Positions 1 to 64,000 of a stretch of DNA of 64,000 nt are shown here, in pieces; the stretch's first letter is position 1; each line of letters starts with the position of its first letter. The stretch comes from an uncultured delta proteobacterium (GTDB lineage: Bacteria; Desulfobacterota; Desulfobaccia; Desulfobaccales; 0-14-0-80-60-11). The notes under the pieces were generated by a model. That model was not told the origin of the DNA and searched no databases. It saw nothing but the letters and a program-made list of their open reading frames with translations. The position numbers were made by a program, and so were the translations under genes. The DNA lies in contig CAWETI010000002.1 of assembly GCA_963812015.1 (NCBI GenBank), forward strand, positions 416,001 to 480,000. The letters are read 5' to 3'.

Positions 1-249
1 AGTTATAAAGCTGGTTTTCGAGGTCTTCCATTGTTTCCCAAACGATATGGTTATATTGACGCGTATCGAAGTGAACGTCTTTAAGGTCGTCCTTTCTCAC
101 GCACCATATTACCGGCAATCCCAAACCAAGGGCATATCCTGCTTCAAAGTATACTCCGCGCCGCAAATTGGCCTATAGGACAAATTTTTTCATTTAAATC
201 TTCATTCATTTTTGTTTTGTACCTATCTCTTTTTCATAATTGATCCAGA

Positions 250-2001
250 TTAATCTTCCTCCCTCTCTTCCCCCGGTGCGGCCCAGGCCCAGACCCGGTC
301 CGGCACAAAGCGCCGGGAGGAGCACTGGTTCAGGGCCAGCCGCTCCATGTGCCGCAGCACCTCCATCTGGTGGGGAGGCAGAAAGTCGTCAATCACCCGG
401 TGGAAATCTGCCTGGCTGACTGCTTCCCGGCCCGCCAGGCGCGCCTCGCGGTAGGCCCGGAAGACCAGCTCCTCGATGTCCCCGCCGGTGATCAGCTCCG
501 GGTGCCGAGCCTCCAAGTAGCGGGTGACGTCGGCAAAATCCGGAAAATCGCAGGCAATGTGGCTACGCTTCGCCACCACCGTGAAAATGTGACACTTTTC
601 GGTGAAATCCGGCATGAAGAAGGGGATGCGTTCGCTGGAACGGCCTGAGCGCAGGTCCGCTTTGTCCAGGCGATCCGGGCGGTTGGTAATCCTGATCCAC
701 AGGACCTTGCCCTGGATGGCGGGGTCGCCCATAAAGTCAAAACGCATCTGCCGGAGGCGGTTACCCACCCCCGTATCGCCGGAGTACTCATCCCGGCTGT
801 GCTCGCTCTGGTCGGCTTCGTCTTCCAGGACCACCACGGGGGTGAGACTGCGGAGAGTGGCGAGGGCCTTAAAAAAATTGCGTTCGCTTTCTCCCACCCA
901 CTTAGTCCGGGGATTGAGCAGCTTGACGAAATTAAAGCCCGCATCCCGGGCCAGGGCTTCCGCCAGGGCGGTTTTGCCCACTCCCGGGGGCCCCATCAGG
1001 GTGATGCCCCGGGGGACCAGTTTGTGGTCGCCGGCATGGATGGCCTGGGCAATCTGGCTGAAGTAGGCCTTGATGGGTTCCAACCCGCCGATTTCCTCGA
1101 GGCCGAAGCGGGGTTCGATGACTTCGATGAGCCCCACCAGTTCCTGGCGGAGCAGATCCTTCTTTTTGCGGCGGACCATCTCCGGGGTGAGGGGGGCGCG
1201 CCGGGACTGGCGCAAGAGGGCCTGCAGCACCCTCAGGCTGAGGCCGGCCGCCAGGTTGGCCAATCCCTGGGTGGTCAGTTCCAGGCGGTAGGCGCCGGAA
1301 GACAAGAGATATTCGATAAAATGGAGGCGGTCCGTCTGGTCCGGCGGCGGCACTTCGATGATTTGGGCCCCATGGCGGCTGAGCAGCAGATTGGGGTTCA
1401 ACTCGGCCAGATTGCCGGTGGTCAGGAAAATGAGATGGCCCTGCTCCACCAGTTCCCGCTGCCGGGCCCAGCGCAGCAAGGTCACCAGGGAGGCCCGGTC
1501 CGGCTCCCCCATGGAGCCCAGGTCCACCGCCGGCACGATGGTCTCGGCGTACTCCAGGATCAGGGCCAGGGGCTGGGTCAGGCCGCCCTGCTGGCACGGC
1601 GCGGTCATGACCCGCTCCGCCAGTTGGAGCACTTCCCGGGGACTTTGGGGCAGGGGTTTGGCAGAGGGCGGTTGCCCCAGGGCCCGCAAGGCCCGGGCCC
1701 GGACCCGGGAAACCTCTTCGGCGTCGTCCGCTTCCCGGGGGGGAGGCTCCTCGAGGGCCAGTCTGAAGGCATTTTCCCCCGGGGCGTCCCAGAACTCCAG
1801 CCCCAGGCCGAGATTATAGGAGACCACATGGTGGGTCTGGGCCAGCCATTGACCCAGAAAATGGCGAAACGGCAGGTAAGCCCCATTCACCCGGATATAA
1901 TCGAAGACCTGCCCATGGAGGATAAAGAGGGCCGATTCGCCTTCCTGAAGGTGCTCCGCCAATTCTTGGGCCCATTCCGGGAGGTTTTGCCAGGGCCCCA
2001 T
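250..2001 (-). CDS. AAA+ ATPase (SpoVK/Ycf46/Vps4-like; degenerate N-terminal module plus one active AAA domain)
   Basis: 583 aa; Walker A GPPGVGKT, Walker B VVVLEDE, SRH-like ITNRPDRLD..LRSGR; GAGGAG RBS upstream. Confidence 0.85.
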   Translation of the reverse strand: MGPWQNLPEWAQELAEHLQEGESALFILHGQVFDYIRVNGAYLPFRHFLGQWLAQTHHVVSYNLGLGLEFWDAPGENAFRLALEEPPPREADDAEEVSRVRARALRALGQPPSAKPLPQSPREVLQLAERVMTAPCQQGGLTQPLALILEYAETIVPAVDLGSMGEPDRASLVTLLRWARQRELVEQGHLIFLTTGNLAELNPNLLLSRHGAQIIEVPPPDQTDRLHFIEYLLSSGAYRLELTTQGLANLAAGLSLRVLQALLRQSRRAPLTPEMVRRKKKDLLRQELVGLIEVIEPRFGLEEIGGLEPIKAYFSQIAQAIHAGDHKLVPRGITLMGPPGVGKTALAEALARDAGFNFVKLLNPRTKWVGESERNFFKALATLRSLTPVVVLEDEADQSEHSRDEYSGDTGVGNRLRQMRFDFMGDPAIQGKVLWIRITNRPDRLDKADLRSGRSSERIPFFMPDFTEKCHIFTVVAKRSHIACDFPDFADVTRYLEARHPELITGGDIEELVFRAYREARLAGREAVSQADFHRVIDDFLPPHQMEVLRHMERLALNQCSSRRFVPDRVWAWAAPGEEREED

Positions 2002-2164
2002 AGATGCTCCTCGCTGGTTGAATGGCCTGGAGTGGGGGAGGAGAGCGATCGTTACCTGCTCAGGCCGCTGCTCCCGCCCCGTCGCATATTTTGGACACCT
2101 ACCGTCAAGGCCGGCTCGATTGCCTAGTGGGGATGGTAATTAAGGTGAATAGACTTAGGGCCTA

Positions 2165-2671
2165 TTACAGCAAGGGTTCGATCAATTTCATGAAAACGGC
2201 TTTTTTCCGGGTGCCCTCGATCCTTTGGGCGATGTTGCCCTGCTTGTCGATGATTACGGTGGTGGGCACGACCGCGATGCTCCCATAGGCATCGCTCACC
2301 TTGTCATTGCCGATGAGCACCGGGTATTGCAGGCCCAATTGTTTCACCAGGAACCGGATTTGGGTAGGGTCGGAGCTCAGGGCGATCCCGAAGGTTTGCA
2401 GGCCCTTGCCCTTGAGTTCGTCATTGATCTTGCTCAGGTCCGGCATCTCATCCCGACACGGACCGCAAAAAAAGGTGAAAAAGTTGAGCACGACCACCTT
2501 GCCTTTGAACTGGCTGAGGGAGTAATCTTTGCCCGTGAGCACGTCTTTTAGGGTAAAGTCAGGGGCAGATTTTTCGGCCCCCCAGCCTGGAGACGCCAAG
2601 GCCAGGACGCAGACGGCTACCAGCAGCATCCGAGCGGTGGTCCAGGAAATGCGAAATGACTTTTGAGCCAT
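2165..2671 (-). CDS. TlpA/ResA-family thiol-disulfide oxidoreductase, exported
   Basis: CGPC motif, APDFTL...GKVVVLNFF, VPTT; signal peptide; start moved to ATG 2671 after an AAGGAGG RBS. Confidence 0.85.
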   Translation of the reverse strand: MAQKSFRISWTTARMLLVAVCVLALASPGWGAEKSAPDFTLKDVLTGKDYSLSQFKGKVVVLNFFTFFCGPCRDEMPDLSKINDELKGKGLQTFGIALSSDPTQIRFLVKQLGLQYPVLIGNDKVSDAYGSIAVVPTTVIIDKQGNIAQRIEGTRKKAVFMKLIEPLL

Positions 2672-2908
2672 TACAACCCTCCTTGCTCTGAGGATAAAGT
2701 GCCTCTTTTCTGCCTTAACCATATCAAAAAGGCCCCCAGCCTGCAATTTTTTACTCGGAGGAGAAAACCGGCGGCCTTCGCCCCTCTGGCCCTCAGAAAT
2801 GGCCTGCCCGAAATTTTCTCCGGGTTGACATCTCTTACCCGCAATCTTACCTATTTTCTATGAGTGAGCTCATAAATGTCTAAAAACACCAGGAAGGAGT
2901 CGAAGCTT

Positions 2909-3355
2909 ATGCGCAAGCACTGTAGGTTTTTGAGTCTGGTCATGGCAGGCATCTTGCTGTGCGCGGCGGCCGCGGCCCAGGCCGATGACAACCCCATCTA
3001 TCCCATCGGTGAAGTGACCATTGAAGCCAGGCAGGTGGCCGCCGGGGTGGGCTATAGTTGGGGTGACGGCGTGATGAAATTCCAGGGCAAAGAGTATCGT
3101 TTCACCGTCAAGGGCCTCAATGTCGCGGCAGTGGGGATTGCGAAGATCAACGCCGTCGGGGACGTCTACAATCTGAAAACGGCCGGGGATTTGGCCGGTA
3201 AATATGTGTCGGTGAGCGCCGGCCTGAGCCTGGCCAAGGGCGCCTCCGGCTTGAGCATGAGGAACAACCAAGGGGTGGTCATCAACCTGAGGGCGGCCCA
3301 GCAGGGGGTGCAACTGAATCTGGGGGTGGATGGCTTCGTCATCGAGATGAAATAG
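2909..3355 (+). CDS. Exported DUF1134/EipA-like protein
   Basis: Signal peptide; GVGYSWGDG and beta-rich MRNNQGVVINL pattern; AGGAG RBS before ATG 2909. Confidence 0.6.
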   Translation: MRKHCRFLSLVMAGILLCAAAAAQADDNPIYPIGEVTIEARQVAAGVGYSWGDGVMKFQGKEYRFTVKGLNVAAVGIAKINAVGDVYNLKTAGDLAGKYVSVSAGLSLAKGASGLSMRNNQGVVINLRAAQQGVQLNLGVDGFVIEMK

Positions 3356-3407
3356 GGCTCTCACCGATTACGGGCACACCCAATCTTGTCAGGCCAGGGG
3401 CTTGGCG

Positions 3408-3439
3408 GCGGGCGATGGAGAACATCGCCCGTTTTTTTT
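3408..3439 (+). terminator. Rho-independent terminator
   Basis: GCGGGCGATG-GAGAA-CATCGCCCGT hairpin followed by a T-tract. Confidence 0.8.
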
Positions 3440-3488
3440 GCGCGGCCGCGAGGTTTTCTCTGGTCCGCTCCGGTTCAGCGGCATTGCC

Positions 3489-4379
3489 CTATCCTCCGGC
3501 CGCGCCCTCCGGCTTGTCCAGGGTGGGGCCGACGGCGATGCGCAAACCGGCGCCGGCCTGCTCCAGGAAACCCTCCTGAATCAGGGTGTGGATGAGCCCG
3601 GTGGTGCGAGCCGGGCTTTTCCCCAGGGTGTCCACCAGGGCCTCGACGGAGAGAGCTGGGGTTGCCAGGAGGGTTTTGAGGATCAGGCCCCGGATCTGGC
3701 GATCGGAATCGGCAAAGGGGGCCTGGCGTTGGTGGTGGGCACTCCTCCGGTTGGGGTTGGGGGCGGCGCGCTTGAGCATGGCCCCGTAATCCATCAGGGC
3801 ATAGTACCAGAGGCGCGGCTGCTCCCGGTCCAAGATCTGGTCCACCAGGGGCAGGATCTCCCGATCCTTCACCCCGGTGCGGCCGGGAAAGAAGCAGTGG
3901 AGGAAGACCCGGCGAATGTTGGTCTCGATGAACACCACCGGCTGGTTGAAGGCGAAGGCGGCCAGGGCCCCGGCGGTGGCCTCGCCAATCCCGGGAAAGG
4001 TGCGGAGGGTCGCAACCGCGGCGGGGAGGCGCCCGCCGAACTCCGCCACCACCCGTTGGGCGAGGCGCTGCAGGGCCAGGGCCCGGCGGTTGTAACCCAG
4101 CCCCTGCCACCTGCCCATGATCTCCCGCAGGGGGGCCCGGGCCAGGGACAGCAGGTCGGGGAAGGCCTTGATAAAGGGCTCATACTTGAGGGCGACGCGC
4201 TCCACCTGGGTCTGTTGCAGCATGATTTCGGAGACGAGGATGTGATAAGGGTCAGCCGTGTCCCGCCAGGGCATCCGGCGCCCCTGGTCATGAAAAAACC
4301 GGTATATGTGCCGGCGGAAGCGGCGGACGGCGGCGGGAGTGACCCGGCTCGCCTCGAAGGTCTCGGCAAAGGGCTCCAC
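3489..4379 (-). CDS. mutY: A/G-specific adenine glycosylase (short MutY type)
   Basis: MPWR..DPYHILVSEIMLQQTQV, WQGLGYNRRA, HhH PGIG..TA, ALMDYG. Confidence 0.9.
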   Translation of the reverse strand: MEPFAETFEASRVTPAAVRRFRRHIYRFFHDQGRRMPWRDTADPYHILVSEIMLQQTQVERVALKYEPFIKAFPDLLSLARAPLREIMGRWQGLGYNRRALALQRLAQRVVAEFGGRLPAAVATLRTFPGIGEATAGALAAFAFNQPVVFIETNIRRVFLHCFFPGRTGVKDREILPLVDQILDREQPRLWYYALMDYGAMLKRAAPNPNRRSAHHQRQAPFADSDRQIRGLILKTLLATPALSVEALVDTLGKSPARTTGLIHTLIQEGFLEQAGAGLRIAVGPTLDKPEGAAGG

Positions 4380-4995
4380 GCTTAAGGTTCTCCGGTGAGG
4401 CTGGTTTTCGCAGGGGCCCGGCCCTGAAAGCGCAGTCGCTCATGAGCCTGGGGCTCACCCGTAAATCATGAAAAGCTGCTCAGGGCAGGGCCTGCCGTGC
4501 CCCCTCGTAACGTCGATCCCGGCGTAGGAGCACCGGGCGCGGTGCCCCCGGAAAATCGCCCGAGGAACTTTTCTTAACAGGGAACTCTCTTGCCAGATGA
4601 TACCTCAGTTCGGCCGGCGGCAAAAGGGCCGGCGGCGATTCAGCCCTTAAGGCGCTGTTTTCGCACCATTTCCCCGGCAGGGCGCTGAAGTCGCCAGGGC
4701 CAGGGCTTCCCAAGCCCGGCGGCATGGCGGCATGATCACCCGCTGGCAGGCTGTAACCGGCCAGCCGGAGGGAGATCGCTGGCCGGGGCATAGGCAACGA
4801 GCTTCAAGGGGGCCAGGCGCCATCTCATTTGGTTAAAAACTATTTTAATTATATTAATTATTTTTGTAACCTTCCGGGCCGCGGTGGCGACACTAAAGGT
4901 AAGGATGCTTGATACCCGCGCGCCATCCGTAACCCCGGTGATGCAAACCGGAACCTGCACGGATCAAGGATCATGACCTTCAGGGAGGAAACAGA

Positions 4996-5643
4996 ATGAG
5001 CATCAAGATTCTGATTGTCGATGATCACCAGATCACCAGAGAGGGCATTCGCAGCATGCTGGAACGAGAACCAGACATGAAAGTTTTGGGAGAGGCTGAG
5101 GATGGTCGCTCTGCCACGAGAATGGCAAGGGAATTAGGCCCGGACATCATAGTGATGGATGTATGTATGCCTGAGATGAACGGCATCTTGGCCACGAGCG
5201 TAATCATTGCCGAGTCCCCCAAGATAAAGGTGCTCGCCCTCTCTATGCTCGCAGATAGGCGATTTGTCTATAATATGTTGCGGGCTGGTGCGTCAGGGTA
5301 TCTGATCAAGGATTGTTCTTTCAAGGAGTTGGTCCGAGCCATTCGCGTGGTGATGGCAAATAGAACTTACCTCAGCCCTGGAATAATGGATGTGGTAGTG
5401 AAAGACTACGTGAAGCCTTCGGCCTATTCCGATTCGCCATCTTCCTCCAATTTAACTATCCGCGAAAGTGAAGTGTTGCAGATGGTCGCTGAAGGGCATT
5501 CTACCTCTCAAATTGCCAAGCGTCTGCATTTGAGCGTAAAGACCATAGAGACTCATCGGCAAAAACTTATCGCAAAAATAAATGCCAAAGGCATTGCCGG
5601 GCTCACCAAATATGCCATTCGGGAGGGATTGACTTCTGCATGA
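4996..5643 (+). CDS. NarL/FixJ-family response regulator (REC + LuxR HTH)
   Basis: ILIVDDH, phospho-acceptor MD, GYLIK, LTIRESEVL...SVKTIETHR. Confidence 0.92.
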   Translation: MSIKILIVDDHQITREGIRSMLEREPDMKVLGEAEDGRSATRMARELGPDIIVMDVCMPEMNGILATSVIIAESPKIKVLALSMLADRRFVYNMLRAGASGYLIKDCSFKELVRAIRVVMANRTYLSPGIMDVVVKDYVKPSAYSDSPSSSNLTIRESEVLQMVAEGHSTSQIAKRLHLSVKTIETHRQKLIAKINAKGIAGLTKYAIREGLTSA

Positions 5644-5776
5644 ATTAGTGCATTATGGTTGGGAAAAGATAGGGTTGGTTCGAAATCAGACTCTTTTTGG
5701 TAAGCGAGAGTATCCGGCCTTATTGTGGTCCGTCTTTTCCAAGTGGGGCCACAATCTTATTTTTTCCCCTGTCGAG

Positions 5777-6367
5777 ATGAACTTCACAGACAATGCTCCT
5801 GACGATGCCTTGGTTATCGATAATATCCTTAGGGGGAATATTAACTCCTTTGAAATTTTGATGGACAGATACCAAGACCATGTGTCTCGAATCGTCAGGA
5901 ACCATGTACCCAGGGATTACGCGCCGGAAGTGGCCCACGAAACCTTTGTCCAGGCCTACCAATCTTTAGGAGGTTTTAAAGAAACCGGTCCGTTTAAACA
6001 CTGGCTTTCCAAAATTGCCATAAGGTGTTGCCATGATTTCTGGCGTGGTTATTATCAAAAACAGGAGAACCGGGTGTGTCCCCTCCCCGATGATTGCCGA
6101 GACTGGGTTGACCATCTTCTATCGGATCAATCGGCGGAGCGGGACGCGGAGAGGGTGGAGGCCAGGGATCTGTTGGAGTGGGGCTTGGGTCAATTGTCGG
6201 CTTCGGAAAGAACGGTGCTGACCCTGACCCACCTGAATGAATACTCGGCGACCGAGGCGGCGGAACTTCTGGATTGGAGCGTCATCAGGATAAAGGTCCA
6301 ATCTTACCGGGCCCGGAAGAAGCTCCGGAAGATTCTTGGGAAAATTCTCCCCCAAGGGATAGCATGA
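5777..6367 (+). CDS. ECF RNA polymerase sigma-70 factor
   Basis: Region 2 (EVAHETFVQAY...FKHWLSKIA) and region 4 (AELLDWS...KVQSYRARKKL); start uncertain (5648 or 5777). Confidence 0.85.
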   Translation: MNFTDNAPDDALVIDNILRGNINSFEILMDRYQDHVSRIVRNHVPRDYAPEVAHETFVQAYQSLGGFKETGPFKHWLSKIAIRCCHDFWRGYYQKQENRVCPLPDDCRDWVDHLLSDQSAERDAERVEARDLLEWGLGQLSASERTVLTLTHLNEYSATEAAELLDWSVIRIKVQSYRARKKLRKILGKILPQGIA

Positions 6368-6981
6368 AGCCCTCCAAAAAACACCTGGATAAAATAGAAG
6401 AAGCGCTGATTGCGGTTTACCGTAAGCAGGAGGATCCCCAATTCCCTCCGGACTGGCGGCAACAGGTGATGCAGGATATCAGTTCGATGGCCGGGCCCAC
6501 GGCTTTTCCCCAAGAAAAGAAGATCAGGACCATGATCCCCAGGAGAATCGGGGTCCTTGCCGGGGTGGCCCTGGCCGCCATCGTGGGGTGGCTGATCCTG
6601 GCAAACCTGGACTGGTATGATCCCTGGATCACTTTGAAACCAGACCTGGCCGCTCTGGAATCCCACGGGGCGTTCTGGCTGGAAGCCGGAGATATAGATA
6701 GCGGGTTAAGGAGCGTCAAGGTGATCGTTGTCCAGAAGGAAGTGCGAGCGGAAGTGCTGTCCAAAGACCTTGAACCTCCAGGGGGGATTTGGGCCGGCAC
6801 AAGCCATGCGGTCAAAAAAGCAGATTTCCCTTTGGAGGTGGATGCCCAGGCCTTAGGACTGCACGAAGGGAAGGCCACCATCGTCGTTACGGTTCGTGAC
6901 TTATCCTGGAGAAACTGGTTTAAAGGACGGGCCACCACCCTGAAAAGGGAAATGGTTATTTATTATAAAAAATCCCCCTGA
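6364..6981 (+). CDS. Putative single-pass anti-sigma factor with periplasmic beta domain
   Basis: ATG overlaps the sigma stop; short N-terminal cytoplasmic segment, one TM helix, then a domain with DSGLRSV...DLSWRNWFKG. Confidence 0.55.
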   Translation: MKPSKKHLDKIEEALIAVYRKQEDPQFPPDWRQQVMQDISSMAGPTAFPQEKKIRTMIPRRIGVLAGVALAAIVGWLILANLDWYDPWITLKPDLAALESHGAFWLEAGDIDSGLRSVKVIVVQKEVRAEVLSKDLEPPGGIWAGTSHAVKKADFPLEVDAQALGLHEGKATIVVTVRDLSWRNWFKGRATTLKREMVIYYKKSP

Positions 6982-7083
6982 ATTGAAGTGAACCACCCGT
7001 ATAATCGTTATCTCTAACCCTCCCATACACAGGTTCTTGGTTTTGGCTTTTGGCAAAGATAGGCGGCTTGCAAAAAGACGGCC

Positions 7084-7281
7084 TCAAGCCGGGGACCGCC
7101 CCGGGGCCTGGCCCTCCGGGGAGCCGCTCCGGTCTTCGCATTGACACGGTCCGTGCTTGTGGACCAGTCGGTTGAGCCTGGCGCAATAAAGCGCCGCAAA
7201 GGTTCTGCAGGACCCGGACCCATCAACCGCCTCAGTCCGGGGAAATGAGGCATGCTCACAAGATAAGTCACACCACTTCAC
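7084..7281 (-). CDS. Small Cys-rich hypothetical protein (65 aa, MKWCDLSCEHASFP...)
   Basis: AGGAGG RBS then GTG 7281; six Cys; this is the likely real part of track ORF 7084..7938. Confidence 0.6.
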   Translation of the reverse strand: MKWCDLSCEHASFPRTEAVDGSGSCRTFAALYCARLNRLVHKHGPCQCEDRSGSPEGQAPGRSPA

Positions 7282-7552
7282 GGGGTTCCCTCCTGCCACC
7301 CGTTGATTTAGCCGCATCATCTGCCAAAAATCAAGTTTTTTACTCCGGTCGGGACACCTTGAGCGGTGGGAGACCCACCGACCCCGCGGCCCGGGGTGGC
7401 GGGCAGCCCCAGCAGCATCATCCGGTTGCTTAAAGCCGGCTGAGATTTTCTCGATTTTTTCTGAACCAGGTTGTAGAATACCCCAGGCACGGTTACAATC
7501 AAAAAACATCGGAGTAAGGCCTCGGATAACCGGCCTCAAACCACCGCCGACC

Positions 7553-8812
7553 ATGATTTCGCCCATGACGAAACCGCCTGACCGCCTCAATGGTTCGATG
7601 ATATTGCACCTGATCAATGCCGCCGGCCGTCGGTTTGTGGGAAATGGGCTCAAATGGCTGAGCCTGGATGAACAGCTCCTGCTGGACAGGGCCTGCGAAG
7701 GCACCGGCCTGGATGACTTCGGAGACGACTCGTTCCGGGAAGGCTTGAGGGTCTTGTTACGGTCATATGAACTCGACGCCGAGTTCAGCTTTGTGGGCCG
7801 CATCTGCGTCAACGGCGACACGGTCCGGTTGCTGAGCAACCGGCTCCGGCTGGTGGCGGACCGCCGGCGCCATCCGGGCATTGCGGCTGAAGTCATCCGA
7901 CGGCCGCTGTTCATTACCGGGCTGCCCCGTAGCGGCACGACCTTTTTGCACGCCCTGCTGGCCCAGGACCCGGCCCATCGCGCCCCCCAGGTTTGGGAAG
8001 TGATGCACCCGTCCCCCCCGCCCGAAAAAGCGTCCTACGCCACCGATCCCCGCATCGCCACCACGGATAGGCAACTGAAGTGGGTCGACATCCTGATGCC
8101 GGATTTCAAAAAGGTGCACATGATCGGCGCCAGGCTGCCCCAAGAGTGCATCGCCATTACCAGCCACGACTTCCGCAGTTATTCCTTCGAAACCATGGCG
8201 GCGGTGCATTCCTACCGGGCCTGGCACGACCGCCAGGACAAGCGCCCCGAATATGAGTTTCACCGGCAATTCCTGCAACACTTGCAGTGGCGCTGCCCCG
8301 GCCAAAGGTGGGTGCTCAAGGCGCCCGGCCACCTGCTGGCCCTGGAGGCGCTGTTGCAGGTCTATCCCGATGCCTGCGTCCTGATGACGCATCGCGACCC
8401 CCTTAAGGTCCTGGCTTCGTGCGCCAGCTTCACCGAGGTATTGCGGAGCGCCTTCAGCGATCGGGTGGACAAGGTGTCGATGGCCCGGCAAGTGGGGCAA
8501 CGGTGGGAAGAAGGCGCCGGGCTGGCGGTGAAGTATCGGCAGGCAGGGAACCTGGGGGGCCAGTTGTTTGACGTCCAGTACTTAGAATTGGTGCGGGACC
8601 CCATCTCCATGGCGCGGCGCATTTATGAACATTTCGACCTGGAGTTGACCGCGGCGGCGGAAACGGCTATGCAGCGGTTTCTGGCGGAGAACCCCCAGAA
8701 CAAAGGCGGGGTGCACCGCTATTCCCTGGAAGAATTCGGGTTTAACCGCGAGGAGGAAAGACGTCGCTTTCAAGCCTACCTGGATTGTTTCGGCATTGAG
8801 CCGGAGAGCTGA
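7553..8812 (+). CDS. PAPS-dependent sulfotransferase (Sulfotransfer_3 type)
   Basis: 5'-PSB motif ITGLPRSGTT, WVLKAPGHL, THRDP...S. Confidence 0.88.
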   Translation: MISPMTKPPDRLNGSMILHLINAAGRRFVGNGLKWLSLDEQLLLDRACEGTGLDDFGDDSFREGLRVLLRSYELDAEFSFVGRICVNGDTVRLLSNRLRLVADRRRHPGIAAEVIRRPLFITGLPRSGTTFLHALLAQDPAHRAPQVWEVMHPSPPPEKASYATDPRIATTDRQLKWVDILMPDFKKVHMIGARLPQECIAITSHDFRSYSFETMAAVHSYRAWHDRQDKRPEYEFHRQFLQHLQWRCPGQRWVLKAPGHLLALEALLQVYPDACVLMTHRDPLKVLASCASFTEVLRSAFSDRVDKVSMARQVGQRWEEGAGLAVKYRQAGNLGGQLFDVQYLELVRDPISMARRIYEHFDLELTAAAETAMQRFLAENPQNKGGVHRYSLEEFGFNREEERRRFQAYLDCFGIEPES

Positions 8813-8889
8813 TGAACCGGGGGGCGGGGGGAGGGTGGTAAATCGGGGCGCGACCGGCAGGTTCAGGCCCCATCGTACCTCAGACCAGC

Positions 8890-8916
8890 AAAAAGCGGCC
8901 GCAAGGCCGCTTTTTT
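8890..8916. terminator. Bidirectional Rho-independent terminator
   Basis: AAAAAGCGGCC-GCAA-GGCCGCTTTTTT between convergent genes. Confidence 0.85.
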
Positions 8917-8919
8917 GGA

Positions 8920-9151
8920 TCAGTGGGGTTGGGCCGGACCGGCCGGGTCGGTCTCGGGCAGGCTATCCAGGTCTGAGGCGTCAGTCCCCAGTATCTCTTC
9001 GGCCCCCAGCATCTCTTCCGACCCGGGCATCCCCTCCTCGGCTTCCGACAACGGGGCTTTGCCCTGGCGGCGTTTCATCTTGTCGTCGTTCTTCTGTTTC
9101 CGGGCTAATTCTTTGGCGCGCTTTTTGCCAGCCGTAACGATTTCGGGCCAA
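8920..9151 (-). pseudogene. Small basic/acidic protein downstream of csp, with a +1 frameshift in an A5 run
   Basis: GGAGGA RBS then TTG; MARNRYGWQK continues as RAKELARKQKNDDKMKRRQGK... only if one A is removed at 9122-9126. Confidence 0.55.
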
Positions 9152-9232
9152 ATTGATCCTCCCTGGGGCTTAAAATGCCAGAACTCCGGAAGTCCGGAGA
9201 CCGCCGGAGTTCTGACTCTCAGGCTTTGCAGT

Positions 9233-9436
9233 CTAGAGTTTTACCACGTTTTGGGCCTGAGCCCCTTTGGGACCCTGGACCACCTCAAACTCCACTTCCT
9301 GGTCTTCCGCCAGGGAGCGGAAGCCGTCGCCCTGGATGGCACTGTGATGCACAAATACATCCGGACCGCTCTCCCGGGTGATGAAGCCAAAGCCCTTGGA
9401 GTCATTAAACCATTTTACTCTGCCAGTTTCCTTCAT
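9233..9436 (-). CDS. csp: Cold-shock protein (CspA family)
   Basis: GRVKWFN..KGFGFI (RNP1), DVFVHHSAI (RNP2). Confidence 0.97.
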
Positions 9437-9598
9437 TGCTGAAAAACCTCCTACGGATGCTACAGTAATTTTCCCGCTAAAAAAGCAGGGAGCCAGCAGT
9501 CAGGCAAAAAAAAATCGGCAGAGGACTTAGCATCCCCGTCCGATTTCCGTCCAGGACTTATGGCCCTGCTTTCAGTCTGACATGCTAAACTTCATTAA

Positions 9599-9626
9599 AT
9601 TTTATCAAAGAATTAACGCTTGTCAA
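9599..9626 (-). promoter_or_regulatory. Sigma70 promoter for csp
   Basis: TTGACA-16 nt-TAAAAT on the minus strand, about 160 nt upstream of the ATG. Confidence 0.6.
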
Positions 9627-10382
9627 GTGAATAATAGACCGCCCCGATATTCTCCGGTGGTCCAGTCGGCTTCAGCGGTCATGGGCCCCCCACCCCGCTG
9701 GCCTGGACTTGATGCCAGCCTGGTCTCCGCCTCAAGGGGAGCAAGAGAAAACTCCCCCAAAACCCCGGCGAAACGGGGTGGGGGCTGATGGTTCAAATTT
9801 AGGCCCGGACTCTGGGGGGAAAATTCCTGGGTCTCGGCGAATTCTCTAGGCGCGGTTCCCCAAATGGCGAAAATCTATTCCCAAAAAAATTTATTTCCCG
9901 GCGGCGATTTTTCTCCCTTTTGGGGTTCTATAAAGCAAGGCGGGATCATCATTGAATCCCAACAGGTTCGCGGCGATCAAGAGGTCAAGGGTATTCCGTA
10001 CGATCAGCACTTGGTGATTTGTAACCTAATCCTCAAGATGCCCCCCTGGGGCTAAATGATTCTTTAAGTTTCTGGTCAGTTTGGATACTTGGGGGCGCCC
10101 TTGGCTCCCACATTAACGAAGCCCACTTTTTAGGGAAACCCAACCCACAAATAGGGTTGGCTAGAGCCTTTTCAGGGTGAAAATTCGTTCGGTTACAGCC
10201 AGAATGCCCTTGGCAGTCGAGTCTTGGGAACTATCTTCTTCCCTAACCTTAAGAATATCGTTATGTTTATAATTTATGTATCCTACGCCTGGCGCGGGAA
10301 CAGCGACACTATTTTTCAACGGCCAGTCGGGCTAGTTGGCTCATTGCAGATCATCTAAGGGATTCGAAGTGAGACCATCACT

Positions 10383-11600
10383 ATGACGTTCAGACCATAC
10401 ACCGAGAAAAATGCTCTATCGGAGCGCCTTACCCCGGGGGGTTGGCTCAATCGCTGGTGGATTTGGCTCCTGGCGGCCAGTCTTTTAGGGATCGTGGCCT
10501 ACACCCAGTTAAGCAAGCCGGCCAAGCTGACCGGAGGCTTAGCCAAGCAAGGGGTTTCCCCGGCGCCCCAAAGTGTTCCGGTTACAGCAGCAGCGGCGAA
10601 GCGGGGAGATATCCCCATATATCTCACTGGGCTCGGCTCCGTCACCCCGCTCCGTACCGTCACCGTAAAGAGCCGGGTGGATGGAGAGCTGATGCGGGTC
10701 TCGTACAAGGAGGGACAGATTGTCGGCAAGGGCTATCTCTTGGCGGAAATCGACCCCCGACCATACGAAGCCCAATTGACCCAGACCCAGGGTCAGATGG
10801 TCCGCGACCAGGCCTTACTGAAGAACGCCAGAGTGGACCTGGAGCGCTACCGGGTCCTATCCGGCCAGGATTCCGTCGCCAAACAGATATACGATACCCA
10901 AAAATCCCTGGTGCGTCAGCTTGAGGGCACCGTCAAGTTCGATCAGGGCCAGATCGACAATGCCAAACTGCAGCTCATTTATGCACGGATCACCGCCCCC
11001 GTCAGCGGGCGCATCGGCCTGCGGGCCGTGGACCCGGGCAACATCATTCACGCCACCGATACCACTGGGCTCGCCGTGATCACGCAACTCGAACCCATCA
11101 CGGTCATCTTTACCATCCCCGAGGACAACCTGCCCGAGGTGCTCGCCAAGCTCAGAGCCGGAGACCGCCTGGCAGTGGATGCCTATAACCGCGAGCAAAG
11201 CAAAAAACTCGCCACGGGGTCTTTGCTGACGGTCGATAACCAGATCGATCCGAACTCCGGCACGGTCCGACTCAAGGCGGAGTTCCCCAACAAAGATCAT
11301 GGGCTTTTCCCCAACCAGTTCGTCAATGCCCGCCTGCTTCTGGACACCAGGCGGGGAACCACGGTGATACCCACCGCCGCCATCCAGCGAAGCCCCCAGG
11401 CGACTTTCGTCTTTCTGGTCAAGGCCGATCAGACCGTCACGGTCCGCCAGGTGCGCCTCGGACCCACGGCAGGGGATCAGGTCTCCGTCGACGAGGGCCT
11501 CTCACCCGGTGATCTCGTGGTGGTGGAGGGCGCAGAGAGGCTGCGTGAGGGGAGCAAGATCGAGTTAAAAAGCCCCGGGAACTCGGGGAAAGCCAAGTAA
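10383..11600 (+). CDS. mdtA: MdtA/MuxA-family RND periplasmic adaptor
   Basis: [45 protein letters not shown]. Confidence 0.92.
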
Positions 11601-14600
11601 TGAACCCTTCCCGCACTTTCATCCTGCGTCCGGTGGCGACCACCCTGCTGATGGCGGCCATCATTCTGGCCGGGGCGGTGGCCTACTACCAGTTGCCGGT
11701 TTCGGCCCTGCCCCAGGTGGATTACCCGACTATCCAGGTGCTCACCTTTTTCCCGGGCGCCAGCCCCGATGTCATGGCTTCATCCATCACCGCCCCTCTG
11801 GAGCGTCAGTTCGGCCAAATGCCGGGGCTCAAGCAGATGACGTCCAACAGTTCCGGGGGCAGTTCGGTCATCATCCTGCAATTCGGTCTGGCCCTCAGTC
11901 TGGACGTGGCCGAACAGGAGGTCCAGGCGGCTATCAATGCGGCCGCGACCTTTTTGCCGAAAGACCTGCCCAATCCACCGGTCTACAGCAAGGTCAATCC
12001 GGCGGATGCGCCGATCCTGACGCTGGCTCTCACTTCAGAGACTCTGCCGCTGCCCAAAATCGAAGACCTGGCGGATACCCGACTCGCCCAGAAGATCTCC
12101 CAACTGCCGGGGGTGGGCCTCGTCAGTATCAGCGGCGGACAGCGGCCGGCGGTGCGGATTCAGGCCAACCCCACGGCTCTGGCTGCTTACGGCCTCACCC
12201 TGGAAGACCTGCGCACCGCTATTGGGGTGGCCAACACCAACCAGGCGAAAGGTGGCTTTGACGGTCTACGCCAGTCATCCATCATCGGGGCGAACGATCA
12301 GCTCTTTACCGGCAAGGAGTATCTGCCGCTGATCATCGCCTATGTCAATGGCGCCCCCGTGAAGCTAGGCGACGTGGCCGACGCCATCGACGACGCCGAA
12401 AACGTGCGGCAGGCAGCCTGGATGAACGATGTGCCGGCGGTGATCGTCAACGTTCAGCGGCAACCGGGCTCCAACGTCATCGAGGTCGTCGACCGCGTAA
12501 AAAGCCTGCTGCCGCAGTTGCAAAGTGCTCTGCCGCCTGCGGTGCACGTCTCCGTGCTCACCGACCGCACCGTGACCATCCGCGCTTCTGTCCATGGAGT
12601 CCAGTTCGAGATGATGCTGGCAGTGGCCCTGGTGGTGCTGGTGATCTTTTTATTTCTGCGGAACCTCCGGGCCACGATCATTCCGAGCGTGGCCGTGCCG
12701 CTCTCCCTGGTGGGCACCTTCGGGGTGATGTATCTGCTGGGATTCAGCCTGAACAATCTGTCGTTGATGGCCCTCACCATTGCCACCGGCTTCGTGGTGG
12801 ACGACGCCATCGTCATGATCGAAAATGTCTCTCGATACCTCGAACAGGGAGATCCACCCCTGCAGGCGGCCCTCAAAGGCTCGGAGCAAATCGCCTTCAC
12901 CATCCTGTCCCTGACTGTGTCGCTGATCGCCGTGCTGATTCCGGTCCTGTTCATGGGCGAGGTGGTGGGCCGGTTATTCCGGGAGTTTGCCATTACCCTC
13001 GGCGTGACGATTCTCCTCTCTGCCGTGGTGTCCCTCACCCTGACCCCGATGATGTGCGCCCGGCTACTGCGGCATACGCCGGAAGAACAGCAGAGTCGGC
13101 TCTTTCTCTCCTCCCAGCGGGTCTACGACCGGATTATCGAGTTCTACGCCTCGACGCTGCGCTGGGTGCTGAAGCACCAGACGGGGACGCTCCTGGTCGC
13201 GGTGGCAACCCTGGTCATGACGGTGCTTCTGTACGTCATCGTTCCCAAGGGCTTTTTTCCGGTTCAAGACACCGGCATCATCCTGGGCATTTCCGAGGCC
13301 CCGCAAAGGATCTCGTTTGCGGCCATGGCGGAGCGCCAGCAGGTCCTGGCGAAGGAAATCCTCCAGGACCCGGCCGTCGAAAGCCTCTCCACCTTCATCG
13401 GCGTGGACGGAACCAATACCACCCTCAACAGCGGGCGGGTGCTCATCAACCTTAAGCCCTTGGAAGAGCGCCGCATAAGCGCCAGCGAGATCATCCGCCG
13501 CCTGCAGCCGCGGCTCGCCAAGCTCGAGGGCATCACCCTCTTCATGCAGCCGGTGCAAGACCTCTCGGTGGAGGATCGCGTCAGCCGGACGCAATACCAG
13601 TATAGCCTCGAGGATCCTGATAGCAACGAATTGAACCGCTGGGCTCCCAGGTTGGTTGAAGCTCTCCGGAAACGGCCCGAACTTCGGGAGGTGAGCAGCG
13701 ATCAACAGGACGAGGGGCTGCAGGTTTACCTGACCATCGACCGCAGCACCGCGTCGCGCCTCGGCATCACGCCCCAGCTCATCGATGACACCCTCTACGA
13801 CGCCTTCGGCCAGCGCCAGGTGTCCACGATCTTCACCCAGTTGAACCAGTATCGCGTCGTTTTAGAGGTCAAGCCCGACTTTCAGCGAACCCCCGACAAA
13901 CTGGAGGCGATTTATATCCGCAGTATCGGCGGCGGCAAAGTGCCGTTGAGCGCCATCACCCGGGCCGAAGAGACGACCGGCCCCCTCGTCATCAGCCACC
14001 AGGGGCAGTTTCCGGCCACGACCCTGTCGTTCAATCTGGCTCCGGGGGTTTCCCTGGGTGGAGCGGTGGAGCTCATGGAGGCGACTACGAAGCAGCTGGG
14101 ACTGCCGCCCAGCATCCGGGGCAGTTTTCAGGGCACGGCCCGGGCCTTCCAGGCCTCCCTGGCCAACGAACCGCTGTTGATCCTGGCAGCCCTGGTGACG
14201 GTCTACATCGTCTTGGGAGTGTTGTACGAGAGCTATATCCACCCCATCACCATCATCTCGACCCTCCCTTCGGCCGGAGTCGGGGCGATTCTCGCGCTTC
14301 TCCTCTGCCGCACCGAGTTCAGCGTCATCGCCCTCATCGGCATCATTTTGTTGATCGGCATCGTCAAGAAAAACGGCATCATGATAGTGGACTTTGCCCT
14401 GGATGCCGAGCGCAAGGGAGGGAAGCCTCCGGAGGAGGCGATCTATCAGGCCTGCCTGTTGAGATTCCGGCCGATCATGATGACGACCATGGCGGCCCTT
14501 TTGGGGGCGCTGCCCCTGGCCATAGGGACCGGATTGGGGTCCGAGCTGCGTCATCCCCTGGGCATCTCCATCGTCGGCGGGCTGATTTTCAGCCAGGTGC

Positions 14601-14713
14601 TCACCCTCTACACGACTCCGGTCATCTACCTCTGGTTTGATCGGCTGGCAGGACGCCTGGGCAAGGGTCGCTCGGCAGACTCGCAGCAAGGGGACTTCAC
14701 GGAACCGGCATGA
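11600..14713 (+). CDS. mdtB: MdtB/MuxB RND permease
   Basis: [42 protein letters not shown]. Confidence 0.93.
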
Positions 14714-17700
14714 ACATCACGGCCCCCTTCATCAAAAGGCCGGTGGCCACGACCCTGCTCACCGTCGGCATGGCGCTGGCCGGGATCATAGCCTTTCATT
14801 TCTTGCCCGTATCTCCCCTGCCCCAGGTGGATTTCCCGACGATCCAGGTCTCGGCAAGCCTGCCGGGGGCCGACCCCGAAACCATGGCTACTTCGGTGGC
14901 GGCGCCTTTGGAACGGCAATTCGGACACATTGCCGGGGTGACCGAGATGACCTCGTCCAGTTACCGGGGGATAACCAATGTCGTGTTGCAGTTCGATTTG
15001 AACCGCAACATCGACGGGGCCGCCCGGGACGTCCAGGCCGCCATCAATGCGGCGCAAAGTTATCTGCCGTCGACGCTGCCCAACCTCCCCACCTACCGCA
15101 AGGTCAACCCGGCCGATGCCCCGATTCTCATCGTGTCTCTCACCTCCGACACGGTGGACAGGGCGCGCATGTATGATGCGGCTTCCACCATTCTCCAGCA
15201 AAAAATCTCCCAGGTGGAGGGAGTCGGCACGGTGTTCGCGGGAGGCGGTTCTTTGCCGGCGGTCCGGGTGGAACTGAACCCTACGGCGGTGCACAAATAC
15301 GGGATCGGCCTTGAGGATGTGCGCAGTCTGTTGGGTAACACCAACGTCAACCGGCCCAAGGGACAACTGGCGGATGGAACCAAAAGCCGGGAGATCAGGA
15401 CCAACGATCAACTCTTCAAGGCCGAGCAGTACCGGGATCTGATCGTAACTTACAGCTCCGGGGCGCCGGTCCGGTTGGCGGATCTGGGCGAGGTCGATGA
15501 CTCAGTTGAGGATGTGCGAGCCGAGGGGCTGATGAACGGCAAGACCGCGGTGATGCTGGTCATTTTTAGAAGCCCCGGGGCCAACATTATCGACACGGTG
15601 GATCGGATTCGCGGCCTGATGCCGCAGTTGCAAGCCTCCATTCCCCAGGGGATCAATCTGTCGGTCGTGGTGGACCGAAGTCCGCCCATCCGCAGTTCAC
15701 TCAAGGATGTCGAATTCACCCTGGTGATTTCGGGCACCCTCGTCATTCTGGTGGTGTTCGCCTTCCTGCGGAATATCCGGGCCACCCTCATCCCGGGGGT
15801 GGCGGTGCCGGTGTCCCTCATCAGCACCTTCGGGGTGATGTATCTGCTGGGCTACAGCGTGGACAACCTCTCCCTCATGGCCCTCACGATTGCGACGGGC
15901 TTTGTGGTGGACGACGCCATTGTGGTGATAGAGAACATCACCCGTTACATCGAAAAAGGAGATTCCCCCCGGGAGGCGGCGTTCCTGGGAGCAAAGGAGA
16001 TCACCTTTACGGTCGTATCCATGAGCGCCTCTCTGGTGGCGGTGTTCATCCCGCTCCTGTTGATGGGCGGTATGGTCGGCCGTCTGTTTCGCGAGTTCTC
16101 CGTGACGCTTTCCGCGGCTATCTTGATTTCTCTGCTAGTGTCCCTGACGACCACCCCCATGATGTGCGCCGCCCTCCTCAGGTCAGAGAAAGGCCGGGCT
16201 CACGGGCGCATCTACCGGGCCAGCGAGTGGATGTTCGAACTGCTGCGCCACACCTACGATATCAGCCTGGGCTGGGCCTTGCGGCACCCTCGCTTTATGC
16301 TCTCTCTGATGCTGCTCACGGTGGGATTGAATATCGGCCTGTTCCTTTACATTCCCAAGGGTTTCTTCCCCGAGCAGGATACCGGTCGCATCACCGGCAT
16401 GATCCAGGCCTCCCAGGACATCTCGTTTCAGGCCATGCGGCAGAAGCTGCCGGAAGTGGTGGATATCATCAAGACTGACCCGGACGTGACTGACGTGTTG
16501 GGTTTCACCGGCGGGGTCAGTGGCGGCGGCACCGGCGCCACCGTCAATACGGCGCGCATGTTCATTTCCCTCAAGCCCTTCGAGCAGCGCAAGGCCAGTG
16601 CGCGTCAGGTGATCGCCAGGCTGCGCCGCCAGCTCGCGCAAGTGCCGGGGGCCCCCACTTACTTTCAGGTGGTTCAGGATTTGCGGATCGGCGGCCTGGG
16701 AAGTGCGGCCCTTTATCAATTTACCCTTCGGGGAGACAACCTCGAAGAGCTCAATACCTGGGGCCCCCGCGTGCTAGAGAAACTGCGCCCCTTGCCTCAA
16801 CTGGTGGATGTTAACAGCGATCAACAGGATAGAGGGTTGCAGTCCACTCTGGTAATCGACCGCGACACGGCCTCCCGGTTCGGCATTACCGCGCAGCTCA
16901 TTGACGACACCTTGTACGACGCCTTCGGGCAGCGCCAGGTGGCCATCACCTACACCCCGCTCAACCAGTATCATGTAGTAATGGAGGTGGCCCCACCCTA
17001 TTGGCAGCGCCCCGAAACGCTGCGACAGATCTACGTGCATTCGCCCAATGGCGCCATGGTGCCGCTGAGCGCCTTCACGCATTACGAGCCCACCGCCACC
17101 TCTCTCTCGGTGAACCACCTGGGGCAGTTTCCGGCGGTCACCATCTCATTCAATCTGGCCCGGGGGGCAGCCCTCGGGGATGCGGTGGCGGCCATCGAGA
17201 CGGCCACCAGGCAGTTGGGGCTACCGGCCGGCATCCGGGGGACCTTCCTGGGGACGGCCGAGGCCTTCAAGGCCTCCTTGGCCAACGAACCGTATCTGAT
17301 CCTGGCGGCGCTCCTGGCGGTCTACATCGTGCTGGGGGTGCTGTACGAGAGCTACGTCCACCCGATCACGATCCTCTCCACCCTGCCATCGGCGGGGGTG
17401 GGGGCACTTTTTACTTTGATAGTCTGTGGGACGGATTTGAGCCTCATTGCCGTAATCGGTATTATCCTGCTGATCGGCATCGTCAAGAAGAACGGCATCA
17501 TGATGGTTGACTTTGCCCTGGACGTGGAACGCAAAGAGGGCAAGAGTTCTCGGGAGGCGATCTACGAGGCGTGTCTGCTGCGATTCCGCCCGATTATGAT
17601 GACGACCATGGCGGCCCTGTTGGGAGCACTGCCGCTGGCGCTGGGATCTGGAGCGGGGTCCGAGCTGCGCCGCCCCCTGGGCATCTCCATCGTGGGGGGG

Positions 17701-17838
17701 CTGATCTTCAGCCAGATGCTCACCCTCTATACCACCCCGGTGATCTACCTTTATCTGGACCGCTTCAGGCTCTGGTTTAATCGCCTCCGCCGCGGGCGCC
17801 GGGGGGAGCCAGCAAATGCGGGGGCGATGGAAAATTAG
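14710..17838 (+). CDS. mdtC: MdtC/MuxC RND permease
   Basis: [26 protein letters not shown]; second paralogous permease in tandem. Confidence 0.92.
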
Positions 17839-17888
17839 CGGGGTAATGCATAAATTGTCCGCAATCCGGGAGAGAGGGGTACTGAAGT

Positions 17889-17979
17889 CCCCCTTGGTAA
17901 AAGGGGGATTTAGAGTTATTTATTAGGTTTTTCAAGTGGTTATTATAATCCCCCCTGCCCCCCTGGAGAAAAGGGGGGG
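17889..17979. repeat. REP-like palindromic intergenic element
   Basis: Two CCCCC..N..AAAAGGGGG hairpins in inverted arrangement (GGGGGATT...AATCCCCCC). Confidence 0.45.
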
Positions 17980-18086
17980 TAAAAAATGTGGTAATAAATA
18001 TAGTTGGGACCCCGGACCGCCACCCGGGAAAGGCTTTGAGGAAATCATTTATGTTGCTTCATTTAAGGACAGTCTTTGGGAGATGC

Positions 18087-19691
18087 ATGGCGCCCGGCAG
18101 GATTACCCTGGCAGTGGTCGCCGGGGCGCTGGTCCTGGTCTCAGGCTGTACGGTCGGTCCGGATTATGTGAGGCCGCCGGCCGAAACCCCCGCGACTTAC
18201 AAGGAAAATGCCGGTTGGAAGGTGGCCCAGCCCCGGGACGAGATGTCCCGGGGAGCCTGGTGGGAGATCTATAATGACCCCAAGTTGAACGCCCTGGTAG
18301 CGCAGGTCGACATCACCAACCAGAACATCGCCGCGGCGGAAGCGAATTTCCGCCAGGCTCTGGCGTTGATTCGAGTCGCCCGGGCCGCCTATTTCCCCAC
18401 GGTCACCGGCGGCCCTTCCTGGTCGCGGTTCAAGAGATCGGAGAACATCGGCAGCGCTAATTCTAATCTTGCCGGAGCCTCGGGAACCTCAGGCGCAGGA
18501 GGTGGCGCCGCCATTGGCTCCTTCCCGGGGGCTACTTTACCGGACTACTTGCTGAATTTCAACGCCGCCTGGGAATTGGACATTTGGGGCAAAGTGCGCC
18601 GCAGCGTGGAGTCGAGCCAAGCCAGCGCCCAGGCCAGCGCCGCCAATATTGAGGTGGCGCGGCTGAGCGCCCAGGCCACCCTGGCCCAAAGCTATTTTCT
18701 CTTGCGCGCCTCGGACGAGCAAAAGCGCCTCTTGGACGACATCGCCCTCGCCTTCCAAACGATTTTCGACCGGACCATAAACCGCTACAACAGCGGCGTC
18801 GCCAGCCGGAACGACGTGGCCCTGGCGGAGACCCAGCTCAAGACCACCCAGGCCCAGGCCATCGACCTCGGGGTGCAACGGGCCCAACTGGAGCACGCCA
18901 TCGCCATCCTCATGGGTAAGCCGCCCGCCACCTTCGCCATTCCGCCGGCGCCGGTGGCCCTGAAGGTCCCGGCCATTCCCGCCGGGGTGCCTTCGGAACT
19001 CCTGGAACGCCGCCCCGACGTCGCCGCCGCCGAAAGGAACATGGCCGCGGCCAACGCCCAGGTCGGCGTTGCCATCGCGGCCTATTACCCCTCCATTACT
19101 CTGAGCGCCACCGGAGGCTTCGAGGCCGCCACCACGCCGCTGTGGTTTACCTGGCCCAGCCGCTTCTGGTCGCTGGGGGCGGCCGCGGCGCAGACCATAT
19201 TCCAAGGCGGGGCGCTGGTAGCCCAGACCGACGCGGCCCGAGCGGCTTACGATGCCACCGTGGCCACCTATCGCCAGACGGTGCTCACCGGCTTTCAGGA
19301 GGTAGAAGACAATCTGGCGGCCCTGCGCATTCTGGAGCAGGAGGCGAAGGTCCAAGACGAGGCGGCAAAGGCGGCGAGATTATCGGTCACCTTAAGCACT
19401 AACCAGTATCAGGCCGGTACCATCAGCACCCTCGACCTCCTGCTGGTGGTGACCAACGCCCGGAACATCGAAAGGACCTCCGTCACCATCCTGGGCAGCC
19501 GGATGAGCGCCAGCGTGCTCCTGATAAAAGCCCTGGGCGGGGGCTGGAAATCCTCCGACTTGACTGCTGTCGCTAATGGCTCGCTGGATTCGAGCCCAAG
19601 CGGTCAGGCGTCGAACCGCCAAGACCACCGTGAAGGCCCCGTAAACCCGAACCTGGCTGGTGGCAGGGTTGGCGAGCCATCAACCCAATAG
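18087..19691 (+). CDS. NodT/OprM-family outer membrane efflux lipoprotein
   Basis: Lipobox LVSGC-TVGPDY, WELDIWG, PSELLERRPDVAAAE, KALGGGW. Confidence 0.92.
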   Translation: MAPGRITLAVVAGALVLVSGCTVGPDYVRPPAETPATYKENAGWKVAQPRDEMSRGAWWEIYNDPKLNALVAQVDITNQNIAAAEANFRQALALIRVARAAYFPTVTGGPSWSRFKRSENIGSANSNLAGASGTSGAGGGAAIGSFPGATLPDYLLNFNAAWELDIWGKVRRSVESSQASAQASAANIEVARLSAQATLAQSYFLLRASDEQKRLLDDIALAFQTIFDRTINRYNSGVASRNDVALAETQLKTTQAQAIDLGVQRAQLEHAIAILMGKPPATFAIPPAPVALKVPAIPAGVPSELLERRPDVAAAERNMAAANAQVGVAIAAYYPSITLSATGGFEAATTPLWFTWPSRFWSLGAAAAQTIFQGGALVAQTDAARAAYDATVATYRQTVLTGFQEVEDNLAALRILEQEAKVQDEAAKAARLSVTLSTNQYQAGTISTLDLLLVVTNARNIERTSVTILGSRMSASVLLIKALGGGWKSSDLTAVANGSLDSSPSGQASNRQDHREGPVNPNLAGGRVGEPSTQ

Positions 19692-19769
19692 GATAAGACC
19701 AGCTCGCATTGTGTCCAGGATAGATAAGAGAGGGCTCAATAACCTTCTTCAGTAAAATGAGAATATATT

Positions 19770-20489
19770 TTATTCTTTATACCTCAGGCGATAACCAACC
19801 CCGGGTTCGGTGCTGAGATATACCGGGCGCGCCGGGTCGGCTTCCAATTTATGGCGCAGGTGGTGGATATAATTCCTTAAATAATGCGCCTGCTCATCGC
19901 TTCGATAGCCCCATACTTCCTGCAGCAGCTGCCTTTGGGTTATGACTTTCCCGCTATGACGCACCAATACGGCCAATAATTTAAACTCGATGGGGGTAAG
20001 ATGGATCTCTTTGGGGCCCACCCAAACCATTCTCCTGGCCAGGTCAACCTTGAGGTCACCGGTTTGAAAAATCGGTCCCTCTTTGCCAACCCGGGATTGG
20101 GAGATGCGACGTATGGCGACTCGCATCCGGGCGGAAAGTTCCTCAACGCTGAAGGGCTTGGCCAAATAATCATCCGCGCCGGCGTCCAGGCCGTCAACCT
20201 TCTCGGTGTCTTTGCCCCGGGCCGAGATCACGATGATGGGAGTATTGGACCACTCCCGGATGCGTTTGATAACTTCCAGACCATCGATATCGGGGAGCCC
20301 TAAATCCAGAAGGATGATATCGGGATTATGGGTGGCCGCCATGGTAATTGCCTGGGCCCCGGTGGTGGCCTCCAGCAGTTTAAATCTCTGGGCTTCCAGG
20401 GCCGCCTTGAGGAACCGGCGAATTGGCGCCTCATCTTCCACCACCAGCACAATCCAATCGGCATCGGACACGGATTTCCCTTCCTGCAA
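19770..20489 (-). CDS. kdpE: KdpE-like OmpR-family response regulator
   Basis: LLDLGLPD.DG..VI..IREWS, HLTPIEFKLL, LRHKLEADPARP....TEPGVGYR; true start may be GTG 20471. Confidence 0.88.
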   Translation of the reverse strand: MQEGKSVSDADWIVLVVEDEAPIRRFLKAALEAQRFKLLEATTGAQAITMAATHNPDIILLDLGLPDIDGLEVIKRIREWSNTPIIVISARGKDTEKVDGLDAGADDYLAKPFSVEELSARMRVAIRRISQSRVGKEGPIFQTGDLKVDLARRMVWVGPKEIHLTPIEFKLLAVLVRHSGKVITQRQLLQEVWGYRSDEQAHYLRNYIHHLRHKLEADPARPVYLSTEPGVGYRLRYKE

Positions 20490-20515
20490 CCAAATGCAAA
20501 ATTATGACGAAAAAG

Positions 20516-22480
20516 TCATTGGTTGTTTCGGCCTTTTAAGGGGAAGGTGAATCGCACCGCGGCGCCGCCGCCGGTGCGGTTCTCCGCCCATATCCGGCCC
20601 CCGTGGGCCTCCACGATGGCTCGGCAGATTGACAGCCCCAGACCGTAACCCCTTTGGCCCAGGTCCTTGGTGCCTCGATCAAACATCTCAAAAATCCTTT
20701 CCAGATCCTCCGGGGGAAATCCCGGGCCGTGGTCGGCTACTTCCACTTCAATCTCATGGTCCTTCCGTACGGCCGCAATGGCCAGGGGAGAGCCTGGGGG
20801 TGAGTACTTCAGCGAGTTTTCCAGCAAATTAATGAAGATGTGCTCCGCCAGAGCCGAATCCAGCGGGACCATGGGGAGATCAGCAGGCAGCGAAGTCGTG
20901 ATCGGTCGGTCCGCCAGCTTTTTCTCTAAACGATTTAAGGCGGCCCCGACGACTTCTTCTAACGGTTGCAACTCCTGGTGAAGCTTGAGAGAGCCTGACT
21001 CCAGCATGGCAATATCCAGGAGGTTGTTGACCAATCGGCTCAGCCGGTCAGCCTCATCATAGATGTTGGTCAGCATTTCTTGCGCCTGCTGGGTATCAAG
21101 CTGGCTCTGCAAATCCAACAAGCTGCTGGAGGATCCCATGATAGCCGCCAGGGGCGTTTGAAAATCATGGGTGACCGAGCCGAGCAGAGAGGCGCGCAAA
21201 CGTTCGGTTTCCGCCGCCACCTGCGCTTCCAAGGCGGCCTTTTGCAGACGCTCCACTCCTAGGGCCAGGGCGACTTGCTTGGCCAGGGATTCGAGGAAGC
21301 GGAGGCGCAGTTGTTCCGGTAATAGCCATTGTACCGATTCAGGATCTTTGGGCCGCATGGCCAGGACCCCTAAGGTGGCATCGGCGGTTTGCAGGGGCAC
21401 ATAGAGAATCTCAGAAGTTGGTGAGTTTTGCGTCCCCCACCCGGCCATCTGGCCGGCCTGGTAAGTCCATTGGGCCACACCCATTTCTTTGATGATATCT
21501 TTGTGAAAGACCGACGCGATATCTCCGGCAGACACGTGCAACCGCTTATTGTCGTCCGGCAGCAGCGCCACCACCTGGCACCCTAAAATCTCCGAGATGT
21601 GCTGCACCGCCACCTGCAAAATTTTCTCCAGCCCCCGGGTGCCGGCGAGCTGCTGGCTGAGGGCCTGCATGGCCGCGGTCTGGCGCTCTTGCAAACGGGC
21701 GGCCTCGGCCTGCCGTCTTATCAGGCCGGCCAAATGACCGATTACCACGGCCACCAGAAACATCACCACGAAGGTCACGAGGTATTTGGCATCTTCAACG
21801 GTGAACGACCATCGGGGCGGCACAAAACAGAAATCAAAGGCCAGAACGCTCAGGAGAGCATTGAGGATAGCCGGCCCCCGCCCACACTGCACGGCGGTGA
21901 CCATCACCGCCAGCAAATACACCATAATCAGGTTGGGGAGGTCGAAGTAAGGATACATCAAGAAGCAGAGGCCGGTAGCCAGGGAGACATAGATGAGGCC
22001 CACTTCATAGTCAGGCAACCGGATGGGTTTCGGTTGCACCAAAACGGGCGCCTCTTTTTGTTCCCCCGACTCCCCGGTGATGACATAAACATCAATCTCG
22101 CCGCTCAGGCGCACCAATTCGTCCACCGGACTCTTGGAGAGGAAATCACGCCAGCGGGGACTAGGGGGCTTACCGGCCACAATTTTGGTAACCTGCCGCC
22201 GGCGGGCGAAGTTGACAATCTCGGCGGCAATGCGAATGCCCCTCAAGGTGATGGTTTCGGCGCCCAATTGCTCCGCCAGCCGCAGGTTATAGACGGCCCG
22301 GTTCCGCTCCGCCTCCGGCAACCGCAGCATCTTGGGGTTCTCGACGTAGACCGCAAACCATTCAGCCTGCAACTCGGTGGCCAGGTTTTTGGCGGCCCTG
22401 ATCAGATCGGCGCAGGCAGGGCTGGGGCCGACGCACACCAGGATTCTGGCTTTTGTGAGTGGTAACCTGTCTGCCATCAT
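20516..22480 (-). CDS. kdpD: KdpD-like sensor histidine kinase (USP + 4TM DUF4118 + GAF + HisKA/HATPase), lacking the N-terminal KdpD domain
   Basis: Begins at the USP domain (RILVCVGPSP), NLRLAEQLGAE, AFDFCFVPP, SVTHDFQTPL, GLGLSIC. Confidence 0.82.
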   Translation of the reverse strand: MMADRLPLTKARILVCVGPSPACADLIRAAKNLATELQAEWFAVYVENPKMLRLPEAERNRAVYNLRLAEQLGAETITLRGIRIAAEIVNFARRRQVTKIVAGKPPSPRWRDFLSKSPVDELVRLSGEIDVYVITGESGEQKEAPVLVQPKPIRLPDYEVGLIYVSLATGLCFLMYPYFDLPNLIMVYLLAVMVTAVQCGRGPAILNALLSVLAFDFCFVPPRWSFTVEDAKYLVTFVVMFLVAVVIGHLAGLIRRQAEAARLQERQTAAMQALSQQLAGTRGLEKILQVAVQHISEILGCQVVALLPDDNKRLHVSAGDIASVFHKDIIKEMGVAQWTYQAGQMAGWGTQNSPTSEILYVPLQTADATLGVLAMRPKDPESVQWLLPEQLRLRFLESLAKQVALALGVERLQKAALEAQVAAETERLRASLLGSVTHDFQTPLAAIMGSSSSLLDLQSQLDTQQAQEMLTNIYDEADRLSRLVNNLLDIAMLESGSLKLHQELQPLEEVVGAALNRLEKKLADRPITTSLPADLPMVPLDSALAEHIFINLLENSLKYSPPGSPLAIAAVRKDHEIEVEVADHGPGFPPEDLERIFEMFDRGTKDLGQRGYGLGLSICRAIVEAHGGRIWAENRTGGGAAVRFTFPLKGRNNQ

Positions 22481-22774
22481 TGCCCTCCCTTGGTCTGACG
22501 CCGATTGATGCTTCCCTTAAAGTCTAAATCATAAAATGTCAAAAAATAGTAAAAATTCTCCAGCCGGCCGTAAAAATTTCGTAACAATCCGAGCACCTGT
22601 ATGAGCCTCACGTCGGATGGATCGAAGAGAACGGCAAGAGGTTCGGCTCTCGAAGGCTTATGGGTTGGAGCTTGAGACGAACAAGGCCACCGGGATAGGG
22701 GCAATCTTAGGAGCAATGGCCAAAATGCAGGTGGCCTTGATGGGATAACTGATGAAATTGATTAACTGATTAAT

Positions 22775-22802
22775 TGGTCGGGGCGGCGGGATTTGAACCC
22801 GC
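22775..22802 (-). mobile_element. Isolated 3' fragment of tRNA-Pro (att-site remnant, island left boundary)
   Basis: Reverse complement GCGGG-TTCAAAT-CCCGC-CGCCCCG-A-CCA = T-arm, acceptor 3' strand and CCA; no D-arm or anticodon arm upstream. Confidence 0.8.
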
Positions 22803-23016
22803 TTAATCATCAATTATATCAATGGCGTATAATGATTACCAATGACGTAAGATGATAACTTAAAAGGCTTTTCTAATCTCCCCCTTTTGGGCCGGATGTC
22901 ACCTATTATCATTTTCGGTCACAGGATTTCATTTGAATTGGGCACAGTTTTAGGCACAGATTCCTGAAATGAATAACCGGGTTCAGAGATGATTAAGATT
23001 TTTCCCGGGCGGGCCA

Positions 23017-23744
23017 GAGGCTCTGCGTTTCGCCTTTGCAGACGCTCGCTGTTATGTCTGCGCCCCCGCTAAAGCCGAACTGGATTGGCGCACCCTGTTC
23101 TCCGAAGAGTGCGCCCCAGCGTGTGCCGCCCTCATCAACCGCAAACGCCGCAATGCTAATATCAGGCACGGCACCCCCGTAGCAAGTAGCGACACCGTGC
23201 AGTTCTGCGCCGGAGATCGGAACGGCAACTCTGTTTCCATGGTCAACTCGATATACACCAACTTCGGTAGCGGCATCGTACCCGAGGGCCTTGGCTTCGT
23301 CCTCCAGAACCGGGGGTGCAACTTTACGTTTGTGGCGGACCTACCCCACCTGCACTGGCCCCAGCAACGCCGGGACCAAACCATCATCCCCTGCCTGACC
23401 CCCAACCCGGATGGCTACCTACACGTTGTGCCCGGCGTCATGGGCGGCTTCATGCAGCCGCAGGCACGTGCAATTTCTCAGTGCCATGTTTTGGAAGAAG
23501 GCCTCGATCCGCAGGCGGCGCTCGACCGCTCCGCTTCACGTGAACCCAGGCGATCATTTTCTCTTGAGGAGGGCATGTCGGAAGAGACTGTGGCGGCCAA
23601 ACCGCCATGGGTCATTCCACGTCTGTAGTGACCGGGTATGCCCGCAAGCTGTTTGGGCGCGGCCAGACCATCTTGAAATGCAGCGATGGGTTTTACGGAG
23701 GTCCCAGCGATCCGCGCTCTGATGGTGGCGTCTTCGGGCTGTAA
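23017..23744 (+). pseudogene. ggt: Gamma-glutamyltransferase, degenerate C-terminal fragment
   Basis: EALRFAFADAR, SDTVQF..DRNGNSVSMVNSIY.NFGSG...LQNRG, GVMGGFMQPQ, GRGQ, SDPRSDG across frames; 5' part absent. Confidence 0.8.
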
Positions 23745-23789
23745 CCTGATTGTGCGCCTTCTACCCGGGAACCATGTCAGTCTTTTCTA

Positions 23790-23930
23790 TTTTTTGCCCA
23801 GGTCAGGGCCGTTTGCAGCCCCAATTTCAAACGCTGACTTCCTCCCCTGACACTTACCCCTCATGCATGGGTCCGTACTCAAGTTGGCCCCGTTTGAGTG
23901 CCCTTTGTAGGCAGGCCCAAATTAAATTTG
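23790..23930 (+). repeat. Island repeat family, copy F
   Basis: Aligns by eye with 52506-52648 (TTTTTGCC.AGGT...CCGTTT..AGCCCC.ATTT..AACG...). Confidence 0.6.
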
Positions 23931-24470
23931 TAGACGCCAGGCTGAATAGCTCTTCTGCCTTGAAGGAGAAACCTGGTTCGGTGGGGTCCCAGGTCAATGT
24001 CGACACCTTTTCACGAAACACACTATCTGTTTCCCCTCAACCAACCGTATTTTCATATATCCATAACCCTCCCGATCGCATCTAAGCATATTCCATGGAG
24101 CCTTCAAGGCAATGACAGCGTTTACTGAAGCTTCCAGTGGCCAGGCATAAGGTAGAAGACTATCTTCTTATCCCTATCAGCTTTCGCAGGTGCATGAGGC
24201 CTTCAATAGCGGCTGCTGAAATAATTTTGTCGCTTGCTGCTCATCATAAGCAGCCCCGGGAGGGGTAATAGAGGATGTTTGGTGGTTTCCTGCCAGGATA
24301 CCAGGAATGTACCAGAGCTCGTTGTTTTCGCTCACGATGGGAGCCTTGCCTTGAGATGGAACCATAGAATACCTATCTTAATACATCAGCCCCAACAAGC
24401 TGCGTCAATGGCTATATTTTTATGCGATCCTTCAAGCTTCCAGAATCGAGTTGAGAAAGGATGGTGCGCT

Positions 24471-25466
24471 ATGAAAAAGGAGACCGACTTCGGGTTAATG
24501 ACCCGCCGGGATTTCGCGCGCGTCACGGCTGTGGCCGGCCTTAGCATCATGGCGGCGCCATATATCTCTCTGGGCGCTCCTCCCGCTGGCAAGCCGACCA
24601 CCCGGGTACTGGGGCGGACAGGCTTTGAGACCACAACCCTGGGCCTTGGCGGGCAGGCGTCACTGCAATGGACCCCAGAGGGAGAGAATCCCGAGCACAT
24701 CATCATCAAAGCCCTAAGCCTGGGCATCAATTACTTTGATACCTCTAACCTGTACGGGCCCAGCCAGTTGAATTATGGTAAGGCCTTTCGCACCTTGAAC
24801 CTCATTCCGGGCAACCCTGGGTACGATGAAGTCAAGCGGCGCTCTATTTATCTGGCGAGCAAAACCCGCCTGCGTTACGCGAAAGGTGAACCCACCACCG
24901 AGAGGCCTGTTAAAGACTTTACCAATGGGCTACCAGGCTCAAAAACCATCGATGACGTGAAGCGCACCCTGTCCCAAATCTTCGGAGATGGGCAAGGCAA
25001 CTATCCTCCCGGAGCCTACGCCGACCTATTTCAAATCCACAGCCTGCAAACCATCGATGATGTGGACGCAATTTATGAAGGGTTGGAGAACCCGGACCCC
25101 AAGGCGGAAAGGATTGGCGCATTGGCGGCACTCAGAGATTACCGGGACGGAACCAACCTCACCGGCTTGAACCCCAAGAATGAAAAATTAATCCGACACA
25201 TCGGCATCACGGGCCACCTCTCCTCCCCGGTGTTGATGGAATGCCTCCAGCGGGACGAGAAAAACCTGATTGACACCCTGCTCGTGGCCTTGAATGCCAA
25301 CGACCGCCGATACTTTAACCATCAATACAATGTGATTCCCGTGGCGGTGGCCAAGAATGCGGGCCTCATCGCCATGAAAGTCTTTGCGGACGGCGCCATG
25401 TACGGCAAAGGGAACTTCTTCTCCCGGGCTCCCGAACACGTGGTGCGTCTGACCTGCCCCCGATAG
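24471..25466 (+). pseudogene. Tat-signal aldo/keto reductase, 3'-truncated by IS3
   Basis: TRRDF twin-Arg motif; R.LGRTG, GINYFDTSNLYG, IHSL, IRHIGITGH, IAMKVF; the last codons (LTCPR*) come from the IS end. Confidence 0.8.
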
Positions 25467-25478
25467 TTGTACCAAGTT

Positions 25479-26380
25479 TTAAGTTAGAATTGGGGTCAAG
25501 TCAAGCCAGAGATCCTGGCGGAGCATAGCGTAGCCAGGATCTCTGGAAATCACCTGGATGGCCTCGGGTGCGGGTGGCCGATAACCCAAGGCGCTGTGAG
25601 GCCTTGCCGTATTGTATTCCCGCCGCCAGCGTTCTATAAGGATCTGGGCCTCCTTCAGGGTGGTGAAAATCTCCCCGTTGAGCAACTCATCCCGCAGTTT
25701 TCCATTGAAGCTCTCGTTGTAGCCATTCTCCCAGGGACTGCCAGGTTCAATGTAGAGCGTTTTGACTCCTACTCGGCTTAACCACTCCCGAACCGCCCTG
25801 GCCGTAAACTCCGGCCCGTTGTCTGATCGGATATAGTCTGGTGGGCGCCGTGACACAAACAGCTCTGTCAACCGATACAACACCGCATCTGCATCAAAAC
25901 GCCGGGACACCTCGATGGCCAGGCATTCCCTGGTGTACTCATCAATGATGGTGAGCATTCGGAAAGCTTTGCCATCGTGAGTCCGCGCCATCACGAAGTC
26001 ATAGGACCATACATGGTTCGGCCAGCAGGGCCGGAGACGAACACAAGATCCGTCGCTTAACCACAACCTGCCCCGCTTTGGCTGCTTCTGGGGCACCTTC
26101 AGCCCTTCCTGTCGCCAGATCCGTTCCATTCTTTTATGGTTCACCACCCAGCCGTCACTTCGCAGCAACGCCAGGATACGGCGATAGCCGTATCGCCCAT
26201 ACCTGCTGGCATGGCCAATGATGGCCGCAGTCAGCCCCACCTCGTCATCAGGCTCGGTGGCTTGGTAACGCTGGGTCGCACGCGGTTGCCCAATCACCCC
26301 GCAGACACGGCGTTCCGACACCGGCAGAGCCTTCCGGATATGCTCAATGCATTGCCGCCGACGGGTCGGGCTTAGAAGTT
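25479..26380 (-). CDS. IS3 OrfB DDE transposase (fused to OrfA by -1 frameshift)
   Basis: [42 protein letters not shown]; slippery GGGAAAC within 26378-26385. Confidence 0.9.
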
Positions 26381-26650
26381 TCCCCTTACCGCCTCCTGGA
26401 GGATCAGTTTATCCAGTGTGAGATCCGATACCGCCCGCCTCAGCCGGGTATTCTCTTGCTCCAGGGCCTTGAGGCGCTTGGCCTGCTCTATCTTTAAACC
26501 ACCATACTCCCGGCGCCAGCGATAGAAGGTCTGTTCGGCAATACCCAGGGTTCGGCAAACCTGGCCCACCGTCTCCCCCTGGGCCAAGGCCACCTCTGCT
26601 TCCCGCAACTTCCCAATGATCTGCTCCGGCGTATAACGCTTCCTGCTCAT
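26372..26650 (-). CDS. IS3 OrfA (HTH)
   Basis: [15 protein letters not shown]...[11 protein letters not shown]...[10 protein letters not shown]. Confidence 0.92.
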
Positions 26651-27272
26651 CTCCCTGCCTCCCTTCGATCCACTACTCTAACTTAACATGTGGATCAGTT
26701 TTTGGGGGGCAGGTCATTGGCTTGACCCGCCGTAAGATGCTTTGATTGTAATATGCCTGACCAGGGCCAATCTGGGAATAAGGACATACCCGGATTTTAG
26801 CCTTCAGATTAAAGGGGTCTTAATGGAGGGATGTCTGTATATACAGGTAGGACACCCGGAAGTACCAGCCATAACGGGGCCAGACGAGGTTGACAGGATC
26901 CTGGGAGGGGGGCCTAGAGGTGGTCACCAGTTCTACCGGAAGGAATCAGGCGATTGAGAGGTCGGCAAGTTTTCGATATCTATTCAATTCTTATACGAAA
27001 TATCTGGCCTGGATCCCCGAAGGAGCCCAGGCCAGACAAGAGAAACATGGAACGTATCAATTTGCACTATACTTCAAAACTGGTTGCTGTCAAGAAAATT
27101 AGGGGATGAGTAATTTCTTTGCCGGAAAAGAAGTTATCTCACCGTCGTACAGATTGATGATAGGCTCGTAGGGTGGACGATCTGGGTTCACCAAGGGGGA
27201 GGGGTGGGTGGCCAAGCGGCGCGGGGACTTTCCCCGGAAAAGCGAGGTTAAGCAATCGCCGATCTCAGCCTC

Positions 27273-27620
27273 CTACTCCCACCGTTCCTTGATAATTTCT
27301 GTATTCACGGTGTCAAACACCTCGGAATGATGCTCTATTTCAAACCACCGCATAAAGGTTTTATAGTCGCGTTTTGAGGGCCACCAATCAGGATCAGTAC
27401 AGAAGGCATCTAACTCTCTCTCAAAAATGTCCGCGTGTATCCTCTTGATAAATTTTTGGGCCTGGAGATCATTACCGAACTCGGGTAACAGAAGCACGGT
27501 GCAGTCGGTCTGGAGATCGGCCAGCGTAAAGAACTCCTCATTATCTGGCAGGGCATTGAGCCAGTCCAGAAAGGGTTGTTTGGGTTTTACCACCGCTATG
27601 GAGCGGTTGATGGTATCCAT
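27273..27620 (-). CDS. Conserved hypothetical protein (INRS.AVVKPKQPFLDW family)
   Basis: 115 aa from ATG 27620 after GAGGA; WPSKRDY.TF..WF.IE.HS motif. Confidence 0.65.
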   Translation of the reverse strand: MDTINRSIAVVKPKQPFLDWLNALPDNEEFFTLADLQTDCTVLLLPEFGNDLQAQKFIKRIHADIFERELDAFCTDPDWWPSKRDYKTFMRWFEIEHHSEVFDTVNTEIIKERWE

Positions 27621-27779
27621 TTGTTCATCCTCATGTCGGTGCGGTTCAGCGATGAATTGATTGGCGACTTCCAAAACCCTGGCACCCCGGCCTCAGCGAT
27701 TCGCCCAGGTCAAGCCTCTCGTGGCTGAGAGCCAAGCTATATGGATTAAGTTAATGGCGTACAGCCAAGCGTGAGCCTC

Positions 27780-27866
27780 GGCCTATGGGCATGATCCTAA
27801 CCCCGGCCAACGGCTTCGGCGTGGATGATGACCTGGTGCTTGGCATCGATGAGGGCCTGACTGCGA
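27780..27866 (-). pseudogene. IS1182-like transposase fragment
   Basis: Reads SQALIDAKHQVIIHAEAVGRG*DH; similarity recalled, not searched. Confidence 0.5.
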
Positions 27867-27990
27867 TGGCCAATACCGCTCTGGACTCGATTTCGTCAGA
27901 TGAGAAGGTTGTCCGGAACGTAGGATTTGCATCACTATCGCATCACCCAGGGCATGGTTGGCTAACAATGGCATCCCCGGAACTCGTCAA

Positions 27991-29214
27991 CTACGAGGTT
28001 TCCTTGACCAAAACCTCACGTCTGGCCAGACTTGGAAACAAGGGGATCCATAGGGCCACCACGACTAAGGTACAAATACCGCCGAGCACCACCGACGGTA
28101 CGGTGCCAAGCCAGGCGGCGGTGACTCCGGACTCGAATTCACCGAGCTGGTTGGAGGTGCCGATAAAGATAAAATTGACGGCGCTCACCCGGCCCCGTTT
28201 CGCATCCGGCGTCTCCAACTGCACCAATGACGAGCGAATCACTACGCTGATCATATCGCTACCGCCCAGCGTCGCGAGTGCGGCCAGGGACAGCAAAAAG
28301 GAGCGGGAAAGACCGAAGACGATAGTGGCAATCCCAAATCCGATCACCGCAGCGAACATAGTTCTCCCCACGCGGCGCTGGAGTGGTCTCCGGGCGAGAT
28401 AGACTGACATTGCCAGCGCCCCTACGGCCGGCGCGGCCCGTAGCAACCCCAGTCCCCAGGGACCGGTGAAGAGAATGTCCCGGGCATAGATGGGCAAAAG
28501 CGCCGTAGCCCCCCCCAGCAGCACCGAGAACAGATCCAGCGAGATGGCCCCCAGGATATCGGGCTTGCTGCGGATATAGGCGATCCCCCCGAACACTGAT
28601 CTCAACGTCGGCGGCTCTCGGCGTAGCGCCACCAAAGGAGCGGATATTGTTAGACAAGACAGGACCGCCAAGAAATAGCAGGCGGTGCTACTGGCATAGG
28701 TGAAGCCGGCGCTGGCGATGTAGACAATACCGCCCAAGGCCGGCCCGAGGATGATTCCGACCTGCCGGCCCGTGGCACTCCAGGTGAGACATTGGGGTAA
28801 CAGCTCCGGCTCTATCAGCGAAGGCAGAAAAGCCTGCATGGTCGGCGACTCGAAGGCCCGCGCCGCACCGATCAGAAAAACGCAGGCCAGGATGAGCTCC
28901 CGATTAAGACAGTGGGTGAAGCTGCCGACAGCCAGCGCCGTTGCCATAACGCCTTCAATCGACAGGCAGATTAAAAGAATGCGCCGCCGCTCATAGCGGT
29001 CGGCGACATGGCCTACCACCAGGGTCAGCAGGAATTGGGGCAGGAACTGCGCCAGTCCGACGAGACCAAGGGTGAAGGCGCTGTGAGTCAGGTCGTAAAT
29101 CTGCCAACCCACTGCCACCGCAAGCATCTGATAGGCGAGAAAGGAAGCGGTCTGCCCAAGCAGAAACCGCTTGAAGGCAGGAATAGCCAAGGGTTGCCTT
29201 TTGCTCGACTGCAT
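27991..29214 (-). CDS. MFS transporter (MFS_3/EntS-like)
   Basis: 12-TM pattern, GHVADRYERRR motif A, ISLDLFSVLLGGATALLP, SNQLGEFESG. Confidence 0.9.
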   Translation of the reverse strand: MQSSKRQPLAIPAFKRFLLGQTASFLAYQMLAVAVGWQIYDLTHSAFTLGLVGLAQFLPQFLLTLVVGHVADRYERRRILLICLSIEGVMATALAVGSFTHCLNRELILACVFLIGAARAFESPTMQAFLPSLIEPELLPQCLTWSATGRQVGIILGPALGGIVYIASAGFTYASSTACYFLAVLSCLTISAPLVALRREPPTLRSVFGGIAYIRSKPDILGAISLDLFSVLLGGATALLPIYARDILFTGPWGLGLLRAAPAVGALAMSVYLARRPLQRRVGRTMFAAVIGFGIATIVFGLSRSFLLSLAALATLGGSDMISVVIRSSLVQLETPDAKRGRVSAVNFIFIGTSNQLGEFESGVTAAWLGTVPSVVLGGICTLVVVALWIPLFPSLARREVLVKETS

Positions 29215-30019
29215 GTAACGCCAGTTTCCTCCTCGAAGGCTGCAGGGCTTTGCTGGGCAGGGGGCTTAGCCTGCACCCCCTATATAAGCTTTAAGTATGT
29301 ATCATCTCGAGAGCAAAGAGCAATAGTCGAGCCAGGTGCGGCGAACAGAGGCAAACCCTGCCTAGCCATTTGCTGAGGAATTATTGAGGGAAATTGCTGA
29401 GGGCTGGAGTTCCGGGTCACCGCCACCAGGCGGCGTAGAGCAAAGTCCGGACCAGGGTCATGCCCGTGCAGAAGTGAATCTGGATGGCCAGGGTCTGGGT
29501 GGTGATAAATTTCGGCTGGGTGGGGTCGGTGGGCCACGGCTTCGGCGGATGGCCCTGACGGCCAGGGGCAAGGGAGCCAGCGCCGTCATAATAAAATCGA
29601 ACAGCCCGAAAATTTCCAGGTGCACAATCCGGCAACCAAGAGCTTTCAGGACTTGTTGAAGCGGCTTGGAAAGCGGGTGATAATCCGGCGGACCACCGAA
29701 GATGAACTTCTTTATGCCTCAAGCTTTTTAAAGGGAATTATCTACTTAACTCCCCAAATTTTCTATTCCGGGGCTTGTCCTAACTGTAAACAGACTATGG
29801 ATACCTACTTCTCTAAACCTATTGAAACTAAAGGATAATTTATGACTTTCACTTTATGGTTTCACTCTAACATGCATGTACATCGGCAATCACAGGCTGT
29901 AGGGGACTTAAATCCAATAACTCAATTAATATGGAGACATATAAAAAACAATCATCTTCTAAGCAATAGAACTTTTGACAACTTATATAATCTAATTTGG
30001 CATTTCTAAGGGGTGATTT

Positions 30020-30334
30020 ATGAAAATCGGCGTTTGTTATAAAGCAAGAGAGGACAGTTTTATCACGGCATTTGATTATGACCAGGCTATTTATGATCTT
30101 ATGTGTGCCAAAGAACAACTTACACCTGATGGGAAGTCCTGCTCTGTTTGTGGCGATGGAGGACATCAAGCATGGGAGTGTCATCATAACCCCCTGGTGA
30201 TGACCCGCAGGGCTGCAAAGGAACGGGCAACTTATAGATGTTTCCATTGTGGTCAATCTTTCATGGATCAAGATACGGCCGCAGACCATTTCGGCAAACG
30301 GGATGAAAGAGAATATCCGGTATGTAAAGGTTGA
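30020..30334 (+). CDS. Small putative zinc-binding protein (passenger)
   Basis: CSVC...H...CHH and CFHC-x12-HF motifs; GGGGTG RBS-like sequence. Confidence 0.6.
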   Translation: MKIGVCYKAREDSFITAFDYDQAIYDLMCAKEQLTPDGKSCSVCGDGGHQAWECHHNPLVMTRRAAKERATYRCFHCGQSFMDQDTAADHFGKRDEREYPVCKG

Positions 30335-30336
30335 AA

Positions 30337-30507
30337 ATGACAAAAAGACCTCCCAAAATCCTAACTAAAATTGTCGATAAAGTCTTATCCTATCGTCCTG
30401 AACCCAAAACTGAATCAGCCAAAAAACGCCAGAGAAGGGATGATGAAAGGCTAATCGCAGTCGGGAAAAGGATTTTAGCCAATGTATCAGAACCAAAAAG
30501 GGACTAA
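30337..30507 (+). CDS. 56-aa basic protein (MTKRPPKILTKIVDKVLSYRPEPK...) ending in the right IR
   Basis: Read directly from the sequence (below the ORF-track cutoff); stop overlaps the IR. Confidence 0.5.
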   Translation: MTKRPPKILTKIVDKVLSYRPEPKTESAKKRQRRDDERLIAVGKRILANVSEPKRD

Positions 30508-30649
30508 AGTATATAATTCCCTTTTTAAAGGGCATCATTACCGACCGATTCCTTGCGGTGAGCAATCGAACAATCACGGTATATCGACTTGCCCACTTGC
30601 CATTTATCCCACAGATAATCACCTACTCCAGTTTTCCCACATAAACTTG

Positions 30650-30905
30650 CCTCAAGCGACCCCAAAACGCCATCGAGAGGCATACCCTGTGGGTATCCCA
30701 GGGGTAGACGCTGATCGTTCAAATTTGGGGCTTGAGAGGGCACTTTACCAAGGGAATTTCAACTCTGGCGGCGCCGGTAGAGGTATGTAGTTTTTCCGCC
30801 TTCAAAACGTTTAGTGTGGGGGCATGGACGGTATCCTTCGTTTCGATATGGCGATCATATATATAACTCACTGGAATTTTAAAGAAGTTATGCTAGTGGC
30901 AAGCT
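30650..30905 (+). repeat. Island repeat family, copy E (core plus right arm)
   Basis: GTTTAGTGTGG at 30809-30819; 30840-30905 matches 48251-48316 (GATATGGCGATCATAT...CTGGAATTTT...TGCTAGTGGCAAGCT); left limit approximate. Confidence 0.75.
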
Positions 30906-30951
30906 CTAGAAACTTTTGTATCCTAAGTTTCCGCTTTCTCTTTGGCAAATC

Positions 30952-31015
30952 ATCTATGGCTTGACTTGACCCCCATCCTAACTTAAAAATTGGTAAATTT
31001 GCTGGGGGCAGGTCA
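30952..31015 (+). mobile_element. Solo right end of an IS3 element related to 25450-26716
   Basis: GGCTTGACTTGACCCC.AT.CTAACTTAAAA.TTGGTA.A....GGGGGCAGGTCA matches the reverse complement of about 25450-25510. Confidence 0.85.
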
Positions 31016-31026
31016 AGGGGAGAAAC

Positions 31027-33495
31027 ATGAAAGGGAAACAAAATTCTCAAGGAAAAGAAAGCATTCGCACGGGAACCAGCCCGGAGATTCTGGCCCAGGC
31101 CCTCCTGGACAACCTCTACTATGTCCAGGGGCGTCTCCCCGAACTAGCCACTAGGAACGACTGGTATATGGCCCTGGCCTATACGGTGCGTGACCGGCTG
31201 TTGCAGAGCTGGCTCGAGACCATCAGTGCCCTGGGGCGAGAGGCCAGAATCGTCAGCTACCTTTCGGCCGAATTCTTGCTGGGGCCGCAGTTGGGGAACA
31301 GCCTCATCAGTCTGGGCATCTGGAAGCCGGTCCGGGAAGCTGTGGCCCGGCAAGGGCTGAACCTGGAGGATCTCCTGGAACAGGAGGAGGAGCCTGGATT
31401 GGGCAACGGCGGCCTGGGGAGGCTGGCCGCCTGCTACCTGGACTCCCTGGCTACTCTGGAGGTTCCCGCCATTGGCTACGGCATCCGCTACGAGTTCGGC
31501 ATTTTCGACCAGGAAATCCGGGACGGCTGGCAGGTGGAGATAACGGACCAGTGGCTGGCCCTGGGCAACCCCTGGGAGCTCTGCCGCCCCGAAATCACCT
31601 ATCGGGTAGGCTGGAAGGGGCACACCGAAACCTATAGCGATGCTGCGGGATTCCAACGGGTGCGCTGGGTCCCGGGCATGATGGTTAAAGGTGTGGCCTA
31701 CGACTATCCCGTACCCGGCTATCGGACCAAGTTCACCAATCTCCTCCGCCTGTGGAAGTCGGAGGCCGTGGAGTCCTTCGACTTCCAGGACTTCAACGTG
31801 GGCGACTACTACGGCGCCGTGCAGGAGAAAGTGATCTCGGAGACGGTCACCAAGGTGCTCTACCCCAATGATGAACCGGAGGTCGGCAAGAGAATCCGAT
31901 TAGCCCAGCAGCACTTTTTCGTTTCCTGCTCCCTTCAGGACATGCTGCGCATTCACCTCTTGCGCGGCCATAGCCTGGACGCCTTCCATAAAACCTATGC
32001 GGTGCAGCTCAATGATACCCATCCGGCCATCGCCGTGGCGGAACTGATGCGGCTCCTGATGGACGAACATCACCTGCCCTGGGAGCAGGCCTGGGAGATT
32101 ACCCGGAAAACCTTGGCTTATACGAATCACACTCTGCTCCCGGAGGCCCTGGAGAAGTGGCCGCTGCCGCTCTTTGCCGAGCTCCTGCCCCGGCATCTGG
32201 AAATCATCTTTGAACTCAACCGCCGGTTTTTGGATGAGGTGCGGCTGAGGTACCCTGAGGACGAAGGTTTGGTGGAGCGAGTCTCCATCATCGAGGAAAG
32301 CGGTCCCAAATACGTGCGCATGGCGAATTTGGCCAGTCTGGGCAGCCAGACCATCAACGGCGTGGCCGCCTTGCATACCGAACTGCTGAAAACCACCGTG
32401 CTCAAAGACTTCCACACCCTCTTTCCCGAAAAGTTCTTGAACATCACCAACGGGGTAACGCCCCGGCGCTGGCTGGTGCTCAGCAATCCGAGGCTGGCGG
32501 ACCTGATCTCGAGCCGCCTCGGGGACCGGTGGGTGAGTCATCTGGAAGAGGACCTTCCCCGCCTAGAGCCTCTGGCCGATGACCTGGAATTTCACCGGGC
32601 CTGGAGAGAAGTAAAACTGGCCAACAAAGAGGAGCTGGCGGCCGTCATCCGGGAGCGCACCGGCGTGACCCTTAACCCCGACACCATGTTTGACATCCAG
32701 GTGAAGCGCCTGCACGAATACAAGCGCCAGCACCTTAACCTCTTGCACATTATTACCGTTTATAATCGCCTGAAAAAAAACCCTGATCTAGAAATCACTC
32801 CACGCACCTGTATCTTCGGTGGCAAGGCCGCGCCCGGCTACTTCATGGCCAAGCTCATCATCAAACTTATCAATGCGGTGGCGGACGTGGTCAATAACGA
32901 CCCCGACGTACGGGACCGCCTCAAGATAGTGTATTTTCCAGACTTCAACGTCAAGAACGGCCAGCGGATTTACCCCGCCGCCGACCTCTCGGAGCAGATC
33001 TCCACTGCCGGCAAAGAAGCTTCGGGTACGGGCAACATGAAGTTCGGCTTAAATGGGTCTCTCACCATCGGCACCCTGGATGGGGCTAACGTGGAGATGC
33101 GGGAGGCCGTGGGACCGGAAAATTTCTTCCTCTTCGGCCTGACCGCGCCAGAAGTATCCGACCTCAAGGCTAGGGGTTACCACTCACTGTCGTATTACGA
33201 AAACAATGATGAGCTGCGGGAAGTAATCGATCTCATCAGCTCCGGTTACTTTTCCCACGGCGATACCCGGCTTTTTCAGCCCCTGATGGCCTCGCTCCTT
33301 TACCATGATGAGTATTTGGTCCTGGCCGACTACCAGGCCTACGTTGATTGCCAGGGAGAGGTGGACCGAGCCTTTCGGGACCAAGAGCGCTGGACCCGGA
33401 TGTCCATCCTCAACGTGGCCCGCCTGGGTCGGTTTTCCTCGGACCGCGCCATCCGGGAATACTGCGAGCATATCTGGAGGGCCAAGCCATTATGA
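31027..33495 (+). CDS. glgP: Glycogen/maltodextrin phosphorylase
   Basis: GLGNGGLGRLAAC, QLNDTHP, VKRLHEYKRQ, EASGTGNMK (PLP lysine). Confidence 0.97.
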   Translation: MKGKQNSQGKESIRTGTSPEILAQALLDNLYYVQGRLPELATRNDWYMALAYTVRDRLLQSWLETISALGREARIVSYLSAEFLLGPQLGNSLISLGIWKPVREAVARQGLNLEDLLEQEEEPGLGNGGLGRLAACYLDSLATLEVPAIGYGIRYEFGIFDQEIRDGWQVEITDQWLALGNPWELCRPEITYRVGWKGHTETYSDAAGFQRVRWVPGMMVKGVAYDYPVPGYRTKFTNLLRLWKSEAVESFDFQDFNVGDYYGAVQEKVISETVTKVLYPNDEPEVGKRIRLAQQHFFVSCSLQDMLRIHLLRGHSLDAFHKTYAVQLNDTHPAIAVAELMRLLMDEHHLPWEQAWEITRKTLAYTNHTLLPEALEKWPLPLFAELLPRHLEIIFELNRRFLDEVRLRYPEDEGLVERVSIIEESGPKYVRMANLASLGSQTINGVAALHTELLKTTVLKDFHTLFPEKFLNITNGVTPRRWLVLSNPRLADLISSRLGDRWVSHLEEDLPRLEPLADDLEFHRAWREVKLANKEELAAVIRERTGVTLNPDTMFDIQVKRLHEYKRQHLNLLHIITVYNRLKKNPDLEITPRTCIFGGKAAPGYFMAKLIIKLINAVADVVNNDPDVRDRLKIVYFPDFNVKNGQRIYPAADLSEQISTAGKEASGTGNMKFGLNGSLTIGTLDGANVEMREAVGPENFFLFGLTAPEVSDLKARGYHSLSYYENNDELREVIDLISSGYFSHGDTRLFQPLMASLLYHDEYLVLADYQAYVDCQGEVDRAFRDQERWTRMSILNVARLGRFSSDRAIREYCEHIWRAKPL

Positions 33496-33740
33496 TTAAC
33501 GGGATGTCCCGATATTTGATTCTCTTCCCCCTGCTGGCCGCGGTGTGTGCCGGCTTTCTGGCAGCCTCTGACCTGGCTGGGGCGCATAAGGTCGGGGTTT
33601 CAGTAGCTCACGCTGCGACCCCCAAAGGTGTCATCGAGATCTTTACCTGGAAGGGCAAGCTCGATGCAGAGTTTCTCTCTGCCCTGAAAGGCGCCAACGC
33701 CAAGCGCATCCTGGAACTTGGCGCTGAGGCTCCGGGCTGA
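33492..33740 (+). CDS. Small hypothetical protein (possible remnant), signal peptide-like N-terminus
   Basis: ATGA overlap with the glgP stop; 82 aa. Confidence 0.35.
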   Translation: MINGMSRYLILFPLLAAVCAGFLAASDLAGAHKVGVSVAHAATPKGVIEIFTWKGKLDAEFLSALKGANAKRILELGAEAPG

Positions 33741-33764
33741 AGAGCCTGTTGAAAGGAGAATCCT

Positions 33765-34850
33765 TTGAAAATCCTGCAGAAAATATTTTATGGGCTGGCC
33801 CTGCTCTTCATCCCCCTGGCCATCATCCTCGACAAGATCAAGGGTGTTCCCCAGCCTCTGCTATTTTTTCTGGCCGCAGTGGCCATTTTCCCGCTGGCCG
33901 CGCTGCTGGTGCATGCCACCGAACAGCTGGCCACCTACACCGGGGATACCATTGGAGGGCTCCTGAACGCCACGTTCGGCAATGCCCCGGAGTTGATCAT
34001 TGCGCTGGTGGCCCTCAAGGCCGGGCTGTATGACATGGTCAAAGCTTCCATTATTGGCGCTATTTTGGCAAACATGCTCCTGGGCCTGGGGGCGGCCTTT
34101 CTTGCAGGAGGGTTGAAGCGCCACATCCAGGAGTTCAACCCGGCAGCCGCCCGCAATTACATGACGATGATGCTGCTGGCGGTTATCAGCCTGGCCATTC
34201 CCAGCACGTTCCATAACTTTGTCACCGCCGACACCATTAAGCACGAGCAGTATGTCAATCTGGCAGTGGCGGTGGTGCTGTTATCCACCTATTTCTTGAG
34301 CCTGGTCTTCATGTTGAAAACCCATCCCGAATTCTTTGAGAGCATGGGGCAGGTGGGAGAACACAGTACCGAAGCGAGGTGGAGCCTGTCCCGGGCCGTG
34401 GTCACCCTTCTCTTGACGTCGATCTTCGTGGCCTTCATGAGCGAGATCCTGGTGGGAGCGGTGGAGGAGACCGCCAAGGCCCTGGACATGTCTCAGGCCT
34501 TTATCGGCATTGTCGTGCTGGCCGTTATCGGCGGGGCCGCTGAGAGCAGTTCCGCTGTGGTCATGGGGGTGAAAAACCGCATGGACCTCAGCGTTTCCAT
34601 AGCCATCGGCAGCTCCATCCAAATTGCCCTGTTCGTGGCCCCGGTCTTGGTGCTGGCAAGTTACTTCATAGCCCCCCAGCCCCTGAACCTTGTGTTTAGC
34701 CGGGGCCTGTTGGGCGCCGTATTCTTGACCGTTTTGATCGGCATCATGGTGGCAGGAGACGGCAAAGCCAACTGGTTTAAGGGGGTGCAGTTAATCACAG
34801 TTTACGTTATCATGGCTGTCATGTTTTACTTTCTGCCTAGCTCTCACTAG
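33765..34850 (+). CDS. cax: Ca2+/H+ antiporter (CaCA/CAX)
   Basis: GGLLNATFGNAPEL and G.AAE alpha repeats, GSSIQIALFVAP. Confidence 0.93.
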   Translation: MKILQKIFYGLALLFIPLAIILDKIKGVPQPLLFFLAAVAIFPLAALLVHATEQLATYTGDTIGGLLNATFGNAPELIIALVALKAGLYDMVKASIIGAILANMLLGLGAAFLAGGLKRHIQEFNPAAARNYMTMMLLAVISLAIPSTFHNFVTADTIKHEQYVNLAVAVVLLSTYFLSLVFMLKTHPEFFESMGQVGEHSTEARWSLSRAVVTLLLTSIFVAFMSEILVGAVEETAKALDMSQAFIGIVVLAVIGGAAESSSAVVMGVKNRMDLSVSIAIGSSIQIALFVAPVLVLASYFIAPQPLNLVFSRGLLGAVFLTVLIGIMVAGDGKANWFKGVQLITVYVIMAVMFYFLPSSH

Positions 34851-35124
34851 GAGAAAGGATGTCCGAGTTCGGGCCTCATACATTTTGACCTGAATATCCG
34901 TTTCACCGGCCTGCTCCTCCTAATGGTCCGCCTGATTATGGCGATGGCGTTTTTCCATGCCCGTTTGAGGTATGATTTTAGTGGAAAGTCAGGACAGTTT
35001 GCGACAGAAGAGAATGGCAAAAGTCAGGGGGATGGTATCATGACCGTCATCTGCCCATTGTTTAGAGCCAGTTGCAATGATTGATATTCTATCCTTATAG
35101 CTATCGAGTGAAAAAACCCGGCGC

Positions 35125-35844
35125 ATGAATCCGTCAAGACTACATCCCCGGCATTTTTGGTCCGATGAAAGCGGCCTCACGGGCCTCCTTATTTTTTCCC
35201 TGGGCTATTTCATCGTCCTGAACTCCATGGGCGAGTTCTGGTTCGGCAGATTGGTGGCCCATATCTTTTTCTCTCTCATTATTGTCGCCGGGGTATTGAC
35301 CACATTCAAACAGAGGTGGTTGAGCTTTTTTGTTATCGTCCTGGCGGTCGCCAGCCTGGCCCTCAATTGGGCGGAGGAATTCCGGATAGTAGAAGGTCTG
35401 GCTGTCCTGACAACCAGTCTCAGCTTGATTTATTTGGGGATCCTGTTGGCCCTGGTAATCGCCCAAGTTTTTCGGGACGGTCCGGTGACGGCCCACCGGA
35501 TTCGTGGCGCCATCTTGATCTACCTCCTCTTAGGGGTGATGTGGGCCTTCACTTATCAGGTGGTAGCCTTGACCATCCCCCAAGCTTTCCGCCTGCCGGA
35601 AGGCCTGATCGCCGGCGAGCCGGACGCGCTCCGGCGAGAGTTGACGTACTTCAGTGTCGTCACTCTTACTACTACCGGATACGGCGATATCACGGCGGTT
35701 CACCCGGTGGCCCGCACCCTGGTTATGCTGGAGACCCTGGTGGGGCAGCTCTACCCGGCCATTGTCCTGGCTTGGCTGGTGTCTTTGGCAATTATGCACC
35801 GGAAAGAAAAACCCAGAAATTTTCAAGATCAGAAAAGGCGCTAA
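35125..35844 (+). CDS. Ion channel (Ion_trans_2, K+ channel family)
   Basis: YFSVVTLTTTGYGDI selectivity filter; GQLYPAI. Confidence 0.88.
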   Translation: MNPSRLHPRHFWSDESGLTGLLIFSLGYFIVLNSMGEFWFGRLVAHIFFSLIIVAGVLTTFKQRWLSFFVIVLAVASLALNWAEEFRIVEGLAVLTTSLSLIYLGILLALVIAQVFRDGPVTAHRIRGAILIYLLLGVMWAFTYQVVALTIPQAFRLPEGLIAGEPDALRRELTYFSVVTLTTTGYGDITAVHPVARTLVMLETLVGQLYPAIVLAWLVSLAIMHRKEKPRNFQDQKRR

Positions 35845-35921
35845 TGAATGGAGTCTTCTTTGACGGCGATAATCCCTGGGGCTTTTTAATAAATGTATTT
35901 CTGAGATCGAGGTTTCTGCTT

Positions 35922-37124
35922 ATGAATCCGCACCGTAATGATTGGCTTCCCCGAATATTGGCTCTGGCTCCTGTGGTGGCGGCAGCCTGCTTATCTGCGT
36001 TTCTCCTAACGGGCTGCGGCGAACAGAAGGCGGCCGGGCCGGCCGCGCCCCCCGTGGAAATCGTGGAGGTGGTCGTCAAAGACGTGCCCATCGTGCGGGA
36101 GTGGGTGGGCACCACCGACGGCCTGGTGAACGCCAAAATCAACGCCCAGGTCCAGGGGTACCTCATCAAGCAAAATTATCAGGAAGGCTCTTTCGTCAAG
36201 AAGGGACAGGTCCTTTTTGAGATCGACCCCCGGCCCTTCCAGGCGGCCCTGGAGCAGGCCAAAGGCGAGTTGGCCAAGGACGAAGGGGTTCTCTACACGA
36301 ATAACGCCAATCTGGAAAAAATTCGGCCCCTGGCCGCAGTGAACGCGGTGAGCCGAAAAGACCTGGATGACGCCATCGGGCGGGAAGCTTCGGCCCGTGC
36401 CGCGGTGCTGGCCGCCAAGGCGGCGGTGCGCAAAACCGAAATCGATCTCAGCTTCACCAGGATCACCTCCCCCATCGACGGCATCGCCGGCATCTCTAAG
36501 GCCCAACTGGGAGATTTGGTGGGGAACTCGGGAAGTCCGGAGCTGACCACCGTATCCACGGTGGATCCCATTAAAGTGTTCATTCCCCTCAGCGAGCAGG
36601 AATATATGCGCTTTACCCAGACGGCAGAGGCCAGAGGGAAAACCGAGCCGGAAGGACCCACCCTTGAATTGGTCCTGGCCGACGGCAAGGTTTTTCCCTA
36701 TAAGGGCAAAGTTTACTTTGCTGACCGCCAGGTGGACGAGCGCACCGGCACCATCAAAGTGGCCACTCTCTTTCCCAATCCCGGCAATCTTCTGCGCCCC
36801 GGGCAGTTCGCCAAAATCCGGGCGTTGATCGAGACTCAGAAAGGGGCGTTGCTGGTCCCCCAGCGGGCAGTTAATGAGTTGCAGGGCAGGTTCCAGGTGG
36901 CCGTGGTCGGTCCGGACAACAAGGTGGATCTCCGCTGGGTCAAGGTGGGCGAACGCACCGGCTCCTTGTGGGTGATCGACGAGGGTCTTAAACCAGGGGA
37001 GCGCGTAATTGTGGAAGGCATCCAAAAGGTCAAAGCCGGTATGCCAGTCACCCCTAAGCCATTTCAGGAAGGACCGCCAGCCAGCACTGGGCCAACTCCA
37101 ACCGCTGAGAAACAGCCGAGGTAA
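35922..37124 (+). CDS. RND efflux periplasmic adaptor (AcrA-like lipoprotein)
   Basis: LLTGC lipobox, GQVLFEIDPRPFQA, LLRPGQF; start 35844 or 35922. Confidence 0.9.
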   Translation: MNPHRNDWLPRILALAPVVAAACLSAFLLTGCGEQKAAGPAAPPVEIVEVVVKDVPIVREWVGTTDGLVNAKINAQVQGYLIKQNYQEGSFVKKGQVLFEIDPRPFQAALEQAKGELAKDEGVLYTNNANLEKIRPLAAVNAVSRKDLDDAIGREASARAAVLAAKAAVRKTEIDLSFTRITSPIDGIAGISKAQLGDLVGNSGSPELTTVSTVDPIKVFIPLSEQEYMRFTQTAEARGKTEPEGPTLELVLADGKVFPYKGKVYFADRQVDERTGTIKVATLFPNPGNLLRPGQFAKIRALIETQKGALLVPQRAVNELQGRFQVAVVGPDNKVDLRWVKVGERTGSLWVIDEGLKPGERVIVEGIQKVKAGMPVTPKPFQEGPPASTGPTPTAEKQPR

Positions 37125-37130
37125 TGGGTC

Positions 37131-40100
37131 ATGGCGCGATTCTTCATCAACCGCCCCATCGTGGCCATCGTCATCGCCATCGTCATGGTGATCGTGGGGG
37201 TGGTGGCGCTCCTGGGCCTGCCCATTTCCCAATACCCTAACATCGTCCCGCCGGAAATCTTCATCAACACCACCTATGTGGGCGCCGACGCCCAGACGGT
37301 GGAGCAGTCCGTGGCCACGCCCATCGAGCAGGAGATGAGCGGCGTGGACAACATGAACTACATGTACTCTTTGAACGCCAACAATGGCGAGTTGAAGATG
37401 TACGTGAACTTTGATGTCAAAACCGACCCCAACATCGACCAGGTGCTGACCCAGATGCGGGAGAGCCAGGCCGAAGCCAAGTTGCCGGCGGACGTGCGCA
37501 ATTACGGCGTCACCGTCAAAAAGTCCACGGCCGCGCCCCTGATGGTGGTGGACCTCATTTCTCCAAAGGGCACCTATGACGCCACTTTCCTGGCCAATTA
37601 TGCCTATATCAACTTGAACGACCAGATGACCCGGGTGGCCGGCATCGCCAGTGTCACCGTCTTTGGGGCCGGCCAATATGCCATGCGCTTCTGGGTCAAG
37701 CCCGACCAATTGGCCAAGCTCAATATCACCATCCCGGAGATTGTCGACGCCATTCAGAAACAGAATACCGTGAACCCCTCCGGCCAGGTGGGGGCGGAGC
37801 CGGCCCCCAAAGGCCAGGAATACACCTACGCCATCCGCTCCCAGGGCCGGCTGGAGAGTCCGGAGGAGTTTGAAAAGATAGTCCTCCGGGCCAATCCCGA
37901 CGGGTCGCTGGTCCGCCTGAAAGACGTGGCCCGCATCGAACTGGGGTCCCAGACGTATGCCCTCCAAGGGCGTTTAAATGGCAAGGCTGGCGCGGTCCTG
38001 GCCCTCTACCAGCTCCCGGGCACCAATGCCATCCAGGCGGTGGATGGGGTAAAAAAACTCATGGAGCAGGCCAAGAAGTCCTTTCCGCCGGATATGGACT
38101 ACGTCATTGCCCTGGATACCACCCAGGCGGTGCGGGAAGGCTTAAAAGAGATCGTCAAAACCCTCTATGAAGCCCTCATTCTCGTCATCCTCGTGGTCTT
38201 CATCTTCCTCCAGGGCTGGCGGTCCACCCTCATCCCGGCGCTGGCAGTGCCCGTCTCCCTGGTGGGCACCTTCGCGTTTTTCCCCATTCTGGGCTTCTCC
38301 CTCAATACCATTGCCCTTATGGGGTTGGTCCTGGCCATCGGCATCGTGGTGGACGACGCCATCGTGGTGGTGGAGGCCGTGGAGCATCACATCGACCAGG
38401 GCATGACGCCCAAAGAGGCCACCCTGAAGGCCATGGAGGAGGTCACCGGGCCGGTGGTGGCCACGACCCTGTCTTTGGCCGCAGTCTTCATTCCCACCAT
38501 CTTCATTCCCGGCATCACCGGACGGCTTTATCAGCAGTTTGCCATCACCATCGCCGTCTCCGTCATCATTTCCTCCTTCAATGCCCTGACTCTGACCCCA
38601 GCCCTGTCGGCCCTGCTTCTCAAGCCTAAAAAGGAATCCCGGGGCCCGTTGAGCCGCTTCTACCGGTGGTTCAATGACGCCTTCGGCCGCACCACCAACG
38701 GCTATGTCAGCTGGTGCGGGGGTTTTATCAGGAAGGCGGGGATGAGCCTCCTCTTTCTGGCCCTGGTGGCGGGGCTCGCCGGCCTTTTGGGGGGGAGACT
38801 GCCCGGCGGTTTCCTCCCGGAAGAGGACCAGGGCTATATGTATGCCGGGGTTCAGTTGCCCGACGCCTCCTCCCTGCAACGCACCAGCGAAGTCTGCCGC
38901 CAGATCGAGGAAATCATGAACAACACCCCGGGGATAGAGTACGTCACCACCGTGGTGGGCATGAACATGCTAAGCGGCGTCACCAACACCTATAGCGGTT
39001 TTTTCTTTGTTACCCTGAAGCCTTGGCACGAACGAAACAAGCCGGAGGAGAAATACGAAGCCATCATGGCCAGCCTCAACCAGAGATTGAGTAAACTTCC
39101 CCAAGGGATTGCCTTTGCCTTCTCGCCCCCGGCCATCCCGGGCATCGGCACTGCCGGCGGGGTCACCTTCATCCTCGAGGATCGCGCCGGCAAAGATGTC
39201 AAGTTTCTCTGGGAGAACACCCAGAAGTTCCTGGCCGCCGCGCAGAAACGCCCGGAAGTCTCCAGGGTCACCACCACCTTCATCCCCACGGTGCCCCAAA
39301 TCTTCGTCAAAGTGGACCGGGATAAGGTGCTCAAGCAAGGGGTGGACATCGGCGAGGTCTACCGAGTCCTGCAGGCCTTCATGGGCGGCTACTTCGTCAA
39401 TTACTTCAACCGGTTCGGCCGCCAGTGGCAGGTATACGTCCAGGCCGAGGGGGAATACCGGGCCGCAGCCGAACAGCTAGGCCAGTTCTATGTGCGCAAC
39501 AAGAACGGCGACTCCGTGCCCTTGAGCGCCCTCACCAGTTTGGAACAGCGCTCCGGGCCGGAGTTTACTATGCGCTACAATCTCTACCGCTCCGTTCAGA
39601 TCAATGCCGTCACCGCCCCCGGGTACAGTTCCACCCAGGGGATGAAGGCCCTGGAGGAAGTCTTCAAAGAGACCATGCCCGCTGAAATGGGCTACGATTA
39701 TCTGGGTATGTCCTATCAGGAGAAGAAGGCCCAGGAAGGCGTGCCCGCCTGGGTCATCTTCGCCCTGTCGATATTGTTTGTATTCTTGATCCTGGCGGCC
39801 CAGTACGAAAGCTGGTCCCTCCCCTTCAGCGTGCTTTTGGGTACTCCAGTTGCGGTCTGTGGGGCCTTTTTGGCGATATTCCTGCGGGGTATGGAGCTTA
39901 ACCTCTATGCTCAGATCGGCTTGATCCTGCTCATAGGCCTGGCGGCGAAAAACGCCATCCTTATCGTCGAGTTCGCCAAGGTGGAATACGAGAAAGGCAA
40001 GGGTTTCGCCGATGCGGCCCTGGAGGGGGCGCGCCTCCGGCTCCGCCCCATTCTCATGACGAGCTTCGCCTTTATCCTGGGGTGTATACCTCTGGCCCTG

Positions 40101-40304
40101 GCCTCGGGCTCCGGGGCCATCGCCCGGAAAGTCATGGGCACCGCGGTGATTGGCGGCATGGCTGCGGCAACAGTCATCGCCATCTTCCTTATCCCGGTGA
40201 CCTTCTATGTGGTGGAAAAATTTTCTCACCGCAAAGGCAAGGAACCCCCCAAGCCTGGCGCTGCCCTGGCCGATCCCCCCGGCGATCAAGGAGAAAAGTC
40301 ATGA
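37131..40304 (+). CDS. HAE1-family RND permease (AcrB-like)
   Basis: [44 protein letters not shown]. Confidence 0.95.
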
Positions 40305-41752
40305 GGGCCTTCCTGTCCATCCTTCTGACCTTCTTGCTGCTTTACGGCTGCGCCGTCGGCCCGGACTACCAGCGGCCCGCATATCCGGTGCCGGAAAATT
40401 TCCGGGGCCAAGGGCCGGATATCCCCACGCAGCCGGCCGAAGTTTCCTTCGGGGATCTGAAGTGGTTTGAGGTTTTCAAGGACGAGAAGCTCCAGGAGCT
40501 GATCAAGATCGCCCTCCAGGAAAACTACGACGTGCAGATCGCGGCCCAGCGGGTCCTCCAGGCCCGGGAGCAGGTGACCATCCAGCGGTCTTTTCTCTTT
40601 CCCTCGGTGAATGCCAATTACCAGACGGAGACCGCCCGCACATCCACCCGGGGCTTCACGCCGTTCAATGTCACCCTGAGGGAGCGCATGGCCGGCATAG
40701 TCTTCGGCGACCTCTCCTGGGAGATCGACTTCTTCGGTCGCATCCGCCGGGCTACCGAAGCCGCCCGGGCCGAGTTTTTCGCCTCCGAAGAGAATCGCAA
40801 TTTCGTCATCCAGACTCTGGTGACCGACCTGGCCCGGGCCTATATCGAGCTCAGGGCTCTGGACCAGCAGCTTGAAATCAGCCACCGCACAGTCAAGACC
40901 CGTGAAGAGTCCCTTAAGCTGGTAAAAGCCCGCTTCGACTATGGTTGGGATTCCCAGACCCCCGTGCTTATGACGGAAAATCTGGTATATGGGGCCCGGG
41001 CTGTGGTTCCCGACCTGAAGCGGGCTATCGAACAGAAAGAAAACCAGATCAGCATTTTGCTGGGGCGGAACCCGGGACCCATCAGCCGGGGTAAATCTCT
41101 GCTGGAGCAGGATTTAACCGTTACCGTCCCTCCAGGACTGACTTCAACCCTTTTGGAGCGGCGCCCCGACATCCGCTTTGCCGAACAGACCCTGGTGGCG
41201 GCCAACGCCCGCATCGGCGAAGCAAAGGCGCTGCTCTTTCCTAATATCAGGATTACCGGGGCCTCCGGCTGGGAGTCTGCGGCTCTGAAAAGCCTGTTCA
41301 CCGGGCCGGCCAATTTCTGGGATATTGTGGCGCCGGGAATAACCCAGCCCATCTTTAATGCGGGTCGGCTCCGGGCCGGGGTCCGGACGGCGGAGGCCGT
41401 GACACAGGAAGCCCTTCTTACCTACAAAAAGTCCATTCAGCAAGCCTTCCAGGAAGTGTCCGACTCCCTCGTGGGGGTCCGTATGCTTAAGGAAGTGCGC
41501 CTCGAATCAGGGAAACAGGTTAAAGCCTTGAGCCAGCAAACCGATCTGGCCTATCAGCGATATTATGGGGGAGTAACTCCTTACCTGGAAGTTCTGGATT
41601 CAGACCGGCAGTTATTTGAGTCCGAGCTCAAGTTAACCCAGGACCGCGCCAACGAGCTCCTGGCCGTCATCGCTCTCTACCGGGCCCTGGGAGGCGGCTG
41701 GCAAACTCAGGATGACCCTGGCACATCGCAGCGCTTAACTATATCCAAGTAA
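40301..41752 (+). CDS. NodT/OprM-family outer membrane efflux lipoprotein
   Basis: [11 protein letters not shown] lipobox, [21 protein letters not shown]. Confidence 0.92.
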
Positions 41753-41837
41753 AAGAAGTAAACTGTGCCTTAGGAAAATTTTGGCATTTTTCCCCGGATG
41801 TCATTCTCTGCCCTAAATCAACTACCCATCATATTGA

Positions 41838-42120
41838 TGGAAGTGCTTTGATATCCATATCATATCTCCACACGAACTATCTCTGCAGCTGAAGTCACCC
41901 AGGTAAGAGGCCCTGAAACGACCCCAAAAGGCTTAAAGAACCCCTACCCTTACTCTGACCATTAGTCGGCTGGCTTGCGTTGAAATTTGGCTCGATAAAA
42001 GGACCGTACGTTGCTGTTTTTGGCCATCGCCGCCATCAACCTGAACGCCTCCTGGCCTTATACCGTCAGAAGCTAGAAAAAATAATGCAGCCAACCTAAA
42101 GGGGACCAGGTTTAGTGTGG
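41838..42120 (+). repeat. Island repeat family, copy A
   Basis: First about 125 bp match 52377-52499; 41908-42120 match 48018-48231, ending in a 32-bp identity. Confidence 0.85.
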
Positions 42121-42318
42121 CTGGCCTTCATCTCCTCTTTGGGAATGTTGTAACCCCAATTGGTGATCTTCCGGACCTGCCGATCCTCAAAAAGCGCTTA
42201 ACATATGTGAATTATTGCTTTTTACTAATACGGTTATCCCCCATATGGCGACGGGCCTGAAGAGTGTCTATCTTTGTAAAGCAAGACGTGATCTCCTAAG
42301 TCATATCCGGAGAATCCC

Positions 42319-43434
42319 ATGAGCAGCGCTCTATTTTCGCCGATCACCTTGAGGAAGTTGACCTTGGCCAACCGCATCGTGGTCTCCCCCATGTGCCAGT
42401 ATTCCGCCAGGGACGGCAGCGCCAATGACTGGCATCTCATGCATCTGGGCCAATTCAGCGTTGCAGGTCCGGGCCTGGTGATCATGGAAGCCACGGCGGT
42501 GGAACCCCGGGGCCGTATCACTTACGGCGACCTGGGATTATATTCGGATGATAATGAAGCGGCTTTGGCTCGGATTGTGGCATTTTTCCGGGAGTACGGC
42601 GAGGCCAAACTCGGCATTCAACTGGCCCACGCCGGGCGCAAGGCCTCGGACCACCTTCCCTGGGAGGAACACGGCCGGCCCCTGGCCCCGGATGAAGGGG
42701 CCTGGGCCACGTTGGGGCCATCCGCGATGAGCTATGGGGAAGCCTGGCCGCCTCCTCAGGCCCTGGACCTGGAGGGCCTTTCGGCAGTCAAGCAGGCCTT
42801 TGTCGAATCCACCCGGCGAGCCGCCCGCTTAGACTTTGACCTGGTGGAGCTGCACGCCGCCCATGGTTATCTCCTGCACGAGTTTTTGTCGCCTCTGAGC
42901 AACCAGCGCACCGACAATTATGGAGGGAACCTGGAAAACCGTATGCGCTTCCCCTTGGAGGTCTTTGCAGCACTGCGGGCGGTCTGGCCGGAAGCGAAGC
43001 CCTTGGGAGTGCGGATATCTGCGACGGATTATGCCGAGGGCGGCTGGAGTGTGGAGGATTCCCTGGTGTTTGCCGCCGCCCTCCAGGCACGGGGCTGCGA
43101 TTATATCGATGTGTCCGGTGGCGGGCTGGTCCCCTGGCAAACCCTGGCAGTAGGACCAGGCTACCAGGTGCCATTCGCGGCCCGCATCCGGCAGGAAGTG
43201 AGGATCATCACCATGGCGGTGGGTATGATCAATCAAGCCAGCCAGGCGGAAGAGATTATCGCCCGGGGGCAGGCCGACCTGGTGGCTCTGGCCCGGGGCA
43301 TGCTTTATGACCCCCGCTGGACCTGGCATGCCGCCGAAGAACTCTGGGTGGACCTGGAGTACCCGCCCCAGTATCGGCGCTGCCACCCCTCCCGTTGGCC
43401 CCAAGCCTTCCCCCATCGGCAAGCGGTGGAATGA
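42319..43434 (+). CDS. NADH:flavin oxidoreductase (Old Yellow Enzyme, YqjM/XenA-like)
   Basis: NRIVVSPMCQYSA, IQLAHAGRKAS, ELHAAHGYLLHEFLSP, RTDNYGG. Confidence 0.95.
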   Translation: MSSALFSPITLRKLTLANRIVVSPMCQYSARDGSANDWHLMHLGQFSVAGPGLVIMEATAVEPRGRITYGDLGLYSDDNEAALARIVAFFREYGEAKLGIQLAHAGRKASDHLPWEEHGRPLAPDEGAWATLGPSAMSYGEAWPPPQALDLEGLSAVKQAFVESTRRAARLDFDLVELHAAHGYLLHEFLSPLSNQRTDNYGGNLENRMRFPLEVFAALRAVWPEAKPLGVRISATDYAEGGWSVEDSLVFAAALQARGCDYIDVSGGGLVPWQTLAVGPGYQVPFAARIRQEVRIITMAVGMINQASQAEEIIARGQADLVALARGMLYDPRWTWHAAEELWVDLEYPPQYRRCHPSRWPQAFPHRQAVE

Positions 43435-43590
43435 GGATCTGAGGGAGGAAGCGAGGGGCGCATAGCACTTCCCCTTACCAAAAGTTCCCTCAGACTTCCT
43501 TCGCAGGGTGTGGTGTATCCAAAATTACAACTTTAAACGCGGCATGAAATTAATTTTTTGCTAAATGATTAGGAGCAAAGGAGGAGAACA

Positions 43591-44277
43591 ATGAAGCTAG
43601 GCAATAGATCATACGCATGCCTTGGGATTCTGGCGTTAGCCCTCTTAGCCCTCATGGCGCAGCCTTTTTTAACGAACTGCGGGGGCTGGGCGCAAGGCAA
43701 GGCTCCCGAGGGTGCCCCTGCCCCGGGCCCCCGGGCAGAAATCAAAGTCCCCTCGGGAACTTTGGATGCCATTACTGCCATCCTCACCCGGCGCAGTATT
43801 CGGGATTATACACCTCACCCGGTCCCCGAAGAGATGGTCAAGCTGCTGCTGGAAGCGGGCATGAGTGCCCCTTCGGCCATGGACGAGCGGTCCACGGAGT
43901 TCATCGTGATTAATGACCGCAAAATCTTGGACGAAATTCATAAATTCAATCCCAAGCGCTTGCAGCTCAAGAAGGCCACGGTGGCCATCCTAGTGTGTGG
44001 CAACCAGGCCAAAGAGAAGAATAAAGGGCAGGGGTTTTGGCAGCTGGATGGAGCGGTGGCTTCTGAGAACATCCTCATCGCCGCCAACGCCCTGGGCCTG
44101 GGGGCGGTATGGACCGCGATTTATCCGTTCCAGGACCGGATCCCCAAGGTGCAGAAGATGCTGAATCTGCCGGAACAGGTCATCCCCTTGAACATCATTC
44201 CCATCGGATACCTGGCGGAGATGAAGATGCGGGAGAACCGCTATGACGCGTCCCGGGTGCATACCAATGGCTGGTAG
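43591..44277 (+). CDS. Nitroreductase family protein with N-terminal signal/TM
   Basis: AILTRRSIRDY, APSA, ENILIAANALGLGAVW. Confidence 0.9.
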   Translation: MKLGNRSYACLGILALALLALMAQPFLTNCGGWAQGKAPEGAPAPGPRAEIKVPSGTLDAITAILTRRSIRDYTPHPVPEEMVKLLLEAGMSAPSAMDERSTEFIVINDRKILDEIHKFNPKRLQLKKATVAILVCGNQAKEKNKGQGFWQLDGAVASENILIAANALGLGAVWTAIYPFQDRIPKVQKMLNLPEQVIPLNIIPIGYLAEMKMRENRYDASRVHTNGW

Positions 44278-44366
44278 CCAGGTGCCACATAATCTCGGAT
44301 AATGATTAGTTGATATGCTGCTTATATCAAGCCGATCGGCAAGAGCGAAGGATGGAGGGATGACTT

Positions 44367-45017
44367 ATGAAGGTCATGGCAATTAACGGCAGCCCCAGAA
44401 AAACCTGGAATACGGCCACCCTGCTCAAAAAAGCTCTTAAAGGAGCTGCCTCTCAGGGTGCTGCAACCGAACTCATCTATCTGTATGATCTCAATTTTAA
44501 GGGGTGCATCAGCTGTTTTGCCTGCAAAACCAAAGGCAGCAAAAGTTACGGCAGGTGTGTCGTCAAGGATGATCTGCGGCCCATCTTTAAAAAAATTGAG
44601 GTGGCCGATGCGCTGATTTTGGGCTCCCCCATCTATTTCGGCATCGTTTCCGGAGAGATGCGATCGTTTATGGAGCGTTTGCTCTTTCCCTATTTCACCT
44701 ATACCGATCCCCCGCAGTCGCTTTTTCTCAAAAATATACCCACCGGGTTTATCTATACGATGGGTGTCACGGAAGAGCAGATGAAAGAATGGGGATATCA
44801 GCAGTTCTTTGATAACAATCAAAGGCTGTTGCAGATGGTGTTCGGCGCTTCAGAGTCTCTCTGCAGTTTTGATACTTACCAGTTCAAGGATTACAGCAAA
44901 GTAGTAGCGGACCGCTTTGATCCGGAGCAGAAGGCCAAGAGGCGCCAGGAGGTCTTTCCCAAGGATTGCGAGAAGGCCTTTGCCATGGGGGCAAGATTTG
45001 TCAAGAAACCCAAATAG
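44367..45017 (+). CDS. Flavodoxin-fold iron-sulfur flavoprotein / NADPH-FMN reductase
   Basis: INGSPRK..NT, CISCFAC...C, GSPIYF. Confidence 0.88.
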   Translation: MKVMAINGSPRKTWNTATLLKKALKGAASQGAATELIYLYDLNFKGCISCFACKTKGSKSYGRCVVKDDLRPIFKKIEVADALILGSPIYFGIVSGEMRSFMERLLFPYFTYTDPPQSLFLKNIPTGFIYTMGVTEEQMKEWGYQQFFDNNQRLLQMVFGASESLCSFDTYQFKDYSKVVADRFDPEQKAKRRQEVFPKDCEKAFAMGARFVKKPK

Positions 45018-45154
45018 ATAATGGGGTTATGGATAAAGGAAGGTGGTCAGATGCTCTTTCAATAAACCTTTTTCGAGCCTTCTCCGATTATGTATATCCT
45101 TAAATAGCGTTGATAGTTTTCTAAATGGGGCTTAGGCTTCAAGGACGTTCCCCC

Positions 45155-45287
45155 GCTGTCGGCTGGCGATCATTGGAAATTGGGCCGATCCAAGGGCCAT
45201 ACGTTGGTGTTTTAGTCATTGCCACCATCAACTTGAACGCCGACTGGCCTTGTACCGTCAGATACCAGAAACAATCAAAGCCGACCG
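45155..45287 (+). repeat. Island repeat family, copy C (partial)
   Basis: GTCGGCTGGCGATC.TT.GAAATTGG...GCC.CCATCAAC.TGAACGCC...ACCGTCAGA...AGAA...AGCC.ACC shared with A and B. Confidence 0.8.
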
Positions 45288-45318
45288 GTCGTTTCAGCTT
45301 TCCGATGATCCAAGCATT

Positions 45319-47490
45319 CTACAAACTCAACCTATTCCGCAGATACGTATAGCGCTTTCTCGTCTTGTCATTCCCGATCCCTATGGCCAAGGCCCTTTTG
45401 GAACCCACCATGACCACCAATTTCTTTCCCCTGGTAACCGCCGTATAAATCAGATTGCGCTGCAGGAGCACATAATGTTGGGTCAGAATAGGAATAACCA
45501 CGGCCGGGTATTCGGAGCCCTGGGATTTGTGGATGGAGATGGCGTAGGCCAGGACAACCTCATCCAAGTCGGGGTAATCATATGGCACTTTTTTGCCATC
45601 GAAGTCGATGTTCACTTCCTGGGCCTCAAGGTCAATCCTGCCGATCCTGCCGAGATCACCGTTAAAGACTTCCTTCTCATAATCGTTCTGGATCTGCATG
45701 ACCTTGTCGTTGATCCGGAAATTCTTGCCACCCCGGGATAGACTGTCTGGTCCCGGGTTAAGGGCATTTTGCAGTTCCAGATTGAGGTTTTCCGCCCCAA
45801 CCATCCCTTTGTGCATGGGGGTGAGCACCTGGATGTCGTTAATGGGATCAAACCCAAATCGCTTTGGAAAACGTTCCTTGACCAGCTCCAATATAATGCC
45901 GAGGACTTTTTCAGATTCTTCCTGCTCGATAAAATAAAAATCTGCCAGTTTATGGCCGGAAGGTTTAAATGCAGGCATCAGACCCTGGTTGATCTTGTGG
46001 GCATTAACGATGATCAAGCTCTCCCTGGCTTGGCGGAAGATCTCATTTAATTCCATGACTGGCACGGCCCCGGAGGCAATGATGTCATGGAGTACATTGC
46101 CGGCACCAACCGAGGGCAGCTGATTGACATCACCCACCAGGATAAAGGTAGCCCTGGGTGGAATGGCTTTCAGGAGGTGATGCATCAGGATGGTGTCGAT
46201 CATGGAGGCTTCATCTACAATCAGGAGATCACACCTCAAAGGGGTCTGATCGTTTTTCTGAAAGCCTCCTTTCTGGATACTGTATTCCAGCAAGCGGTGG
46301 ATGGCCTTGGCCTCGTAACCGGTAGCCTCGCTCATCCGTTTCGCGGCTCTGCCCGTAGGAGCAGCCAGCAATAATTTGACCCCACTTTTGACAAAGATTT
46401 TCAGAATGGCATTGACAATGGTCGTTTTCCCGGTGCCAGGCCCGCCGGTGATGACCAAGACTTTATCCGTAACAGCCCGCCTTACTGCGTCTACCTGCTT
46501 GGATGCCAAGGTGATATCCAACTGTTGTTGTACCCATTTGAGTGCCTTGTCGGGGTCGATGGGCCTGATGGACTTTGGGGCGTTAATCAAGGCCTTCAAC
46601 CGGGCGGCGATGTTGGTTTCGCTTAAATGGAATTTTGCCAGGTAAACCGCTTGGTAATCAGCTTTAGATTCCTGCCCCTGAAGGTCATCGATCACTATCT
46701 TTTTCTCTGCATTTAAAGAGGTTAAAGCCCTTGACAGGACCTCCTGGTCAGCCTCCAGGATCTCCTGGCACTTATTGACGAGGGCTTGGAAAGGATAATA
46801 GACATGGCCTTCATCGGCAAGTTGATGGAAAACATAGAGGATGCCTGCTTCCGCTCGGAGTTCTGAGTCTTTGGCAAACCCCAACTTTTCGGCAATTCGG
46901 TCAGCGGTGAGGAAGCCGATGCCAAAAATATCCGTGGCCAGGCGGTAAGGATTCTCTTGAACAACCTCGATGGACTCGTTGCCGTAAGTCTTGAAAATCT
47001 TGGTGGCATAAGCGGAACTGACCCCATGGGACTGGAGGAAGATCATTACCTGGCGGATCTCCTTCTGATCGGCCCAGGCTTTTTTGATCATCTCAATCCG
47101 TTTTCTGCCAATGCCCTCGATTTCAGTGAGCTTTTCGACCTCCAGTTCTATGACGTCAAGGGTCTCTGTCTCGAATTTCTTGACGATCCGCTTGGCCATG
47201 ACCGGCCCGATGCCCTTGATAAGCCCGGACCCCAGATATTTTTCAATGCCAGCCACTGAGGCCGGCACCAGGGATTTGTAATGGACGACCTTGAATTGCT
47301 CACCAAATTTTGGATGATTAGCCCACTCCCCCTGCATCTTTAAAATTTCGCCAGGCATTGGGGCCATGAAGTTCCCCACCACGGTCACCAGATCCCGGCG
47401 GCCATAAACCTTGATCTTGGCGATAGTATAGCCGTTCTCTTCATTGGTATAGGTGATCCTTTCGATTTGGCCCTGGAGGTCGGCGAGCAT
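45319..47490 (-). CDS. recD2: ATP-dependent RecD-like (RecD2) SF1B helicase
   Basis: YLGSGLIKGIG HhH, ENPYRL, GGPGTGKTT, DEASM, GDVNQLPSVGAG, HKSQGSEY. Confidence 0.95.
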   Translation of the reverse strand: MLADLQGQIERITYTNEENGYTIAKIKVYGRRDLVTVVGNFMAPMPGEILKMQGEWANHPKFGEQFKVVHYKSLVPASVAGIEKYLGSGLIKGIGPVMAKRIVKKFETETLDVIELEVEKLTEIEGIGRKRIEMIKKAWADQKEIRQVMIFLQSHGVSSAYATKIFKTYGNESIEVVQENPYRLATDIFGIGFLTADRIAEKLGFAKDSELRAEAGILYVFHQLADEGHVYYPFQALVNKCQEILEADQEVLSRALTSLNAEKKIVIDDLQGQESKADYQAVYLAKFHLSETNIAARLKALINAPKSIRPIDPDKALKWVQQQLDITLASKQVDAVRRAVTDKVLVITGGPGTGKTTIVNAILKIFVKSGVKLLLAAPTGRAAKRMSEATGYEAKAIHRLLEYSIQKGGFQKNDQTPLRCDLLIVDEASMIDTILMHHLLKAIPPRATFILVGDVNQLPSVGAGNVLHDIIASGAVPVMELNEIFRQARESLIIVNAHKINQGLMPAFKPSGHKLADFYFIEQEESEKVLGIILELVKERFPKRFGFDPINDIQVLTPMHKGMVGAENLNLELQNALNPGPDSLSRGGKNFRINDKVMQIQNDYEKEVFNGDLGRIGRIDLEAQEVNIDFDGKKVPYDYPDLDEVVLAYAISIHKSQGSEYPAVVIPILTQHYVLLQRNLIYTAVTRGKKLVVMVGSKRALAIGIGNDKTRKRYTYLRNRLSL

Positions 47491-47687
47491 CTTTTCAAAC
47501 CTGTATGTTTGACTGTTATGGGAATACCTATACCATAAAATAGCCTGAGGCAGATGCCGCGATCTGCCCAATTTAAGATAGGTCATTAGGCTCAGAGGAG
47601 TTATCTTTTCCTGCTCAATCTGTTATATTCCCAGGCGGTCACCACTTAGCTCTAGCCAAACTATTCATGCCGGAAGAGAGGTAAATC

Positions 47688-47975
47688 ATGGCGCTCACCA
47701 AAGATAAATTAGTAATCCGTCTGCAGATTCAACTGGGCTTAACCAAGCCGGAATCTCGTCAGATGGTGGAACGGCTTTTCGGCTTAATAAAAGACACCCT
47801 CACCAATGGAGAAGATTTGCTCGTCAGCGGTTTTGGGAAATTCGTGGTCAGACAGAAATATGAGCGTCGGGGGCGAAACCCTCAAACGAAGGAGAGTCTG
47901 ATCCTGCCAGCGAGGAAGGTTCTGGTGTTTAAGACATCTGGAGTTTTGCGGGAGAGGATCAACGAAGGTTCTTAA
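47688..47975 (+). CDS. ihfA: Integration host factor alpha-like (IHF/HU family)
   Basis: MALTK, SGFGKF, RRGRNPQT, VLVFK.S..LR. Confidence 0.88.
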   Translation: MALTKDKLVIRLQIQLGLTKPESRQMVERLFGLIKDTLTNGEDLLVSGFGKFVVRQKYERRGRNPQTKESLILPARKVLVFKTSGVLRERINEGS

Positions 47976-48017
47976 ATCTCCATAATTTTCCCTGAAGTGG
48001 TGCCCCGTAGATTGCTA

Positions 48018-48316
48018 AAAGGCCCTGAAACGACTCCCAAAGGCATCAAGAACCCTCAACCCTACCCTGACCATGAGTCGGCGGGCGATCGTTAAAATTT
48101 AGGCCAAAAAAAGGACCGTACCTGGTGTTTTTGGCCACTGCCGCCATCAACCTGAACGCCGCCTATCCCTAAACCGTCAGAAACCAGAATAAATATTGAA
48201 GCCAACCTAAAGGGGACCAGGTTTAGTGTGGAACTATGAGCGCATGACCCGTTTTGATATGGCGATCATATCTTCATCTCTCTGGAATTTTTGAGAAGCT
48301 TTGCTAGTGGCAAGCT
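48018..48316 (+). repeat. Island repeat family, copy B (left arm, core and right arm)
   Basis: Shares its left arm with A and C, AGCCAACCTAAAGGGGACCAGGTTTAGTGTGG (48200-48231) with A, and its right arm with E. Confidence 0.85.
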
Positions 48317-48656
48317 AGCTTCTATCTTTACTTCCCCTTTTCCTACGCGAGATTATCGTCTTGTATAAGCATATAAGGGGTTGAGACATTGGCTCATACC
48401 TTTGCCCGCTATTAATATGTGCATGTCGCCTAAGCTTTTCCTCCGGTGCACGATTACCGGCCGAATGCTGGCCATGTCTTCTATGCCTGGAATTTTTAGA
48501 AAAAGTGATTACAGTTAATCTGCCTCCCAGAGAAGGACTCCCTTGGCAAAGAGGATCGTTTTAGCGTTTAGATTTGGAGAGAGAGGTCTACAAAATCATT
48601 TTTTAACTGCGGTGACTAAATCTGCCGCATAATATCGCACTATAAGGAGATGAGCA

Positions 48657-49124
48657 ATGAAAAGATTATTGTTTATAGCTTTTATGTTTTTATTATTAAA
48701 TATATTGCCTCCTTTCCAACTCGCAGCTACGGAATTTTCAAGCGGCGGGACCATTTTTGTCCCTGTGTATCGGGGGTTCTATCAATTTTACGGTTCTACA
48801 AGGGATTCTTATGCCCTCACTGGTACCGCCTTTTTCTATAATATCGATGCCAAACAGGCAATTGAAGTTCTTTCCATCGATTTTTATGACTCGTCGGGTA
48901 AACTGCTTAAAAAATTGCTCGATGGCTCCCTCTTGATCAGACCCCAAAATAGTAGGGAGATTACTATCGAACCCAGGACTGAGCCAGAGGAATGCGGAGC
49001 CCACCTCATAGTTCGCTGGAAATCAGACCAACCTGCTAATACCCCCATGGTAGAAGTGTTAATGGTGGGACAAGTGTTGAATCGCGGCGTTTCTTTTTTA
49101 ACCCGAGGCTACGAGCTCAAATAA
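48657..49124 (+). CDS. DUF3124-family exported protein
   Basis: G.TIFVPVY, DFYDSSGKLL, GA..IVRWK, P.VE.LM.G, GVSF; AAGGAG RBS. Confidence 0.75.
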   Translation: MKRLLFIAFMFLLLNILPPFQLAATEFSSGGTIFVPVYRGFYQFYGSTRDSYALTGTAFFYNIDAKQAIEVLSIDFYDSSGKLLKKLLDGSLLIRPQNSREITIEPRTEPEECGAHLIVRWKSDQPANTPMVEVLMVGQVLNRGVSFLTRGYELK

Positions 49125-49270
49125 TAATTGGGGTAGTGATTTCGAATGCTAAAAGGGAAATAATTTAATCTTATAAAGCTGTTAAGAATTCAACCTATCC
49201 TTACCATGGGTTCCTTGGAGCGTAGGATCTCGCGGCGGGCCTGTTTGGCATCCTCGTTCTAACTTAGGGC

Positions 49271-49430
49271 CTATCCCTGGCTGCGGCGCAGCTCCTCAGC
49301 GCGCCCTTGCATGGCTTCGGTGGCCTTGAAGCCGCGCCGGCGCTCAAGGGAAAGGGAGTTTACCATCTTGGCGAAGCCGGAGAGGAAAACCAGAATGCTG
49401 GGCAACTTGGCCTCGGATATGACCGGACTT
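49271..49430 (-). pseudogene. Fragment resembling the end of a PocR-like sensory domain
   Basis: PVISEAKLPSILVFLSGFAKMVNSLSLE; resemblance only. Confidence 0.3.
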
Positions 49431-49683
49431 CCTGAATGGCGCCCAGGTAATCGGTCTTTTTGCCCTGATAGCTCCCTGCCATTCCCGCTGGTAACCTGGG
49501 GTTCATCTATCACCGACATCTGAAATCATCCTCTTCACAGATGTCCACGCCAGATAAGAAGATCATATCTGCAGTTTTCTCTGGCTCGGGAATAAGTGAA
49601 GGTCCTGGCAAGGTATATTCACTCGGCAAACAAGGCAGGGCCATGGAGGACTCTGCCTTGTTTGCCTTCGGAGTTAAGAATGG

Positions 49684-49764
49684 TTAACCTTTCCTGAACT
49701 TCCTCCAGCCAGCCAATCCCAGGAGGCCGGAGCCGAAAAGGACGAATCCGGGGGGTAACAGCAC
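49684..49764 (-). pseudogene. Orphan PEP-CTERM/VPLPA-CTERM-type sorting tail
   Basis: VLLPPGFVLFGSGLLGLAGWRKFRKG*: Pro motif, TM helix and basic tail, with no convincing upstream protein body. Confidence 0.6.
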
Positions 49765-50100
49765 GATCTCGGAGGTTGACTCGGATAGGATCATGACGGA
49801 GCCACTCCACGCGGCGTGCTCGTCCGGCGTGAAGGCCGAGGCCACTGGGGCGACCGGTAACGGCTGTGGTGGGATCAAGGCCCATCCGCGATTGGGCTTT
49901 TAGGGCAAATCCGGGTCCTTAGAGGATTGGAGGTAGAATTGCTTTTCTTCTTCGGCTTGAATTTTTAAATTATCTAAACACCCTTATGTTGAAATAATAA
50001 AAAAGATATCTAATATTAGGAAAGACAATACTTTCTATTATCTCAGCTTTTGTGCCATTTTGCATCCCTGAAGCACCGATCTGAAAAGGAGGGCATGAAG

Positions 50101-52317
50101 ATGCGGTCTGGAAAGCAGTTGTTCCTCGGGTTTACTCTGCTTCTTCTTATACCCCTTTGGTTCACATTCGTCAGCTTAGCCATAACTGATCAACAATATG
50201 AAATCATGGGATTGATTGCGGTTTTAGAAAATCCGAACTCTTCCTATAAAGATAGGGAAGCCGTTATAGACAGATTGCAGGATATTGGCCAACCGGCCGT
50301 TCCTGCCCTCATCAAGGTTCTGAAGAATAAAGATACTAATATCGATCATAGGAGGGCAGCTGCTGGTGCCTTGGGACATATAGGTCCGGCGGCCAAAGAA
50401 GGGATTCCCACACTCATCACAGCCCTGTGGGATAGGGACTCGGGGCTTCGATATAATGCTGCCCTTGCCCTGGGACGAATGGGTCCGGCGGCAAAAGAGG
50501 CAATTCCGGCATTAGTAGCGGCCTTCAAAAATGATTATATAAAGGAACGCGAGGATGTTGCCACTGATCTCTTACAAATAGTGGAATTGGAGAAAAATCT
50601 GAGCAGCGCCGCCTTGAAGGAGAAAATCTCCTTGCTGGAGAATCTCCGAGAAACCATTTTCAAAGACTTCAATGAATCCCCAGAATCCGATGATTACAAA
50701 CAAAAAGAATTGGTGGACAAATTAAACCTGATGCTCAGGACAGTGAAGGCAGAATATGAAATAAAGCCTTCTGTCTTGCGCGAATTGTTTGACGAATACA
50801 AGAGTAAAAGCTGGGCCCGGGCCATGGCCGGTTATGTGGCGTTACTTGTGGTAGTGCTTCCCACATGGCTCCTGCTCTTTTGGCTTAATCCCCTATGGTT
50901 ATATCGGATCAATGAATTGTTATCTCCTCTTAGTATCAAGATTAAGCCTCTTGACCGGCCACTGGGACTAAACCAAATATTAATTCTTTCACCGTTCTAT
51001 TACTGCAACCGGATCCTGGATGCTTGGGTGCAGGACCATCTGAGCAATACGAAGGCAAACTTTGCCGCACTGAAAACCGTCCGGGACAGAGCCGTGCACG
51101 TGCCCGTCCCTGTCACCCTAAACGGCCACATAATGGCCCTGCCATCCCCTAAGGATTTCTGTGAGGTCTTCCGAAAAATTCCGTTCTGTATGCTTATTTG
51201 GGGTGAGGGTGGCTCGGGAAAGACCAGCCTGGCCTGCCAATTGGCCCACTGGGCCTTGGCTGGGGAACCAGAATCAGCCTTAGCCAGACACCCCATGCTT
51301 CCCGTCTTGTTAGAATACGATTTGGGCCAGCATACCCCGCTGGAAGCCATAAGCAAACAGATTGAAATAATGACCGGAGGCGAGAAAATCGCACCATCTT
51401 TGATCGATCACCTGCTCAGGCGGCAGCGCCTCCTGGTGTTCGTGGACCATTATTCGGAAATGAACTTGGAAACTCGGGAGCGCTTACAACCAGGATACGA
51501 TCCCCAACTCCCACTGCACGCTATGATTGTCACTTCACGACAAAAGGAAGAGTTTCGGGGGGTAGTTACCGATACACTCAATCCTTTGCGGATCCGAGGT
51601 AACCGTCTTTCCTCTTTCCTGGAGGCTTATCTAACCCAGCTCGGCAAACGGGAACTCTATGATGACACAGAATTTTTTGCCGCCTGCGGCCGCTTGACCG
51701 AGATGGTGGGCGATCGTAACCTCACCGTCTTGCTGGCCCGGATGTTTGCCGATCAGATGATTGCCACCAAGGAAGATCCTATATTTGAGGGCCTCCCAAA
51801 AAACATCCCCGACCTAATTCTCATTTACCTGAATTGGATAAACCGTCACGAATCTGACAAAAATCCGGGAAATAGGACGGTTCAGCGTATCGCCAAGGCC
51901 ATCTCCTGGGTGAGTCTTGAGCCTACCTTCCGGCCCACAGATGCCAACCTAGCTGCCATTCACACCGCCCTGGCTGATGAACCGAACCTGGACCAGAAAT
52001 TGGACTACCTCAGCCGCGACCTGGGGATTTTCCAGATTGTCGGTCCGTCTGAAGACAAGGTCCGAGTTTCCCTAGACCCCGTGGCCGAGTATTTGGCTGG
52101 CCTATGCCTGTTGGAATTGTATGGCGCCGAGGAGGCACAGTGGCGGGCGTTTCTGGAGGCGGCTGATAACAAGGAAGGCGCCCCCAAATCTATAGAAGGT
52201 TTTCTGCTTGCCTTGCGGGATTGCTGTTTGGCCAAAGGCGAAGACTACAATGTTCCCGGATTTGTGGAGCATGAACTGGCTCAAAAGGCAGGCATTCTTG
52301 ATAGCAAAACCGGCTAA
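50101..52317 (+). CDS. HEAT-repeat + TM + NACHT/STAND-like P-loop NTPase
   Basis: Signal/TM; HEAT repeats (ALG.IGPAAKE.IP.L); central TM; Walker A GEGGSGKTS; Walker B-like LLVFVD; IVTSR. Confidence 0.75.
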   Translation: MRSGKQLFLGFTLLLLIPLWFTFVSLAITDQQYEIMGLIAVLENPNSSYKDREAVIDRLQDIGQPAVPALIKVLKNKDTNIDHRRAAAGALGHIGPAAKEGIPTLITALWDRDSGLRYNAALALGRMGPAAKEAIPALVAAFKNDYIKEREDVATDLLQIVELEKNLSSAALKEKISLLENLRETIFKDFNESPESDDYKQKELVDKLNLMLRTVKAEYEIKPSVLRELFDEYKSKSWARAMAGYVALLVVVLPTWLLLFWLNPLWLYRINELLSPLSIKIKPLDRPLGLNQILILSPFYYCNRILDAWVQDHLSNTKANFAALKTVRDRAVHVPVPVTLNGHIMALPSPKDFCEVFRKIPFCMLIWGEGGSGKTSLACQLAHWALAGEPESALARHPMLPVLLEYDLGQHTPLEAISKQIEIMTGGEKIAPSLIDHLLRRQRLLVFVDHYSEMNLETRERLQPGYDPQLPLHAMIVTSRQKEEFRGVVTDTLNPLRIRGNRLSSFLEAYLTQLGKRELYDDTEFFAACGRLTEMVGDRNLTVLLARMFADQMIATKEDPIFEGLPKNIPDLILIYLNWINRHESDKNPGNRTVQRIAKAISWVSLEPTFRPTDANLAAIHTALADEPNLDQKLDYLSRDLGIFQIVGPSEDKVRVSLDPVAEYLAGLCLLELYGAEEAQWRAFLEAADNKEGAPKSIEGFLLALRDCCLAKGEDYNVPGFVEHELAQKAGILDSKTG

Positions 52318-52376
52318 TTTCGACTAAGTCCCATAGCGAAGCGAAGTACTGCTATAAATCAACTACTCTCAAATCC

Positions 52377-52648
52377 ATGAAAGTGCTTTGATATCTGTAT
52401 GATATCTAAACATTGAACTATTTCAACTGCCGGAGTTCCATTTCTAAATGACAGTGAAACAACCCTCAAAGTCTTGAAGACCCCCCTTACTCCGACCATC
52501 TGGTAGTTTTTGCCAAGGTATGAACCGTTTTTAGCCCCGATTTTGAACGATAAGTCCCCAGCCCTGCTCTTACCATTCACCCGCCCATGAGCTCCCAAAT
52601 TAGGCCAATTTGAAGGCCCATACGTGGACAAATCTGAAATAAAATTTC
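52377..52648 (+). repeat. Island repeat family, copy D
   Basis: AAGTGCTTTGATATC...GAACTAT...TGAAAC.ACCC...CCTTACTC.GACCAT shared with A; 3' half shared with F. Confidence 0.8.
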
Positions 52649-52811
52649 CAAGGTCGAAAATGCAAAAGCCGATTTCCAGGTACCCCTCTGCAAAAGGCAC
52701 TCCCCCCGCACCTAAAAACTAAACTTCCTGCTTGGGCTCCTGGATGGATATTGGGCCCCATCTCTGGGACCCCTTTCAGATGCGTGCCCCCACCCCCCAA
52801 AGAGGGAGGTG

Positions 52812-53196
52812 ATTGCCTGGATACTCGATCGCATGAGACCAGGCGCCCTGTATGCGTAGAGAGTTAGCTACAGGCAGCTGATGCAGGGTAGATAATGCGG
52901 CCAAGTCCGTGAGGCAGGTAAAAACATCGGGGGGAGTTGTAGGCGACTCCTGAGGCTATCAAGCCAAATCATCCGCCTATCGTCCTATCCCGCCAACCGA
53001 CAGGGAACCCCGCTATGGGGATCACAACCCTCTGCTTCGGGGATAATGGACGTTAAATTGATGGGCTGAGAGCTGCGTGCAACGAATAGTGATGAGTTCT
53101 GGACCCTTAGGTCCAGCAATTTGCCGGTGCTCAGGTACCGGAAGTAACCAGCAACCGGTCTGATGACGGGAGGAGGGCTGGCCCGGCCCTCCTCAA
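52812..53196 (+). ncRNA. Candidate structured non-coding RNA or leader (unassigned)
   Basis: At least six clean hairpins in about 385 nt with no long ORF. Confidence 0.4.
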
Positions 53197-53228
53197 GCGT
53201 AATTCCCTACTGAAAGGAGGTGATTCTC

Positions 53229-53567
53229 ATGTTGAAGAACGTAGAGAAGGCGTGCTCTTGGGCAGTTTCTCAGGTCGAGGCCGGGATTGACTGGGTCAGG
53301 GATAACTGGCCGGCGATTACCGCCAAGGCCGAGGAGATGATCCGGAGGGCTTACGAAGTGGCGATGACTCAAATTCGTCAAATCGTGGTGGCCTTCGAAA
53401 GGGGTTTGGTGATCGGTATTGAGACCGTGGAAAGACGGCAGTCGATGCCCTTCGATCAGGCCCTGGCCGAGGCGAAGTCCGTGGTCAAGGCCATGACCGA
53501 CGAGCAGGTATGCGCCTATACCGCCCACTGGTTTTGTCAGGAGCCGGACCGCGCTATCGCCGTGTAA
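53229..53567 (+). CDS. Hypothetical helical protein
   Basis: Strong AAAGGAGGTGA RBS before ATG 53229. Confidence 0.7.
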   Translation: MLKNVEKACSWAVSQVEAGIDWVRDNWPAITAKAEEMIRRAYEVAMTQIRQIVVAFERGLVIGIETVERRQSMPFDQALAEAKSVVKAMTDEQVCAYTAHWFCQEPDRAIAV

Positions 53568-53657
53568 GTGTCGGAATGGTGCTGAACGCCATGCTGCATT
53601 TGTCGATGGTCATGTGCCAAGATTATGCGTTTGGCCGTCGTAGCAATGGTAGTTAGC

Positions 53658-53707
53658 AGAGATCGGCCTCTATAACCCTGGGCCGGGGTTATGGGGCCGA
53701 TCTTTTT
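53658..53707 (+). terminator. Long hairpin / Rho-independent terminator
   Basis: AGAGATCGGCCTCTATAACCC...GGGTTATGGGGCCGATCTTTTT. Confidence 0.65.
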
Positions 53708-54163
53708 GGCTATCCCGTCACCTGCAGATGACGGAGGGAAGAAATTTGCTGTTGCAGGATGACTTGGACTTTCCGGGAAGCCGAAGATTCCCGGCAGCCG
53801 TGTTTATGGCGTTCATGGACTCCGCCGAAGTATTCAGGCCCCCATAGGTCTTAATCGCCAGGATGACTTTGCTGGTACCAAGTATTCCGGTACGTGGACT
53901 GTGATTGACGGCTTAACTCCGCTGATCTCCGGCTTGGCTGATTTTGTCGGAGGAATGGCCGCTGCCCTTGATTAACTCGGCAAGGAGGGGTTGGCCCGAC
54001 CACCACCTCAGTTAGGGGTTGTATGCAACCCGCCCGGCATGTCTTTCATCCAGCACCCAAGACCTTCACACCACCAAGTTCAGACATCAAACGAAGCGTC
54101 TGCCGGACCCTATAAAAACCTGGGCTTTTCTCAATAGGTAAATTCATAAAAGGAGAAGACCAT

Positions 54164-54481
54164 ATGTTTAATTGGTGTGTGTTCATCGGCGTCGTCTGCG
54201 GTGATGTGGACTTGGCCCGCGACAGGGATGGTCATATCCGCATCACCTTTCAGCTGGCCATCCAATTTTTGGATAAACCAGTCGGCAAGATTGAGGTCCT
54301 CGGTTCCAACCACTTGACCTTCCTGGCCGCCAAGTATCTGCGGTTAGGCGACCGGGTGGCGGTAATGGGCTTTCTGTCCATGAGGGAGTGGCAAAGCGAT
54401 GCAGGGGAATGGCACAACGATGCCACGCTGACCGCTATGGACCTGGAACTGATCAAGGGGGACGATCACAACCAGGGATAA
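54164..54481 (+). CDS. ssb: Single-stranded DNA-binding protein-like OB fold, no acidic C-terminal tail
   Basis: MFN....IG, F.LA, A.KYL..GD.V.V.G.L..REW....G pattern; AAGGAG RBS. Confidence 0.65.
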   Translation: MFNWCVFIGVVCGDVDLARDRDGHIRITFQLAIQFLDKPVGKIEVLGSNHLTFLAAKYLRLGDRVAVMGFLSMREWQSDAGEWHNDATLTAMDLELIKGDDHNQG

Positions 54482-54841
54482 GGCAGGCCCAAGCGGGGCA
54501 AGGAGGAACACTATGTTGGCGCCCCGGGTTGGACCCGATCCGGGGCGAATTACCTAAAACCTGAGAGGAGGAGAATCATTGGCACAGCGTACCATCAGAT
54601 TTAATCCATCATGGCGGGCACGGCAGACTAAGCCACGCCCAAGACTAAACCTGCAACAGCGTCAGTCGCACCCGGGAGACCGGAAACCCTGTCCAGGGTG
54701 CCCCGGGACCGAAAGGAGGAAATCCGCCAGGTGGCCCTGAGGCGAGGCCTGCAACTTGAGGCGCCGGAGCATCATGCCATGGAGGCCTAACCCGCCCATC
54801 AGATGAACTGTCTGTTTCTCTTGATGGCGGTACAAGATGTT

Positions 54842-54874
54842 AGGGGGCGGCGAAATTGACGCCGCCCCTTTTTT
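54842..54874 (+). terminator. Rho-independent terminator
   Basis: GGGGCGGCG-AAATTGA-CGCCGCCCC-TTTTTT. Confidence 0.85.
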
Positions 54875-54986
54875 GTCGGGTACGCCCGGGGCTATTGCAA
54901 AGAGGTCGGGGCGGGCTCAAGGTCCATGGAGTTGTCTTTTGTGGGCTGGGCAAAGATTTTAAATTTACAAGAGAAGGAGTGACACC

Positions 54987-55346
54987 ATGAAAACTCGTAT
55001 TTGCAGGCTGGAGTTTGGTATTAATTGTCTGGCGGACGCCAGGTTCCTATATCATGCCTGGGACCGGTTCTGGACCATGGAGGGCGGGGTACCTCCCCAT
55101 ACCCTCCTGGTGTATGTTACCATCGAGGACCGGCTGCCAGGCGAGCAAGTGAGTCTCAACTTTCAAGCCAGCATGGAAATGCTGGACAAGTTCATGAGCA
55201 TCTTGAAGCAGGACGGCCTCAAGTTCACCCGCAGCGTGATCATACCCGCCTTCCTGATCATTTGCCGGGTAGATAAGGACCGGGGCGGGTTAACGGTCAT
55301 CGGCGGCAGCGGCGGTGATGAACCCGACAACGGACCGGAGGATTAA
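54987..55346 (+). CDS. Hypothetical protein
   Basis: AAGGAG RBS; 119 aa. Confidence 0.6.
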   Translation: MKTRICRLEFGINCLADARFLYHAWDRFWTMEGGVPPHTLLVYVTIEDRLPGEQVSLNFQASMEMLDKFMSILKQDGLKFTRSVIIPAFLIICRVDKDRGGLTVIGGSGGDEPDNGPED

Positions 55347-55418
55347 ACGATTATATCGTTACAACCAAGGAGTGCGGGGAGAGTTTCTTTCTGCACTCCA
55401 TACGCGTGAATGATGGCG

Positions 55419-58379
55419 CTACACCCCGGCTCCCTCATAAGTGGCCCCGAAGATAGTGTCCGACAGCCACTTCTTGAAGCTGGGGTTGTCGCTGAACTGC
55501 TTGAACAGCTCGGTATCATCTGCCAGCATGCCGATGACCACCTTCTGGAGCGCCCGGTCGTGCTCTAGCCGCGCCGCCGCCTTGTCGGAGTTTCTCATGG
55601 CATTTTGGTAAGCCTTGTCGGCCGCCACCTTTGCAGGGATTTCCTCAGAGATGACCTGGCGAATCCGGTCTGCGTCCTTCCAATTGATGTTACCGAACTG
55701 ATCGTTGAAGGCCTTGATGATGTTGCTGAGCCTGTCAAGTTCCGGTTCGGGCTTCCCCCCACCGCCGCTGGTGGGTACGGGTCCGATCTCTGCGTTCTGG
55801 TCAGGCAGCGCCAGCGTCAAGGCCTCCTGCACCTCGACTCGGTAACTGTCCATGTCGATAGTTTCGAGGATGCCTTTGGACAGGTCATCCTCCTTCGGAG
55901 CTGGCAGTTTAGGGATGAGGAAGTTCAGGAAGGTCGCCAGCTTCTCCCACTCCGCGTTGGTGTACGGCAGGATCGAGGCCAGGAACTGATAGGTCCGCAC
56001 AAATGCCTTCGCTTTGCCCTTGAAGTCCACCTGACCGTCCTCGTCCAGATCGCTCTTGTAGACGGCCACGCAGGCGTCGAGGATGGGGTCCAGCTTGTCC
56101 CGATCGGCGCCGCCGAGGAACAGCTCTACCAAATACTCCACCTGCGGCCACGCATAGACTTGGTAACCGTCCAGGGTCGCCTTCAAATCATGCAGTTTGT
56201 TCGGGTCGGTCTCCTCGCTGAGTATCGTTGTGCGGTAGTAGTCGGCGAAGGCCTGCGTGATGGTGTCGGCATCGTTCAGGAAGTCCAGCACAAAGGTGTC
56301 CGTCTTCTGGGGACGGGCCCGGTTTAGCCGCGACAGCGTCTGCACCGCCTTGATGCCCGCCAGCTGCTTGTCCACGTACATCGTGTGCAGCAGTGGCTCG
56401 TCGTAGCCGGTCTGGAACTTGTCCGCCACGATCAGGAACCGGTAAGGGTCCTGCTGGAACTTCTTTTCGATCTGGGCGCTTGGAAAGCCGTTAAGCTTTG
56501 CCTCGGTCACCTTCCGGCCGCCGTCTTCATGCTCACCTGAGAAGGCCACGATGGCCTCGTATGGGCTCTTGCGCTCTTGCAGGTAGGCCTTAAAGGCATG
56601 GTAATACTGGATTGCCCGGGCGACACCGCTGGTGACCACCATGGCGCGGGCTTGCCCGCCGATTTTTCGCCTGGCGATAACCTGCTCATGGAAGTGGTCG
56701 ATCATGATCTCAGCCTTCTGGCGGATCGCATAGTCGTGTGATTCGACGTAACGCCGCAGCTTTTTCCTGGCCCTCTTCGTGTCAAACTCCGGGTCGTCTT
56801 CCACCTTCTTCATCAGCCGGTAGTAGCTCTCAACCGGGGTATAGTTGGCCACCACGTCCAGTATAAACCCCTCTTGTATGGCCTGCTTCATGGTGTAGCT
56901 ATGGAAGGGCCGATGTCTGACCTTGTCTCCCTCCGGCACCGGCTCGCCGAAGATCTCCAATGTCTTGTTTTTGGGCGTGGCTGTGAAGGCGAAGTAGCTG
57001 GCGTTGGGCAGCATCTTCCTGGCTTCCATGATCCGGTTGATCCGGTCCTCAAAGGTGTCGTCGTCGTCCTTGCCGCCTTGTTCGGCCAGCGCTATACTCA
57101 TCTTCGCTGACGTTTGTCCACCCTGTCCGGAGTGGGCTTCATCGATGATAATGGCGAACTTCCGGCCCCGGTGCTCATCGCCGATCTTTTCCAGGACGAA
57201 GGGAAATGTCTGGATCGTCGAAATGATGATCTTTTTGCCACCGCTGAGATAGTTAGTCAGTTGCTTCGCCTTTGAACTTCCCGTGCCCTCTTTAACAGCG
57301 CCAATGGTGGCCGATACTTGGGCAAATTGCCTTATGGTTTCACGAATCTGCTTGTCCAGCACCTGGCGGTCGGTGACCACGATCACTGAGTCGAACCGGG
57401 GTTTTCCGCCCTCTTTCAGGCCGATGAGTTGGTGCGCCAGCCAGGCGATGGAGTTGCTCTTGCCGCTGCCGGCCGAGTGCTGGATCAGATACCGATGGCC
57501 AACTCCTCTTGCCTGGGCGTCGGCCAAGAGCTTATGCACCACGTCGAGCTGATGGTACCGTGGAAAGATCTGCTTGTGTTTCTTTTTCCCCTTGTCGTCC
57601 TTTTCCTCCACCACCTGGGCGTAGTTCTCGATGATGTCCGTAAGCCCAGCCTTGGTCAAAATCTGCTTCCAAAGGTAGTCCGTCTTGATGCCGCTTTCGT
57701 TGGGCGGGTTGCCGGCCCCGTCGTTAACGCCTTTGTTGAAAGGCAGAAACCACGAATCCTTCCCCCTCAGGTGCGTGCACATCCGCACTTCCTGGTCGTC
57801 CAGGGCGAAGTGCACCATGCAGCGGCCAAACTGAAACAACAGTTCCTTGGGTTCCCGGTCCCGCTTATACTGCTGCACCGCATCGTGCACGGTCTGTTTG
57901 GTCAGACGGTTTTTGAGCTCAAAGGTGGCGACCGGCAGGCCGTTGATGAAGAGGCCCAGGTCCAGGGCGAGCTGGGTCTCGTCCTTGCTGTAGCGAAGTT
58001 GCCGGGTGACGCTGAAGAGGTTGGCCGCGAAGCGTTTCTCGGCCTTGAGGTTGGCCGGGGTGGGCGTGCCGTAGAACAGGTCCAGGCTCACCGGCCCATG
58101 CTTGACCCCGTTACGCAGCACGTCGATGACGCCCCGCCGGGCGATCTCCCCCTGGAGCCGGTGGAGGAACTGGGTCTGCTTGGGGCCCTCCTGGGTTAGG
58201 TCCAGGGCCGCGGCTGCCTTGGGCTGGGTGGCCTCCAGAAAGGCCGTGAGCTTGGCCAAGTCCACTGCGTGATCCCGGTCGTAGTCTTCGCTTCGGCCCT
58301 GCTGATAGCCGGCCTCATCCACCAGGCAGGCGACGATCAGGGTCTCCAGGCCTTTTTCACTGGTGTCAGTCGTCGGCAT
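55419..58379 (-). CDS. hsdR: Type I restriction endonuclease subunit R
   Basis: DLGLFINGLPVATFELKN...QY nuclease motif; HSAGSGKS, IIDEAH, FTATP, QTLSRLNR. Confidence 0.96.
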   Translation of the reverse strand: MPTTDTSEKGLETLIVACLVDEAGYQQGRSEDYDRDHAVDLAKLTAFLEATQPKAAAALDLTQEGPKQTQFLHRLQGEIARRGVIDVLRNGVKHGPVSLDLFYGTPTPANLKAEKRFAANLFSVTRQLRYSKDETQLALDLGLFINGLPVATFELKNRLTKQTVHDAVQQYKRDREPKELLFQFGRCMVHFALDDQEVRMCTHLRGKDSWFLPFNKGVNDGAGNPPNESGIKTDYLWKQILTKAGLTDIIENYAQVVEEKDDKGKKKHKQIFPRYHQLDVVHKLLADAQARGVGHRYLIQHSAGSGKSNSIAWLAHQLIGLKEGGKPRFDSVIVVTDRQVLDKQIRETIRQFAQVSATIGAVKEGTGSSKAKQLTNYLSGGKKIIISTIQTFPFVLEKIGDEHRGRKFAIIIDEAHSGQGGQTSAKMSIALAEQGGKDDDDTFEDRINRIMEARKMLPNASYFAFTATPKNKTLEIFGEPVPEGDKVRHRPFHSYTMKQAIQEGFILDVVANYTPVESYYRLMKKVEDDPEFDTKRARKKLRRYVESHDYAIRQKAEIMIDHFHEQVIARRKIGGQARAMVVTSGVARAIQYYHAFKAYLQERKSPYEAIVAFSGEHEDGGRKVTEAKLNGFPSAQIEKKFQQDPYRFLIVADKFQTGYDEPLLHTMYVDKQLAGIKAVQTLSRLNRARPQKTDTFVLDFLNDADTITQAFADYYRTTILSEETDPNKLHDLKATLDGYQVYAWPQVEYLVELFLGGADRDKLDPILDACVAVYKSDLDEDGQVDFKGKAKAFVRTYQFLASILPYTNAEWEKLATFLNFLIPKLPAPKEDDLSKGILETIDMDSYRVEVQEALTLALPDQNAEIGPVPTSGGGGKPEPELDRLSNIIKAFNDQFGNINWKDADRIRQVISEEIPAKVAADKAYQNAMRNSDKAAARLEHDRALQKVVIGMLADDTELFKQFSDNPSFKKWLSDTIFGATYEGAGV

Positions 58380-59769
58380 CGGTCACCTCCTCGCCGAGTT
58401 CCCCCTCGTCCTCTCCGACCACCTCGTCGTCCAGGCCTTCGTCCAGTTCCTCCGGCTCGGCCTCGGCTTCCATGGCCTTCAGGGGCGGGGCTAGGTGCCG
58501 CACGTCCACCTTGCCGGTCACCACGTCGGCAATCAATCGCGTCCGGTACTCCCGGATCAGGTCGATCTCGCGGCTTGCCTTGTCGATTGCCGCCTGCAGA
58601 GTCGCCGTTTGCTCGCCGATCTGGGCAATGATTGCTCTCTGTTCATCGTACGTCGGTGGATACGTAACGGCCAGGTTGCCAATGAAGGTCCAGTCCGCAC
58701 GCGGCATCTTCGCACCAAAGGTCGAGCTGTTGATCAGGTTGATGAACTGCTTTGAACGCAGCTTCTGTTCCAGAAACTCAGGGAGAATGCCTGGTTTGAC
58801 GATCCGCAGAACCAGAAACTCGCCAACACATACTCCTCGCATCTGTGGCCTCGCTACCTTGGCGAGGTAAGGCCGCAGCTTTCCGAACAAGACGTCATTG
58901 GACTGAAACCGCTTTACCTGACTGTCGAAGGCGACCTCACCGTCCGGGAGCATGATTCGTCCGGTCCAGCTTTCAATATGCTCGAGGGCAACGTACACAT
59001 CATCAGGCAGTTTGGAGCCTGTCTGCTCGTTCACATTCCTGACGAGGAACTTGAGCCGTCGCTGTTCCCAGTGCCCTGGGATGTCGCCGAGCCAGTCGAT
59101 GCCAGAGGGTTTGAGGGGGACGTTGGGATCGAGACCGCGGGTCACGGCCCGGTTAATGATGGCCTGCTTCTGCTCGTCTAACACCTCGATTAGCCGCCGC
59201 CGGTTGCGGATGAGCCGGCGAACCTTGCGGTCCATGGAGTCAATGAAGCGGACTATGGTATCCACTTCATCACTTGGGGGGGCAGCTACGTGAATCGCCC
59301 CAAACCGGTCCCCATACAATCGCAGGAAACCCGAGCCAACGCCCTTGGATTCAGCGAGGAATTTCGCCACCATTCCAGGAGAACGAAGAAGGTAGCCAAG
59401 GAACCATGGATTTATGCCGTTCAGAGGCGTTAACACCGCATAATCGGGGCTCACGAGACCCTGCTCTGGCGCAATGTGGAACATTCCACTCCAAGCCTGC
59501 ATCCGATTCATTCCGACTTCACCAGAACGGCAAATTTTATAGCCGACGAGTGTCGATGCGGCGTGCATCTTATCTGTTGCCTCCGCATGACGGATGAGAC
59601 CACGTTTTCTGGTCATCGACAGAAGCGGTTCCTCTGCGGTTGTGGATCGACGATCAACTTCACGCAGCAATGTCTTGAGCCGACGAACCTCCCAATGCGT
59701 CGGCACTTGACCAATCCATGGTAGGCCGGAGTCCTTGTATTCTGGATATGGTTTCAGACTGCCCGTCAT
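58366..59769 (-). CDS. hsdS: Type I R-M specificity subunit S
   Basis: Two TRDs with conserved repeats (KDSGLPWIG.VP.HW / KPSGIDWLGDIPGHW; EYRTRLIADVVTGK); acidic tail. Confidence 0.95.
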   Translation of the reverse strand: MTGSLKPYPEYKDSGLPWIGQVPTHWEVRRLKTLLREVDRRSTTAEEPLLSMTRKRGLIRHAEATDKMHAASTLVGYKICRSGEVGMNRMQAWSGMFHIAPEQGLVSPDYAVLTPLNGINPWFLGYLLRSPGMVAKFLAESKGVGSGFLRLYGDRFGAIHVAAPPSDEVDTIVRFIDSMDRKVRRLIRNRRRLIEVLDEQKQAIINRAVTRGLDPNVPLKPSGIDWLGDIPGHWEQRRLKFLVRNVNEQTGSKLPDDVYVALEHIESWTGRIMLPDGEVAFDSQVKRFQSNDVLFGKLRPYLAKVARPQMRGVCVGEFLVLRIVKPGILPEFLEQKLRSKQFINLINSSTFGAKMPRADWTFIGNLAVTYPPTYDEQRAIIAQIGEQTATLQAAIDKASREIDLIREYRTRLIADVVTGKVDVRHLAPPLKAMEAEAEPEELDEGLDDEVVGEDEGELGEEVTDADD

Positions 59770-61898
59770 GCCCCCGCCGCCCCCACAATCTGTTCCAACA
59801 GGCCCTCACCTTCGGCCTGAAGGGCTTCCAGATCGGCCCTGATCTCCGTAAGTGAGCGCAGCGGCTGGGGCTTGTAAAAGTGCCGGGTAAAGGAAATCTC
59901 TTAGCCGATCTGGGTCTTGGCGGGGTCGATCCAGGCGTCCGGCACGTGTGGCAGGACCTCCCGCCGGAAGAAGGCCTCAATGCCGCCCGCCTCCAGGAGT
60001 GGCACCTGCTCCGTATCCCTGAGGCTGCTGTCCGGCTCATACTCCGCCACCCTGGGCTTGCCACCGATTTCCCCTCCGTAGCGGCCATATAAGGGGGCCG
60101 CCTCCACCTTCCCCGGTTTGCTGATCTTCCGGATGACCGGCGAGGCGGTTGGATCGATGCTGGTGAGTTCGGATTGAAAAAGCTTCAGGCGCTTGGCGGT
60201 CAGGTTGACGCCTTGGTGGTCGGCATCCGCTTCGCACGCGGCCAGGACTCGGTTGAAATCCAAATGCGGCCCCGAGCCGAGACGCTTTGTCACCCGCCGC
60301 ACCAGGTGGGCCAGGGGCTCCTCCTTGGCTGCCTGGCAGGCTCTATCAAATCGCTCCAGCAAGGGGGCGCTCAGGTCGGTGGCCAGGCGCAAGGGACGCT
60401 CCACGGTAATCTTCCAGTAGCCGAAGGCCTCGTTGGGAAAGATCTTGGACTGGTCGGTCTCTTCAAAAGCCAGGAACATGTCGGTGATTTGCTTAATCTG
60501 GTCGTCGGACAGTTCGCAGTTCTTCTTGCCCAAGTTTTTGCGCAGCGGCTGGAAGATGGAGGTCGCGTCGATGAGCTGGACCTGGCCTCGGCGGGGCTCG
60601 GGCTTGCGGTTGGTGAGCACCCAGATATAGGTGGCGATGCCGGTGTTGTAGAACATGTTCAGGGGCAGGGCGATAATGGCCTCCAGCCAGTCATTCTCGA
60701 TGATCCAGCGGCGGATATTGCTCTCCCCCTGGCCGGCGTCGCCGGTGAACAGGGAGGAGCCGTTGTGAACCTCGGCGATGCGGCTGCCCAGGGGCGTATG
60801 GTGGTTCATCTTGGCCACCTTGTTCACCAGGAACATAAGCTGGCCGTCGCTGGAGCGGGTGATGAGGGAGAGCTCCTCGCCCTTAAGCTGAACTACAAAA
60901 CGGGGGTCGGCCAGGTCCTTCTTGCCCCCCATGCGTTCCAGGTCGGTCTTCCAGCTCTTGCCGTACGGTGGATTGGAGAGCATGAAGTCGAACTCTCTGG
61001 CCAAAAAGTCGTCCGTGGAGAGCGTCGAGCCGAATTTGATGTTCTCGGCGGCCTGGCCTTCGCCTTTTAGCAGTAGGTCGGCTTTGCAGATGGCGTAGGT
61101 TTCGGCGTTGACCTCCTGGCCGAACAGGTGAATGGAGACTTCCTTGCCGTGTTCCCGGGCGAGTTGGTCCAGAGTTTCCTCAGCCACGGTGAGCATCCCA
61201 CCGGTGCCGCAGGCGCCGTCGTATACCCGGTAGGTGGCGTCGAGGATGTCCCCGGCAATGGGCCTGAAGATCAGGTTAGCCATGAGCTTCACCACATCCC
61301 GAGGCGTGAAGTGCTCGCCGGCCTCCTCGTTGTTTTCTTCGTTGAACCGGCGGATCAGCTCCTCAAAGATCGTGCCCATGGCATGGTTGTCCAGGCCGGG
61401 CAGGCGCAGGTTCCCGTCCTGGTTGAACACGGGGTTGGGGCTGAGGTTGATATCGTTGGAGGTGAACTTCTCGATGAGACTGCCAACGATATCAGCATCG
61501 ACGAGCGTCTGGATCTGGTTACGGAACTTGAATTTTTCCAGGATCTCCTGGACGTTGGGCGAAAAGCCGTCCAGGTAGGCCTCGAAGTCGGCCTTGAGTT
61601 GCTGCTGCTTGGCCCGGGCCCGGAGGTCTTTAAGGGTGAACGGGGAGATGTTGTAGAAGGCGTTCCCGGCAGTCTGACAGAGCGCGTCGCCTTTGTTGGC
61701 GACGCCTGCTGCGTCGAGCTGTTTATTGAGTTTGAGGACGGCTTCCTTGGTTGGCTCCAACACCGCGTCAAGCCGGCGGATGACGGTCATGGGCAGGATC
61801 ACATCCCGGTACTTGCCCCGGACATACACATCCCGGAGGACATCATCGGCAATGTTCCAGATGAATCCGGCAATCCAATTGACGTCTCCGTTTGACAT
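59766..61898 (-). pseudogene. hsdM: Type I R-M methyltransferase subunit M with premature TAA at 59901-59903
   Basis: GEHFTPR, YDGACGTGGML, NPPYG; the frame continues after the TAA (EISFTRHFYKPQPLR...) to a TGA overlapping the hsdS ATG. Confidence 0.88.
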
Positions 61899-62841
61899 GC
61901 ATGCCTCCGTAGGGTTCTCAGAGCCCTGATGTGTTGAAGTATTTGCTGACTCTCTCGTCGGCCACCATGGTGTGAAGGCCGGAGGATTAAAATTCCCCTT
62001 GACCATGGCCCAGGTGGGAGCAAGGAGAAGATATTGCCGCCCAGCCGCTGCCTCTCTTCGACATGAGGCGCCTGCCATCAACCTGAAAGAAGCTTTAACT
62101 TATACCTATATTCCCAACTGGACTTAATAGTCAACAAATCTCGGATGATATCCGTTTGAAGATCACTAAGTCCGCCGCCGACAAAGCAGGCGACCCCAGT
62201 AAGGTGACGGTGAGTGCCAACCCTATACTTTCCATGAGGTTGGACCTGCCAGAGTCGATTTCTTAAAGCTTCTCCGCACCATTCCCGGCGCTGCAATTTA
62301 AAGACCCCAATGATCCCTTGCACATGGTGTTGGTCCGGGACATGTGGCTCACCAATTTTGGAGTCCCCTGCCCCAAACGCCCCCTCGCTTGACAAGCCAG
62401 AGTCCTATGCTATGGGCCATTTCTCCAATAACAGATATCTTCCTAGTCCTTAATTAACCAATTCCCCATTGCCATTTCTGGTCTTCCTAAAGCTCTCCCT
62501 GATGGTCCAGGCTGCGGCCCCAATCCGTGTCCGAGAGAATTGCCAACCAAAACATACCTGGTCATAGGAGAGCGACTTTGAGGCCCTGGAGGTTAATCTT
62601 GCATGCGTAAAAAACAGATGGATGTCGATGATCGCCGGGAACCAGTCTGGTGGTTCTCTCCTTTCCCTAAGGGTACGCCACTCCTATTGCAGACTTAGAG
62701 ACCTGTGCTTTCATACCCTAAGGGAAAGTTGTAACGGCCATGAATGCGCTAACAGAGCGGATGTCAAGCCAAGGGCGTGGAGGAAGAAGGGGGCCGGGCT
62801 TAGCTGCCCTACTCCTACCCCCTCAAAAAAATAAAATAAAT

Positions 62842-62867
62842 TTGACACCGGGGGGGGCGCTTATAAC
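62842..62867 (+). promoter_or_regulatory. Sigma70-like promoter with a G8 tract in a short (14 nt) spacer
   Basis: A-rich UP-like tract, TTGACA, CCGGGGGGGGCGCT, TATAAC. Confidence 0.4.
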
Positions 62868-63165
62868 AAAGCTCAGCTAGTAAGTTCAGGCCCAGTAAGG
62901 GTTTTGGGACTTTTTGCGGCCAGAAGTCACCTCCATTGACGTGAAAATAACTGGGTTTACCATGGCTCTTATGGCACGGGAAGAAAGATCATCTGCCCTG
63001 GTCTCGTTGGCAAAAGCGCTGTTCTCCCGGCCGACCATGGTGGAGTCCCAGGAAAGTGGTCCGTGGTTACCGGGGCAACGGTATTACCCTAGGGAATCTA
63101 TTCCCCCTGGCATTAAATCGCCGGTTCATGAGGGCCGGGACGAAGGAGGTGATCGATGCAATCAA

Positions 63166-64000
63166 ATGATGAATAAGATCTGCTCCCAGGATAACCTGCG
63201 GAATGCCTTCCGGAAGGTCGCAAAGAACAAAGGAAGTTCCGGGATCGACGGCGTGACCACTCAGGAGTTTGGTTCCTCCCTAAATGTCAACCTGACCACG
63301 CTGGCCAAGGAACTACTGTCAGGCCAGTATCAGCCACAATCCGTAAAGCGGGTATGGATCCCTAAGCCCGGCAGCACGGAAAGGAGACCGTTAGGAATCC
63401 CCACAGTCCGAGATCGTGTGGTTCAGGCTGCTGTGCTCCATGAGATTGAACCCATATTTGAAAGCTGCTTTGCGGATAACAGCTATGGGTTCCGGCCAGA
63501 CCGGGGAGCCACAGGCGCCTTACGGCGGGTAGACACCTTGCTAAAGGACGGCTATTGGCATGTGGTGGATGCGGATATCAAGGCATACTTCGACACGATA
63601 CCGCATGAGGCACTACTGGAGCTGGTGAGGAGGAGGGTCCATGATGAAAGAGTTATCCGGCTCATCCGGGCCTTCCTGGAAGCCGGAGTCATGGAGGATG
63701 GGGCGTCACTGTACCTGCCGGAGGAGGGTACACCACAGGGGGGAGTCATCAGTCCCCTGCTGGCTAATATTTACCTAGATCCCTTGGATCACGCAATGGT
63801 GAGACAGGGCTTGGCAATGATCCGGTACGCCGATGACTTCGTTATTCCGTGCCATAGCCGTAATGAAGCAGGGATGGCTTTGGATATGGTGATGGAATGG
63901 ATGGCGGCGGCGGGGCTTACTCTGCATCCAACCAAGACCAAGATAGTGGATGTGTATCAACCCGGTGATAACTTCGAATTCTTGGGCTACCGCTTCGAGG
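63166..64000 (+). CDS. Group II intron-type reverse transcriptase (partial, runs off the window)
   Basis: Hand-translated: NKGSSGIDGVT (RT0), IPKPG...RPLGIPTVRDRVVQ, SYGFRP, DADIKAYFDTI, GTPQGGVISPLLANIYL, RYADDF, FEFLGY. Confidence 0.93.
   Translation, partial: MMNKICSQDNLRNAFRKVAKNKGSSGIDGVTTQEFGSSLNVNLTTLAKELLSGQYQPQSVKRVWIPKPGSTERRPLGIPTVRDRVVQAAVLHEIEPIFESCFADNSYGFRPDRGATGALRRVDTLLKDGYWHVVDADIKAYFDTIPHEALLELVRRRVHDERVIRLIRAFLEAGVMEDGASLYLPEEGTPQGGVISPLLANIYLDPLDHAMVRQGLAMIRYADDFVIPCHSRNEAGMALDMVMEWMAAAGLTLHPTKTKIVDVYQPGDNFEFLGYRFE

Follow-up and report, generated by a model that had tools for sequence, protein, structure and literature searches.

The repeated blocks of the window

What placed six related blocks, all on the same strand, between unrelated gene modules in this DNA? 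A sequence-only reading of the window (the whole stretch of 64,000 nucleotides analysed here) had named them A to F, and suggested that they could be recombination or capture sites of an undescribed cassette-accretion system, or the ends of a serially integrating element. By self-blastn of the window, we observed that the blocks are indeed related, with matches between A and B (217 bp, 83%, E 2e-59), A and C (119 bp, 78%, E 1e-19), C and B (114 bp, 76%), E and B (67 bp, 85%), and A and D (156 bp, 72%, E 9e-14), all of them co-oriented. The tiled overlaps that had been described were recovered in this way, but the one between D and F is weak, with no match at E ≤ 0.01 and E 0.087 in another search. 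A profile built from the copies of relatives alone recognises block F at E 3e-5 and block C at E 1e-24.

The blocks are non-coding, as had been proposed: the open reading frames (ORFs) over F, E and D have no Pfam match, and Rfam gave 0 matches in positions 22000-64000. Six proteins were scanned against NCBIfam. Six-frame translations of the blocks were compared with 7081 sequences (6961 ORFs of the genome and 120 recombinase homologs) and gave one unannotated ORF overlapping C, one weak antisense match and nothing else; they provided no source for the blocks as coding remnants. A structured RNA was also rejected, the A-type body (11 sequences) reaching consensus energies of -8.8 and -7.7 kcal/mol, with double changes in 3 and 0 of 18 pairs and 0 matches in Rfam. 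The flanking genes and cargo modules are, according to Pfam, those named previously, and the first 22 kb are free of copies, the repeat-family models having no significant match in positions 1-22000 of the window (one at E 0.26). The limits first given for F, E, A, C and D proved too short, and a seventh piece had been missed (Table 1). The tRNA-Pro(TGG) duplicate listed there is island context, outside the repeat family; the tRNA-Pro(TGG) gene itself (G000:C2:482851-482927) and an integrase gene (C2:481459-482760) lie just past the end of the window.

Table 1. Features of the island, in positions of the window
Feature	Position	Strand	Description
tRNA-Pro(TGG) 3'-end duplicate	22769..22802	-	34 identical bases; left boundary of the ~44-kb island
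Block F, extended	23789..24192	+	internal body of a long derivative; neither end kept
Block E	30623..30903	+	remaining body and intact right end; core TGGCAAG 30897-30903
Leader, 112 bp	30904..31015	+	begins at the crossover, ends in an IS3-type end
Block A, left end	41804..41866	+	arm NTAN-CTGC, then palindrome 41850-41866
Block A, body	41867..42120	+	broken off ahead of the right end
Block C	45101..45287	+	body fragment abutting the recD2 3' end; same in G011 and G014
Cargo recD2 (minus) and ihfA (plus)	45319..47975	.	Pfam and relatives
Block B	48005..48314	+	body and intact right end; core TGGCAAG 48308-48314, then strong arm match
Seventh piece, missed earlier	49456..49612	+	miniature of the ~230-bp class without left end; right end 49552-49612 intact
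Block D	52345..52812 (about)	+	left end 52345-52406 and D-type body

Four of the blocks carry ends of a recombinase element

A left end opens blocks A and D, a right end (TGGCAAG) closes B and E, and C and F consist of internal body. At A and D the canonical left-end model has no match, the left end of the long subfamily being too divergent, and the assignment rests on motifs in common, on a complete element of the relative G008 and on positional identity. The six blocks are real and co-oriented, but do not represent six recombination sites of equal standing: the description as recombination or capture sites fits only the terminal ~60 bp of A and D (left end) and of B and E (right end). The motifs quoted earlier as common to the blocks (CGTT.AAATTT.GG and others) are located in the internal body, where the breaks fall at arbitrary points.

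A linked recombinase exists, carried by an autonomous element of ~1.05 kb that is composed of a left end, one gene for a Xer-like tyrosine recombinase on the opposite strand, and a right end. In the source genome (G000) it lies at G000:C2:302473-303531, and its gene, the sole copy of the recombinase gene found there, contains one internal stop codon. Matches of at least 850 bp to the element are present in 9 of 40 relatives. When 39 near-full-length recombinase loci were examined among 54 fetched, the models recognised a right end in 22, a left end in 14 and both in 11. The recombinase, of ~270 residues, belongs to a family of 4877 proteins at E ≤ 1e-30, whose named members are mostly labelled XerD or integrase; the residues R, K, H, R, H and Y are invariant in 9/9 aligned proteins.

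The elements fall into size classes of ~110, ~230, ~530 and ~1050 bp. A complete long derivative of 527 bp in G008 matches A, B, D and E; like the ~110- and ~230-bp classes, it has both termini in common with the autonomous element and lacks the gene, and is in this sense non-autonomous. The blocks of the window are very probably fragments of such long (~0.5 kb) non-autonomous derivatives of the 1.05-kb element. Compared by blastn with the autonomous copy of the source genome, the six blocks gave no significant match (best E 0.14), and the bodies of the long derivatives appear to be foreign DNA that does not come from the interior of the autonomous element. The homology of block D extends to 52910 and into a backbone containing ssb in G004, G011 and G014; since the D body runs into this separate backbone, it may be captured DNA. 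Searches of plasmid and phage collections with A, D and the recombinase were negative, and we found no published description of the 1.05-kb element in the literature searched, mostly freely accessible journals and with ISfinder excluded.

Structure and distribution of the ends

In the source genome, the right end gave 74 matches at E ≤ 1e-3 (~75 in all) and 0 in the reversed genome; with copies also elsewhere in the genome, the repeats are not restricted to the island. TGGCAAG is near-invariant at right ends and is followed by NTA. The exact right-end pattern was found in 26 of 41 genomes (control 0), and the seventh piece holds the third intact right end of the window. The 7-mers ahead of 32 left ends are variable, with at most 4/7 matches to TGGCAAG. 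The 11 nt past the right end fit the left-end arm at offset +1 only and, with a score matrix derived from left ends of the same genome, exceed a score of 5 at 14 of 75 sites (control 0.2%); with this score, A reaches only 2.6 and D 14.3. The symmetry of the arms fits a 7-bp spacer. Target duplication is absent in 45 of 47 complete elements and amounts to 2 bp in the other 2; for these 47 elements, neither an empty donor site nor an empty target site could be found.

Neighbouring sites are co-oriented in 42 of 47 cases, with a permutation mean of 28.2 (0/20000). Replication-strand bias was rejected as the cause, since 51/75 sites but only 15/25 clusters lie on the G-rich strand and a within-segment permutation leaves the 42/47 unexplained.

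Other enzymes and sites were considered and rejected. A 206-aa recombinase, encoded beside a terminase-like gene and heading two arrays, is present in 2/41 genomes, whereas the sites are present in 26/41. The integron integrase IntI has no TIGR02249 match over the cut-off in the genome, the enzyme of the element reaching 52 bits against a cut-off of 265; in the one attC-type pairing examined, the base of CATA[N]C is T in 64/75 whatever base follows the crossover, and shows no covariation. For host dif/XerCD sites (28 bp, 6-bp spacer), a scan of the genome with textbook dif arms gave no convincing dif, and a 7-bp spacer fits here.

Alleles and cargo in relatives

Among 30 RND-gene loci fetched, the 50-bp flank is kept in 9. 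Besides the source genome, 3 of these 9 have an element starting from the same junction and 1 has a decayed left end; four arm-only alleles each run into unrelated DNA, with no clean empty site. The junction of block A is occupied in three relatives by an allelic series: a long derivative, a 224-bp miniature (G071) and the full recombinase element (G029). Blocks F and E belong to a single body, which is uninterrupted in a relative and split here by 6.4 kb of cargo. Block F matches G015 over 394 bp at 72%, with a right end 59 bp further on in G015; block E matches G014 (L111) over 292 bp at 78%, and the last 77 bp of block F are found 10 bp ahead of this block E homolog.

The cargo between repeats differs between relatives. 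A 3-kb block between A and C is missing in two of them, and G011 has a deleted form of the recD2/ihfA cargo within a complete unit of ~1.26 kb running from left end to right end. In 82 other genomes, neither the three-gene redox block nor the DUF3124 and HEAT-NTPase units could be found as a unit. The linked recombinase and an inter-repeat cargo that varies among relatives support the reading as ends of a serially integrating element.

Cassettes, relics or other signals

Downstream modules stand behind unrelated upstream sequences in 7 of 8 families, and the partner changes exactly after TGGCAAG; because of this precise switch, a site-specific re-assortment of modules is likely. The ends mark exact swap points of gene blocks, and these swaps may represent a mode of gene collection not described before. 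An integron-like accretion is plausible but unproven: the right end would be an attI-like double-stranded site, modules would span from crossover to crossover, the recombinase would excise them and re-insert them at other right ends, and the 1-kb element would be the cassette carrying the enzyme. This would extend our main explanation without excluding it, and we consider its chance somewhat short of even. Consistent with such cassettes, 27 of the 62 right-end pairs with a common downstream sequence begin to share it at +1 to +5 in both members, all 5 genome copies of the 112-bp leader follow a right end, a module is present twice in a single array of G022 (1.5 kb, 97%), and a duplicated unit of 817/798 bp has crossovers at its two borders and a right end ahead of both copies. 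However, repeated insertion of variant elements before a favoured repeated target would produce an identical pattern, a second genomic copy with exact borders on either side exists for only 1 of the 42 inter-site segments, the borders of the window cargo at F/E and A/C fall within bodies and not at crossovers, and no circle junction was seen in the assembled contigs of four runs (for X1, the best holder, among the matches listed). The A/B/C/D joints in X2, X6 and X7 have short sides, are probably mosaic copies from other organisms and were unused as evidence. The exact flank exchange suggests the cassette-accretion system first proposed, but does not demonstrate it.

Borders inside bodies are also what would be left by ordinary MITE relics, inserted independently in island DNA under low selection, with cargo arriving by other routes and rearrangement through host homologous recombination. 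Miniatures do dominate (of 33 left ends, 11 are in ~110-bp and 11 in ~230-bp miniatures), cargo genes occur singly elsewhere, and the ~75 right ends are spread genome-wide as for MITEs, but they are clustered and co-oriented, not scattered. The co-orientation far above the permutation control, the flank exchange exact to the nucleotide and a cargo-bearing unit (1223 bp, 90.7%) that begins with a left end at each of two unrelated loci make such relics rather unlikely as an explanation. It is highly improbable that the conserved 60-mer functions as a sigma-54 promoter preceded by an activator palindrome: TGGCAAG is like a -24 box and, in agreement with the sigma-54 consensus spacing, the commonest bases at +7 and +8 are G and C, but they are found at only 34/75 and 41/75 sites, several sites point at the 3' ends of convergent genes, and TGGCAAG lies at the end of the recombinase element, with the gene pointing away from this motif. 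Ends of the IS91 rolling-circle type, with one-ended capture of adjoining DNA, were considered since the target tetranucleotide of IS91 is CAAG, which ends every site, and one Y2 transposase fragment adjoins a recombinase gene. The single Y2 HUH transposase gene of the genome is truncated, outside the element and unlinked (the nearest sites being 3.6 and 6 kb away), whereas the ends go together with the single tyrosine recombinase of the 1.05-kb element and the sequence bias continues past CAAG as an arm; this reading is largely refuted and barely credible.

A possible mechanism

For the serially integrating element, the recombinase would bind NTAN-C-N-GC arms flanking the 7-bp spacer, aided by inner GATA boxes. 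A right end would be joined to a left end, or to the arm behind another right end, giving a circle that would insert by exchange at the 3' edge of the spacer; TGGCAAG would stay with the right end, and the spacer of the target would land at the left end. Existing junctions look like good targets, and copies may therefore pile up in one orientation in islands. Any DNA between two ends could travel, and later insertion, deletion and homologous recombination within the long bodies would produce the tiled pattern.

We also put forward, tentatively and well aware that it may prove wrong, that Desulfobacterota possess a cassette system without hairpins, operated by one small Xer-like recombinase from a 1-kb mobile unit. 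In such a system every module would terminate in the double-stranded right end, which would also be the favoured target of the next one; islands would expand and be reshuffled as arrays of single- or multi-gene modules in one orientation, and the long derivatives would be gene-capture shells. If the mechanism holds, a ~270-residue recombinase without accessory gene would circularise and insert itself and multi-kb cargo at short degenerate targets. It would represent the SE/Tn554-type route of transposition, which is poorly understood, in a minimal form, and how such elements keep their spacer could then be examined directly with a single protein and two ends of 60 bp. Much of the turnover of accessory genes in this lineage would also be accounted for, and the system could serve as a compact integration tool.

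Comparison with known systems

In attI, arms surround a 7-bp spacer, exchange takes place after the last G and accessory boxes lie upstream. The sites described here share this layout and, as in integrons, are co-oriented between unrelated cargo; unlike in integrons, the cargo is in both orientations and often multi-gene, and the enzyme lies inside the mobile unit. Insertion sequences yield MITEs and cargo-carrying (MIC-type) derivatives. The present element resembles them in its size of ~1 kb, its single enzyme gene with a slippery A tract and its many internally deleted copies, some with passenger genes, but the enzyme is a Xer-like tyrosine recombinase and not DDE, HUH or DEDD, and the element differs in its lack of target duplication, its strong co-orientation and its exact flank exchange. 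The pdif/dif modules of Acinetobacter, as far as the accessible accounts describe them, are also shuffled accessory modules bounded by Xer-type sites; they depend on host XerC/XerD and reside on plasmids, whereas here the sites are chromosomal and longer, have a 7-bp spacer and are served by a recombinase of their own.

RIT, BIM and other simple-YR elements similarly place simple Xer-related recombinases on non-conjugative mobile elements; according to the available parts of PMC3414803 and PMC8138268, RITs carry three recombinases and BIMs a second conserved gene, in contrast to the single gene found here, and these parts describe no single-gene IS-sized element from Desulfobacterota. Strand-biased circularizing integrative elements (SE) and Tn554-related transposons share further features with the present element: the accessible part of PMC10214605 reports transposition by tyrosine recombinases, imperfect inverted termini, no target duplication, and the element spacer at the right junction with the target spacer at the left, as we observed with the fixed TGGCAAG, the variable left 7-mers and 45/47 elements without duplication. 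According to the same part, SE requires four proteins and Tn554 three, with two recombinases, and SE has a median length of 15.7 kb and 1-2 copies per replicon in Gammaproteobacteria; the element described here has one recombinase gene in ~1050 bp and ~75 ends per genome in Desulfobacterota. Its right-hand spacer is an invariant 7-mer, whereas SE has a variable footprint of 6 bp there, copied from the left flank of its previous site (PMC10214605, accessible part).

Origin of the six blocks

The sequence-only reading had described six related non-coding blocks (A to F) on one strand of the window, and self-blastn found all six, co-oriented. Block A matched B (217 bp, 83%, E 2e-59), C (119 bp, 78%) and D (156 bp, 72%), and B matched C (114 bp, 76%) and E (67 bp, 85%). 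The overlap proposed between D and F was weak by blastn (E 0.087), but F was recovered by a profile built only from relatives' copies (E 3e-5); with such a profile block C scored E 1e-24. The genes listed as flanking the blocks agree with those we found there, in an island of ~44 kb. Rfam gave 0 matches over 22000-64000 of the window.

In a relative's genome (G008) we observed a gene-less 527-bp element, complete with both its ends; A, B, D and E all match it. From these matches, A and D start with a divergent left end, and B and E close with a right end; C and F are body (the interior) alone. The bodies did not match the autonomous copy of the source genome, plasmid or phage collections, or, as coding remnants would, any credible ORF, and no RNA fold was supported for the A-type body. 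Since bodies are rarer than ends (7 A-type and 4 D-type matches at E<=0.01 with relatives-only profiles) and 4 and 2 of these, respectively, lie in the window, the local enrichment first noticed there is real. We consider it likely that the blocks derive from a mobile element carrying one tyrosine recombinase gene. By eye, an ATCGTT(C/G/A)AAATTT-type motif is forward in A, B, C and E, reversed in D and F, and has a similar counterpart ahead of a terminase-like gene (see table); reverse HMM matches were weak.

The autonomous element

A recombinase is indeed linked to these repeats: at G000:C2:302473, in the source genome, one gene starts just inside a right-end site, and has an internal stop. 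The element is ~1050 bp long, and nine of 40 relatives match it over at least 850 bp. Its far end opens with NTAN-CTGCTAT and bears a mirror set of boxes. Among 54 loci fetched from species genomes, 39 near-full-length recombinase loci were analysed, and the models recognised right ends at 22 of them and left ends at 14, with the two together at 11; by eye, T(G/T)GCAAG lies about equally far off in several more distant loci. Because these loci were named Desulfobaccales, Syntrophobacteraceae, Desulfobacterales and Desulfobulbaceae, we infer that the element's host is Desulfobacterota. Some copies (L151-L154, L161, L174) lack the standard left end and have in common an extended left part, which reaches up to about 1.3 kb in two loci; these are larger autonomous variants.

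The recombinase falls under every NCBIfam cut-off (best XerA, 116 versus 220). Its homologs number 4877 at E<=1e-30, and with 50% clustering there are 359 representatives. Residues R125, K148, H207, R210, H234 and Y243, which we take to be catalytic, are conserved in all nine aligned recombinases. After about codon 18 the gene contains an A tract; of 11 distinct copies, nine have 8 A, one has 7 A (in frame) and one has 9 A. Since more distant homologs keep the N-terminus before the tract in frame, expression may be controlled by slippage.

Right ends across the genome

A genome search with the family to which the terminal ~60 bp of B and E belong yielded 74 copies at E<=1e-3 (78 at E<=0.1), and none when the genome was reversed; we worked with the 75 whose terminal 7-mer has no more than one mismatch. 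TGGCAAG is near-invariant and followed by NTA, with a palindrome, GATAT-N7-ATATC, ~50 bp upstream. Of 41 genomes, 26 contain an exact pattern, against 0 in the control. Copies scattered in the manner of a MITE were found in part: right ends are genome-wide, yet clustered (27 gaps of 5 kb or less versus 6.7 expected) and co-oriented, 42 of 47 neighbours within 20 kb sharing orientation against 28.2 with strands permuted within skew segments (0 of 20000 permutations reached the observed value). Of the source genome's 33 left ends, 10 are solo or other; for the rest, the paired right end lies at ~110 bp (11 cases), ~230 bp (11 cases) or ~1058 bp (one case).

Features of the window and of the source genome (G000)
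Feature	Location	Remark
tRNA-Pro 3'-end duplicate	22769-22802	34 bp; one island boundary
tRNA-Pro and integrase	just past window end	other island boundary
IS3-family element	25449-26717	three more copies, 100% over about 1267 bp
End closing the leader after E	30952-31015	matches the IS3-family element, opposite orientation
recD2 and ihfA of island	45319-47975	recD2 48% identical to second copy (C2:508936-511074); ihfA also a second copy
Third intact right end	49552-49612	overlooked earlier
Backbone (non-coding stretch, ssb, two small unknown ORFs)	52500-55410	75-86% in G004, G011, G014
Type I restriction-modification operon	55419-62081	inside island; then a group II intron RT just beyond window end
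ATCGTT(C/G/A)AAATTT-type motif	48080, 30715, 52530, 23820; L008:4890-4915
3.8-kb unit (L008, L009)	C3:996792-1000613, C3:453858-457666	two copies, 94%
Group II intron with RT gene (L004)	C3:740024-741870	strand opposite to right end; in palindrome of long-subfamily right end
Broken IS91-like unit (L021)	C2:1181072-1182582	frameshifted integron-integrase-like recombinase, then truncated Y2 transposase
Two other dispersed repeat families	C3:978470-978610, C3:979741-979920	~135 and ~180 bp long, in dozens of copies; no apparent relation to the recombinase element

The 3.8-kb unit encodes a 162-aa ORF, a 206-aa catalytic-only tyrosine recombinase, a 180-aa ORF and a 510-aa ATPase, which looks terminase-like from its sequence (0 Pfam and 0 NCBIfam matches); on the right it is bounded by a shortened right end, which heads an array.

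Comparison with relatives

The RND outer-membrane gene before A was matched in 42 of 83 genomes, and the 50 bp preceding A are retained at 9 of 30 fetched loci; because the relatives are akin to each other and mostly fragmented assemblies, such counts are not independent. At this junction we observed a long left end as in A (G014), a 224-bp miniature (G071), a 1049-bp autonomous element (G029), a decayed left end (G067), and, in G004, G005, G045 and G080, the short arm only, followed by unrelated DNA.

Cargo between repeats varies among relatives, a point that the sequence-only reading had named as a check. G014 is collinear with window 35974-42096 at 90% and then passes directly into recD2, so that the three-gene redox block, which in the window separates A from C, is an indel. 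Extended F and E lie 10 bp apart in G014, with 6.4 kb of cargo between them in the window, and in G015 the F body continues into a right end. In G011 a ~1.26-kb unit, with an unrelated flank in front of it, comprises an A-type left end, body, deleted recD2, ihfA and right end, and matches G014 over 1223 bp at 90.7% from the left end onwards. The D body may be captured island DNA, since it continues into the ssb-containing backbone in G004, G011 and G014. Two genomes of another genus have a gene of the recD2/ihfA region at 95% identity; a 1.9-kb internal deletion there is common to G011 and G014.

Proposed mode of insertion and possible module exchange

The 11 nt past right ends resemble the left-end arm at offset +1 only (14 of 75 score above 5, against 0.2% in the control). 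When reverse-complemented, the 11 nt in front of TGGCAAG give their highest score with no shift. These scores would fit a pair of arms flanking a 7-bp spacer, with the 3' edge of the spacer as the point of exchange. Variable 7-mers before left ends (n=32) and the absence of target duplication in 45 of 47 complete elements suggest that the element would keep its own spacer at the right and leave the target's at the left. A filled junction would itself be a good target, which predicts co-oriented pile-up. No empty site was found for the 47 elements, and no circle among contigs.

The reading had also proposed cassette capture. In our comparison of 129 distinct right ends (source genome and fetched loci), 62 pairs share downstream sequence, from +1 to +5 in 27 of them; upstream partners are unrelated in 7 of 8 downstream-sharing families, and the leader after E has five copies, each of them behind a right end. 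One gene-bearing unit (817/798 bp) is duplicated with both borders at crossovers, the only case among 42 segments. Integron-like cassette accretion is a tentative reading, which we hold to be somewhat doubtful: successive insertions ahead of a preferred target that recurs could look like cassette exchange. In 82 other genomes we found none of the window's redox, DUF3124 and HEAT-NTPase modules as a unit. For the window cargo, the F/E and A/C borders fall within bodies, a position that speaks for insertion or homologous recombination and not for the recombinase. Flavodoxin and recD2 homologs also adjoin right ends in other genera (L212, L213, L214, L231, L232).

Relation to known systems

Our literature search, with most subscription journals outside its coverage, returned no description of the recombinase element, and it is not among the RIT, BIM, Tn554-like and other simple-recombinase elements in the parts of PMC8138268 and PMC3414803 that cover them. 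The array layout resembles that of integrons, but no IntI match in the source genome passed the cut-off and the one position tested has no attC-type covariation. SEs and Tn554, in the relevant part of PMC10214605, keep the element's spacer at the right and leave the target's at the left junction. The working mode proposed here would be alike, with MITE- and MIC-like derivatives; the element differs from SE/Tn554 members in having one gene and 1 kb. To this picture the window adds a long subfamily, a single site with an allelic series, bodies that are split, and units that carry cargo.
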